From contig JBFFGP010000001.1 of the NCBI GenBank assembly GCA_041557435.1, positions 1 to 34,222 of the forward strand: a stretch of 34,222 nt of DNA. Reading direction: 5' to 3'. The DNA comes from Candidatus Deferrimicrobiaceae bacterium (lineage in GTDB: Bacteria; Desulfobacterota; Deferrimicrobia; Deferrimicrobiales; Deferrimicrobiaceae). The position numbers were made by a program, and so were the translations under genes. Every line of letters starts with the position of its first letter. Positions within the stretch are counted from its first letter, which is position 1. Positions 1 to 34,222 of this stretch are shown piece by piece. The notes under the pieces are model-generated. The model was not told the DNA's origin and did no database searches. It saw nothing but the letters and a program-made list of their open reading frames with translations.

Positions 1-44
1 CTGCGCCGGCAAGTAAGGACCCGGGGCGATGCGTGGGGGAGTCC

Positions 45-146
45 GCGAGGCGGCCTGTGGAGCGAGATCTCGGATTTCGCGAGCGGAACCGGCAGCGAGC
101 GGGCGAAGATCGCGAGCGTAGCCGAGGGGACCTCCCCCCGCGAGCC
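45..146. repeat. Periodic GCGAG motif array (starts at 45, 62, 79, 95, 112 and 140; spacing 17, 17, 16, 17 nt) in a ~320-nt non-coding leader
   Basis: Read directly from the sequence. A perfect 10-bp palindrome CGAGATCTCG lies at 63-72. No credible ORF covers 17-334 on either strand. Confidence 0.5.
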
Positions 147-334
147 AGGGTCCTTTTTCCCTCCCCAAGGACCTCAGGGAAGCGCTGACCGGGCAGGAGT
201 GACGGTCGCAACCGCCGGGACCGGCTCCGCATTCTCGGAGGGGGCCTTTGCTTCATGGCTTGCCTTGCGATTCACCCGCACGGCTGCGCCCCGTCGTGTG
301 CCGCATTCCCGGGAAATTGTTGTAGAATCATCTC

Positions 335-1102
335 GTGCCTCCTATGGGAACGAGGAAACGGTTAGCCGACCTCGGTGCGGTTGCGTCGGGCCTTGCCCAC
401 GAGATCCGCAATCCGTTGAATTCCCTCTACATCAACAGCCAGATTCTCGCGGAGATGCTCGCCGCGCTGCCGGAAGGGGCCACGGACAGGAAGGAAGAGC
501 TCCTTTCCCTCGCCCGGACCAACATGAAGGTCACCCAGCGCCTGAATGACATCCTTTCCGAGTTCCTGCGGTTTGCCCGTCCGACGGCGATGGAGTTCGT
601 TGTGGCGGATTTGAACCGGGTCGTCGCCGACACTCTCCGGTTCCTCGAGGTCGACTTCACGCACCGGGGAATCGAACTTGACGTCTCCTTCCACCCGGAA
701 CCGCTCCCCCTCTTCGCCGATGAGAAACAGTTGCGGCAGGCGCTCCTCAACATCTTCCTCAACGCCGAGGAAGCGATGGACAAGGACCGGAAGATCATCA
801 AGGTGACGACGGGGTTCGAACGGGGACGGCCGTTCGTGCGTGTCGCCGACAATGGCCGGGGGATCTCCCGGTCGGACCGGAAGCAGATCTTCCAGCTCTT
901 TTTCTCCACCAAGAAAAACGGTACCGGTCTGGGACTTCCCATCATCCGGAAGATCGTGCGCGAGCACGGCGGGAAGGTCGGCATCCGCAGTCGGGAAGGA
1001 CTCGGGACGACGGTGACCCTTACTCTCCCTTCGGAAGAGCAATCCAAGGAGAGAATGCAACAGATGGCGGCGGGAAGGCCGCTTCCGGAGAAGGTCCGGT
1101 GA
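335..1102 (+). CDS. Sensor-less histidine kinase (DHp/HisKA plus HATPase_c only), NtrB/AtoS-like
   Basis: H-box GLAHEIRNPLNSL sits about 20 aa from the N-terminus. N-box LLNIFLNAEEAM, G1 DNGRGI and G2 GTGLGLPI are present. An in-frame TAG at 323-325 bounds the ORF, so the start is GTG 335 or ATG 344. The stop overlaps the next start (GTGA at 1099-1102). Confidence 0.82.
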   Translation: MPPMGTRKRLADLGAVASGLAHEIRNPLNSLYINSQILAEMLAALPEGATDRKEELLSLARTNMKVTQRLNDILSEFLRFARPTAMEFVVADLNRVVADTLRFLEVDFTHRGIELDVSFHPEPLPLFADEKQLRQALLNIFLNAEEAMDKDRKIIKVTTGFERGRPFVRVADNGRGISRSDRKQIFQLFFSTKKNGTGLGLPIIRKIVREHGGKVGIRSREGLGTTVTLTLPSEEQSKERMQQMAAGRPLPEKVR

Positions 1103-2484
1103 AAGAGAAGGCGAAAGTTCTCGTATTCGACGACGACACGGACAGCCTCTCGAGCATCGTTGCGGCTTTGCGGCGGGACGGGTTCGAGGTCCATCCCTTT
1201 TCCGACCCGAAGGAGGGGCTTTCCTATCTCGCCTCCGAGGGGGGAGACGTTGTGCTGACCGATCTCAAGATGCCGGGGATCACGGGGATGGATGTGGTCC
1301 ATCGCGTGGTGCAGGACAATCCGGCCGTTCCGGTCGTGGTCGTGACCGCCTTCGGCACCGTGGAGAGCGCGGTGGAGGCGATCCGGGCGGGGGCGTCCGA
1401 CTACCTCATGAAACCGGTGGGGATCCCGCAGTTGCGGGCCGCCGTCTTCAAGGCGACCAAGGAGCGGAGCAAGAACGTGGAGCTCGCGAAGAAGGACAGG
1501 GAGATAAAACGCCTGCGGGAGGAGAGAAAACGGAAACACGGCGTGGGGAGGATCATCGGCGATTCGAGGATGATGGAGGAGATGATCCGGAAAATCCACG
1601 TTGTCGCGCAGACCCGGATGAACGTCCTCATCCTGGGGGAAAGCGGAACGGGCAAGGAACTCGTGGCCCGGGCGATCCACGACGAAAGCCCGAGGTGGGA
1701 TAAGGCCTTCCTGCCGATCAATTGCGCGGCTATCCCTGAGAGTCTCCTCGAATCGGAGCTCTTTGGCCACGAGAAGGGTGCGTTCACCGGCGCGGTCGCC
1801 GCTCGGCAGGGGATGATGGAGATCGCGGAAGGGGGGACCCTGTTCCTCGACGAGGTCGGCGAAATGTCCCTCACGCTGCAGGCCAAGCTATTGCGGGCGA
1901 TCGAGCAGAAGGAAGTGATCCGGGTCGGCGGGTCGGAGGTGATCCGGGTGGATGTACGGATCATCGCGGCGACCAATCAGGATCTCAAGGCGAAAGTGGC
2001 GGGGAAGTCCTTCCGGGAGGACTTGTTCTATCGGCTGAACGTGTTTCCCATTACCGTGCCCCCTTTGCGGGATCGCCGCGAGGACATACCGAAGTTTGCC
2101 ATCCATTTCCTGAAGGAGATCGCACGGGAGAACGATGTTCCCCCCAAGAAATTGTCGGCCGGGGCGCGCATCGCCCTTCTCGCGTACCTGTGGCCGGGAA
2201 ATGTCCGGGAGTTGCGCAACGCCATGGAGACCGCCTCGCTGGTAGCCAGAGGAGAGGCGATCGAAGGGGAGGACCTTCCTCCGGAAATTCTCGAGAACAT
2301 CCTACCTCCCTCCCCTTCCGGGCCGATTCCGCTCCCCTCGTCCCGAACACTCGAGGATATCGAACGGGAGGCCATTCTGGCCGCTTTGGTGAAAACGGAC
2401 GGGAACAAGACACAAGCGGCGAAGATGCTCGGGATCGGGTTGCGCACCCTCCACAGGAAGGTCAAGGAGTACGGGATCTCATGA
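1099..2484 (+). CDS. Sigma-54-dependent response regulator (receiver + AAA+ EBP + Fis-type HTH), NtrC family
   Basis: Receiver with DDD...LTDLKMPG. Walker A GESGTGKE, GAFTGA loop (HEKGAFTGA), Walker B LFLDEVGE. C-terminal HTH GNKTQAAKMLGIGLRTLHRKVKEYGI. Confidence 0.92.
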   Translation: MKEKAKVLVFDDDTDSLSSIVAALRRDGFEVHPFSDPKEGLSYLASEGGDVVLTDLKMPGITGMDVVHRVVQDNPAVPVVVVTAFGTVESAVEAIRAGASDYLMKPVGIPQLRAAVFKATKERSKNVELAKKDREIKRLREERKRKHGVGRIIGDSRMMEEMIRKIHVVAQTRMNVLILGESGTGKELVARAIHDESPRWDKAFLPINCAAIPESLLESELFGHEKGAFTGAVAARQGMMEIAEGGTLFLDEVGEMSLTLQAKLLRAIEQKEVIRVGGSEVIRVDVRIIAATNQDLKAKVAGKSFREDLFYRLNVFPITVPPLRDRREDIPKFAIHFLKEIARENDVPPKKLSAGARIALLAYLWPGNVRELRNAMETASLVARGEAIEGEDLPPEILENILPPSPSGPIPLPSSRTLEDIEREAILAALVKTDGNKTQAAKMLGIGLRTLHRKVKEYGIS

Positions 2485-2532
2485 CCGGAGAAAGGCCCAC
2501 GATATCCCGTCCCCTCGATAGGAAAACGGCGA

Positions 2533-2583
2533 TGCCATTATGGCACTGTCGATGAAGCGGGATGCATGTCATTCTGGCATGCA
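2533..2583 (+). promoter_or_regulatory. Candidate enhancer (UAS) palindromes: TGCCAT-T-ATGGCA (2533-2545) and TGCATG-N9-CATGCA (2563-2583)
   Basis: Both inverted repeats were read directly. They lie about 90-140 nt upstream of the -24/-12-like element, and an AT-rich tract (about 2618-2660) sits in between. This is the classical EBP / DNA-bend / sigma-54 layout. Confidence 0.35.
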
Positions 2584-2665
2584 ATTTTTCCCTCCGCGTT
2601 TCCTTCCCCTATCCTCGTCAGAATAAAATAATAAAAACAATAATATAGGTTTAACACGCGAAGGG

Positions 2666-3091
2666 ATGTCCCTTGGCATGGATATTGATCTACTTAAGGC
2701 GCGGGAGGGGAGAGTGGCACGAAGGGTGGTACTGATAGCGGATGCGCAGGGGGATGACTGGACTCCCATGGCTCCCCTGCTGGGTGCCCTGTCCGATGCG
2801 GGGGCGATGACGGAGCTTTTCTCGGACTGCGCTGCGGGTTTGGTGAGTGCGGTCCGCGGGGGTACGGACCTCCTCGTCATAGACATGGATACGCCTTCGT
2901 TCGGCGGCCTGGACACGTTGGTCAAGATCGGGCGGATCGCATCGCGGGTCCCGGTTCTCCTCCTGTCCGCCGAGGACAGCAATGCGCGGCGGATGTGGGC
3001 CGTGGAGGTGGGCGTGCTGGGGTACGTCACCAAGCCGGTGGACGGGCAGGCGCTCGCGCGTTTCGTGGCGAAGGTGTTGAGAGGATATTAG
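2666..3091 (+). CDS. Stand-alone CheY-like receiver domain protein (alternative start GTG 2714)
   Basis: VVLIADAQGDD...LLVIDMDTPSFGGLD...VLLLSAE...YVTKP places Asp57-, Thr87(Ser)- and Lys109-equivalents correctly. The first Asp of the acidic pair is Ala. If the sigma-54 promoter at 2674 is real, the start must be GTG 2714. Confidence 0.7.
   Translation: MSLGMDIDLLKAREGRVARRVVLIADAQGDDWTPMAPLLGALSDAGAMTELFSDCAAGLVSAVRGGTDLLVIDMDTPSFGGLDTLVKIGRIASRVPVLLLSAEDSNARRMWAVEVGVLGYVTKPVDGQALARFVAKVLRGY
2674..2688 (+). promoter_or_regulatory. Sigma-54 -24/-12-like promoter TGGCAT-GGATA-TTGA
   Basis: Matches TGGCAC-N5-TTGC at GG (2675-2676) with correct spacing to TTG (2685-2687). The -12 C is replaced by A. 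It lies downstream of a sigma-54 EBP gene. An RBS GGGAGGGGAG (2703-2712) and an in-frame GTG (2714) follow. Confidence 0.45.
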
Positions 3092-3122
3092 AACATCATA
3101 AAGGAGAGAGGAGAAAAGGAAG

Positions 3123-5024
3123 ATGGCGAAAATCATCGGGATCGACCTCGGCACCACGAACTCGGCGGTGGCCGTGATGGAAGGCGGGGAGCCCAAGATC
3201 ATCATCAACGAGGAGGGAAGCCGGCTTACGCCTTCGGTGGTCGGCTTCGGCAAGGGGGGCGAGATCCTCGTTGGCCAGGTGGCCAAGCGGCAGGCGGTTC
3301 TGAACCCCGAGAACACCGTCTTCTCGATCAAGCGGTTCATGGGCCGCCGGTACGAGGAGGTAGCCGAGGAGATGAAGCTGGTCCCCTACAAGGTGATCAA
3401 GGATTCCAACCAGAAACCCGCGGTGGCGGCGGGAGGGAAGGAGTACACCCCGGAGCAGATCTCCGCCATGGTGCTGGGGAAGCTGAAAAAAGCCGCGGAG
3501 GCGTATCTGGGCGAGGCGGTGAAGAAAGCGGTCATCACGGTGCCGGCGTACTTCAACGACTCCCAGCGGCAAGCGACCAAGGACGCGGGTGCGATCGCGG
3601 GGCTGGAGGTCCTGCGGATCATCAACGAGCCGACGGCAGCGGCGCTCGCGTACGGCCTCGACAAGAAGAAAAACGAGCTGATCGCGGTCTTCGATTTCGG
3701 GGGGGGCACGTTCGATATCTCGATCCTCGAGGTGGGCGACAACGTCGTCGAGGTGAAGTCGACCAACGGGGATACGCACCTGGGTGGCGACAATATCGAC
3801 ACGCGGATCATCGAGTGGATCGTGACCGAATTCAAGAAGGACCAGGGGATCGACCTGTCCAAGGACCGAACGGCGCTGCAGAGGCTGAAGGAGGGGGCCG
3901 AGAAGGCGAAGATCGAGCTCTCCTCCGTGATGGAGACGGAGATCAGCCTCCCGTTCATCACCGCGGATGCGACGGGGCCCAAGCATCTCCAGTTGAAGCT
4001 CACGCGCAGCAAGCTGGAGCAGATGATCCAGGACATCCTCGACAGGACGCTCCGGCCTTGTGAACTGGCGATCCGGGACGCCGGGATCACCGTGGACAGG
4101 ATCGACGAGGTCGTCCTTGTCGGCGGTTCCACCCGGATTCCGAAGGTCGTCGAGATGGTGAAGGGCTTCTTCCGCCGGGAGCCGCACCAGGGAGTGAACC
4201 CCGACGAGGTGGTGGCGGCGGGCGCCGCCGTTCAGGCGGGCGTGTTAGGCGGAGAGGTGAAGGACCTGCTGCTCCTGGACGTAACCCCGCTGTCGCTCGG
4301 GATCGAGACGCTCGGGGGGGTGATGACGAAGCTCATCGAGAGGAACTCGACGATCCCGGTCCGAAAGAGCGAGATCTTCACGACGGCGGCCGACGGTCAG
4401 ACGAGCGTGGAGGTCCACGTCCTGCAAGGGGAGCGCGAGATGGCGTCCGCCAACCGGACCCTGGGAAGGTTCCACCTCGAGGGGATCCCGGCGGCACCAC
4501 GCGGAGTTCCCAAGATCGAGGTGAGCTTCGACATCGACGCGAACGGCATCCTCCACGTCAACGCGAAGGACACGGCGACCGGCAAGGAGCAGAAGATCAC
4601 GATCACGGCGTCCACCGGTCTCGCCAAGGATGACATCGATCGGATGGTCAAGGAGGCCGAGACGCACTCCGCCGAGGATCGGAAGCGCAAGGCCGTCATC
4701 GAGGCGCGCAACCAGCTCGACTCCCTCGTCTACAACACGGAGAAAACGCTCCGGGAGAACCGGGAGAAGCTGCCCTCCGAGCTTGCGACCGAGGTGGAGA
4801 CCGCCATCAACGAGGCGAAGGAGTCGATGAAGTCCGAGGACGAGACGGTGCTCAAGCAGGCCGCGGAGACGCTCATGCAGCGTTCTCACCGCCTCGCCGA
4901 GCACATGTACAAGGAGACGTCGTCCTCCGCCTCACAACCTCCTCCGGAAGGCGATGCGGAAGGCAAGGAGGGTGAGGGGGAGGTCGTCGACGCCGAGTAC
5001 GAGGACCCCGCCGCGAAGCAGTAG
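3123..5024 (+). CDS. dnaK: Molecular chaperone DnaK (Hsp70)
   Basis: [17 protein letters not shown] and VGGSTRIP signatures, full substrate-binding domain and lid, acidic C-terminus [25 protein letters not shown] lies upstream. Confidence 0.97.
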
Positions 5025-5123
5025 GAGCGGGGGAGTGGAAGGAACCGGGAATACGCCAAACGTACGATGGGCTCGACCCACTATCCGGCCGGGGAACCGG
5101 ACCGGGGGAAAGGAGGACACATC

Positions 5124-5573
5124 ATGACACTGATTCGTTGGACAGACCCATTTCGGGACGTCGCGGTCCTGCAGGATCGGATGAACCGGCTGTTTGGAGA
5201 CTTCCTCGAGCGTGCCAATCCGCAAGAGGAAGGACTGGGAACGGGCATCTGGATGCCCAATGTGGACATTCACGAAACGAAGGACGCCATCTGCGTCCGG
5301 GCGGAGCTTCCCGGCGTGGGCAAGGACGCCGTCAACGTGGAGGTCAAGGAGGGTGTCCTCACCCTGCGCGGGGAGCGCAAGTTCGAGAAGGATGTCCAGG
5401 AGGAGAATTACCACAGGATCGAGCGGTCCTATGGGACGTTCTACCGGTCCTTCTCGCTGCCCTCTTCGGTCAACGAGGAGAAGGTCTCCGCCAGGATGAA
5501 GGACGGCGTGCTGGAGGTGAACCTGCCCAAAAAGGAGCAGGCGAAGCCGAAGCAGATCGAGATAGCTGCGTAA
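5124..5573 (+). CDS. Small heat-shock protein, Hsp20/alpha-crystallin family (copy 1)
   Basis: Alpha-crystallin core: PNVDIHETKDAICVRAELPGV...LTLRGERK...ERSYGTFYRSFSLP...GVLEVNLPK. ATG 5124 is preceded by AGGAGGA (5111-5117). The ORF-track start at 5067 is rejected. Confidence 0.9.
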   Translation: MTLIRWTDPFRDVAVLQDRMNRLFGDFLERANPQEEGLGTGIWMPNVDIHETKDAICVRAELPGVGKDAVNVEVKEGVLTLRGERKFEKDVQEENYHRIERSYGTFYRSFSLPSSVNEEKVSARMKDGVLEVNLPKKEQAKPKQIEIAA

Positions 5574-5595
5574 CGGAATAGAAATATTGAAAAGT

Positions 5596-5627
5596 CGCCT
5601 CGGCCTCCTACACTGGAGGCCGAGGCG
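5596..5627 (+). promoter_or_regulatory. Perfect 13-bp stem-loop (CGCCTCGGCCTCC / GGAGGCCGAGGCG, loop TACACT) immediately 5' of the hsp20 copy-2 RBS
   Basis: Read directly. CCTCCTA (5604-5610) in the 5' arm is also complementary to TAGGAGG (5632-5638), the Shine-Dalgarno of the next gene. No U-tract follows the stem. Confidence 0.5.
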
Positions 5628-5644
5628 GGGATAGGAGGAGAACC

Positions 5645-6097
5645 ATGGCGATTGTACGCTGGCTGGACCCGTTTCGCGATTTGTCGGCAATCCAGGAAAG
5701 GATGAACCAAATTTTCGAGGATGCCCTGTCCCGCTCCCGAGGGAGAGACGAGGGGCTTAGGACGGGGATGTGGACCCCTGCAGTGGACATCTACGAGAAC
5801 AACGACCACGTCGTGGTCAAGGCGGAGCTTCCCGGTGTGGAGAAGGACCAGATCTCCGTGGAGGTCAAGGACGGGATCCTTTCGCTGCGCGGGGAGCGCA
5901 AGTTCGAGAAGGAGGTCAAGGAGGAGAGTTACCACCGGATCGAGCGGTCCTATGGGAGCTTTCAGCGTTCCTTCTCGTTGCCGGTTTCCGTGAACCAGGA
6001 CAAGGTGACCGCGCGGTTCCAGGACGGGGTCCTGGAGGTGAAACTCCCCAAGAGGGAGCAAGCCAAGCCGAAGCAGATCCATGTGGATGTGAAATAA
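5645..6097 (+). CDS. Small heat-shock protein, Hsp20/alpha-crystallin family (copy 2, tandem paralog)
   Basis: Same architecture as copy 1 (by eye roughly three-quarters aa identity). RBS AGGAGGAG is upstream of ATG 5645. Confidence 0.92.
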   Translation: MAIVRWLDPFRDLSAIQERMNQIFEDALSRSRGRDEGLRTGMWTPAVDIYENNDHVVVKAELPGVEKDQISVEVKDGILSLRGERKFEKEVKEESYHRIERSYGSFQRSFSLPVSVNQDKVTARFQDGVLEVKLPKREQAKPKQIHVDVK

Positions 6098-6169
6098 CCG
6101 CGGATTCGGGGTCCGGGGGGCGATACTGCTCCCCGGAGGTCTTTCCCGGGGAGGGTGGCCGTATCGGGG

Positions 6170-7162
6170 ATGGATCCCAGGAAGAACTATTACGAGGTGT
6201 TGGGCGTGTCGGAAAACGCCACCACGGACGAGATCCGGAAGGCGTTCCGGCGGCTGGCGAAGAAGTACCATCCCGACGTGAACCCCGGGGACAAGGCGGC
6301 GGAAGGCCGGTTCAAGGAGATCAACGAGGCGAACGAGGTCCTGGGCGGCGAAAAGAAGCGAGCGGAATACGACGCGGTCCGGAAAGGGGCCTTCACCGGG
6401 GGATTCGGGGGAGGGGGACCGTTCCGGGGACCGGGCGGCTCCGTGTACGACTCCGGGGGATATGGCCACGGGGAACATTTCGATCTCGGTGACATTTTCG
6501 GTGATCTGCTCCGGGGGAGCGGGTTCGCGCAGAACGCCTCGCGAGGGGCCGACCTCGCAATGGACCTTCCGGTGGATTTCCTCGACATGGCGAGGGGAAC
6601 GGAAAGGGACCTTCAGTACAGACGGCCCAGGGTTTGCCCGGCATGCGGGGGGACCGGCCGGTCGGGGCGTCGCGGGTGCCCGCAGTGCGGGGGAGCCGGC
6701 ACGACGGAGAAGGAAGAGCGGATCAAGGTCAAGATCCCCGCGGGGGCGAGGGACGGTTCCACGATCCGCGTGGCGCGCAAGGGAGGCGAGGGGATCGGCC
6801 CGGGAAAGAGCGGGGATCTCGTCATCCGTCTCCGGATGATCCCCCACCCGTACTTCCGCCGTGAAGGGAACAATGTCTATCTGGATGTTCCGGTCACCTA
6901 TTCCGAGGCGGTGAAGGGGGCGAAGATATCCGTGCCCACGATCGACGGAGAGGTGACGGTGTCGGTTCCGGCGGGTTCGTCGAGCGGCAGGAAGCTCCGG
7001 TTGCGGGGGAGAGGCGTCAAGGCGCCGGGGGCATCCTCGCGGGGCGACCAGTACGTGGTGTTGCATGTGGCTGTACCGAAAGAGCAATCCAGAGATTTTT
7101 TGTCGCTTATCGAGAAGCTCGCGGCATTCGAGGACCCGAATTTGCGAGGCGGGTGGAACTGA
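6170..7162 (+). CDS. dnaJ: DnaJ-class J-domain co-chaperone with a reduced (two-motif) zinc finger
   Basis: J domain NYYEVLGV...[13 protein letters not shown]-rich linker. Only two CxxCxGxG motifs ([16 protein letters not shown]). DnaJ C-terminal beta domains follow. ATG 6170 is preferred over GTG 6155. Confidence 0.85.
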
Positions 7163-7210
7163 TTTGGATATAATGGAATCAATACGCAAGAGAGGAGAGT
7201 GAATACGCGT

Positions 7211-8062
7211 ATGGGCAATACTTTGAAAACCGGGTTCCTGCTTGCCCTTCTAACGGTTCTGTTCGTCGCGATCGGGAGCTACGTTGGCGGCCAGGGAGGA
7301 ATGGTCATGGCGTTTGCCTTCGCGGTGCTCATGAACGCGGGGGCCTACTGGTTCTCCGACAAGATCGTACTCAAGATGTATCGCGCCCAGGAGGTATCCG
7401 AAGCGGAGGCGCCGCAGCTCCACGCCACGGTGCACAGGCTCGCAACGGCTGCTTCCCTGCCGATGCCGAAGGTCTATATTATCCCGACGGAATCCCCCAA
7501 CGCCTTCGCCACGGGGAGAAACCCGCAGCACGCCGCCGTCGCCGTGACGCAGGGGATCATGAAAGTTCTTACCCCCGACGAGCTGGAAGGGGTACTTGCC
7601 CACGAAATCGGGCACGTGAAGAACCGGGACATCCTTATCGGGACAATCGCCGCGACGCTTGCGGGGGCCATCATGATTCTGGCGCGGTTCGCCCAGTTCG
7701 CCGCGATCTTCGGGGGAGGAGGAAGGGACCGGGACGAGGGCGGTGGCGTCCTCGGTCTCATCGCGATGGCGATTCTTGCCCCGATCGGCGCGATGCTCGT
7801 CCAGATGGCGGTGTCCCGATCGCGGGAGTACCTGGCCGACGCGAGCGGCGCGAGGTTCTGCGGAAGGCCCGAATCGCTCGCCCGCGCGCTGGAGAAGATC
7901 GCGAGCGCCTCGAGACGCGCTCCCCTGAAGGCCTCGCCTGCAACCGCTCACATGTTTATCCTGAGCCCGCTGTCCGGCAAGGGAATGATGTCGCTGTTCA
8001 GCACGCACCCGCCCGTGGAGAAGAGGGTGGAACGACTGCGTGCGATGCGGGTGGCCGCCTGA
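7211..8062 (+). CDS. htpX: Membrane zinc metalloprotease HtpX (M48 family)
   Basis: [10 protein letters not shown] (HExxH), N-terminal TM helices, and an HtpX-like C-terminal region [17 protein letters not shown] 7211 follows GAGAGGAGAG. The ORF-track start is GTG 7199. Confidence 0.9.
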
Positions 8063-8105
8063 AAGCCCAGTCGCCGGAAGGCGGGAGAGGAGAGTCGGAA
8101 ACCTC

Positions 8106-10376
8106 ATGATGGAGATCTCGTTTTACCGGGAGAAGCTTTCCGAGTCCGGGCACCGGATGCTGAACTCCTCCATCGAGGAGTCGCAACGCCGCCACCACTA
8201 CTATCTCGGACTCGAGCACCTGTTCCTTGCCTTCGCGGAGCAGGAGAAGTCCGTATTTCGCGAGCTCATGGCGTCCGTGGGTTTGAACGTAGAGGCGGTG
8301 CTCTACTCGGTGAACGAGCACTTGAACATCTCCCGGCAGTACCTCGGAGTAGGGCTCAAGGTTCCCCCGGCGACGAAGCAGGTTTTCCGGGTGGCCTGGG
8401 AGACGGCGCAGAGGAACCGGAGGGCCCAGATCGACGCCGCGGACCTGTTCCTCGGGATCTTCCACGAGGTCCATTCGATACCCGCCCGGATTCTCAAGAA
8501 CTACGGGGTCGATCCTGCCGTCGCTCTTTCCCGTTTTTCGACCCAGTTGCGCAGTCGGGAGGAAAAGGTAGAGGAGTTTCGAAAGCGGTATGAGCTCCCC
8601 GCGAACCTGCGGACGTTCGGAGTGAACCTGAACCTTCTCGCACGGGAGGGGAAGATCCCGCCGATCGTCGGGCGGGACAGGGAGATAGACCGGATCATCG
8701 AGTACCTCTGCCACAAGGACCGAAGCAACTCGGTGATGATCGTCGGAGACCCCGGGGTCGGCAAGACCGCGGTAGTGGAAGGTTTCGCCTTGCGGCTGGA
8801 ATACGAGCCGCACCGGGTTCCGGAGCGCCTGCGGGCCCACCAGATCGTCAATCTCCAGATGAACACGGTGGTTGCCGGCACGGTATTCCGCGGGATGTTC
8901 GAGGATCGCATCGAAAAGGTAATCGCCGAGGTCAGGGACCGAAAGAACCTGATCCTGTTCATCGACGAGGCCCACACTCTGATCGGGGCCGGCTCCGCGA
9001 TGGGCGTACCCTCCGACGCCGCGAACATCTTCAAGTCCACGCTCGCCCGGGGGGAGGTCCAGATCATCGGGGCCACTACCATGACCGAATTCAAGGAGAT
9101 CATCCAGGAGGATGAGGCTCTCTCTCGCCGGTTCCGCGTCGTCAAGATCGAGGAACCCACGGTGGAGGAGACGAGGGACATCCTGTTCGGGCTGAAGCCG
9201 AGGCTGGAGACCAATTACGGCGTGGAGATCACGGACGAGGCGATCGAGTTCGCTCTCTCCATGTCCGACCGGTACGCGCGGTCGCTCAGGCTGCCCGACA
9301 AGATCATCAACTGGGTCGACACGGCATGTGTCCGGGTCGAGATCAACGGAGACGAGGAGAAGACCGTCAGGAGCGAAGACGTCCTCGGAGTGGTTTCCGA
9401 GGAGACGAAGACTCCCGCGGACATCGTGCAGCGCGACGTCCTGGACCGGTTCCGGGATCTGGAGGAGAAGATCTCGAGGCGCCTGGTAGGCCAGCACGAG
9501 GCGATCCGGGCCGTAGGGAAGACGCTGCGGCTGAACAAGGGCCCCCTCAAGGAGAATGTCTACCGGCCGGACGGCGTGCTGCTGTTCCTCGGCCCCACGG
9601 GAGTCGGGAAAACGGAGATGGCGAAGGCGCTCACGGAGTACCTGTTCGGCGACGATCGCCACATGGTCCGCGTGGACATGTCCGAGTACCGGGACGGGGC
9701 TCTGGCCGTGGATAAGCTCATCGGGATGCCGCGGGGCATCGTGGGCTCCGAGAGGGGGGGGATTCTGACCAACCAGATGAGGGACAACCCCTATACCGTC
9801 GTCCTTCTCGATGAGATAGAGAAAGCGGACTCTTACGTGCACAACCTTTTCCTGCAGGTCTTCGACGAGGGATGGCTTACCGACGGCCGGGGAAAGAAAG
9901 TCTACTTCTCGGATGCGATCATCATCATGACGAGCAACCTGGGCTCGGAAGAACTCTCGAAACTGACGCGCCCCCTGGGATTTGCGACCGGCGCGGAAGA
10001 TTTCGAGCCGGTGAAGAAAAGCGTACTCAAGGCGGTGGAGAACCGGTTTACCCCCGAGTTCATCAACCGCCTGGACGACGTGATCGTCTTCTCCCCGCTC
10101 ACGTTCGACGAGGTCAAGCGGATCGCGGCGATCTACCTCGAGTCGATCGGGAAGTCGATGGCGGCATCGGGAAAGACGCTATCCTTTTCCGATGCTTCCC
10201 TCGATGCGCTGTCCGGAACGGGCATCAGCGTGAAGTACGGGGCCCGGTTTCTCAAGAGGCATATTGACGAGAAGGTGAAGATGCCGATCACGCTCAAGTG
10301 GAAGGAGTCCGACCGTTTCTACGTCGAGGTGGAAGGCGGGGAGGTGGTCGTAGTAGCAGAGGAGGTGCCCATCTGA
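8106..10376 (+). CDS. ClpA/ClpC-like double-AAA+ (Hsp100) ATPase without a ClpB-type middle domain
   Basis: Clp_N-like repeat. D1 Walker A GDPGVGKT and Walker B LFIDEAH. D2 Walker A GPTGVGKT and Walker B VLLDEIEKA. The D1-D2 linker is short. ATG 8106 follows GGAGAGGAGAG. Confidence 0.85.
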   Translation: MMEISFYREKLSESGHRMLNSSIEESQRRHHYYLGLEHLFLAFAEQEKSVFRELMASVGLNVEAVLYSVNEHLNISRQYLGVGLKVPPATKQVFRVAWETAQRNRRAQIDAADLFLGIFHEVHSIPARILKNYGVDPAVALSRFSTQLRSREEKVEEFRKRYELPANLRTFGVNLNLLAREGKIPPIVGRDREIDRIIEYLCHKDRSNSVMIVGDPGVGKTAVVEGFALRLEYEPHRVPERLRAHQIVNLQMNTVVAGTVFRGMFEDRIEKVIAEVRDRKNLILFIDEAHTLIGAGSAMGVPSDAANIFKSTLARGEVQIIGATTMTEFKEIIQEDEALSRRFRVVKIEEPTVEETRDILFGLKPRLETNYGVEITDEAIEFALSMSDRYARSLRLPDKIINWVDTACVRVEINGDEEKTVRSEDVLGVVSEETKTPADIVQRDVLDRFRDLEEKISRRLVGQHEAIRAVGKTLRLNKGPLKENVYRPDGVLLFLGPTGVGKTEMAKALTEYLFGDDRHMVRVDMSEYRDGALAVDKLIGMPRGIVGSERGGILTNQMRDNPYTVVLLDEIEKADSYVHNLFLQVFDEGWLTDGRGKKVYFSDAIIIMTSNLGSEELSKLTRPLGFATGAEDFEPVKKSVLKAVENRFTPEFINRLDDVIVFSPLTFDEVKRIAAIYLESIGKSMAASGKTLSFSDASLDALSGTGISVKYGARFLKRHIDEKVKMPITLKWKESDRFYVEVEGGEVVVVAEEVPI

Positions 10377-10846
10377 TGTCCGAACAGGAGAAGAAGGGGT
10401 TCAAGGTCGTCGACAGGCGCGGCATGGAGAAAGAGGAGCCGAAGCAGGAAAGAGCGGACCCTCCTCCGGAGCCGAAAGGCGATGTCGGGAACCTGTTGGA
10501 CCCCGGAAGTGTCCATGGTAAGAAAGGCCTGGAAGAAAAGAAATCACGCGTGGGAGGGCCGTCGTTCCTCGATCTCGTGATGTCGCTGCAGATGGGAGCG
10601 ATGGTCAACCTGGGGATGGTCCAGACCGAAGACGGCCGGCGATCCCCGACGAATCTCCCGGCAGCGAAAGATTCGATCGACCTTCTTGACGTCCTCAAGG
10701 AGAAGACGAAGGGAAACCTGACCGAGGAAGAATCGGGCATTCTCTCGGAGGGGCTGTATCACCTTCGGATGACGTACGTGGCGGCCGTCAAGGCGGGAGT
10801 GTCCGCTCCGAATGCGGACCCGGGCCAGGGAGGGAAGAAAACGTGA
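10376..10846 (+). CDS. Small conserved protein of unknown function, DUF1844-like
   Basis: N-terminal FKVVDRR, central FLDLVMSLQMGAMVNLG, C-terminal DLLDVLKEKTKGNLTEEE...LYHLRMTYV. From memory this matches PF08899 (DUF1844). The ATG overlaps the upstream stop (TGATG at 10374-10378) and its own stop overlaps the htrA GTG. Confidence 0.6.
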   Translation: MSEQEKKGFKVVDRRGMEKEEPKQERADPPPEPKGDVGNLLDPGSVHGKKGLEEKKSRVGGPSFLDLVMSLQMGAMVNLGMVQTEDGRRSPTNLPAAKDSIDLLDVLKEKTKGNLTEEESGILSEGLYHLRMTYVAAVKAGVSAPNADPGQGGKKT

Positions 10847-12324
10847 TCGGAAAGGGCAAGGTTGTCGTTCTCGTACTCGCGGCGGTGGCCGCGGGAGTGA
10901 TCCTATCGGCGACGTTGAACATGTCTCCCTTGACCAGCGCGTTCTGGGGGAGCGGGGAGAAGGAAAAGGGCGAAACGGTGGCGGCCGTCGCTCCCGTCAA
11001 GGCACCGGGCGAAATTCTCGCCATCGAGAGCATTCCCGCCCTCGCGAAGGAGGTGTCGCCTTCGGTCGTGAACATCAGCACGACGAAGGTGGTTCGGTCA
11101 CGCAGACCGCGTCTCCGTTCCCCCTTCCGACAGGACCCGTTCGAAGATTTCTTCAACAACTTCTTCGGGAACCTCCCCCGGGAACAGAAACGGAGAAGTC
11201 TGGGCTCCGGGTTCATCGTCTCCGATGACGGGTATATCCTCACCAACAACCACGTCGTAGAGAAAGCCGACGAAATCACGGTGATCCTGCTCGAGAAAGA
11301 GGAGTTTCAGGCGGAGGTGGTAGGCACCGACCCCAAGACCGACATCGCCCTCATCAAGATCAAGGCGGGAAATAAACTTCCGTTTGTCCATCTCGGCGAC
11401 TCGGAAGGATTGGAGATCGGCGAGTGGGTCTTGGCCATCGGGAACCCCTTCGGCCTCGGGCACACCGTCACGGCGGGAATCGTAAGCGCCAAGGGAAGAG
11501 TCATCGGATCCGGGCCGTACGATGATTTCATTCAGACCGACGCGTCGATCAACCCCGGGAACTCGGGAGGACCGCTGTTCAACATGAGGGGAGAAGTTGT
11601 CGGGATCAACACGGCGATCATCCAGGGGGGCCAGGGGATCGGATTTGCGACCCCCATCCGGTTGGCCAAATCGGTGCTCGGCCAGCTGAAGGAGAAGGGG
11701 AAAGTCACCCGCGGCTGGCTCGGCGTCTACATCCAGCGGCTGACCCCGGACATGGCGGAGACACTGAACGTCCCGGGGAAAAAGGGTGCCCTGGTCGCGG
11801 ACGTCACGAAGGACGGGCCGGCGCAAAAGGCGGGGATCCGGTCCGGGGATGTGATCGTCTCGTTTGACGGGAAGGAAGTCGAAGACGAGCACGACCTTCC
11901 CCAGATCGTCGCCTCCACAAAGCCAGGGAAGAAGGTGGAAGTGGTCGTGGTCCGAGAAGGCAAGGAGGAAAGGATTCCCTTGACCATCGCCGAGATGGAG
12001 CCGGATGACAAGGAGAAGCTCGCAGGCGGGCCGGACCTTTCGAAGGGGCTGGGACTCTCGGTCCAGGACATCACGCCGACTGTCGCTCGGCACATGGACA
12101 TCGAGAACCGGAAGGGCGTTCTGGTCTCCTCGGTCGAGCCCGGGAGCCCGGCGGATGATGCAGGCTTCCGCGAGGGCGACATCATCCGGGCGATCAACCG
12201 GGTATCCGTCAATAACTCCGAAGAATTCGAAAAACGGATCAAGGAGGGAAAGGACGACAAGACCGTCCTGTTCCTGGTGGAGCGGGGAGAGGGGCGGATT
12301 TTCCTTGCGTTGAAGAACCGGTAA
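10843..12324 (+). CDS. htrA: Periplasmic serine endoprotease HtrA/DegP (trypsin-like domain plus two PDZ domains)
   Basis: N-terminal hydrophobic anchor. Catalytic His (TNNHVV), Asp (DIALIKI) and Ser (GNSGGPL). Two PDZ-like segments. GTG start. Confidence 0.9.
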   Translation: MIGKGKVVVLVLAAVAAGVILSATLNMSPLTSAFWGSGEKEKGETVAAVAPVKAPGEILAIESIPALAKEVSPSVVNISTTKVVRSRRPRLRSPFRQDPFEDFFNNFFGNLPREQKRRSLGSGFIVSDDGYILTNNHVVEKADEITVILLEKEEFQAEVVGTDPKTDIALIKIKAGNKLPFVHLGDSEGLEIGEWVLAIGNPFGLGHTVTAGIVSAKGRVIGSGPYDDFIQTDASINPGNSGGPLFNMRGEVVGINTAIIQGGQGIGFATPIRLAKSVLGQLKEKGKVTRGWLGVYIQRLTPDMAETLNVPGKKGALVADVTKDGPAQKAGIRSGDVIVSFDGKEVEDEHDLPQIVASTKPGKKVEVVVVREGKEERIPLTIAEMEPDDKEKLAGGPDLSKGLGLSVQDITPTVARHMDIENRKGVLVSSVEPGSPADDAGFREGDIIRAINRVSVNNSEEFEKRIKEGKDDKTVLFLVERGEGRIFLALKNR

Positions 12325-12330
12325 CTCCGT

Positions 12331-12399
12331 GGGGGGGGACATTCCTATCTCAAGTTCCATGTTGAGGAGTGTCCCCCCCATTGCAGGAATGTCCCCCCG
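12331..12399. repeat. Palindromic repeat element built from GGGGACAYTCC units (three units: 12331-12345 forward, 12367-12379 reverse, 12387-12399 reverse)
   Basis: Read directly. Unit 1 can pair with unit 2 (about 20-bp imperfect stem, loop GTTCCATG) or with unit 3. It lies between the htrA stop and the clpB ATG. Confidence 0.6.
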
Positions 12400-12420
12400 A
12401 CCGCGCGGTAAGAATCTCCG

Positions 12421-15066
12421 ATGATTTCTCTGGACAAGCTCACGGTGAAAACGCAGGAGGCCCTGCAGGACGCCGTGCGCATCGCCTCGGAGGCGGGGCA
12501 CGCGCAGGTGGAGCCGGAACATCTCTTTGTCGCCCTGCTCCGGCAGGAAGGGGGAGTGGCGGCGGATCTTTTCACACGAGCAGGAGTGCCGGTCCAGCGT
12601 CTTCTGCCCGAGACGAATTCCCTGCTCGGCTCCTTCCCCAAGGTTTCGGGAGCCGTCAGTCGGGGGCTCTCCCCGCGGATGGAGCCCCTGTTTCAACGGG
12701 CGCTCTCGGAGGCGGACGCATTCCGGGACGAGTATCTCTCCGCCGAACACATCCTCCTCGGGATGACTTCCGAGCCGGGGGCCGTTGCGGACCTGCTCCG
12801 CCGGCATGGGGTGACGCGGGAGGGGCTTCTCACGGCTCTCACCTCCATCCGGGGGACGCAGCGGATCACGGATGAAAACCCCGAGGAGAAGTACCAGGCG
12901 CTCGAGAAGTACTGCCGGGACCTGACGGAATTGGCCCGCCGGGAAAAGCTCGATCCCGTCATCGGAAGGGACGACGAGATCCGGAGGGTGATCCAGGTTC
13001 TCTCCCGCCGGACGAAGAACAATCCCGTCCTGATCGGGGACCCGGGCGTGGGGAAGACGGCGATCGCCGAGGGGCTGGCGCAGCGCGTGGTGTCCGGCGA
13101 TATTCCCGAGGGTCTGCGGGACAAGCGGGTTCTCGCCCTGGACATGGGGGCGCTGATCGCCGGGGCGAAGTACCGCGGCGAGTTCGAGGACCGGCTCAAG
13201 GCGGTCCTTACGGAGATCGCCGCCGCGGAGGGGCGGGTGATCCTTTTCATCGACGAACTTCACACGCTTGTCGGGGCCGGGAAAGTGGAGGGGGCGATGG
13301 ACGCCTCCAACATGTTGAAACCCGCCCTTGCCAGGGGGGAACTGCGCTGCGTCGGGGCGACCACCCTGGACGAGTACCGCAAGTACGTGGAGAAGGACGC
13401 TGCGCTGGAGAGGCGGTTTCAGCCCGTTCTTGTGGAGGAGCCGTCGGTCGAGGATACGATTGCGATCCTGCGCGGTCTCAAGGGGAGGTACGAGGTCCAC
13501 CACGGGGTCCGGATCAAGGATTCGGCCCTCATCGCCGCCGCCACCCTGTCGAACCGGTATATCTCCGACAGGTTCCTTCCCGACAAGGCGATCGACCTGG
13601 TGGACGAGGCCGCGTCGAAGCTCAAGATCGAGATCGACTCCGTGCCCACCGAGATCGACGAGGTCGAGAGGAAGATCATCCAGCTGGAGATGGAAAAGCA
13701 GGCCCTGTCGAAGGAGACCGACGCCGCCTCGGGAACGCGCCTTGCCCGCCTCCAGGAAGAGCTGGCGGGGCTGAAGGGAAAGGCGACGGAGTACCGCTCC
13801 CTGTGGGAGGAGGAGAAAAAGTCCATCGGGAGGAGCCGCGAGATCAAAGAGAACATCGAGCGGGCCCTTTCGGAAATGCAGCGGGCCGAGCGGGAAGGAA
13901 ACCTCGGCAGGGCGTCGGAGCTCAAGTTCGGCGTCATCCCGGCACTGCAGCGGGAAGCGGAGGAGCTAAGCGGGGACACTCCCGTTTCACTCACCGGGGA
14001 CATTCCTGATTCATCTCCGGAATACGGGAGAGGAGTGTCTCCGCACAGGGAGCGGCTCCTCAAGGAGGAGGTGGACGAGGAAGACATCGCCCAGATCGTT
14101 TCGCGCTGGACCGGAATCCCGGTATCGAGGCTGGTCGAGGGGGAGATCGAGAAGCTCGTACGGATGGAGGAACGGCTGACCAAACGGGTTGTGGGACAGG
14201 ACGACGCCGTCCGGCTCGTCTCAAACGCCGTCCGCCGCGCCAAGTCGGGCTTGAAAGACCCCCGACGCCCTATCGGGTCTTTCCTGTTCATGGGTCCCAC
14301 CGGTGTTGGGAAAACGGAGCTGGCCCGTGCCCTGGCCCAGTTCCTCTTCGATGACGAGTCGGCGATGGTGCGCCTCGACATGTCCGAATACATGGAGAAG
14401 CACTCCGTGGCGCGGATGATCGGGGCTCCGCCCGGGTACGTGGGGTACGAGGAGGGGGGAGCGCTGACCGAGGCGGTGCGACGGAAGCCGTACACCGTGA
14501 TCCTGTTCGACGAGGTGGAGAAGGCACACCCCGACGTCTTCCACATCCTCCTGCAGATCCTTGAGGACGGGCGCCTGACCGACGGAAAGGGACGGACCGT
14601 CGATTTCCGGAATGCCGTTGTGGTCCTCACCTCGAACATCGGCTCCCACTGGATCCAGGAGCTCTCCGGCAAGGGAGAGGAGGTTGTCCGGAACAAGGTA
14701 ATGGAGGAACTCCGCCGCGAATTCCGTCCCGAGTTCCTGAACCGGCTGGACGAAATCGTCCTGTTCCGTTCCCTCGGGAGGGAGGAGTTGGCAATAATCA
14801 TCCTGATCATGCTTCGGGAGCTAAACGAAAGGCTCGCAGACAGGAAGATCTCGGTGACGCTCACCGATGCTGCCCGGGAGAGGCTCGCGGAGATCGGTTT
14901 CGATCCCACGTACGGGGCAAGGCCGCTGCGCCGCGCCATACAGAAGCATATTCAGGACCTCTTGGCGCTCCATATCCTCAAGGGGGATTTTCGCGAAGGG
15001 GAGTCCATCCTGATAGACGCGGATGGAAACTCCGGGTTTTCCTTCCGGAAATCGGATTCGCAGTGA
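12421..15066 (+). CDS. clpB: Disaggregase ClpB (Hsp104 family) with M-domain
   Basis: Clp_N. D1 GDPGVGKT / FIDELH with pore loop KYRGEFE. Long coiled-coil M-domain. D2 GPTGVGKT / LFDEVEKA with pore loop GYVGYEEGG. 881 aa. Confidence 0.96.
13972..14041. repeat. Second copy of the GGGGACAYTCC palindromic element, in frame inside clpB
   Basis: GGGGACACTCC (13972-13982), GGGGACATTCC (13996-14006), GGAATAC (partial) and GGAGTGTCTCC (14031-14041) are arranged as nested inverted repeats. The stretch encodes [24 protein letters not shown]. Confidence 0.55.
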
Positions 15067-15082
15067 GGTTCCCGCGGGTGGC

Positions 15083-15111
15083 TTGACAAAAGGAAACGGG
15101 GAGCGTAGGGT
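15083..15111 (+). promoter_or_regulatory. Sigma-70-like promoter TTGACA-N17-TAGGGT upstream of ispE
   Basis: Perfect -35 at 15083-15088, 17-nt spacer, weak -10 at 15106-15111. Confidence 0.3.
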
Positions 15112-15143
15112 GAATTAAAAACACTGTTTGAAATGGGCACATT

Positions 15144-15995
15144 GTGAGCGCATCCCCGGCAGTTTCTTTCCTCGCCCCGGCCAAGCTGAACATTTCCCTC
15201 GAGGTTTACGGAAAACGTCCCGACGGGTTCCACCACATTCGGTCGGTCATGGTTCCGATATCCCTCTGTGACGAGGTCACCGTAGAGGAGACGACCGAGG
15301 GCATCACCGTGGAAGTTACGGATCCCGCCGTGCCCTGCGACATGCGAAACACTTGCCACAAAGCAGCCGTCCTCTACAGGGAATGGGCGGGTGTCCCGGG
15401 AGGCGTCCGGGTTCGGGTCCGCAAGATCATCCCCTCGGAGGCGGGTCTGGGAGGAGGAAGTTCCGATGCGGCGGCGACGCTCAAGGGCTTGATCGCCCTG
15501 ACCGGGAAGACTCCTCCCCCGGAGAAGCTTCTCTCCATTGCAGCCTCCGTCGGGGCGGACGTCCCGTTCTTCACGATGGGGCGGCCCGCCCTCGTGGAGG
15601 GGTTCGGGGATCTGCTGACGCCCGTCGAATGGAAGGTTCCTTTCTTTGCGGTGATCGTTAAGCCTCCATTCGGGCTGTCGACGCGGGAAGGGTACGAAAG
15701 GCTGGGGAGGACGGCGTCCGGCCCCCCCGGGAGTGTGGATCCTCCTTCCTTCCGGGAATGGGGGGATCTGGTGTCGGCCGTGGAAAACGATTTCGAGAGT
15801 GCCTGGGAGTGCGTCCGGCCGGATATACCCAGGATCAAGGAGGAGCTGCGGGCGGCGGGGGCGGCGGCCGCCGGACTCTCCGGGAGCGGTTCCGCGGTGT
15901 TCGGCCTGTTCCGAAACGAAGGGGATGCGTACAGGGCGGCGAAGGCGATGGAGAACGGGAAGGGGCGGAGGCTGTTCGTCGCCCGCAACATCTGA
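15144..15995 (+). CDS. ispE: 4-diphosphocytidyl-2-C-methyl-D-erythritol kinase
   Basis: APAKLNISLEV...RPDGFH and the GHMP kinase motif PSEAGLGGGSSDAAA. GTG start. Confidence 0.9.
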   Translation: MSASPAVSFLAPAKLNISLEVYGKRPDGFHHIRSVMVPISLCDEVTVEETTEGITVEVTDPAVPCDMRNTCHKAAVLYREWAGVPGGVRVRVRKIIPSEAGLGGGSSDAAATLKGLIALTGKTPPPEKLLSIAASVGADVPFFTMGRPALVEGFGDLLTPVEWKVPFFAVIVKPPFGLSTREGYERLGRTASGPPGSVDPPSFREWGDLVSAVENDFESAWECVRPDIPRIKEELRAAGAAAAGLSGSGSAVFGLFRNEGDAYRAAKAMENGKGRRLFVARNI

Positions 15996-16016
15996 GAGCA
16001 AGGGAGGAAGGGGGAG

Positions 16017-16301
16017 ATGCAGCTCACCGAGGTGAAGGTTTATCCCGTGGCCGACGACGAGAAATTGAAAGGTTATGCGACGATCGTTTTCGATGCCTGC
16101 TTCGTTGTCCGGGACCTCAAAATCATCAATGGAAACAGCGGTCTGTTCGTTGCGATGCCCTCCAAGAAGAAAAAGGACGGCACGTACCGCGACACTGCGC
16201 ACCCGCTGAACAACGAGACGCGTCAGATGATCGAAACGGCGGTGCTGGGAGAATACGAGCGCGAGATCCGGAGGCTTGACGGTCTCGCCGCAGTCCATTA
16301 A
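16017..16301 (+). CDS. spoVG: Septation/regulatory protein SpoVG
   Basis: 94 aa. MQLTEVKVYPV...LKGYATIVFDACFVVRDLKIINGNSGLFVAMPS is the typical SpoVG fold sequence. Confidence 0.9.
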   Translation: MQLTEVKVYPVADDEKLKGYATIVFDACFVVRDLKIINGNSGLFVAMPSKKKKDGTYRDTAHPLNNETRQMIETAVLGEYEREIRRLDGLAAVH

Positions 16302-16404
16302 CATTTTTCGGGTCCGTTGTTTCCGTTCCGGAGGTGGGCGGCCCGCCCGGCGTCGGAACTTCGCGCGACGGTACGGGCCGGGGCATAGCTTTGCAAGGAT
16401 GCGC

Positions 16405-16478
16405 TGGGAGGTCGTCTAACGGCAGGACAGGGGCCTTTGGAGCCTCTAGTGAAGGTTCGACCCCTTCCCTCCCAGCCA
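16405..16478 (+). tRNA. tRNA-Gln (anticodon UUG), CCA encoded
   Basis: Folded by hand. 7-bp acceptor stem TGGGAGG/CCTCCCA, D stem GTCT/AGGAC, anticodon stem GGGGC/GCCTC with loop CT-TTG-GA, T arm GAAGG-TTCGACC-CCTTC, discriminator G plus CCA. Confidence 0.92.
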
Positions 16479-16492
16479 TTTCCGTTTTCCCC

Positions 16493-16520
16493 TTGCCAAG
16501 GCACGGCCAACCGGTATAAT
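16493..16520 (+). promoter_or_regulatory. Sigma-70-like promoter TTGCCA-N16-TATAAT upstream of prs
   Basis: -35 at 16493-16498 and a perfect -10 at 16515-16520, 48 nt before the prs GTG. Confidence 0.45.
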
Positions 16521-16567
16521 AGCTCTTTTCTTTATTCATCGGATGGTTTACCGAGCAGGGGAATAGT

Positions 16568-17503
16568 GTGACCAGGCTCAAGCTGTTTACGGGCAACGCG
16601 AACATCGATCTGGCAAGGGAGATCTGCGCTTTTCTCTCCATCCCCCTGGGGACCGCGGTGGTGAAGCGGTTCAGCGACGGGGAGATCAACGTCGATATCG
16701 GAGAGAATGTCCGGGGAGCGGACGTGTTTATCTTGCAGCCGACCTGCCCCCCGGTAAACGATCACCTGGTCGAGCTCCTCATCCTCATGGACGCCCTGAA
16801 GCGCTCCTCCGCCAACCGCGTCACGGCGGTCATCCCCTACTACGGGTATGCGCGGCAGGATCGGAAGGTGCTCCCCCGCGCCCCGATCACCGCCAAGCTC
16901 GTGGCGGACCTGCTGACGGCGGCAGGCGTCTCGCGGGTTCTCACCATGGACCTCCACGCGGGACAGATCCAGGGGTTCTTCAACATCCCCGTCGACCATC
17001 TTTACGCCGCGCCCTTGATGCTCGAGTACATCAAGGAAAACTGGGACAACGACATCGTGATCGTATCCCCTGACGCGGGGGGAGTAGAGCGCGCGCGGGC
17101 CTTCGCCAAGAGGCTGAACGCCTCGCTGGCGATCATTGACAAGCGGCGGGGGAAGGCAAACGAATCCAAGGTGATGAACATCATCGGAAAGGTAGAGGGG
17201 AAATCCGCGATTGTCCTCGACGACATGGTGGACACGGCGGGGACGTTGGTCCAGGGAGCGGAAGCGCTGGTAGAAAGCGGAGCGAAGCGCGTGCTCGCAT
17301 GTGCCACCCATCCCGTCCTCTCGGGCCCGGCGATCCGGCGCCTGGAGAAGTCCGGGATCGAGCAGCTCGTGGTCACCAACACGATCCCCCTGGGGAATAA
17401 GGCGGCGTGCAAGAAGATTCAGGTCCTCTCGGTGGCGGCCCTTCTCGGGGAAGCCATCAAGCGGATCCATTCCAACGATTCCGTGAGTTCGCTTTTTGTG
17501 TAG
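16568..17503 (+). CDS. prs: Ribose-phosphate pyrophosphokinase
   Basis: KLFTGNAN...RFSDGE...[10 protein letters not shown]...[11 protein letters not shown]...[14 protein letters not shown] start. Confidence 0.95.
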
Positions 17504-17518
17504 CGGGAGGAGACCGAA

Positions 17519-18187
17519 ATGGCCATGATGGAGTTGACGGCGGTCCGGCGCCACGGATCCGGGAAAGAAAGCGCCCGGAAACTGTTTTCCCAGGGAAAGG
17601 TCCCGGGGGTCCTGTATGGGAAGGGGCTTGAGAGCCGCTCGATCGAGTTTAATCGCCGGGATCTGGAAAAGTTCCTGGGCATTGCCCGCCGCGGGGCTGT
17701 CGTTATCCGGATGAACGTGGAGGACGGGGCCGAGGCGAAGGAATCGTTTGTGGTTCTCAAGGAGGTCCAGACGAACCCCAAGACGGACCGGGTGATCCAC
17801 GTCGACTTCTACGAGGTTGCCTTCGGAAAGAAATTCCGCATCGAGGTTCCTGTACGCATAAAGGGAAAGGCGGCCGGGATCGAGCAGGGAGGCATCGTCG
17901 AGCAAGTGACCCGCAGCCTTGAGGTCGAGTGCCTGCCGGGCAACGTGCCGGAGTTTCTGGAGTTGGACGTTTCGCCGCTCGAGATCGGCCACTCCCTCCA
18001 CCTGGGGGACGTGAAATTCCCCGAGGGAGTCCAGCCGCTGGAGAAGGACATGACGGCCACCATCGTCTCCGTCCACGCTCCGAGAATCGAGGAAGAGGTC
18101 GTAAGCGTGGCGCCCGAAGAGGAAGCGGCGGAAGCGGCGGAAGCGGAAGGCGCAAGTGTGGCGGAGCCCGAGGAAAAGGAGAAGTAG
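17519..18187 (+). CDS. rplY: 50S ribosomal protein L25 / general stress protein Ctc (long form)
   Basis: L25/Ctc N-terminal and C-terminal beta domains (GKVPGVLYG..., HVDFYEV) plus an acidic Ala/Glu-rich tail. Confidence 0.9.
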   Translation: MAMMELTAVRRHGSGKESARKLFSQGKVPGVLYGKGLESRSIEFNRRDLEKFLGIARRGAVVIRMNVEDGAEAKESFVVLKEVQTNPKTDRVIHVDFYEVAFGKKFRIEVPVRIKGKAAGIEQGGIVEQVTRSLEVECLPGNVPEFLELDVSPLEIGHSLHLGDVKFPEGVQPLEKDMTATIVSVHAPRIEEEVVSVAPEEEAAEAAEAEGASVAEPEEKEK

Positions 18188-18785
18188 CCCCAGGCCTTCG
18201 CGTCTCGTGTTCGGGCTCGGGAACCCCGGGAGGCGCTATGCGGGCACGTTCCACAACGCTGGGTTCGCGGCGGTGGATCTCCTGGCGAAGTCCTCCGGGA
18301 TCCGGATCCGGTCCTTCGGGAAGGCCGCGTACGGAGTGGGGACGATGCACGGGGTGGAGATCCTCCTTGGAAAACCGGGAACGTTCATGAACGTAAGCGG
18401 CCAGGCCGTTGCCCCCGTCTACGGGAGGTTTGCGAGATCCCCCGAAGACCTCGTGGTTCTCCACGACGACCTCGACCTGGCATTGGGAGTCGTGAGGTTG
18501 AGACGCGGTGGGGGAACGGGGGGACACAACGGTCTCCGGTCGCTGTTCACGGAACTCGATACCCGGGAGTTCCTGCGGGTCCGCATCGGGATCGGCCGTC
18601 CCCCGGACGGGGTCGACCCGGCCGATTTCGTTCTCAGCCCGGTTCCCGGTGAGCTGCGGGCCCGATTCGAAGGAGGAGTCGCCTCTGCCGCAGAGGCCGT
18701 CGCGGACATCCTCCGCGGTGGGTTTGACAAAGCGATGACGCGCTGGAACGCGCGGCGCGCCGAACCCCTTCCCGAAAAAGCGTAG
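18156..18785 (+). CDS. pth: Peptidyl-tRNA hydrolase (start uncertain: ATG 18156 overlapping ctc by 32 nt, or GTG 18207)
   Basis: VFGLGNPG..Y..TFHNAGF...HDDLDL..G..R...GG.GGHNGL is the canonical Pth sequence. Confidence 0.9.
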   Translation: MWRSPRKRRSSPRPSRLVFGLGNPGRRYAGTFHNAGFAAVDLLAKSSGIRIRSFGKAAYGVGTMHGVEILLGKPGTFMNVSGQAVAPVYGRFARSPEDLVVLHDDLDLALGVVRLRRGGGTGGHNGLRSLFTELDTREFLRVRIGIGRPPDGVDPADFVLSPVPGELRARFEGGVASAAEAVADILRGGFDKAMTRWNARRAEPLPEKA

Positions 18786-18858
18786 GGAGGGGAACATACT
18801 CCTTGCTCCCGGCGGCCACGACCGGGGGCTCGATCAGCCGAAAGGAGGCATGGGCACG

Positions 18859-19257
18859 ATGACGAAGTACGAAACCGCCATTCTTTTCGATCCGGAACTC
18901 CCCGAGGACCGGCGCAAAGAGTTTCTTGCCAAGATCGAGGGTATCGTCACCTCGTTCGATGGGGAAATCCTCAAACAGGACGACTGGGGAATCCGGAAAC
19001 TTGCCTACCCGATCCACAAGAAGCAAAATGCATATTACACCTTCCTGATCTATTCCGGCAGACAAGGTGTGGTGGAGGAGGTAGAGCGAAACATCAAGAT
19101 ATACGACTCCGTCATGCGCCACATGACGTCTCGCGTGGATTTCGAGATCAAGCCGGCCGAGGAGGCGCCGGCTGCCGAGGAAGGCGCTTCCGACGCGGAG
19201 AGCGGCGGAGAAACTCCCGGGACCTCCCTGCCTGCGGACGAGACGCCCTCCGTGTAG
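18859..19257 (+). CDS. rpsF: 30S ribosomal protein S6
   Basis: MTKYETAILFDP...WGIRKLAYPI with an acidic C-terminal tail. AAAGGAGG is upstream. ATG 18859 is preferred over 18850. Confidence 0.92.
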   Translation: MTKYETAILFDPELPEDRRKEFLAKIEGIVTSFDGEILKQDDWGIRKLAYPIHKKQNAYYTFLIYSGRQGVVEEVERNIKIYDSVMRHMTSRVDFEIKPAEEAPAAEEGASDAESGGETPGTSLPADETPSV

Positions 19258-19272
19258 GGGGAAGGAGGACCG

Positions 19273-19674
19273 ATGGTCGCCTTCAACCGTGTGATTCTCG
19301 CAGGAAACCTTGTCCGTGACCCGGAGATCCGGTACCTCCCCTCCGGTCTGTCGGTGACCAGCTTTTCCATCGCGGTCAACTCGCGGTACCGGCAGAACAA
19401 TGAACTCAAGGAAGAGGTGTCATTTTTCGACATCGTCGTTTTCGGGAAGTTGGGGGAGACCTGTGCGGAGTATCTGTCCAAAGGGAGGCCGGTTCTCGTG
19501 GAGGGGCGCCTGCGGCAGCGCCGCTGGGAATCCGAAGGGGCAAAAAGGAGCAAGATCGAGATTGTAGCAGGAGGTGTCCAGTTTCTCGGGGGAGGGCCGA
19601 GGAGCGGGGCGACAGGCGAAAGCGACCAGGGCGGCCAAACATCGGACGTCCAGGAAGACGACATTCCGTTTTAA
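19273..19674 (+). CDS. ssb: Single-stranded DNA-binding protein
   Basis: OB fold NRVILAGNLVRDPEIRY...VEGRL..R.WE, a Gly-rich linker and the C-terminal DDIPF tip. Confidence 0.93.
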   Translation: MVAFNRVILAGNLVRDPEIRYLPSGLSVTSFSIAVNSRYRQNNELKEEVSFFDIVVFGKLGETCAEYLSKGRPVLVEGRLRQRRWESEGAKRSKIEIVAGGVQFLGGGPRSGATGESDQGGQTSDVQEDDIPF

Positions 19675-19704
19675 GGATCCTATACGAGAGGAGAAAGGAA
19701 AACG

Positions 19705-19998
19705 ATGAGCACCCCGACGAAACCGAGGTACGGTCCGGGGAGACCCGGGGGAGGGGCCGGAGGAGGCCCCAGAAGACGGTACGTCCGGAAGAAATTCTGC
19801 CGATTCTGCGCGGAGAAGGATCTCCGGATCGATTACAAGAACGTGTACATGCTCAAGCATTTCGTCTCCGAGCGGGGCAAGATCGTTCCCCGCAGGATTT
19901 CGGGGACGTGCGCGACCCATCAGCGCAAACTGACGGTGGAGATCAAAAAGGCCCGCATCGTGGCGTTGATTCCGTTTACGGCAACGCAGGTCAAGTAG
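19705..19998 (+). CDS. rpsR: 30S ribosomal protein S18
   Basis: FCRFC......[31 protein letters not shown]...IK.AR. Confidence 0.93.
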
Positions 19999-20008
19999 GG
20001 GGAGACCG

Positions 20009-20452
20009 ATGAAGGTGATCCTGCGCGAGGACATCGAAACTCTCGGAAAGGCAGGCGACATCGTGAAGGTCGCCGACGGCTACGGCCGGAACCATCTCAT
20101 CCCGAAGCAGCTGGCCGTCCGGGCCGACATGCGAAACCTCCGGGCTCTCGAGCACGACCGCCGCGTAATCGAGGCCCGTGCAAAGAAGGTCCGCAAGTCG
20201 GCGGAGGAACTGGGTGCAAAGCTTTCCTCCCTTTCCCTCACCATCCCCGCGAAGGCGGGGGAGGAGGGGAAGCTCTTCGGTGCGGTCACCTCGCGGGACA
20301 TCGCCCATGCGCTGGAGGCGGCGGGGGTTCCCGTCGACCGCAAGATGGTGCAGCTGCCCGAGCCGATCAAACAGGTCGGGGAATACAAGGTGAAAGTCAA
20401 GACGGGGGCGGATATCGTTCCCGAGGTCGCAGTAAGCGTAGTGGCGGAATAG
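20009..20452 (+). CDS. rplI: 50S ribosomal protein L9
   Basis: MKVILREDIETLGKAGDIVKVADGYGRNHLIP... Confidence 0.93.
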   Translation: MKVILREDIETLGKAGDIVKVADGYGRNHLIPKQLAVRADMRNLRALEHDRRVIEARAKKVRKSAEELGAKLSSLSLTIPAKAGEEGKLFGAVTSRDIAHALEAAGVPVDRKMVQLPEPIKQVGEYKVKVKTGADIVPEVAVSVVAE

Positions 20453-20480
20453 CGGCCATCCTCCGGGAGAAGGGGGCGAT

Positions 20481-23132
20481 ATGAGCGGTTCGCGGTTGAC
20501 GGCGCACGGAGCGGCGGATGCACCTCTCCTGAAGGTTCCTCCCCACAGTCTCGAGGCCGAGCAGGCCGTGCTCGCCTCGGTCCTTCTCAACAACGACCTG
20601 ATGAACGACGTTGTGGAGATCGTCAGGTCGGACGACTTTTATCAGGGCGCCCACAGGACGCTTTTCTCCACGATGGTGGAGCTTTACGAGCGCGGCCGCG
20701 CGATCGACCAGCTGACGCTTTCCGAGGCCCTGAACACCCGGGATGCGGCGAGCGAAGTTGGGGGGCTTTCCTACCTCTCCGAACTCATCCACAACATTCC
20801 CACCACCGCGAACGTCGCCGACTACGCACGGCTTGTCAAAGAGAAGGCGATTCTCCGGAAGATGATCGCCGTGGCCCAGCAAGTCACGAATTCCGCGTTC
20901 CAGGGGGTGGGCGAGGTCGACGACTTCCTCGACCAGACCGAGCAGGCGATTTTCGCGATCGCCGAGGAGAAGATCAAACCCTCCTACTACTCGATGGCGG
21001 AGATGGGCAAGGAAGCGATGCGGGAGATCGAGAAGCTTTACGAGAAGAAGGAGTTGATCACCGGCGTTCCCTCCGGCTTCCGCGATCTGGACCAGCTGAC
21101 AGCGGGGTTCCAGAAGTCCGACATGGTGGTCATCGCGGCCCGTCCCGGGATGGGAAAGACGGCCTTTTCCCTGAATGTTGCCCTCCACGCCGCCCTGCGC
21201 AACAGGCTCCCGGTCGCGATCTTCTCGCTGGAGATGAGCCGGCAGCAGCTCGCGCTTCGCATGATCTGTTCGGAGGCGCGGGTAAACTTCCAGCGGCTGC
21301 GGACAGGGTACCTGACCCAGGACGAGATCAACCGGATCGTGGCCTCCGTGGGCAGACTCTCCGAAGCGCAGATCTATTGCGACGACTCCGGTGCGCTGAC
21401 CGCCCTCGAGCTGCGTGCGAAGGCGCGCAGGCTGAAAAAGGACAAGGGCATCGGGATGGTCATCGTCGACTACCTCCAGCTCATGCGGGGGGCGACTTTG
21501 CGTGGCAGCCAGGACAACCGAGTCCAGGAGATCTCGGAGATCTCCCGGTCGCTCAAGGCCCTGGCCAAGGAAATCAACGTCCCGGTCCTCGCCATCTCCC
21601 AGCTCAACCGGGGTGTGGAGAGCAGGACCGACAAGCGGCCCCAGATGGCGGACCTGAGGGAATGCGTGACCGGCGATACGCTCGTGTTGACGACCGACGG
21701 AATGCGCACGCCGATCCGGGATCTGGTCGGCAAGGAAATCGATGTGTGGGCGATGTCTCCGGAAGGGCGGATCGTCCCGGCGAAGAGCGAATGCATATGG
21801 TCAGTGGGAACGAGGCCCGTGACGCGGGTCACCATGGCCAGCGGCCGCGTGATCCGCGCCACCGCCGACCACCGGCTGTACGGCGCTGAAGGGTGGGGTC
21901 GCGTATCCGATCTCAGGCCGGGCGACCGGATCGCAGTGGCGCGCCACGTGCCTGAGGCGAAGGACCCGATCCGGTGGCCGGAAGACCGGATCATCCTGCT
22001 GGCCCATCTCGTCGGCGACGGAAGTTATCTTAACGCGCAGTCTCTTCGGTATTCGACAGCTTCGGAACCGAACAGCCGCGCCGTCGAAGGGGCGGCCCGG
22101 AGAGAGTTCGGGGGGAAGGTGACGCGTTACCGCGGGCGTGGGAAGTGGCACCAGCTCTTCCTCGGCGGGAACGGCAACCGGTGGCATCCGGCAGGTGTGA
22201 ATCTCTGGCTGCGGGAATTGGGGATCTTCGGACAGCGGTCTCACGAGAAGCGACTCCCTTCCGATGTATTCCGGTTCGACGAAGAGCAGGTCGGATTGTT
22301 GTTGAGACATCTCTGGGCGACGGACGGGAGTATCTTCTGTCGCCGGGCCGGGTCCAAGGGATCGTCGCGGGTCTCCTTCAGCACTTCGAGCGAAGGACTC
22401 GCCTTCGACGTAGCGGCGCTGTTGCTGCGGCTCGGGATCGTGGCGAGGATCCGGGTCGTGCGCAAGGGGGACTACCGGCCTGTGTACACCGTAGATGTGT
22501 CCGGCTCCGATCAGCAGAAGCGGTTTCTCGAGACGGTGGGGGCCTTCGGGCCGCGCGTCGCTCCCGCGGACACGCTTTGGAAGGAACTGGCATTCATAGA
22601 GTCAAATCCCAACGTCGATACGTTGCCGAAAGAGGTTTTCCCCAAGGTGAAGGCAGCCATGGCTGACTGTGGGATATCGCATCGCGACTTGGCGGCGCTC
22701 CGGGGAACCGCGTATGGGGAGAGCGCGCAGCTCGCTTTCGCCCCATCGCGGACGTTACTGGCGGAGTACGCAAACCTCCTGGACGTCGATGCGCTGTGGC
22801 AAATGGCGTCAAGCGACCTTTTCTGGGACCGGGTCGTGGATCTTCGGCCGGACGGGGAGGAGGATGTCTTCGATCTTACCGTTCCGGGGCCTTCCTCTTG
22901 GCTGGCGGACGGTGTGGTTTCTCACAATTCGGGGGCGATTGAGCAGGATTCAGATTTGATCCTGTTCATTTACCGTGAGGAAATGTACAGCAAGGCGGAC
23001 ACCCCGGAGGAGAAGAAGGGGGTTGCCGAGATCATCATCGGGAAGCAGCGGAACGGCCCGATGGGCGTCGTTCCGCTCACCTTTCTTAACCAGTACACAC
23101 GTTTCGAGGACATGGCGCGGGACTACGATTAG
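20481..23132 (+). CDS. dnaB: Replicative DNA helicase DnaB, interrupted by an intein (461-aa extein sum)
   Basis: PHSLEAEQAVLASVL, Walker A ARPGMGKT, IVDYLQLM, ISQLNR, then ADLRE | intein | SGAIEQDSDLILFIYRE. Confidence 0.95.
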   Translation: MSGSRLTAHGAADAPLLKVPPHSLEAEQAVLASVLLNNDLMNDVVEIVRSDDFYQGAHRTLFSTMVELYERGRAIDQLTLSEALNTRDAASEVGGLSYLSELIHNIPTTANVADYARLVKEKAILRKMIAVAQQVTNSAFQGVGEVDDFLDQTEQAIFAIAEEKIKPSYYSMAEMGKEAMREIEKLYEKKELITGVPSGFRDLDQLTAGFQKSDMVVIAARPGMGKTAFSLNVALHAALRNRLPVAIFSLEMSRQQLALRMICSEARVNFQRLRTGYLTQDEINRIVASVGRLSEAQIYCDDSGALTALELRAKARRLKKDKGIGMVIVDYLQLMRGATLRGSQDNRVQEISEISRSLKALAKEINVPVLAISQLNRGVESRTDKRPQMADLRECVTGDTLVLTTDGMRTPIRDLVGKEIDVWAMSPEGRIVPAKSECIWSVGTRPVTRVTMASGRVIRATADHRLYGAEGWGRVSDLRPGDRIAVARHVPEAKDPIRWPEDRIILLAHLVGDGSYLNAQSLRYSTASEPNSRAVEGAARREFGGKVTRYRGRGKWHQLFLGGNGNRWHPAGVNLWLRELGIFGQRSHEKRLPSDVFRFDEEQVGLLLRHLWATDGSIFCRRAGSKGSSRVSFSTSSEGLAFDVAALLLRLGIVARIRVVRKGDYRPVYTVDVSGSDQQKRFLETVGAFGPRVAPADTLWKELAFIESNPNVDTLPKEVFPKVKAAMADCGISHRDLAALRGTAYGESAQLAFAPSRTLLAEYANLLDVDALWQMASSDLFWDRVVDLRPDGEEDVFDLTVPGPSSWLADGVVSHNSGAIEQDSDLILFIYREEMYSKADTPEEKKGVAEIIIGKQRNGPMGVVPLTFLNQYTRFEDMARDYD
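21663..22928 (+). mobile_element. Class-1 intein with LAGLIDADG homing-endonuclease domain (422 aa) in dnaB
   Basis: Starts at Cys (CVTGDTLVL, block A). TxxH block B (ATADHRL). LAGLIDADG motifs LLAHLVGDGSY and LLRHLWATDGSI. Terminal VVSHN is followed by +1 Ser. Removing it restores the conserved DnaB motif RESGAIEQDSD. Confidence 0.9.
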
Positions 23133-23310
23133 CTTGATTCTCTCCCCCGGCATGCGGGGACGCTCTTCCCCGAACAGTAATTCCCCGGGCCGGGATCCTG
23201 GGAAAGCGCAGATCCCGGCGCGATTCCCTTCCTCGGCTCGTCTCGTTGCTTTTCGAAGGATATGCTGATTCGTGCGGGAGGAGATCTCCTGCGGAAGAGG
23301 GGGAATCCTC

Positions 23311-24000
23311 ATGAGGGGTAGCGTGAAGAGAAGAATCGGCTGGGTGGCCATCTTCGGGGCAGTCCTCCTTCTCTTCGGGATCGGGTTCCCGGCTCCCGGA
23401 CCATTCGCGGTCGCCGGTTTGGATGCGGGAGAGAAAGGTGTCTCCGCTGCGCAGGGAGCCGCGGTGGAAGGGCCGCCCGGGAGTCTGCCCGAGGGCACAA
23501 GGGTACCCCCCGAGCGGATGTTAGGACTTCCCGGACTCACCCACGTGGGGAGGGTGGCCACCGGGATCTACCGGGGGGCCATGCCCCGGCCGGAAGGGTA
23601 CGCGACGCTGGCGAAAATGGGCGTACGGTCGGTGATCAATCTCCGGTCCCGCAACGAGGAAAAGGAGCAGGTCGAAGTGCACGGCATGCGCTCCTTCGGA
23701 GTGCCGATGAGCACCTTTGGCGATGTGAACCCGGAGATGGTTCGAAAAGCGGTGGCGCTGATGGCGGATCCGGCGAACCAGCCCGTTTTTGTGCATTGCC
23801 GGCAAGGGCGGGACCGCACCGGGGTGGTCGTCGCGGTGTACCGGATGGAGATCGACGGGTGGTCCCCGAAGGAGGCGGAGGAGGAAATGCAGGCGTACGG
23901 ATTCCACGACGTGTGGTTCCGGATGAAATCCTTCGTACGCGGATACCGGCCGGGGAGCGGGACAGGCAGGAGGCCCAAGAAAGGGGAACGGGAGGAATGA
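23311..24000 (+). CDS. Secreted or anchored Cys-based (CX5R) phosphatase, PTP/dual-specificity-like
   Basis: N-terminal signal-like segment RRIGWVAIFGAVLLLFGIGF. Active-site loop VHCRQGRDRTG. ATG 23311 follows GAAGAGGGGGA. Confidence 0.7.
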   Translation: MRGSVKRRIGWVAIFGAVLLLFGIGFPAPGPFAVAGLDAGEKGVSAAQGAAVEGPPGSLPEGTRVPPERMLGLPGLTHVGRVATGIYRGAMPRPEGYATLAKMGVRSVINLRSRNEEKEQVEVHGMRSFGVPMSTFGDVNPEMVRKAVALMADPANQPVFVHCRQGRDRTGVVVAVYRMEIDGWSPKEAEEEMQAYGFHDVWFRMKSFVRGYRPGSGTGRRPKKGEREE

Positions 24001-25157
24001 AAACGGTTGCGCAGGGAAAAGGTTCCGTGCTGGTCCTGTCCGCCGCCTCCGGCGCGGGCCACGTCCGGGCCGCCGAGGCGCTCGTCCTGGCCTTCGGGGC
24101 GGCGGGCCGCCCGGCGCGCCATGTGGAGGTTCTCGAATATACGAACCCCCTCTTCCGAAAGATCTATACCGATCTGTACGTGGAGCTGGTCAACCGGCGG
24201 CCCCACCTCCTCGGCCTGCTCTACGACGCACTGGACCGCCCGTGGGGATTCCAGAAGCGGCGCCTTGCCCTGGACCGGCTCAACATGCGTCCTCTCGTCC
24301 GCCTCCTGAAGGGGGAAAACCCCTCCCTTGCCGTATGCACCCATTTTCTTCCCGCGGAGATTCTCGTCCACTTGCGCAGGAAGAAAATCCTGGAGGTACC
24401 GATCGGCGTCGTCGTGACCGATATCGACGCCCACGCGATGTGGCTGTATCGGGGCGTGGACTGGTACTTCGTCGCCCGTGAGGAGACGAAGGTCCACCTG
24501 TCGGAACTGGGAATCCCGCCGGAGACGATTCACGTGACCGGCATTCCCATCGACCCCGCCTTCGCGGCGCGGAAGCCGAAGAGGAAGGCCCGCCTGAGCC
24601 TCGGTCTCGATCCGGACCGGACCACCGTTCTCGTTTCGGCGGGGGGGTTTGGTGTCGGACCGGTGGAGTCTCTCGTCCGGTCTCTCCAGAGGGTGAATCA
24701 TCCCCTCCAGGTGGCTGTCATCTGCGGCAGGAACGAACAGCTTGTCAGGCGCCTGGCGTCGTTCGGGGACGGTGTGCATCCGATGCGGGTGGTCGGATAC
24801 ACGACCGAGATGGACACCTGGATGGCCGCTTCGGACCTTCTTGTGGGGAAGGCGGGGGGACTTACCAGTTCCGAGGCCCTGGCGCGCGGGCTCGTTCTCG
24901 TCATCGTCAATCCCATTCCCGGGCAGGAGGAGAGGAACAGCGACCATCTCCTGGAGGACGGGGTGGCCATCCGGTGCAACAATCTTCCCGCACTGGCTTA
25001 TAAGATAGACACGCTTCTCGGGGACAGGGAAAGGTACATGAGGATGCGGAAAGCGGCCGTTCGCGCGGGAAGGCCGAATGCCGCGAGGGACGTCGTCTCC
25101 CTCATGTCCGGATCGGGGAAAATATCACGGGGATCCCAAACCGACGATGCGTCGTAA
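23997..25157 (+). CDS. MGDG-synthase / UgtP-type diacylglycerol glycosyltransferase (GT28-like)
   Basis: N-terminal VLVLSAASGAGHVRAAEAL, a MGDG_synth-like N-domain, and C-terminal GKAGGLTSSEALA......PIPGQEE.N. The start overlaps the phosphatase stop (ATGA at 23997-24000). Confidence 0.78.
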   Translation: MKTVAQGKGSVLVLSAASGAGHVRAAEALVLAFGAAGRPARHVEVLEYTNPLFRKIYTDLYVELVNRRPHLLGLLYDALDRPWGFQKRRLALDRLNMRPLVRLLKGENPSLAVCTHFLPAEILVHLRRKKILEVPIGVVVTDIDAHAMWLYRGVDWYFVAREETKVHLSELGIPPETIHVTGIPIDPAFAARKPKRKARLSLGLDPDRTTVLVSAGGFGVGPVESLVRSLQRVNHPLQVAVICGRNEQLVRRLASFGDGVHPMRVVGYTTEMDTWMAASDLLVGKAGGLTSSEALARGLVLVIVNPIPGQEERNSDHLLEDGVAIRCNNLPALAYKIDTLLGDRERYMRMRKAAVRAGRPNAARDVVSLMSGSGKISRGSQTDDAS

Positions 25158-25207
25158 ATCGTTTCCCTCAACGCGTCTCGCGCACCGCCCGTTCCCCCGC
25201 CTAGGGG

Positions 25208-26050
25208 TTATGACGGTCGCCGTACGGAATCCCGCGCCGGAAGGTAACCCCTGTTCGGAGCGTACAGTGTCCATCGACCTTCCGCGGAGGGGAACCCCGC
25301 CGCGACATGAAGCTCCAGTATTGTCTTGGCGGTCCTCACCGCTTCCAGGAGAGGATCTCCGGCTGCGAGGCGGGCGGCGATTCCCGCCGCAAGGGCGCAT
25401 CCGGTGCCGTGGGGATTGCGCCGGGGGAACGCCTTCCCCCTTGCCAGAAGCGTGACCCTTCCCTCCTCGTAGAGGACATCGACGCCCCGTTTCCCCGGCC
25501 AGGGGAAGTGCCCCCCCGTAAGGACTACGGATGCCCCCGACGCGTGGGAGAGGTCCCGGGACGCGACGATGGCATCCCGGAATCCCGCGACGCTTCGGTG
25601 GAGGATCTTCTCGATCTCCGGGAGGTTGGGCGTGAGAACCGTTGCAAGACCCAGAAGTTTCCGGTAGGCAGGCAGGGCGCTCCTCGCGAGGAGAGGCGTC
25701 CCGGTGGAGGAACGGAGCACCGGGTCCAGAACGACCGGCATTCCCCTGCGACTTGCGAGGAAGCGGAGCAGGCTTTCCGCAGCCGCCCGGGTACCGACCA
25801 TCCCGATCTTGACGGCCCGGAGGGGAAAACTTTTTGCGGCGCAGGAGAGCGACCTCTCCAGGGCGATCCGCGGCAGGGGAACGATCCGGTCGAAGGAGGT
25901 CGTGGTCTGGATCGCGAGGCAGGAAGGTACGGCAACTGCGTACCCGCCCGCCGCGTCCACCGCCCTGGCATCCATCAGAACGCCGGCCCCCCCGGTGGGG
26001 TCGAACCCCCCGAAGGCGAGGATCACCGCCGGTCTTTTTCCTCTTCCCAT
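25208..26050 (-). CDS. thiD: Hydroxymethylpyrimidine/phosphomethylpyrimidine kinase
   Basis: FGGFDPTGGAGVLMD...KIGMV...LDPVL...TPN..E...HGTGCALAAGIAA. Start is ATG at 26050. The upstream 122 codons of the track ORF are rejected. Confidence 0.87.
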   Translation of the reverse strand: MGRGKRPAVILAFGGFDPTGGAGVLMDARAVDAAGGYAVAVPSCLAIQTTTSFDRIVPLPRIALERSLSCAAKSFPLRAVKIGMVGTRAAAESLLRFLASRRGMPVVLDPVLRSSTGTPLLARSALPAYRKLLGLATVLTPNLPEIEKILHRSVAGFRDAIVASRDLSHASGASVVLTGGHFPWPGKRGVDVLYEEGRVTLLARGKAFPRRNPHGTGCALAAGIAARLAAGDPLLEAVRTAKTILELHVAAGFPSAEGRWTLYAPNRGYLPARDSVRRPS

Positions 26051-26706
26051 ATCCGGAGAAACTCCCTTGCCCGCTCCCGGATCCCCGGGCCGCCGAACAG
26101 GTCCGAGATCACTGCGAATCCGGCTGCTCCCGCCCGGATCACCTCCCGGACGTTCTGCCGGGTGATCCCGGAAATGGCGATCGCGGGGAGGGAGACAGCT
26201 CCCGCCACCTCCGTGACAAGCGTCAGCCCCCCGGGCTCCCGAGTGTCGCTCTTGGTGGTCGTCGGGAAGATCGCTCCTACGCCGATATAGTCTGCCCCGT
26301 CCTGCTCCGCTCTCTTCGCATCGCCGACATTGTGCGTCGACGCTCCCAGGAGGAACCCCGGCGGGACCACCCTCCGTGCTTCCGCAAGGGGGAGATCGCC
26401 CTGCCCGAGATGGCACCCGTTAGCCTCCGCCATCAGGGCCGCATCGAGACGGTCGTTGACGATGAAGAGGGCCCCGACTTTTTCGCAGATCCCGGCAAGC
26501 CGCCGGGCCCGAAAGAACATCTCCCGGGGGGAGGCTTTTTTGTCCCGGTACTGGATGATCCGGCATCCTCCCGCTAACGCCTCCGAGAGGGCTATTTCCA
26601 GCTCCTCTTCGGGGTCTTTCGCTTCGAGGGCGATTACGGTGGGGTCCAGGATTCCGTAGAGCCCTTCGATCCGGGGGGTTGGAATGACGGCACGATTCCC
26701 GTTCAT
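26023..26706 (-). CDS. thiE: Thiamine-phosphate synthase
   Basis: LYGILDP...GGCRIIQYRDK...FIVNDR.D.A......G.HLGQ.DLP...GAS.H...GADYIGVG.IF.T.TK. Confidence 0.9.
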   Translation of the reverse strand: MNGNRAVIPTPRIEGLYGILDPTVIALEAKDPEEELEIALSEALAGGCRIIQYRDKKASPREMFFRARRLAGICEKVGALFIVNDRLDAALMAEANGCHLGQGDLPLAEARRVVPPGFLLGASTHNVGDAKRAEQDGADYIGVGAIFPTTTKSDTREPGGLTLVTEVAGAVSLPAIAISGITRQNVREVIRAGAAGFAVISDLFGGPGIRERAREFLRIWEEEKDRR

Positions 26707-28139
26707 CGGGATTTCCTTTTCCTGGGCAGGAGGGTGAGGGAAGACAACTTTTTCCGAAGGGTGTTCCGGTTGATCCCCAGGATCGCCGCAGCCTTGACCT
26801 GGTTTCCCCCCGTTGCCTCCAGGACGATCTTGAGGAGCGGCTTTTCCATCTGCCGGAGGAAGTAATCATGCAGATCGTTCTCGCTTTCGATCGCCGTCCC
26901 CAGTCGGCCGACGAACTCCCGGACCCGCTCCTCGATGACCTGCTCCAGCGGGGCGGAAGAGAGATCCAGCGCGCCATCCGATTTTGCCAGCTCCCGCGCC
27001 ACCTCGTCCCGCCGAAGGAGCTTTCCCGTGGAGAGGACGGCAAGTCTCTGCACGAAATTTTCGAGTTCGCGCACGTTGCCTTTCCAGTTATGGGATGCCA
27101 CCACCTCCAGTGCCTCCTTCGAGAACGACCGGGGGGGGCGGGAAAGGATCGCGCAATACTTCTGCAGGAAATAATCCGCGAGAAGGGGGATGTCCTCCCG
27201 TCTCTCCGACAGGGGGGGAACACGGATCGGGAAGACGTTCAGCCTGTCGAAGAGGTCCTCCCGGAACTTGCCGTCTGCGACCATCCGTCGAAGGTCCCGA
27301 TTGGTCGCCGCGATGACGCGCCCCCGGAACGGAAGGGTTTGGTTCGATCCCAGCTTCGAGTATTCCCTTTCCTGCAACACTCGGAGGAGCTTCGCCTGGA
27401 GGTCGGCCGGGAGGTCCCCGATCTCGTCGAGGAAAAGGGTGCCCCCCGCGGCAGCCGCAAGTTTCCCCTCCCGGGCGGTCTCCGCCCCGGTGAACGCCCC
27501 CTTCTCGAAGCCGAACATCTCCGCCTCCTGCAGGTCCCTGGGGATGGCGGAGGCATTGATCGCCACGAAATGGCCGTTCTGGGAGCTGAGCTCATGGATG
27601 CAGCGGGCCACAAGCTCCTTTCCCACTCCGCGGTCTCCCAAAAGCAGGACGGTGACGTCGGAGTTCGCCACCTTCCCCACCCCCTGGAACACCTCCAGGA
27701 TGGCGCGGCTCCGGCCCACGATCCGGGCGGACTTCCACTCCTCGGGGTCCTCCATCCGGAACGGCCGCTCGCGGGAGGAGGAAACCTTTGCGACATCCCG
27801 GAGCAGTTCCTCTATGTGTGCGATGTCGAACGGCTTGGTGATGAACTCTTCGGCGCCCGCACGGGTGGAGCGGGCGGCGGCGTCCGGGCGGCGGACGGCT
27901 GTCATGATGAAGAACCGGGTCGGGGACTTTCTCGCCTGGATCCGCTCCAGCACCTCGATTCCTTCCATGCCGGGCATGCGGATGTCGATGAAAGCCGCGG
28001 TGTAGGTGTTCCGCGTAAGAAGGGATAGCGCCTTCTCCCCGTTTTCCGCCAGGTCGGGTGCGAACCCCATCGACGCCACCGTCTTCTTGAGGACCCAGCG
28101 AATGCTTTCGTCGTCGTCGGCTATGAGGACCTTCTTCAC
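26703..28139 (-). CDS. Sigma-54-dependent response regulator, NtrC-like
   Basis: Receiver KKVLIADDDESIRW...FIDIRMPGMEG. AAA+ GDRGVGKE, GAFTGA (FEKGAFTGA), LFLDEIGD. C-terminal HTH GNQVKAAAILGINRNTLRKK. GTG start at 28139 overlaps the kinase stop (GTGA). Its stop overlaps the thiE ATG (ATGA). Confidence 0.9.
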   Translation of the reverse strand: MKKVLIADDDESIRWVLKKTVASMGFAPDLAENGEKALSLLTRNTYTAAFIDIRMPGMEGIEVLERIQARKSPTRFFIMTAVRRPDAAARSTRAGAEEFITKPFDIAHIEELLRDVAKVSSSRERPFRMEDPEEWKSARIVGRSRAILEVFQGVGKVANSDVTVLLLGDRGVGKELVARCIHELSSQNGHFVAINASAIPRDLQEAEMFGFEKGAFTGAETAREGKLAAAAGGTLFLDEIGDLPADLQAKLLRVLQEREYSKLGSNQTLPFRGRVIAATNRDLRRMVADGKFREDLFDRLNVFPIRVPPLSERREDIPLLADYFLQKYCAILSRPPRSFSKEALEVVASHNWKGNVRELENFVQRLAVLSTGKLLRRDEVARELAKSDGALDLSSAPLEQVIEERVREFVGRLGTAIESENDLHDYFLRQMEKPLLKIVLEATGGNQVKAAAILGINRNTLRKKLSSLTLLPRKRKSR

Positions 28140-29257
28140 GGGCCTGTTTTCTTTCCAGGGGTGATTGGAAGGGATATTGTAACCGTCGTGCCTTCTCCCT
28201 GCACGGATTTTATTTCCATTTTTCCGCCGTGCCGGGAGATCGATTGCCTCGCCATCACGAGTCCCAGGCCCGTCCCCTTCGCTTTCGTCGTGTAGAAGGG
28301 GAGGAACGCCCTTCGCATCTCCTTCTTGGACATCCCCACGCCGTCGTCCTCGATCAGGATTTCCACAAAGGATCGTGTCCGGCCCCTTCCCCTCCCCCAC
28401 CGGTAATTGACGTTCATCCGGGTTACGATGCGCACCGTGCCCCGCTCCGGGATGGCCTCTACGGCGTTCTTCAGGACGTTCACAACCGCACGGAAAAAGG
28501 TGTCCGGGTGTCCGGAGACATCGGGAAGGCTCGGGTCGGCAACGAACTCGAAGTGGACCTCCTTCCCCTGGGCGCGCACGTCCGCCCGGATGAGTTCGCC
28601 GGCTTCCCGAAGTGTCGGTAGGATCGGGAAGGGGCGGGGCAGAGGGGGGGGGCTGCCCATTTCGAGCATCTTCTCCACGAGCCCGTTGATTCTCTCCGAC
28701 TCCCGCAAGATCAGCCGGGTTCCTTCCCGGCGCTCCTCCTCGGAGGCCTCCCCCCGCATCAGCCATTGGGCAGCGCCGTGGATTCCCCCCAGTGGGTTCT
28801 TGATCTCGTGCGCGATCCCGTAGGCAATCGTCTGCATTTCCTCTGCGCTCAGTGCGGCTCTCTCCTCCTGCCCGACCATGCTGAGGATCTCGGCGGGTTT
28901 GATCGACAGCACTGCGCCATTCGGCTTCCCCGTGGAACCGGGCATGGGGGAGGCCCCGATGATGACGGGGAGCGTGCGGGTAGGATGGCCCAACGCCGCA
29001 TGCGCCCGGCGGGGAAGGCGAAGCTCCACGTCGTACCCGGTAACCGCTGCGTTCTCCTCCAGGGCCTTCCGCAGGATCCGTGCGGCGGCGGGGGAACCGC
29101 GAAAGACCGTCCGGTAATGTTTCCCCGCGAACGTTCGCGCCGACCCGTGGAGAATTTCCTCGGCGGCCGGGTTGATGTAGACGAGTTTCCCCGCCTTGTC
29201 GAACGCGAGGATCCCGATATTTACGGATTCAAGCGTCTGCTGGAAGAGGTCGTTCAA
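28136..29257 (-). CDS. PAS-domain histidine kinase, NtrB-like
   Basis: N-terminal PAS-like segment (GILAFDKAGKLVYINPAAEEIL). H-box GIAHEIKNPLGGI. HATPase_c (NVLKNAVEA, DDGVGM, GTGLGL). The only in-frame start is TTG at 29257, which overlaps the dusB stop. Confidence 0.85.
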   Translation of the reverse strand: MNDLFQQTLESVNIGILAFDKAGKLVYINPAAEEILHGSARTFAGKHYRTVFRGSPAAARILRKALEENAAVTGYDVELRLPRRAHAALGHPTRTLPVIIGASPMPGSTGKPNGAVLSIKPAEILSMVGQEERAALSAEEMQTIAYGIAHEIKNPLGGIHGAAQWLMRGEASEEERREGTRLILRESERINGLVEKMLEMGSPPPLPRPFPILPTLREAGELIRADVRAQGKEVHFEFVADPSLPDVSGHPDTFFRAVVNVLKNAVEAIPERGTVRIVTRMNVNYRWGRGRGRTRSFVEILIEDDGVGMSKKEMRRAFLPFYTTKAKGTGLGLVMARQSISRHGGKMEIKSVQGEGTTVTISLPITPGKKTGP

Positions 29258-30213
29258 AAGAATCGCTCGACGGCCAGGCGGAATTCGTCAAGGGTGCGCA
29301 CGCTCACGAGTTGGGCCCGAAATGCGGATGCGCCCGGGATTCCCCGGCTGTACCAGGCTAGGTGTTTTCGCATATCCCGGATCCCGGCCTCCCCGTACCG
29401 CCGGTGCATCTCCTCTCCATGCCGCAGGATCAGCGCCCTGCGTGCTTCCGGGGAGGGGCCGGCCGGCGATGCCCCCGGCGTGCCGGGCCAAGCGCCGACG
29501 GCAACCTCCCGGCGGATCGCGGAGAAGATCCAGGGATTTCCCATGGCCGCCCGCCCGATCATCACGGCGTCGCATCCGGTTTCCGAAACCATACGCCAGG
29601 CGTCCTCCGGCTGCTCTACGTCCCCGTTACCGATCACGACTCGGCCGGGGATCCCCTTTTTCAACCGGGCGATCTGTCCCCAGTCGGCCTTGCCGGAAAA
29701 CATCTGTCCCCGGGTCCGGGGGTGGAGGGTGACGGCTGCGGCCCCTGCGTCGAAGACCTCCCTCGCCACTGCGAGGTACGAGTCGGTCTCCGTGCCGAAG
29801 CCCGACCGGATCTTGACGGTGACGGGAATCTTTGCGGCATCGGAGGCGGCCCTTATGATTTTTCCGGCGAGAAGGGGGCGGGAGAGCAGAGCCGCGCCCG
29901 CTCCGCCTGCCGTTACCCTTCGTACCGGGCATCCCATATTGATGTCGACGAAGTCGAAACCGAGCCGACCGATCTCGGCGGCTGCTTCGCCCATCTCCTC
30001 CGGGACCGCGCCGAACAGTTGCGCTCCAATGGGGCGCTCCCTCTCCCCGAATCGGAGATACCGCTCCGTCCGTCCGGGCTGCATGAGCAGGCCCTTTGCC
30101 GAAACCATCTCCGTCACCGTCACGTCGGCCCCGTTTTCCCGGCAGAGGAGCCGGACCGTGCTGTCCGTGATCCCGGCCAGGGGGGCGAGGATCAATTTTC
30201 CCCGGAAATCCAT
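29254..30213 (-). CDS. dusB: tRNA-dihydrouridine synthase (DusB / NifR3 family)
   Basis: LAPLAGITD..VR......GA.V.VTEMVSAKG...DINMGCP..RV...G.GAALL...VTVKIR.G...HPRTR.Q. Confidence 0.9.
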   Translation of the reverse strand: MDFRGKLILAPLAGITDSTVRLLCRENGADVTVTEMVSAKGLLMQPGRTERYLRFGERERPIGAQLFGAVPEEMGEAAAEIGRLGFDFVDINMGCPVRRVTAGGAGAALLSRPLLAGKIIRAASDAAKIPVTVKIRSGFGTETDSYLAVAREVFDAGAAAVTLHPRTRGQMFSGKADWGQIARLKKGIPGRVVIGNGDVEQPEDAWRMVSETGCDAVMIGRAAMGNPWIFSAIRREVAVGAWPGTPGASPAGPSPEARRALILRHGEEMHRRYGEAGIRDMRKHLAWYSRGIPGASAFRAQLVSVRTLDEFRLAVERFF

Positions 30214-30522
30214 GATCTTCCTACTATATCACCGCCGCCGAAGGCGGAAACCCCGTGTCCGCTTCGGCGGTAAGGCTGGAGAAACGGGGACTTGCGTCCA
30301 GGACGATGTGATATCATGGGTACGCACGATGTTTAAGGAAAGGCGATGGGGTTCGCCTTCAACCGCCCGTATGGGCTGATGACCCCTGACCGTGGAGAAA
30401 GGATGCCCGGCCGGGGCTTGGGCTTTGAGGGGAAGGCAAGGGAACAATGCCCGCCGGGATCTCCCGACGGGCGTTGTCGTATTCGGGATCTTGCAGGACG
30501 AATAAAGGAGTGTCCGGGCACC

Positions 30523-32184
30523 ATGGCAGGTAACGTGATGTTGCGGGAGGATAGACCGGAGCGGCTCCTGGAGCGGCTCGTCGAGATCGGTGACCGTTTC
30601 CGGTTGCAAAGCCTGGATCCCCAGATCCAGGCATGCCGGCAGGGGCTTCGCGAGGACGGCGTAATCGACGTCGCCGTGCTGGGCCGGTTCAAGGCGGGGA
30701 AAAGTTCCTTTCTGAATTGCCTCGCGGACCGGGACGTCCTCCCCGTCGGGGCGGTACCCGTGACCTCGGTCATCACGGTATTGGGCTTCGGGGAGCGGGA
30801 GCAGGCGCGCGTCAGGTTCGAGGATGGCGGGGAGCGCATTGTCCCCGTCACGGAGCTCCCGAACTTCGTGACAGAAGAGGAAAACCCGGAAAACCGGAAG
30901 GGCGTTGCCCGGGTGACCGTGGATCTGCCCTCTCTTCGCATGTATCCCAACACCCGCTTCCTCGACACCCCGGGCCTGGGAAGCACCTTCCGGCACAACA
31001 CGCAGGTGACGATGGAATGGCTGCCCCGGGCCGCAGCCGCCCTGGTCGCCATCAGCGCGGACCAGCCGGTTTCGGAGCAGGACATCGACTTTCTGGAAGA
31101 CCTGGCCCGGCATACCCCCCGGATCGTGATTCTCCTGACGAAGGTGGATCTGTTGAGTGAATCGGACCTGGCGGCCGTCACCCGGCATGTGCGTGCCACC
31201 CTCGGCAAGGAATTGGGGACGGCTTTCCCGTTGTTCCCTTTTTCCTGCCGTTCCGGGGTAGACCATTGGCGCGGGGAGATCGCGGAACGCCTGCTCGGTC
31301 CGCTTGCCTCCCGCCGGGAGGAGGAGACGAAGGCCATCCTGTCCCACAAGATGCGCACCCTGATCCGGGAGCAGCACCAATACCTCCAGATCGCCTGGAA
31401 GGCGGCGAGCGCCCACGATTCCCTCCGGGAGAGCCTCCGAGGGCGGATCCTGAACGAACGCGTGCAGCTTGAAAACGTCCTCGATGAGGTCTCGCTGGTC
31501 GCCGGAAAGTGCCGGGAGGACGTCCGGGTGAAAATCGAAGGGAGGATTCTTCGCCACCAGGGAACGCTTCTGCGCAAGAGCCGGGAGTTGCTTGCGGGGG
31601 AGATGTCTTCCTGGCGGGGGAATCTCTGGCGGCTGACTCGCCGGTACGAGCGGTGGGCGCAGGACCACTTCACGCGGGAACTGGCAGACCTTTCCGCATC
31701 CGAGGCAGAGGGGTTTCAGGAGATGCTCCAGGACGTGCGGGGCCGGATGGAGCGACTGGTGGAGGGGTTCCAGGGACGCCTGGCGGACAATGTTCGGACG
31801 GTTCTGGGCATCGAGTTCGAAAGGTCCCCCGTATCCCTGGATGTGAGTGTCCCCTCCATGCCCGACACGTCGTGCGGCAGGGTGTTCGACTCGCACTTCG
31901 ACATCGTCTGGTTCCTCATCCCCACCACGCTGTTCGGACCGCTCATCCGCCGCCACTTCCTGCATCACCTGGGTTTCGAGACCGAGAAAAACCTGTTCCG
32001 TCTTTCGGCCGCCTGGAGGGAAAGTACCGGTTCGGAGATCGCCCGGCTGGCCGGGCAGGCGAAGAAGACCATCCGGTGCGAACTGTCCACCCTGGAGGAC
32101 CTTCTGGGACGACAAGCCTCCGAATCCCCCAGGATTTCCGAGGTGATTTCGGAACTCACGGGCTACCTCGAGGTTCCTCCGTAG
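30523..32184 (+). CDS. Bacterial dynamin-like GTPase (solitary)
   Basis: G1 GRFKAGKSS, G3 DTPGLGS, G4 TKVDLL, then about 330 aa of helical stalk-like sequence. The start is uncertain: ATG 30523 (AAGGAG at 30505-30510), ATG 30538, or the track start at 30346. Confidence 0.72.
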   Translation: MAGNVMLREDRPERLLERLVEIGDRFRLQSLDPQIQACRQGLREDGVIDVAVLGRFKAGKSSFLNCLADRDVLPVGAVPVTSVITVLGFGEREQARVRFEDGGERIVPVTELPNFVTEEENPENRKGVARVTVDLPSLRMYPNTRFLDTPGLGSTFRHNTQVTMEWLPRAAAALVAISADQPVSEQDIDFLEDLARHTPRIVILLTKVDLLSESDLAAVTRHVRATLGKELGTAFPLFPFSCRSGVDHWRGEIAERLLGPLASRREEETKAILSHKMRTLIREQHQYLQIAWKAASAHDSLRESLRGRILNERVQLENVLDEVSLVAGKCREDVRVKIEGRILRHQGTLLRKSRELLAGEMSSWRGNLWRLTRRYERWAQDHFTRELADLSASEAEGFQEMLQDVRGRMERLVEGFQGRLADNVRTVLGIEFERSPVSLDVSVPSMPDTSCGRVFDSHFDIVWFLIPTTLFGPLIRRHFLHHLGFETEKNLFRLSAAWRESTGSEIARLAGQAKKTIRCELSTLEDLLGRQASESPRISEVISELTGYLEVPP

Positions 32185-32253
32185 CGCCGGGACGTTACCC
32201 CGGAAAAGACGTTGGCAGGCGGGATTCCCCCCGGTCCCGAGTCCGGTTTCCCC

Positions 32254-32282
32254 TTGACCTGCGCGGAAGTCCGTGCTATGAA
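32254..32282 (+). promoter_or_regulatory. Possible sigma-70-like promoter TTGACC-N17-TATGAA upstream of the pyrophosphatase gene
   Basis: Read directly. The -10 is weak. Confidence 0.25.
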
Positions 32283-32395
32283 CTATGCGTTTTACTCATC
32301 GCCAGGGAAGCGAACGGACCCTCAGGGTTCGTGAAGCCATAATGGTTCCCGGCGGAATCTCGTCACATTTCATATCTTCCATACAGGGAGGGGTC

Positions 32396-34222
<1,827 letters not shown>

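Follow-up and report, generated by a model that had tools for sequence, protein, structure and literature searches.

The window analysed here, a stretch of 34,222 nucleotides, contains a block of twelve genes that probably serves as the central proteostasis locus, for both cytoplasm and envelope, of Deferrimicrobiota, an uncultured candidate phylum; its first operon would be switched on by a two-component, sigma-54 system dedicated to it. The initial annotation had placed the whole regulon under such control. That proposal stands for the genes encoding the stand-alone receiver, DnaK, two small heat-shock proteins and a J-protein, into which the promoter leads; sequence comparison makes sigma-54 control of these genes, and of these only, well supported. 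For the later genes it is overstated: a conserved TATAAT-bearing element and several hairpins there suggest that these genes are to some extent transcribed on their own.

Gene content and conservation of the locus

Pfam and NCBIfam searches confirm all twelve gene calls of the cluster, which lie on the + strand throughout in the order histidine kinase (HK), enhancer-binding protein (EBP), receiver (REC), DnaK, two small heat-shock proteins (sHSPs), J-protein, HtpX, ClpA-like ATPase, DUF1844 protein, HtrA and ClpB. These are the genes named in the initial annotation, and Pfam finds the domains of the HK and the GAFTGA-containing EBP that it placed at the cluster's head. The gene overlaps TGATG at 10374-10378 and GTGA at 10843-10846 are also where it had put them. 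We revise the starts of sHSP1 (5125), the J-protein (6170), HtpX (7211), the Clp ATPase (8106) and DUF1844 (10376), so that the range of intergenic gaps, originally given as 0-96 nt, becomes 0-100 nt, with three gene pairs overlapping or abutting. The EBP-REC gap is indeed 229 nt when REC begins at GTG 2714, a start that has the ribosome-binding site GGGAGG and is kept in relatives. On the 3' side the cluster is followed, as described earlier, by housekeeping genes: ispE, tRNA-Gln, prs, L25, pth, S6, ssb, S18, L9 and dnaB. GC content is even (0.59-0.66), and no mobility genes are present.

The order HK-EBP-receiver-dnaK-hsp20, whose synteny the initial annotation had singled out, recurs as part of the full gene order in 14 other Deferrimicrobiota genomes and in 38 metagenome contigs. 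Synteny persists down to 68% identity in the EBP and 55% in DUF1844, and one divergent relative (L052) has the same housekeeping genes downstream as the window. Judged from these sequences, the block is vertically inherited.

A sigma-54-type promoter and enhancer module

The EBP-REC gap is divergent overall among relatives, and yet it retains a complete enhancer and promoter module, all of it on the + strand. The -24/-12-like element noted in the initial annotation is TGGCATGGATATTGAT at 2674..2689, with a predicted transcription start near 2700; the pattern TGGCAY-N5-TTG has this one match in the window, against 0.22 expected. The stricter form [TCG]GGCAYGG-N3-TTG occurs once per locus in all 15 genomes, 40-45 nt 5' of the first gene (REC). 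It is this comparative evidence from 15 genomes that makes the sigma-54 reading much stronger than a match in a single sequence would. The consensus C at -12 is replaced by T, A or G in every one of the 15; verified sigma-54 sites of Salmonella, namely pspA (...TTGTATT) and STM0649.S (...TTGATTA), also do without it (PMC3844500).

Upstream of the promoter lie two putative enhancer dyads of the form TGYCA-N3-TGGCR. The distal dyad, TGCCATTATGGCA at 2533..2545, is centred at about -161 from the predicted start and the proximal dyad, TGTCATTCTGGCA at 2567..2579, at about -127. They are the only such sites in the window (3 matches on both strands, against 0.14 expected), and in those Deferrimicrobiota loci that were compared for it the dyad was confined to the EBP-REC gap. 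Their distances 5' of the -24 element are kept in 14 of 15 genomes, at 141-144 nt for the distal dyad and 107-110 nt for the proximal one, despite the divergence of the intervening sequence. Between dyads and promoter, inside an AT-rich tract, is an IHF-like site whose function we predict from its sequence and position (AAACAATAATATA, 2635..2647): it agrees with WATCAANNNNTTR at 6-8 of the 9 positions that this consensus specifies and begins exactly 39 nt 5' of TGGCA in 12 of 13 genomes.

Rearrangements of the locus leave the module attached to the dnaK operon in three informative cases: a DUF3467 gene has been inserted in L048 and 4.2 kb of DNA in L094, and in L068 and L097, which have no REC gene, the promoter lies 97 nt 5' of dnaK. 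One relative (L053) retains the promoter and is missing the TGCCA dyads. When 241 million metagenome records were scanned with the whole module, this locus turned up in 38 copies, and no other Deferrimicrobiota target was among the matches.

Motif searches for CIRCE, HAIR and a sigma-32-type motif gave no match in any gap of the cluster, and grpE, hrcA, rpoH and rpoN are absent among the annotated ORFs of the window, which bears out the initial annotation on CIRCE, HAIR, grpE, hrcA and rpoH. Its description of the circuit as unusual was overstated. Heat-shock genes under sigma-54 or EBP control are already known from HsfBA-lonD of Myxococcus and hrcA-grpE-dnaK of Chlamydia, and such control is predicted for GroEL/ES, IbpA, GrpE, DnaJ and DnaK in Planctomycetota and Bacteroidota (PMC12316311). 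Control of heat-shock genes by sigma-54 and a two-component system is rare, though not without precedent; what is new here is the sensor-less kinase, together with a single enhancer module dedicated to this locus.

The kinase and its activator

The histidine kinase (335..1102, +, 255 aa; Pfam HisKA and HATPase_c) is soluble and consists of DHp and CA domains only, with no sensor domain, transmembrane region or periplasmic part. Its H-box reads SGLAHEIRNP, the N, G1, F and G2 boxes are all there, and its size matches that in relatives (240-260 aa). Since it lacks an input domain, stress sensing is probably indirect. Its start GTG has no Shine-Dalgarno sequence (SD) and is preceded, 6 nt upstream, by the -10-like hexamer TAGAAT (323..328, +); the arrangement GTAGAATC-N3-6-TCGTG is kept in L052 and, among the 13 genomes that were searched first, in 9. 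The hexamer is likely to be a constitutive sigma-70-type promoter giving a leaderless hk-ebp transcript. A conserved lipoprotein gene lies 5' of hk in most relatives.

The EBP (1099..2484, +) overlaps the kinase stop through GTGA. It is an NtrC-type response regulator with a REC domain that retains the D, T and K residues, an AAA+ domain (Pfam Sigma54_activat, 8.9e-73) with Walker A GESGTGKE and an intact GAFTGA, and an HTH_8 domain. The top NCBIfam matches of the kinase are AtoS and ZraS, with every equivalog cut-off missed, and the EBP likewise falls short of the AtoC, NtrC and ZraR cut-offs.

From the receiver to the J-protein

The first gene after the promoter encodes the stand-alone receiver (2714..3091, +, 125 aa; Pfam Response_reg). 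Its acceptor Asp57 and Lys107-Pro108 are invariant among relatives, the T/S87 equivalent varies, and the beta1-alpha1 loop carries 3 inserted residues; the gene is missing in one sublineage. No conserved promoter-like element was found among relatives in the gap of 18-45 nt that separates REC from dnaK (3123..5024, +; NF001413, 998.6 bits against a cut-off of 648). The two sHSP genes follow at 5125..5573 (+; Pfam HSP20, 2.8e-24), whose start ATG has the ribosome-binding site AAGGAGG and is kept in relatives, and at 5645..6097 (+; HSP20, 3.1e-25). Between them is a stable 13-bp GC hairpin (5596..5627, +; MFE -32.6 kcal/mol, z = -4.1) that has no U-tail and leaves the SD uncovered, and relatives have a GC hairpin of different sequence at the same position. 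A 10-nt inverted repeat, 90% complementary, followed by GGTCTTTCCC, lies 3' of sHSP2 (6112..6137, +) and is a candidate weak terminator or attenuator; relatives have similar hairpins followed by TTTCT. The J-protein (6170..7162, +; Pfam DnaJ and DnaJ_C) has a J-domain, a G/F region, just two CxxCxGxG motifs and the DnaJ C-terminal domain, and scores 302 bits with TIGR02349, short of the cut-off of 377.

From htpX to clpB

Six nucleotides after the J stop codon lies the 15-nt element TATAATGGAATCAAT (7169..7183, +), which includes a perfect -10 hexamer, TATAAT. Of the 13 genomes that span the J-htpX gap, 12 have it unchanged and L052 has one substitution. It may act as an internal promoter or as an operator of htpX and the later genes; the region can alternatively be read as ECF-like (GGAACTG-N17-TCAAT). 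HtpX itself (7211..8062, +; NF002826, 378.7 bits against a cut-off of 369) is a membrane M48 zinc protease.

The next gene (8106..10376, +) encodes a two-ring Clp/Hsp100 ATPase of ClpA-like architecture, with an N-domain, D1 and D2 and no M-domain. It misses every NCBIfam cut-off. ClpC proteins are its top matches in the PDB, although the alignment with them jumps over the ClpC M-domain, while E. coli ClpA aligns in one uninterrupted stretch. The protein carries the ClpP-docking tripeptide LGF, and RPLGFATG aligns with the FAGFGG loop of ClpC. The DUF1844 gene (10376..10846, +; PF08899, 82 bits) is, by its ATGA and GTGA overlaps, translationally coupled at both ends. The AF2 model of its product is a confident three-helix bundle over residues 61-140, with no significant fold match, and the disordered N-terminus bears the conserved motif KGFKVVD(K/R)RG.

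After htrA, which encodes a DegP-type serine protease with two PDZ domains (10843..12324, +; Pfam Trypsin_2, PDZ x2), comes a three-arm alternative hairpin (12332..12398, +; MFE -42 kcal/mol, z = -2.6), in which the arm 12332-12346 can pair with 12365-12379 or with 12385-12398. It is common to the window and L001; in other relatives a GC hairpin of another kind occupies the gap. The disaggregase ClpB (12421..15066, +, 881 aa; Pfam Clp_N x2, AAA, AAA_lid_9, AAA_2 and ClpB_D2-small) also lies 3' of htrA in L001, L002, L007, L046, L047, L052 and L053; in the window and L001 its gene has no SD and carries TAAGAAT 5 nt before the ATG. The search for canonical intrinsic terminators on the + strand gave none within the cluster.

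Alternative explanations

It is possible, though we regard it as somewhat unlikely, that the 12.4 kb from REC to clpB form a single sigma-54-dependent operon, the whole-regulon reading of the initial annotation, as the common strand, the short or overlapping junctions, the missing terminator and the preservation of the block as a unit in all relatives would allow. Against this stand the invariant element before htpX, the hairpin and UCUUUC after sHSP2, the strong hairpins in the htrA-clpB gap and, in the window and L001, the TAAGAAT before a clpB start that has no SD; the element and the hairpins suggest extra transcription units or processing. That the -24/-12-like block is no sigma-54 promoter at all, so that a sigma-70-family polymerase transcribes the cluster and the HK/EBP pair controls another target, is very unlikely. 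The C at -12 is missing in every genome, TGGCA in the block looks like a dyad half-site, there is a sigma-70-like match at 2615-2644, and rpoN is not among the window's annotated ORFs. However, GGCAYGG-N3-TTG is in exact sigma-54 register in 15/15 genomes, with fixed spacing to the dyads, the IHF-like site and the start codon, whereas the sigma-70-like hexamers of the gap vary in position among relatives, and TTGGCA read as a -35 has no -10 at 16-18 nt. In addition, the activator bears GAFTGA, the module follows dnaK through rearrangements, and no other target carries it in the metagenome scan.

Sigma-54/EBP control could also hold with a signal other than heat or cytoplasmic misfolding, namely a cue of the ZraSR/AtoSC type from the envelope, metals or redox state. 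This is unlikely: the pair's best NCBIfam matches, the envelope proteases HtpX and HtrA and the conserved lipoprotein gene fit it, but the scores are far under the equivalog cut-offs, the kinase has no periplasmic or transmembrane part, and the first genes after the promoter encode cytoplasmic chaperones (DnaK, sHSPs, J). The initial annotation also likened the cluster to the tLST/LHR heat-resistance islands, with which it shares a theme of sHSPs, an extra Clp ATPase, an M48 protease and a DegP-type protease. The likeness is superficial, and a horizontally acquired island of this kind is extremely improbable. The ATPase is not ClpK or ClpG, whose models give it 497 and 472 bits where the cut-off is 1900; it carries a ClpP loop and no M-domain. 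Composition is uniform, mobility genes are absent, and the block recurs in divergent genomes of the phylum, with conserved housekeeping flanks that L052 also shares. We therefore rule such an island out.

Discussion

Under dedicated two-component, sigma-54 control, hk-ebp would be transcribed separately, probably as a leaderless mRNA from the TAGAAT -10, and the kinase, to judge from its domains, would phosphorylate the NtrC-type activator. The activator would then bind both dyads, and an IHF-like bend near -59 would carry it to sigma-54 RNA polymerase at TGGCAYGG-N3-TTG(T/A/G), a site whose architecture is present in the sequence and whose occupancy we predict. ATP hydrolysis by the activator would open the promoter, giving a transcript from near 2700 through REC, dnaK, both sHSP genes and the J-protein gene. 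Because a canonical terminator is absent after the J-protein gene, some readthrough is probable, and part of the transcripts probably continue into htpX, the ClpA-like ATPase gene, DUF1844, htrA and clpB; these genes also possess at least one conserved element, that before htpX, and have structured gaps between them.

From the content of the operon, proteotoxic or heat stress is the most likely inducer. Feedback might arise, speculatively, if DnaK/J were titrated away from the kinase or activator, or if the co-induced receiver acted as a phosphate sink. Should a genome of ~2 Mb have no dnaK but this one, basal expression from a promoter that depends strictly on its activator would require an explanation; the AT-rich tract of the gap holds chance sigma-70-like hexamers, which make some basal sigma-70 transcription possible.

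Gene content of the block

The block lies entirely on the + strand. It opens with a histidine kinase gene (335-1102; 255 aa, HisKA and HATPase_c only) and the gene of an NtrC-type activator (1099-2484), an enhancer-binding protein (EBP) whose product combines a receiver, an AAA+ sigma-54 domain with Walker A and GAFTGA motifs (PF00158, 8.9e-73) and an HTH_8 domain. A stand-alone receiver gene, REC, starts at GTG 2714, directly before the gene for DnaK (NF001413, 998 bits against a cut-off of 648). There follow genes for two HSP20 proteins (sHSP1, starting at 5125, and sHSP2), for a J-protein with only two CxxCxGxG motifs (6170), for HtpX (7211; 379 bits against 369), for a two-ring Clp ATPase (8106), for a DUF1844 protein (10376-10846), for HtrA, with two PDZ domains, and finally for ClpB. 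Gene starts were revised by inspection of the sequence and by comparison with relatives. Each gene identity proposed in the initial annotation is backed by Pfam and NCBIfam; the two gene overlaps are as it described them, and its length of 229 nt for the gap between the activator gene and REC is correct with GTG 2714 as the start of REC. The housekeeping genes reported after the block are likewise present, namely ispE, tRNA-Gln, prs, L25, pth, S6, ssb, S18, L9 and dnaB. The replicative helicase DnaB (20481-23132, +; 883 aa) is interrupted by an intein that includes a LAGLIDADG homing-endonuclease domain. G+C content stays between 59 and 66% across the window, which contains no compositional island.

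Heat-shock control is usually explained by sigma-32, HrcA, HspR or CtsR. Allowing up to three mismatches, we find no CIRCE or HAIR operator upstream of the chaperone genes or in any other gap of the block, in agreement with what had been claimed, and sigma-32-like matches occur at chance level, with none in any of these gaps. Thus, the operators and promoters by which HrcA/CIRCE, HspR/HAIR or sigma-32 control would be recognized are absent upstream of the chaperone genes. No rpoN gene lies within the window; a second EBP gene (26703-28766, -; REC, AAA+, HTH_8) suggests that the organism uses sigma-54. This second gene lies downstream of genes for a PAS histidine kinase and a dihydrouridine synthase, so that the region (26703-30213, -) has an order like nifR3(dusB)-ntrB-ntrC; several EBPs are in use by the organism. 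Beyond it, a fluoride riboswitch (30333-30395, +; 56 bits, gathering score 34) is followed by an ORF (30346-32184, its start provisional) that encodes a dynamin-family GTPase domain, where crcB or eriC-F would usually be found; any link of this ORF to fluoride is putative.

Conservation across the Deferrimicrobiota

Using the activator as a query against one genome per GTDB species, we find seven close relatives (activator identity 86-89%), which go by the names Candidatus Deferrimicrobiaceae or 'Deltaproteobacteria bacterium'. In the NCBI taxonomy this family belongs to the candidate phylum Deferrimicrobiota, previously MBNT15 (PMC9386147). The order from the kinase to HtrA or ClpB is unchanged in all seven. 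The same block surrounds the activator homologues of loci L045-L049 (68-73% identity) and the DUF1844 homologues of loci L052 and L053 (55-60%), and in L052 the set of downstream housekeeping genes is the same too. The synteny of kinase, activator, receiver, dnaK and hsp20 genes, which had been put forward as a check, is therefore found in all of these loci. Since the order is kept across these relatives, we conclude that the block is a vertically inherited feature of the phylum and not a mobile island.

Some features do vary. The number of sHSP genes ranges from one to three among relatives, and the neighbourhood upstream of the kinase gene is variable. Directly 5' of the kinase there is usually a lipoprotein gene (about 210 aa, with a lipobox and no Pfam domain), seen in L001, L003, L006, L007 and L045-L050; the window begins just past its place. 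The genomes or contigs of two relatives measure 2.32 and 2.04 Mb, and at these sizes it is plausible that the block encodes the organism's main DnaK, ClpB, HtpX and HtrA. The supplements of the MBNT15 genome paper contain no entries for dnaK, grpE, hrcA, rpoH or rpoN.

A sigma-54-type promoter and enhancer module

The gap between the activator gene and REC is poorly conserved, with a mean column identity of 63-74% and far less beyond a few blocks. Nevertheless, the element [TCG]GGCAYGG-N3-TTG occurs once per locus in 15 of 15 genomes, 40-45 nt 5' of the first gene; its copy in the window is TGGCATGGATATTGAT (2674-2689, +). The sigma-54 consensus is TGGCACG-N4-TTGCW, with GG at -24, GC at -12 and a fixed spacing. 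Exact searching for TGGC-N8-TGC yields two matches only, both coding, and we therefore relaxed the pattern and relied upon comparison between genomes. The element is in exact register with the consensus: the GG, the spacing and the TTG are kept in all 15 genomes, whereas the consensus C at -12 gives way to T, A or G throughout. Experimentally mapped sigma-54 sites of Salmonella also lack this C at pspA (TGGCACGCAAATTGTATT), STM0649.S (TTTGATTA) and hydN, and the rpoH site of that organism, TGGCACGGTTGTTGCT, is nearly identical to the element of the compared locus L001, TGGCACGGTTGTTGTT (PMC3844500).

Two dyads of the form TGYCA-N3-TGGCR lie 141-144 and 107-110 nt 5' of the -24 element in 14 of 15 genomes (2533-2545 and 2567-2579, +, in the window). 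The dyad is found nowhere else in the window (0.14 expected), and among the Deferrimicrobiota loci compared at that stage it is confined to this gap. Within an AT-rich tract, a match to the IHF consensus at 6-8 of 9 positions starts exactly 39 nt before TGGCA in 12 of 13 genomes. If 2688 is taken as -12, the predicted start falls near 2700; relative to it, the two dyads are at about -161 and -127 and the IHF-like site at about -59. Enhancers of sigma-54 promoters consist of dyad sites some 100-150 bp upstream, often with an IHF site on the way to the promoter, and the dyads and IHF-like site seen here fit this pattern. Enhancer dyads, an IHF bend and a -24/-12 element form the textbook layout of an enhancer-dependent sigma-54 promoter, and the module matches that layout. 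From these motifs we infer protein binding at the predicted dyads, the IHF-like site and the -24/-12 element. Another candidate promoter in the gap, TGGCATGCAATTTTTC at 2576, was rejected: it is the right half of the second dyad followed by a T-run, and relatives do not conserve the terminator-like hairpin at 2563-2583 as a terminator.

Three natural rearrangements show, by gene order, that the putative module goes with the dnaK operon. A DUF3467 gene in locus L048, and 4.2 kb in locus L094, are inserted between the activator gene and the module, which in both cases stays directly 5' of the dnaK operon. A sublineage with 66-67% activator identity (L068, L097, L061, L069, L073 and other metagenome contigs) has no REC gene, and there the sigma-54-type promoter, GGCACGGGACTTGTT, stands 97 nt 5' of dnaK.

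We also scanned a metagenome collection with a pattern composed of the right half of the first dyad, the second dyad and the promoter, with their spacings, a pattern that sees this geometry only. The full module is matched 57 times: 38 matches are this locus, 18 arise by chance within long ORFs on unrelated contigs, and the remaining match, L095, is an unrelated promoter of sigma-54 type in an intergenic region. As no further Deferrimicrobiota target of this geometry turns up in the scan, the activator seems to be dedicated to this single locus. L095 (11541-11690, on a contig with a GC of 0.57) has a textbook-looking sigma-54 promoter, TTGGCACGGGTATTGTA, with similar TGCCA-N3-TGGCA dyads on its 5' side and genes for small secreted proteins on its 3' side; dyads of this type thus also occur outside the Deferrimicrobiota. 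Within 10 kb of distant EBP homologues from Poribacteria, Planctomycetota and Bacteroidota (L008-L044, at most 46% identity) there are no chaperone genes, and these loci do not carry the module of promoter and dyads; we find no link to the predicted planctomycete regulon.

Reach of the promoter

The initial annotation considered phosphorelay and sigma-54 control of the whole block. Part of this reading stands. For the first operon, REC-dnaK-sHSP-sHSP-J, the promoter and dyads together with the GAFTGA activator make sigma-54 and two-component control well supported, and we regard it as quite probable. For the block as a whole such control is not shown, in view of a conserved element after the J-protein gene and of the structured gaps.

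Between REC and dnaK there is nothing promoter-like in a gap of 18-45 nt, which holds an SD only; dnaK therefore depends on the upstream promoter. The gap between the sHSP genes contains a 13-bp GC hairpin (-32.6 kcal/mol, z = -4.1) that recurs in relatives with different sequence, where the covariation test was run on a poor alignment, and on the 3' side of sHSP2 a hairpin is followed by UCUUUC. Six bases past the J stop codon begins the element TATAATGGAATCAAT (7169-7183, +), identical in 12 of the 13 genomes spanning the gap (the window, L001-L004, L006, L007, L045-L048 and L053) and altered by one substitution in L052, a conservation exceeding that of the sigma-54 promoter. It includes a perfect -10 hexamer with no recognisable -35, and may alternatively be read as GGAACTG-N17-TCAAT, which is ECF/sigma-E-like. 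Judging from these features, TATAATGGAATCAAT may be an internal promoter, an ECF-type promoter, an operator or an RNA-level site.

The htrA-clpB gap contains strong hairpins that differ between genomes. In the window (12332-12398, +) and L001 they form a three-arm repeat, one arm of which can pair with either of the others to give alternative hairpins, and in other relatives the gap has an unrelated GC hairpin. In the window and L001, moreover, clpB has no SD, and TAAGAAT lies 5 nt 5' of its ATG. Within the block we find no canonical terminator on the + strand, and read-through is therefore likely. Our best reading is that REC-dnaK-sHSP-sHSP-J is one sigma-54-driven operon, with read-through and added inputs for htpX-htrA and clpB.

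A conserved signal of its own, GTAGAATC-N3-6-TCGTG, precedes the kinase-activator pair. TAGAAT stands 6-7 nt before the conserved GTG start of the kinase, at 6 nt in the window (323-337, +), and this proximity, together with a missing SD, suggests that the kinase-activator mRNA may be leaderless. Also 5' of the kinase gene is a GC-rich element of about 135 nt (18-165, +) that pairs along its whole length and has a U-run after it; L006 and L002 have similar sequence at the same place, and L001 and L003 a different insert. Its folding energy is not unusual (z = -1.1), and Rfam has no match in 1-340.

Proteins of the block

The kinase has recognizable H, N, G1, F and G2 boxes and the receiver its acceptor Asp and Lys, which together identify a two-component system by sequence. 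Only about ten residues precede the DHp helix of the kinase, and no input domain is found in the window or in relatives (240-260 aa). The best-scoring curated families for kinase and activator are ZraSR and AtoSC of E. coli, with which the activator shares its domain order. However, the scores fall far under the equivalog cut-offs (186 vs 646, 171 vs 479, 449 vs 714 and 393 vs 760), and whereas ZraS and AtoS are membrane sensors, the kinase here is soluble and has no sensor domain.

REC keeps the acceptor Asp and Lys-Pro. Its Thr/Ser switch position is variable, being S, A, G or T, its beta1-alpha1 loop is longer by three inserted residues, and it is only 26% identical to the activator's own receiver. 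It could be a phosphate sink. CpdR and RssB are receiver proteins that work as protease adaptors, and by analogy REC could be one as well. Whichever applies, REC is missing from one sublineage and is therefore not essential to the circuit.

Clp ATPases of the ClpA/ClpC type have two AAA+ rings, an N-domain and an [LIV]G[FL] loop, to which ClpC adds an M-domain. The best match of the ATPase encoded here is ClpC, with the M-domain skipped, and its alignment to E. coli ClpA runs over the full length; RPLGFATG falls opposite the ClpP-docking loop, LGF being of the [LIV]G[FL] type. The ATPase has both rings, the N-domain and LGF but no M-domain, and it scores 593 against a ClpA equivalog cut-off of 993.

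The DUF1844 gene always lies between the genes for the ClpA-like ATPase and HtrA, and its start and stop codons overlap both neighbours, to which it is translationally coupled. Its modelled product is a confident three-helix bundle (residues 61-140) behind a disordered N-terminus that contains the conserved motif KGFKVVD(K/R)RG. A fold search returns only generic three-helix bundles with E above 0.3, none significant, and so lends no support to a BAG-like or adaptor role; we found no literature on DUF1844 function.

Comparison with known systems

A literature search found no paper describing this locus. The circuit had been called unusual, and it is less so than claimed, given precedents in HsfB/HsfA-lonD, in predictions for Planctomycetota and Bacteroidota, and at pspA and rpoH of Salmonella. 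The HsfB/HsfA phosphorelay of Myxococcus xanthus activates the heat-shock gene lonD (Ueki & Inouye 2002, cited in PMC9109919). There, and by prediction here, a histidine kinase and an NtrC-like activator directly switch on proteostasis genes. HsfB is a hybrid kinase with its own receiver, whereas the kinase here is minimal, HisKA and HATPase_c only, and REC, where present, is separate and lies in the target operon. The regulon of HsfA is scattered and takes in secondary metabolites and pilY1, and the proteostasis target there is lonD; here the metagenome scan places the module at a single locus, and the target is a multi-gene DnaK/sHSP/J operon.

In Chlamydia trachomatis, sigma-54 acts with AtoS/AtoC (CtcB/CtcC) at the hrcA-grpE-dnaK operon (PMC8762339; Soules et al. 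2020, PMC7482065). There, as predicted here, a two-component EBP and sigma-54 feed into dnaK operon transcription. However, the chlamydial sigma-54 promoter forms a tandem with one for sigma-66 that HrcA/CIRCE controls, whereas here there is no conserved CIRCE or sigma-70-type partner, and the regulators are, unlike those of Chlamydia, encoded beside the operon. A 2025 survey predicts sigma-54 promoters for GroEL/ES, IbpA, GrpE, DnaJ and DnaK in Planctomycetota and Bacteroidota (PMC12316311), so that chaperone genes behind -24/-12 promoters outside Proteobacteria are common to both studies. Those are genome-wide PSSM predictions with no assigned activator or enhancer, in phyla other than the present one; here the activator, kinase, dyads and geometry are identified by comparison.

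Enterobacteria offer a further parallel, in that ibpB has a sigma-54 promoter. Salmonella has sigma-54 sites at pspA, with PspF, and at rpoH (PMC3844500). These likewise serve stress-protective genes, and pspA has the same TTGT variant at -12. PspF, unlike the activator here, has no receiver and is controlled by PspA, and sigma-32 is still the main heat-shock regulator of enterobacteria.

The block had also been likened to the tLST/LHR islands of gamma-proteobacteria, a resemblance that fails on the features defining them. The common theme is sHSPs, a Clp-family ATPase, an M48 protease and a DegP-type protease. Yet the Clp ATPase scores 497 bits with NF033606 and 472 bits with NF033607 against a cut-off of 1900, and it has an LGF ClpP loop and no M-domain, which argues against a ClpK/ClpG-type disaggregase. 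Nor is the block mobile: its GC is uniform, all relatives examined have it, and the genes after it are the same in L052. Unlike tLST/LHR it has no genes for ClpK/ClpG, YfdX, HdeD, KefB or PsiE, and it includes canonical DnaK and ClpB. The block is unrelated to tLST.

Significance

Against this background, what differs here is a sensor-less kinase and an activator encoded beside an apparently single target, an enhancer geometry conserved phylum-wide, a receiver gene that opens the target operon in most lineages, and DnaK, sHSPs, J-protein, HtpX, ClpA-like ATPase, DUF1844, HtrA and ClpB in one chromosomal block. The locus also ties DUF1844 and an M-domain-less Clp ATPase to proteostasis.

A bolder proposal, which we put forward speculatively and think unlikely to hold in full, is that the minimal kinase/activator/sigma-54 module would be the master, perhaps the only, heat-shock switch of the Deferrimicrobiota, replacing sigma-32 and HrcA and driving the genome's sole DnaK, ClpB, HtpX and HtrA. 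The kinase would read stress through titration of DnaK and J-protein, and the co-induced REC would serve as a phosphate sink; we infer both this stress signal and these feedback steps. If true, this would be a two-component counterpart of the DnaK-sigma-32 feedback loop. In earlier cases of sigma-54 chaperone control, either single genes were shown or bulk predictions made, and activator, sensor and enhancer were not joined. Here all the parts adjoin one another, with a geometry conserved in a candidate phylum of small genomes (about 2.0-2.3 Mb). Since the organisms are uncultured, the ready-made promoter/enhancer pair is useful for reconstitution, and the locus provides a compact, testable model of how a two-component system without a sensor domain might read protein-folding stress.

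Follow-up and report, generated by a model that had tools for sequence, protein, structure and literature searches.

The window analyzed here, the whole stretch of 34,222 nucleotides, is the entire contig C1 of a 945-kb MAG that is ~60% complete. Close to its start lie the genes for a histidine kinase and an NtrC-type EBP (also called the activator below), followed by a 229-nt gap, a single-domain receiver gene and a series of chaperone and protease genes; the upstream kinase/EBP pair and the downstream chaperone genes are all on the plus strand (Table 1). The 3' end of the kinase gene overlaps the start of the EBP gene. The nearest NCBIfam models for the kinase were AtoS and ZraS, with scores under their cut-offs. 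The EBP fell under every NCBIfam equivalog cut-off, the nearest models being AtoC, NtrC and ZraR (AtoC 449 vs 714 bits), and its GAFTGA motif was located at residues 227-232. No terminator-like site was found on the plus strand outside coding sequence along the downstream genes to 15066, and the genes at 3123-15066 are probably co-transcribed with the receiver. An imperfect inverted repeat lies across the EBP stop codon at 2471-2510 (ACGGGATCTCATG / CACGATATCCCGT, 85% complementary, 14-nt gap) with no T-run after it. The window also holds another sigma-54 activator gene (26703-28766, minus strand), a 687-aa ORF with a Sigma54_activat domain, and no TGGCAY-N5-TTG match was seen near it.

Table 1. 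Genes and control elements of the kinase-activator-chaperone locus, in window coordinates
Feature	Coordinates	Strand	Basis or remarks
Histidine kinase, 255 aa, HisKA + HATPase_c only	335..1102	+	Pfam
NtrC-type EBP: REC, sigma-54 AAA+, C-terminal Fis-type HTH NKTQAAKMLGIGLRTLHRK	1099..2484	+	Pfam
UAS site 1, TGCCATTATGGCA	2533..2545	.	10/10 to TGCCA-N3-TGGCA; centre -137 from -24 G
9-pair hairpin TGCATGTCA/TGGCATGCA, then T5 at 2585-2589	2563..2589	+	Terminator-like; window-specific extension of site 2
UAS site 2, TGTCATTCTGGCA	2567..2579	.	9/10; centre -103 from -24 G; 34 bp from site 1
AT-rich tract	2621..2656	.	Position conserved, sequence not
IHF-consensus-like site, AAACAATAATATA	2635..2647	+	2 mismatches to WATCAANNNNTTR; centre -35 from -24 G
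Putative -24/-12 element, TGGCAT-GGATA-TTGA	2674..2688	+	GG 2675-2676; G -13 at 2687; A at -12, 2688
Predicted transcription start	2699..2701	+	Usual -24/-12 geometry, G2676 as -24
Shine-Dalgarno region, GGGAGGGGAG	2703..2712	+	Just 5' of GTG 2714
Single-domain receiver, first cistron	2714..3091	+	GTG start 2714 (MARRVVLIAD...)
dnaK, hsp20, hsp20, dnaJ-like, M48 peptidase (htpX-like), Clp ATPase, DUF1844, HtrA, ClpB	3123..15066	+	Pfam

The locus was compared with ~45 orthologous loci covering 14 of 14 genera of the family together with class- and phylum-level relatives; these relatives are kin, so that counts across them overstate independence. The first set of orthologues was obtained by a search with the receiver protein, which returned EBP-receiver-dnaK loci from 19 genomes within the family and from 4 that are more distant, with 22 readable gaps. 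The second set consisted of 7 closer MAGs and 10 further family genomes. The orthologous gaps had diverged past the point where they could be aligned.

The original prediction had placed a sigma-54-type promoter at 2674-2688, and TGGCAT-GGATA-TTGA was found at exactly these positions. Membership in the sigma-54 class was judged by whether TGGCAC-N5-TTGCW is matched with exactly 10 bp between the GG and G(C) doublets, and the promoter was scored by its consensus mismatches and against a frequency table derived from the orthologues. The spacing between -24 and -12 was correct, and the sequence deviated at two positions, -21 (T) and -12 (A), where the consensus has C. TGGCAY-N5-TTG matched once in the 34-kb window, at this element, compared with a mean of 0.22 in shuffled sequence; at least one match occurred in 19 of 100 shuffles, so the single match taken alone was suggestive and not decisive. 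GGCAY-N5-TTG, in turn, was present in all 22 orthologous gaps, 25-41 nt 5' of the receiver start, against 0.15 expected from shuffled gaps. Positions that did not anchor the search also matched the sigma-54 consensus, with T before GG in 17/22, G after CAC in 20/22 and T after -12 in 18/22. The same pattern recurred in the 7 closer MAGs and the 10 further family genomes. TGGCAT-GGATA-TTGA is thus predicted to be a conserved -24/-12 promoter, from which transcription would start at about position 2700 and leave a leader of ~14 nt carrying the Shine-Dalgarno sequence. Three other sigma-54-like words near it were rejected because a correctly spaced TTG was missing from each: TGGCAC-N5-ATGA (2541) belongs to UAS 1, TGGCAT-N5-TTTT (2576) to UAS 2, and TGGCAC-N5-GTGG (2716) corresponds to the Met-Ala-Arg codons.

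The receiver gene is absent in genus g2 (0 of 28 genomes) and in genus g9. Five genomes of these two genera were examined (L102-L106), and all had kept the EBP gene, both upstream sites and the AT-rich segment/IHF-like word, with a TGGCACGGGACTTGTT promoter directly 5' of dnaK and a leader of 50-84 nt. As the promoter is retained in front of dnaK where there is no receiver, it appears to be the promoter of the dnaK operon and not a by-product of receiver coding sequence, and the receiver can be regarded as an optional first cistron. Where the receiver is present its start codon could also be placed. ATG 2666 opens a 141-aa ORF; this codon is not conserved and would put the promoter within the gene. 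Alignments of the receiver begin with the codon that corresponds to GTG 2714, in some genera 3-12 nt before it, and in several orthologues the stretch from the promoter to the aligned start contains an in-frame stop or lacks a start codon. The spacing from promoter to start is conserved among the orthologues, which carry GGAGG at the same place a few bases upstream. A start at GTG 2714 with a strong RBS, as first proposed from the window sequence and here preceded by GGGAGGGGAG, is favoured over ATG 2666, and the annotated start of the receiver would move accordingly from the latter to the former.

Sites for a bEBP were sought as inverted repeats ~80-200 bp upstream of the promoter, adjoining the gene for an EBP with a DNA-binding domain. 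Two 13-bp palindromes lie at the right distance next to the gene for an EBP with a Fis-type HTH. The first is the TGCCAT-T-ATGGCA repeat already reported at 2533-2545, which was confirmed in the sequence and corresponds to UAS site 1. The second had been described as TGCATG-N9-CATGCA at 2563-2583; this repeat is present, but its outer arms are specific to this genome and do not form a conserved site, whereas the inner TGTCA-N3-TGGCA (2567-2579) is conserved. What is conserved is a palindrome of 13 bp, (G)TGCCA-N3-TGGCA(C), mostly present in two copies. A palindrome with 6-bp arms is not rare in a 229-nt gap and therefore the weight rests on conservation. With distances counted from the second G of the GG doublet, most family genomes have one site centred between -136 and -139 and the other between -103 and -108, 30-35 bp apart, and these centres remain at about -138 and -104 even between genera in which the surrounding DNA can no longer be aligned. 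A match of at least 9/10 was found in 17 of the 22 orthologous gaps compared with 0.16 in shuffles. TGYCA-N3-TGRCA matched twice in the window, both times in the gap (shuffles 0.04; two matches in none of 100 shuffles), and these two sites were the only ones in the 945-kb assembly. The right half-sites of the two palindromes, TGGCAC at 2541-2546 and TGGCAT at 2575-2580, are the same word as the -24 hexamer.

No second target with activator sites was found in the 945-kb assembly, and in a wider regulon search the loose pattern TGYCANNNTGGCR was about as frequent as its control in four of five family genomes. A second TGCCA-N3-TGGCA-like pair was seen in one relative (L085, G018:C95, ~1500-1600, minus strand), where TGCCAAAATGGCA and TGTCATCTTGGCA lie 21 bp apart, ~55-85 nt upstream of a canonical TTGGCATGGGCGTTGCT promoter. 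The locus is flanked by the 3' end of an ABC-transporter-like gene on one side and by an IS3-like transposase fragment on the other. In that genus, the same activator may regulate this locus as a second target.

The second palindrome together with its T5 run could instead be mainly the intrinsic terminator of the kinase-activator operon and not an enhancer site. A consensus scan scored it as terminator-like, with 9 pairs, a 3-nt loop and then ATTTTT, the RNA fold of 2555-2600 gave -16.6 kcal/mol (z -2.4), and the hairpin lies 79 nt past the EBP stop codon. However, G-C pairs make up only 4 of the 9 in the stem, the outer arms and T-run are missing in the orthologues, in which only the inner TGTCA-N3-TGGCA is conserved, and site 2 keeps the same -103/-106 position everywhere. 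In one genus the EBP reading frame ends within site 1, so that a terminator would have no space. Termination therefore cannot be the conserved function, and we consider it rather unlikely as the main role of this palindrome, although the hairpin may reduce read-through from the EBP gene in this genome. A search of 2300-3300 against Rfam (E <= 1) gave no match, indicating that no known thermometer or leader RNA explains the region.

Between the enhancer sites and the promoter, an AT-rich tract had been predicted at about 2620-2656; the string was found at 2621-2656, and it is the position that is conserved in the orthologues. GC content in the tract was 0.38-0.40 compared with ~0.62 around it, and nowhere else in the first 8 kb is the G+C content as low as in the gap. 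Mean AT content over the 22 orthologous gaps was 0.65-0.75 at -55 to -30 from the GG, compared with 0.37 for the whole loci. Within the tract AAACAATAATATA matched the IHF consensus WATCAANNNNTTR at 7 of 9 specified positions. When the gaps were scanned position by position on the plus strand, allowing up to 2 mismatches, 11 of the 22 had an IHF match centred exactly at -35 and 0-2 had one at any other position. The assembly encodes an IHF-beta (124.1 bits against an NCBIfam equivalog cut-off of 115) and a second HU/IHF-family protein, and IHF-alpha was not found in this ~60%-complete assembly. IHF has a described role at Pu, psp and Po (cited in PMC5095919). Involvement of IHF is plausible at this locus as well, although the bend is the weakest of the three elements, behind the UAS and the promoter.

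The AT-rich tract can also be read as a sigma-70 promoter or UP-like element that provides basal dnaK expression in place of an IHF bend. TCGTCA-18-AATAAT at 2615-2644 is a 9/12 match, and the lineage, having a single dnaK, has to express it under unstressed conditions too. A single match of this kind is about what shuffling produces (0.5 expected), however, and weak -10-like words arise by chance in AT-rich DNA. What is fixed across the orthologues is the IHF-like word at -35 from the GG and not a -35/-10 hexamer pair, which makes the sigma-70 promoter quite improbable and leaves an IHF-like bend as the preferred reading of the tract. The order of UAS, IHF-like bend and -24/-12 set out in the original prediction was borne out, with the same fixed spacing in the family and in the class- and phylum-level relatives. 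All of these motifs might be chance matches in ordinary intergenic DNA, as short palindromes are common and 19 of 100 window shuffles gave a -24/-12-like match. This explanation has next to no likelihood with the promoter pattern in 22 of 22 gaps against 0.15 expected and with the UAS and IHF-like positions fixed.

Variation among the genera gave an indication of which protein reads the enhancer sites. In all five genomes of genus g13 (L013, L014, L092-L094), palindromes of the type TATCA-N3-(T/C)GATA occupy the same two positions (-138 and -104), and the HTH of the EBP is altered to NKKEAAK.LGIG[VI]ATLHRK. All the other lineages that were examined, as far as the phylum-level relatives, kept NKT.AAK.LGIGLRTLHRK with its Arg together with the TGCCA word. 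Compared with the NKTQAA...GLRTLHRK type, the g13 HTH differs by Arg-to-Ala and TQ-to-KE. Replacement of Arg by Ala at the start of the recognition helix along with a change from G-C to A-T in the half-sites is what would be expected from the loss of an Arg-guanine contact. This co-change suggests that the neighbouring EBP is the binding protein; as a single evolutionary event it suggests and does not prove EBP binding. Genus g13 is accordingly a candidate natural specificity switch that can be used to study how Fis-type EBP domains read DNA.

Alternatively, the TGCCA-N3-TGGCA sites could be read by another regulator, either a repressor or a different activator, in which case the adjacent EBP would not bind there. 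A similar site pair does occur at an unrelated locus in a relative. But the sites are always found with this EBP gene and a sigma-54 promoter, at distances typical of enhancers; in g13 they changed along with the recognition helix of the EBP, and this assembly has them nowhere else. We consider another regulator very improbable and the neighbouring EBP the likely reader of the sites.

The A at -12 is shared in kind by nearly all of the orthologues, as the base was T in 12, A in 5, G in 4 and C in 1 of the 22, so that the canonical C was replaced in 21/22. Other sigma-54-like matches were assessed by counting patterns against controls, and a crude ORF-context classification of the matches in G000 was dropped as uninformative. 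Across five family genomes TGGCACG-N4-TTGC was enriched, with 17 matches compared with 6 for the reversed-pattern control. TGGCACG-N4-TTG[A/G/T] was not enriched in these five genomes (12 matches against 14 in the control), and 2 of the 12 were orthologues of this promoter. Judged by these counts, a base other than C at -12 is not a trait of the sigma-54 of the lineage. Functional promoters are known to tolerate a non-consensus -12 (PMC4551910), and A at this position is therefore no bar to membership in the sigma-54 class. A non-consensus -12 has also been linked to weaker repression and to low-level activator-independent transcription, and higher temperature raises bypass transcription (PMC4551910; PMC5095919). 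As the only dnaK needs basal expression and no RpoH reached the cut-off in five near-complete family genomes, the non-canonical -12 might speculatively supply basal expression or direct heat sensitivity. In the fullest form of this idea, loss of the C would be functional: a weakened sigma-54 'lock' at the -12 fork junction would leave the dnaK promoter leaky at normal temperature, a response to heat or DNA melting would act on top of the two-component control, and the part of heat-shock sigma factor in Ca. Deferrimicrobiota would fall to sigma-54 in place of the missing RpoH. We hold this to be decidedly unlikely. The conserved non-C base offers a natural variant for study of the -12 lock.

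The wider gene content was also surveyed. rpoN was not found in the ~60%-complete assembly; 39 of 41 relatives have it, among them 23 of the 24 that belong to the same family. The assembly carries six EBP genes. Each of five near-complete family genomes (G002, G005, G006, G007 and G012) had one Hsp70-family gene, which sits behind this promoter, and one HrcA. RpoH gave no match at cut-off in those five genomes. The heat-shock circuitry of the family thus seems to consist of HrcA and this sigma-54 system. With the sole Hsp70 gene placed after this promoter and no RpoH seen in these genomes, a core proteostasis gene appears to be under the control of sigma-54 and a single dedicated activator. 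Sigma-54 supports essentially no transcription without an activator. Control of a core gene would be unusual for such an activator-dependent sigma factor.

Together these data make it very probable that the gap at 2485-2713 is the control region of a sigma-54-dependent chaperone/protease operon. In the proposed mechanism, the histidine kinase (335-1102), which has no input domain, would respond to a presumed signal by phosphorylating the neighbouring NtrC-type activator (1099-2484), which would then assemble on the TGYCA-N3-TGGCA palindromes at 2533-2545 and 2567-2579. The AT-rich segment with its IHF-like site (2635-2647) would bend the DNA and let the bound activator touch sigma-54 RNA polymerase, which would be waiting at TGGCAT-N5-TTGA (2674-2688) as a closed complex. 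The activator would open the promoter by hydrolysing ATP, with transcription starting near 2700, and the short leader would carry the RBS of the receiver (GTG 2714), followed, over the predicted length of the operon, by the genes from dnaK to clpB. For Ca. Deferrimicrobiota (formerly MBNT15), an uncultured phylum, this provides a testable model in which a kinase, an activator, the enhancer word TGCCA-N3-TGGCA, an IHF-like bend and a sigma-54 promoter are tied to the main chaperone/protease operon.

A literature search found no paper on this activator, on the enhancer word or on sigma-54 control of dnaK in Deferrimicrobiota. In Myxococcus xanthus, the kinase HsfB and the sigma-54 activator HsfA were reportedly first tied to the heat-shock gene lonD, an arrangement similar to that of the locus described here in that a two-component kinase and an NtrC-type activator are linked to a heat-shock/protease gene. 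The HsfBA phosphorelay is established in that organism (PMC9109919). The closest NCBIfam models belong to the ZraSR and AtoSC systems of E. coli (AtoS and ZraS for the kinase; AtoC, NtrC and ZraR for the activator). ZraR drives a chaperone-like envelope-stress gene. The proteins of this locus differ in scoring far under the equivalog cut-offs, in a kinase without a sensor domain and in having cytoplasmic chaperones as the predicted targets.

Sigma-54 promoter matches predicted by PSSM are enriched upstream of dnaK, dnaJ, grpE, groES/EL and ibpA-type genes in Bacteroidota and Planctomycetota (PMC12316311). That survey used the PSSM only and assigned no activator or enhancer, whereas both are predicted here. 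EBP homologues from Planctomycetota, Poribacteria and Bacteroidota (40-46% identity) were considered as candidate orthologues of a heat-shock EBP and rejected; none adjoins chaperone genes or carries the UAS, and they are therefore regarded as paralogues. The sigma-54 regulome of D. vulgaris lists no chaperone regulon (PMC4641369).

The closest likeness in architecture is to the classical NtrC/NifA/XylR/PspF-type promoters with IHF (glnHp2, nifH, Pu and pspA). As in those systems, tandem inverted-repeat enhancers lie more than 100 bp upstream, an IHF-type bend separates them from a GG-N10-G(C) core, and the activator is composed of REC, AAA+ (GAFTGA) and a Fis-type HTH. In contrast to the classical type, the predicted target is a chaperone/protease operon with the sole dnaK detected, the enhancer word reads TGCCA-N3-TGGCA, other bases stand in for the C at -12 across the lineage, and the predicted leader is very short at ~14 nt. 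With these differences, the region is, as far as its sequence allows it to be read, a new and well-conserved instance of the classical sigma-54 control region.

Follow-up and report, generated by a model that had tools for sequence, protein, structure and literature searches.

A palindromic repeat family of Candidatus Deferrimicrobiaceae with an in-frame copy in the ClpB chaperone gene

Introduction

Rickettsia palindromic elements (Ogata et al. 2000/2002) are about 100-150 bp long and, according to the summary account in PMC10969869, occur between genes as well as in frame within housekeeping genes, dozens of which have been invaded. REPs inside genes were already reported by Di Nocera et al. 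(PMC3733652), and the same source associates TIRtrons and their TIRYT tyrosine transposases with terminal inverted repeats of the GGGGWSAS type. Intragenic invertons are driven by invertases and are heterogeneous within a culture (bioRxiv 10.1101/2023.03.11.532203). Because Rickettsia already provides examples of palindromic repeats that lie in frame in housekeeping genes, the basic phenomenon that we describe here is not new. What is new is an undescribed repeat family in an uncultured lineage, together with a candidate mobilising enzyme of the RAYT/TIRYT type.

Here, we focus on a copy of this family within the clpB gene of a Candidatus Deferrimicrobiaceae bacterium. The analysed DNA is a stretch of 34,222 nucleotides, referred to as the window, from a fragmented metagenome-assembled genome (MAG) of 0.95 Mb in 168 contigs that is 60% complete (G000, the source genome). 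Overall, the insert is likely a REP/REPIN-like selfish palindromic element that is tolerated in a permissive loop of ClpB, analogous to the Rickettsia palindromic elements.

Results and Discussion

The repeat element in clpB

The ORF that carries the insert is intact and encodes ClpB, as shown by full-length PDB matches to ClpB (E = 4.5e-81) and by precomputed Pfam domains, which include Clp_N, two AAA+ modules and the coiled-coil M-domain. Its conserved motifs are intact, with invariant Walker and other columns common to 71 relatives. The original prediction that ClpB is longer here was correct, and its estimate of roughly 15 additional residues was too low: the net difference is about 20 residues, as the protein has 881 residues and its relatives without the insert have 860-862.

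Nested inverted repeats had been predicted at 13972-14041, and we recovered them as three arms, the last with one mismatch (Table 1). In the element, a complete 47-bp unit is preceded by an additional arm with a spacer and followed by GCAC as a tail. With this tail, the unit measures 51 nt, or 17 codons. The arm regions at 13970-13982 and 14032-14044 are 92% complementary, and the 24-nt stretches at 13966-13989 and 13990-14013 form a direct repeat with 79% identity. Elsewhere in the genome, the interior of the unit is found unchanged at C19:4094 and as its reverse complement at C7:5031, C14:4063 and C159:1859, and a GCAC tail follows the right arm in the copies at C19:4094, C19:2348 and C101. 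Positions 13996-14046 and contig C19:4094-4144 have 50 of 51 bases in common.

Table 1. Positions of clpB, the parts of its insert and a neighbouring cluster in the window.
Feature	Position	Strand	Description
clpB CDS	12421..15066	+	881 aa, intact ORF, host of the insert; from ORF list, PDB matches and dN/dS
Composite in-frame repeat element	13972..14046	+	75 nt; encodes ClpB residues G518-H542
Extra outer left arm GGGGACACTCC	13972..13982	+	Exact motif match; encodes G-D-T-P
Spacer CGTTTCACTCACC	13983..13995	+	13 nt; encodes V-S-L-T
Inner left arm GGGGACATTCC	13996..14006	+	Exact motif match; encodes G-D-I-P
Subfamily A interior TGATTCATCTCCGGAATACGGGAGA	14007..14031	+	Identical interior in dispersed copies
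Right arm GGAGTGTCTCC	14032..14042	-	Arm in reverse complement, one C-to-T change; encodes G-V-S-P
GCAC tail	14043..14046	+	After the right arm in many dispersed copies; also in clpB alleles of relatives
Second cluster of the same family	12335..12396	.	Arrangement +--; htrA-clpB spacer

The arms begin at codon phase 0, which is the only phase that is open and hydrophilic in both orientations. In either orientation, the resulting ClpB peptide is rich in Gly, Asp, Pro and Ser and reads GD(T/I)P...G(V/M)SP. A coding signature in GC1/GC2/GC3 is present on both flanks of the insert.

The repeat family in Candidatus Deferrimicrobiaceae

The arm GGGGACAYTCC had 80 exact matches in the source genome and its reversed control had one. 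Within the window, eight matches with at most one mismatch were observed where 2.83 were expected, a number that was reached in 1 of 100 shuffles. These counts show that the repeat exceeds chance expectation and, with the near-identical copy on contig C19, bear out the proposal that a dispersed palindromic DNA element lies in frame in clpB. The claim that it occurs nowhere else in the window does not hold, as the spacer between htrA and clpB contains a cluster of the same family (Table 1). At the corresponding place, relatives have a variable or flipped form of this cluster, or none.

Members of the family were detected in 60 of the 61 Candidatus Deferrimicrobiaceae genomes searched, with 2-237 matches per genome. 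Units are 45-47 bp long, with inverted arms of 11 bp and at least three kinds of interior. In the source genome, the arms form 33 palindromic clusters; the arrangements seen are +-, ++-, ++-- and +++---, and the inner arms are 23-25 nt apart. We listed the spanning ORFs and applied the GC1/GC2/GC3 test to all 33 clusters and to 21 clusters sampled from the related genome G064. In the source genome, 32 of the 33 lack a coding signal on both sides, which makes the family predominantly extragenic. A census for other in-frame copies, as the original prediction had proposed, returned none: the clpB copy is the sole intragenic one in both sets. This single intragenic site has nevertheless been occupied again and again, which a model of purely random landing does not predict.

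A literature search with the arm sequence returned only chance primer matches. No GTAG or CGTC end tag is present; the ends read CACC-GGGGACA...TGTCCCC-GCAC, and CGTC is confined to the loop of subfamily B. By eye, no flanking direct repeats or target-site duplications were visible in simple +- copies. A search of the source genome for a gene-carrying version of the element gave arm pairs 120-3000 nt apart, all of them chance one-mismatch pairs around housekeeping genes. The family does not fit the definition of a MITE: the inverted arms are present, but target-site duplications and, in the source genome, a gene-bearing parent were not found.

A candidate mobilising enzyme

Of 70 family genomes, 38 contain a single-copy gene for a RAYT-like Y1 transposase, which in G007 encodes a 307-aa protein. 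The protein scored 69.8 bits against NF047646, below the curated cut-off of 80. Genomes with this gene contain a median of 37 arm matches, and those without it a median of 10. All eight RAYT-like genes inspected are flanked by inverted repeats (e.g., GGGGACGTTCT or AGGGACGTTCC) that agree with the arm at 9 of 11 bases. The arm itself, with at most one mismatch, was not found within 1.5 kb of these eight genes. A classic REPtron is not apparent at these eight loci, the flanking repeats being similar and not identical to the arm. No Y1 transposase was found in the source genome, of which 60% is represented. The family may be mobilised by the RAYT/TIRYT-type Y1 transposase of relatives, or by arm-primed recombination or template switching between copies.

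Allele states of the clpB site

To compare the clpB site among strains, we used relatives and metagenomic contigs. The site occurs in several states, all in frame: empty, forward, reversed, subfamily B in both orientations, and partly deleted. Close relatives without the insert do exist, as a check of orthologs was expected to establish: the site is empty in G018, G041, G055 and G046 and in all 18 further, more distant family genomes examined. It is filled in G062, G058, G007, G060, G051 and G064, which represent other species, and G006 carries subfamily B. In total, the element is kept in at least eight species-level genomes. The outer arm and spacer also occur in G062, G058, P0009 and P0134, whereas a 24-nt deletion has removed them from G007, G060 and P0007. 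Reversed alleles have the same flanks as forward ones (P0021 and P0014; P0017 and P0009; P0165 and P0013). In the three reversed alleles, the reverse complement of the spacer, GGTGA.GGAAAC., follows the flipped unit.

Different states occur in very similar backgrounds. Outside the linker, P0053 (empty), P0013 (forward) and P0165 (reversed) show 99.4-99.5% identity. The contigs of P0017 (filled) and P0049 (empty), which come from sibling samples, show about 99.6% identity over 5.6 kb. Between filled and empty alleles, the difference is a replacement of 35 nt with 92 nt rather than a clean insertion. A single ancient insertion followed by losses was rejected, as the filled alleles are non-monophyletic in the clpB tree. 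The G018-type empty allele resembles the never-filled linkers of genus g5. Because of this non-monophyly, the G018-type linker and the differences in state between near-identical strains, simple gain and loss appears insufficient, and the history would require alleles that recombined with one another or events that recurred.

A REP/REPIN-like family is thus spread through the intergenic DNA of Candidatus Deferrimicrobiaceae genomes, and one composite copy has come to occupy the variable loop that links the last M-domain helix to NBD2. We propose that it is translated there as a disordered loop of 25 residues and that the element's own repeats drive later in-frame change. The segment between inverted arms is seen flipped within identical flanks, deletions of 24 nt remove an arm plus spacer between direct arms, and there are other partial deletions. 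Empty, forward and reversed alleles circulate among near-identical strains, with short-patch recombination as the probable means of exchange.

The same states could also be produced by a self-rearranging, always-in-frame cassette that makes alternative ClpB loops within a species through flips, deletions from arm to arm and swaps of the interior, with the variability itself under selection (e.g., for tuning of the disaggregase or evasion of a ClpB-targeting agent). We regard this as rather improbable. Should selection or a programme prove to lie behind the variability, a core chaperone would be diversified in an unusual manner. An intragenic invertible or contingency locus, in which frequent and possibly enzyme-driven flips and indels recode the ClpB loop inside a population and are kept by selection for diversity, is likewise unlikely. 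It would account for both orientations between identical flanks, for the three states in near-identical ClpBs and for the likewise flipped htrA-clpB intergenic copy in G064; protein-recoding intragenic invertons are known (bioRxiv 10.1101/2023.03.11.532203), and the insert, although the only intragenic copy, persists across species. However, the arms measure only 11 bp, and an invertase was not identified. Every assembled contig shows a single state, the two orientations being seen solely in different contigs or samples, and rare events combined with recombination between strains can give the same states. The dN/dS of the insert, which is near 1, is not indicative of positive selection either.

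The insertion site in ClpB and selection on the insert

The insert lies in the loop that joins the last M-domain helix to NBD2, just before RLLKEEV...SRWTGIP and between residues 508 and 515 of T. thermophilus ClpB (1qvr). This agrees with the predicted position near the C-terminal end of the M-domain. AlphaFold2 modelled helices at residues 435-491 and 495-517 (pLDDT about 80), and residues 519-543 without secondary structure at pLDDT below 50, which predicts that the loop is disordered; as the model is mediocre (mean pLDDT 65.5, pTM 0.37), it was used solely for local secondary structure around the insert. Some Acidobacteria and Chlamydiota have the same ClpB loop in a form that is 10-13 residues longer than usual. 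The loop appears to be solvent-exposed and length-variable across bacteria, and presumably tolerates an insert. Translation as a tolerated disordered loop is suggested by the phase-0 arms, by both orientations being open, and by the exposed, variable loop.

Comparison with relatives gives clpB a dN/dS of 0.07-0.15 across its C-terminal 320 codons. This strong purifying selection suggests that ClpB with the insert stays functional. The insert has a dN/dS of 0.3-2.2, where the rest of the gene has about 0.08-0.15, and, as judged from only 17 codons, appears to evolve near-neutrally. The inserted peptide is most likely a neutral passenger, with no sign in the data of exaptation or of an effect on DnaK docking.

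The original prediction had raised the possibility that the segment was exapted and affects DnaK docking. Such a loop would alter the dynamics of the M-domain or of the M-domain/NBD2 hinge, and so tune ClpB repression and DnaK-dependent activation. The insert adjoins the regulatory M-domain (PMC4023160) and is retained across species, and every allele that has it keeps the G-D-x-P and G-x-S-P ends. However, these ends are merely the DNA arms, and the interior peptide is swapped wholesale by flipping or by subfamily B while the gene is retained. Sister strains commonly have empty alleles, and in near-identical ClpBs the segment is trimmed, flipped or absent. DnaK binds at the tip of M-domain motif 2 (PMC4023160), whereas the insert follows residue 517, at the base of the M-domain, about 15 residues beyond Y503 and away from this tip. 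With its predicted disorder and apparent near-neutrality, exaptation is without support, and we consider it quite unlikely.

An action at the RNA or DNA level, with a hairpin in the coding region that modulates translation, mRNA decay or replication as intergenic REPs do, is very unlikely. A 91-nt RNA over the insert is predicted to fold at -40.1 kcal/mol (z = -3.67), the arm changes in G007, G060 and G000 are sense-strand C-to-T changes that keep G-U pairs, and the synonymous divergence (dS) of the insert is lower than that of the gene, which could reflect a DNA- or RNA-level constraint. However, good folding is expected of any recent copy of a palindrome, and the pairing is decaying in G062 and G058. 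Rfam gave no match for the element, empty alleles manage without the hairpin, and the numbers are small. An assembly artefact or chance similarity, such as a repeat-induced chimera in a metagenome bin, is hardly credible: the MAG is fragmented and incomplete and the G058 contig breaks exactly at the element, but clpB lies on both flanks with its frame kept, five other proteins (P0002-P0006) on independently assembled contigs have an identical linker, and orthologous inserts occur in many species, so that the independent assemblies already refute it.

In this one protein loop, a well-resolved natural series of alleles is available, from the empty state through both orientations to swapped and trimmed forms, and some members of the series share backgrounds that are 99.4-99.6% identical. 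From it, the gain, inversion and loss of REP-like elements could be followed, and the natural variants at the M-domain/NBD2 junction may be used to test hinge tolerance in ClpB.

Comparison with known systems

As far as the summary account of the Rickettsia palindromic elements goes, the clpB element resembles them in being palindromic, in occurring both between genes and in frame in a housekeeping gene, and in its fold-compatible site, at which it would likewise be translated as additional peptide. This likeness is one of description, and the units here are shorter (45-75 bp). The account has dozens of invaded genes in Rickettsia, whereas here a Rickettsia-style invasion of many genes was rejected, as only clpB passed the coding test among the 33 source-genome and 21 G064 clusters. 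The lineage is also a different, free-living one, and its insert is flipped and swapped in place.

Intragenic invertons share with the clpB element a coding segment that is bounded by inverted repeats and found in both orientations, each encoding a different in-frame peptide. In contrast to invertons, the two orientations here are seen only in separate strains or contigs, and the repeats, of 11 bp, have no known invertase.

As in TIRtrons, dimers and clusters are seen among the dispersed repeats, and the Y1 gene of relatives lies between inverted repeats and not between classic REPs. The arm GGGGACAC also conforms to GGGGWSAS. The gene-flanking repeats GGGGACGT depart from the motif at position 7, and the likeness to TIRYT is by description and not by alignment. 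In comparison with REP/REPIN-RAYT systems, the family lacks the GTAG/CGTC end tag, the repeats that flank the gene are related to the arm (9/11) and not identical, and the partial source genome yielded no transposase. Like REPs and REPINs (PMC3116915), its members are short, imperfect palindromes of high copy number that form inverted pairs and nested clusters and are mostly extragenic, and relatives of the source genome carry a single-copy RAYT-like Y1 transposase.

A composite palindromic insert within clpB

In this genome, clpB contains an insert that begins precisely with codon 518 and codes for 25 residues (518-542). The insert is composed of two left arms, a spacer, an interior, a right arm and a short tail, which confirms the original prediction of palindromic repeat motifs in this gene. 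Repeat searches recovered the inverted arms (13 nt, 92% complementary) as well as the arm plus spacer as a direct repeat (24 nt, 79%), and the 91 nt around the insert folded as RNA at -40.1 kcal/mol (z = -3.67). An identical linker was found in five further proteins (P0002-P0006) from independently assembled contigs. The prediction that the element landed in frame is supported.

Features of the clpB region (positions in the window)
Feature	Position	Strand	Remark
htrA-clpB cluster	12335-12396		arms +-- (arm orientation), interior TATCTCAAGTTCCATGTTGA
clpB	12421-15066	+	ORF, 881 aa
Codon of ClpB residue 503	13927-13929		Phe
Homologue of empty site	13968-14050		G018-type site (L149/L150, L158/L159)
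Outer left arm	13972-13982		GGGGACACTCC, part of insert
Spacer	13983-13995		CGTTTCACTCACC, 13 nt, part of insert
Inner left arm	13996-14006		GGGGACATTCC, part of insert
Interior	14007-14031		TGATTCATCTCCGGAATACGGGAGA, 25 nt, part of insert
Right arm	14032-14042		GGAGTGTCTCC, reverse complement of arm, one mismatch
Tail	14043-14046		GCAC, part of insert

The arm, GGGGACAYTCC, occurs 80 times in the assembly to which the window belongs (945 kb, 168 contigs, 59.7% complete, 63% G+C), versus once for the reversed control, and its matches group into 33 palindromic clusters. A typical unit consists of an arm, 23-25 nt and an inverted arm (45-47 bp), and nested additional arms are frequent (++-, ++--, +++---). 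At least three interiors recur in the family: A, which is that of the clpB insert, its variant A' (TGATTCACCTCCGGGATGCGGGCGA) and B (TGGTTTTWTCGTCGAGWAAAACA). The clpB unit and its tail share 50 of 51 bases with a copy elsewhere in the genome (C19:4094-4144). Of the 61 genomes from the same GTDB family that were searched, 60 showed over-representation of the arm (2-237 matches versus 0-2 for controls). Rfam yielded no match for the repeat, and the arm was not found as a described repeat in the literature searched. In one relative the contig end (G058:C226, L119) falls inside the clpB element, as expected where a dispersed repeat breaks short-read assembly; element counts in MAGs are therefore lower bounds. 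Subfamily A units nearly always join an ACAT arm to an ACAC arm (in this genome C19:4094-4140, C7:5031-5077 and C2:12871-12917), so that one strand of the A hairpin retains a T:G mismatch and the other a C:A mismatch. Such asymmetry might label the strand that a single-strand transposase recognises.

The motif had been thought to occur nowhere else in the window, which did not hold, as a second cluster with the same arms lies between htrA and clpB. In G064 this copy has the opposite orientation to that in this genome and G051. At the same place G007 has another interior, G018 retains one arm, and G055, G041 and G012 have a GC-rich hairpin instead of the cluster.

Position of the insert in ClpB

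Alignment to solved structures placed the extra residues between residues 508 and 515 of T. thermophilus ClpB (1qvr), equivalent to about residues 515-524 of E. coli ClpB when counted along the alignment; numbering is the same as in E. coli up to 517. The extra residues follow the Y503 helix and, as predicted, directly precede the conserved R-L-L...V-x-x-x-D-I-A...RWTGIP. Y503 belongs to motif 2, and its change to Asp (Y503D) relieves the repression of E. coli ClpB (PMC4023160). Both E. coli and the relatives carry Tyr at this position; the change to Phe seen here is conservative and probably harmless.

An AlphaFold2 model from 72 homologues, of mediocre overall quality (mean pLDDT 65.5), predicted M-domain helices at 410-430, 435-491 and 495-517 (pLDDT around 80). 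For residues 519-543 it gave pLDDT below 50 without any secondary structure, and the next helix starts from 553. DnaK docks at the tip of motif 2 (PMC4023160), and the insert lies opposite, at the basal end of the motif-2 helix. The distance from Y503 to WTGIP is 65 residues here and 46-50 in most of 31 ClpBs from other phyla. Some Edaphobacter and Chlamydiota have 58-61, which means that loop length varies in other bacteria too. The suggestion that ClpB has exapted the insert found no support.

Allelic states and history of the site

The linker occurs in several states among relatives (G, genomes, with genus) and metagenomic ClpBs (P). Source names of close homologues were Candidatus Deferrimicrobiaceae or "Deltaproteobacteria bacterium CSP1-8". 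Four g8 genomes with an empty site agree with the idea that close relatives lack the insert.

Allelic states of the clpB linker
State	Found in
Forward A unit with extra arm	this genome (g1); G062, G058 (g8)
Forward A unit without extra arm	G007, G060, G051, G064 (g8)
Subfamily B unit, left boundary unchanged	G006 (g7)
Empty	G018, G041, G055, G046 (g8); 18 of 18 further genomes examined (family and outgroup)
Reversed A	P0017, P0020, P0021, P0163, P0165
Subfamily B, other orientation	P0029
Truncated inserts	P0007, P0008, P0011, P0014, P0073
Short linkers, only GDTP..SP left	P0050, P0055-57

The missing extra arm corresponds to a 24-nt deletion between direct arms, and the reversed-A peptide is the exact other-strand reading of the composite in this genome. 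The short linkers cluster with G051-type filled alleles in a protein tree. The G018-type empty site reads GC-GGGGAAGACCTCC-GCC, and the ends of GGGGAAGACCTCC mimic the arm (GGGGA...CTCC); they may be a mimic of a target or the remnant of a collapsed element.

In a maximum-likelihood clpB tree with the linker masked, filled alleles did not group together. Compared as DNA, forward and reversed alleles have the left flank gagctaagc in common, and distinctive right flanks are found in both P0014 and P0021 (gcacatcccccaagcc...) and in both P0009 and P0017 (gcccccgc...). These common flanks point to inversion or replacement in place as the origin of reversed alleles, rather than independent landings. 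The contigs of P0017 (reversed) and P0049 (empty), from sibling samples, share about 99.6% identity along 5.6 kb, with 35 nt of linker replaced by 92 nt. Similarly, with the linker set aside, protein identity among P0053 (empty), P0013 (forward) and P0165 (reversed) is 99.4-99.5%; their DNA identity is 97-99.5%. Judging by sequence identity, variation of state at this site is very recent in places. One filled allele in a G018-like background has L-S codons typical of filled alleles of other lineages, which suggests import by short-patch recombination.

Frame and selection

Coding GC1/GC2/GC3 (about 0.68/0.42/0.83) on both flanks with one open frame was found for one of the 33 clusters, that in clpB. 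Likewise, among 21 clusters sampled in G064 the clpB copy alone had a coding signature on both flanks. The proposed census returned no other in-frame copy among these clusters of the two genomes: the lineage has one invaded site, not many invaded genes.

The frame is kept in all variants seen at this site. With the arm at phase 0, an open, hydrophilic frame results for A units and for most B units in both orientations, and the arms encode GD(T/I)P and G(V/M)SP whichever direction is read. Phase 2 contains a TGA stop and phase 1 is hydrophobic (e.g., GTFLIHL). The frame survives because phase-0 arms are open both ways and because a flip (no change in length), arm plus spacer (24 nt) and unit plus GCAC (51 nt) all preserve it. 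In the rest of clpB, purifying selection is strong (dN/dS 0.07-0.15; C-terminal 320 codons, 15 pairwise comparisons); the 17-codon unit of the insert gave 0.3-2.2, from very few sites.

We consider it quite probable that the insert is a selfish element that landed in a permissive ClpB loop, where it would be tolerated, and that the element's own repeats would go on reshuffling it, always in frame.

A candidate mobilising enzyme

A PF01797 profile search of this partial genome (59.7% complete) gave no match, and 38 of 70 family genomes had one weak match each, which scored about 40 bits and lay within an open frame some 300 aa long. The G007 protein scored 69.8 bits against the NCBIfam "REP-associated tyrosine transposase" (NF047646; cut-off 80) and 36.6 bits against Y1_Tnp. 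This RAYT-like Y1 gene is single-copy and occupies a conserved locus in eight genomes (G018, G007, G062, G051, G060, G064, G041 and G006; L130-L137); its product of about 300 aa has a long C-terminal extension. Inverted repeats lie on both sides of the gene, e.g., GGGGACGTTCTTAAAC or AACAGGGACGTTCC, related but not identical to the dispersed arm (9 of 11 bases the same). Genomes with the gene had a median of 37 arm matches, those without it 10 (Mann-Whitney p = 2e-4, which overstates the case as the genomes are related and not independent). We take the RAYT-like transposase of relatives as a candidate mobilising enzyme.

Comparison with known systems

By analogy, Rickettsia palindromic elements are the closest functional counterpart of the clpB insert, being dispersed palindromes that are translated in frame at permissive sites (PMC10969869). 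Rickettsia elements differ in size and lineage and have invaded many genes, whereas here a single host gene is affected, with rearrangement in place. The closest element class is that of REP/REPIN and TIRtron repeats, although the GTAG/CGTC tag of REP/REPIN is absent here. The related repeats flanking the RAYT-like gene in relatives would correspond only in part to the definition of a REPtron. Di Nocera et al. described RAYT-like "TIRYT" genes lying between inverted repeats that contain a GGGGWSAS motif, together with moderately abundant dispersed repeat families, and also noted REPs inside genes (PMC3733652). The arm GGGGACAC fits that motif, and the relatives' Y1 gene between inverted repeats resembles the TIRYT/TIRtron arrangement. 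The flip of the clpB insert, observed between different contigs or samples, also resembles intragenic invertons, which are driven by an invertase and mixed in orientation within one culture (10.1101/2023.03.11.532203). The repeat family is new, the category of element is already known, and within that category the allelic series at the clpB site is unusually rich.
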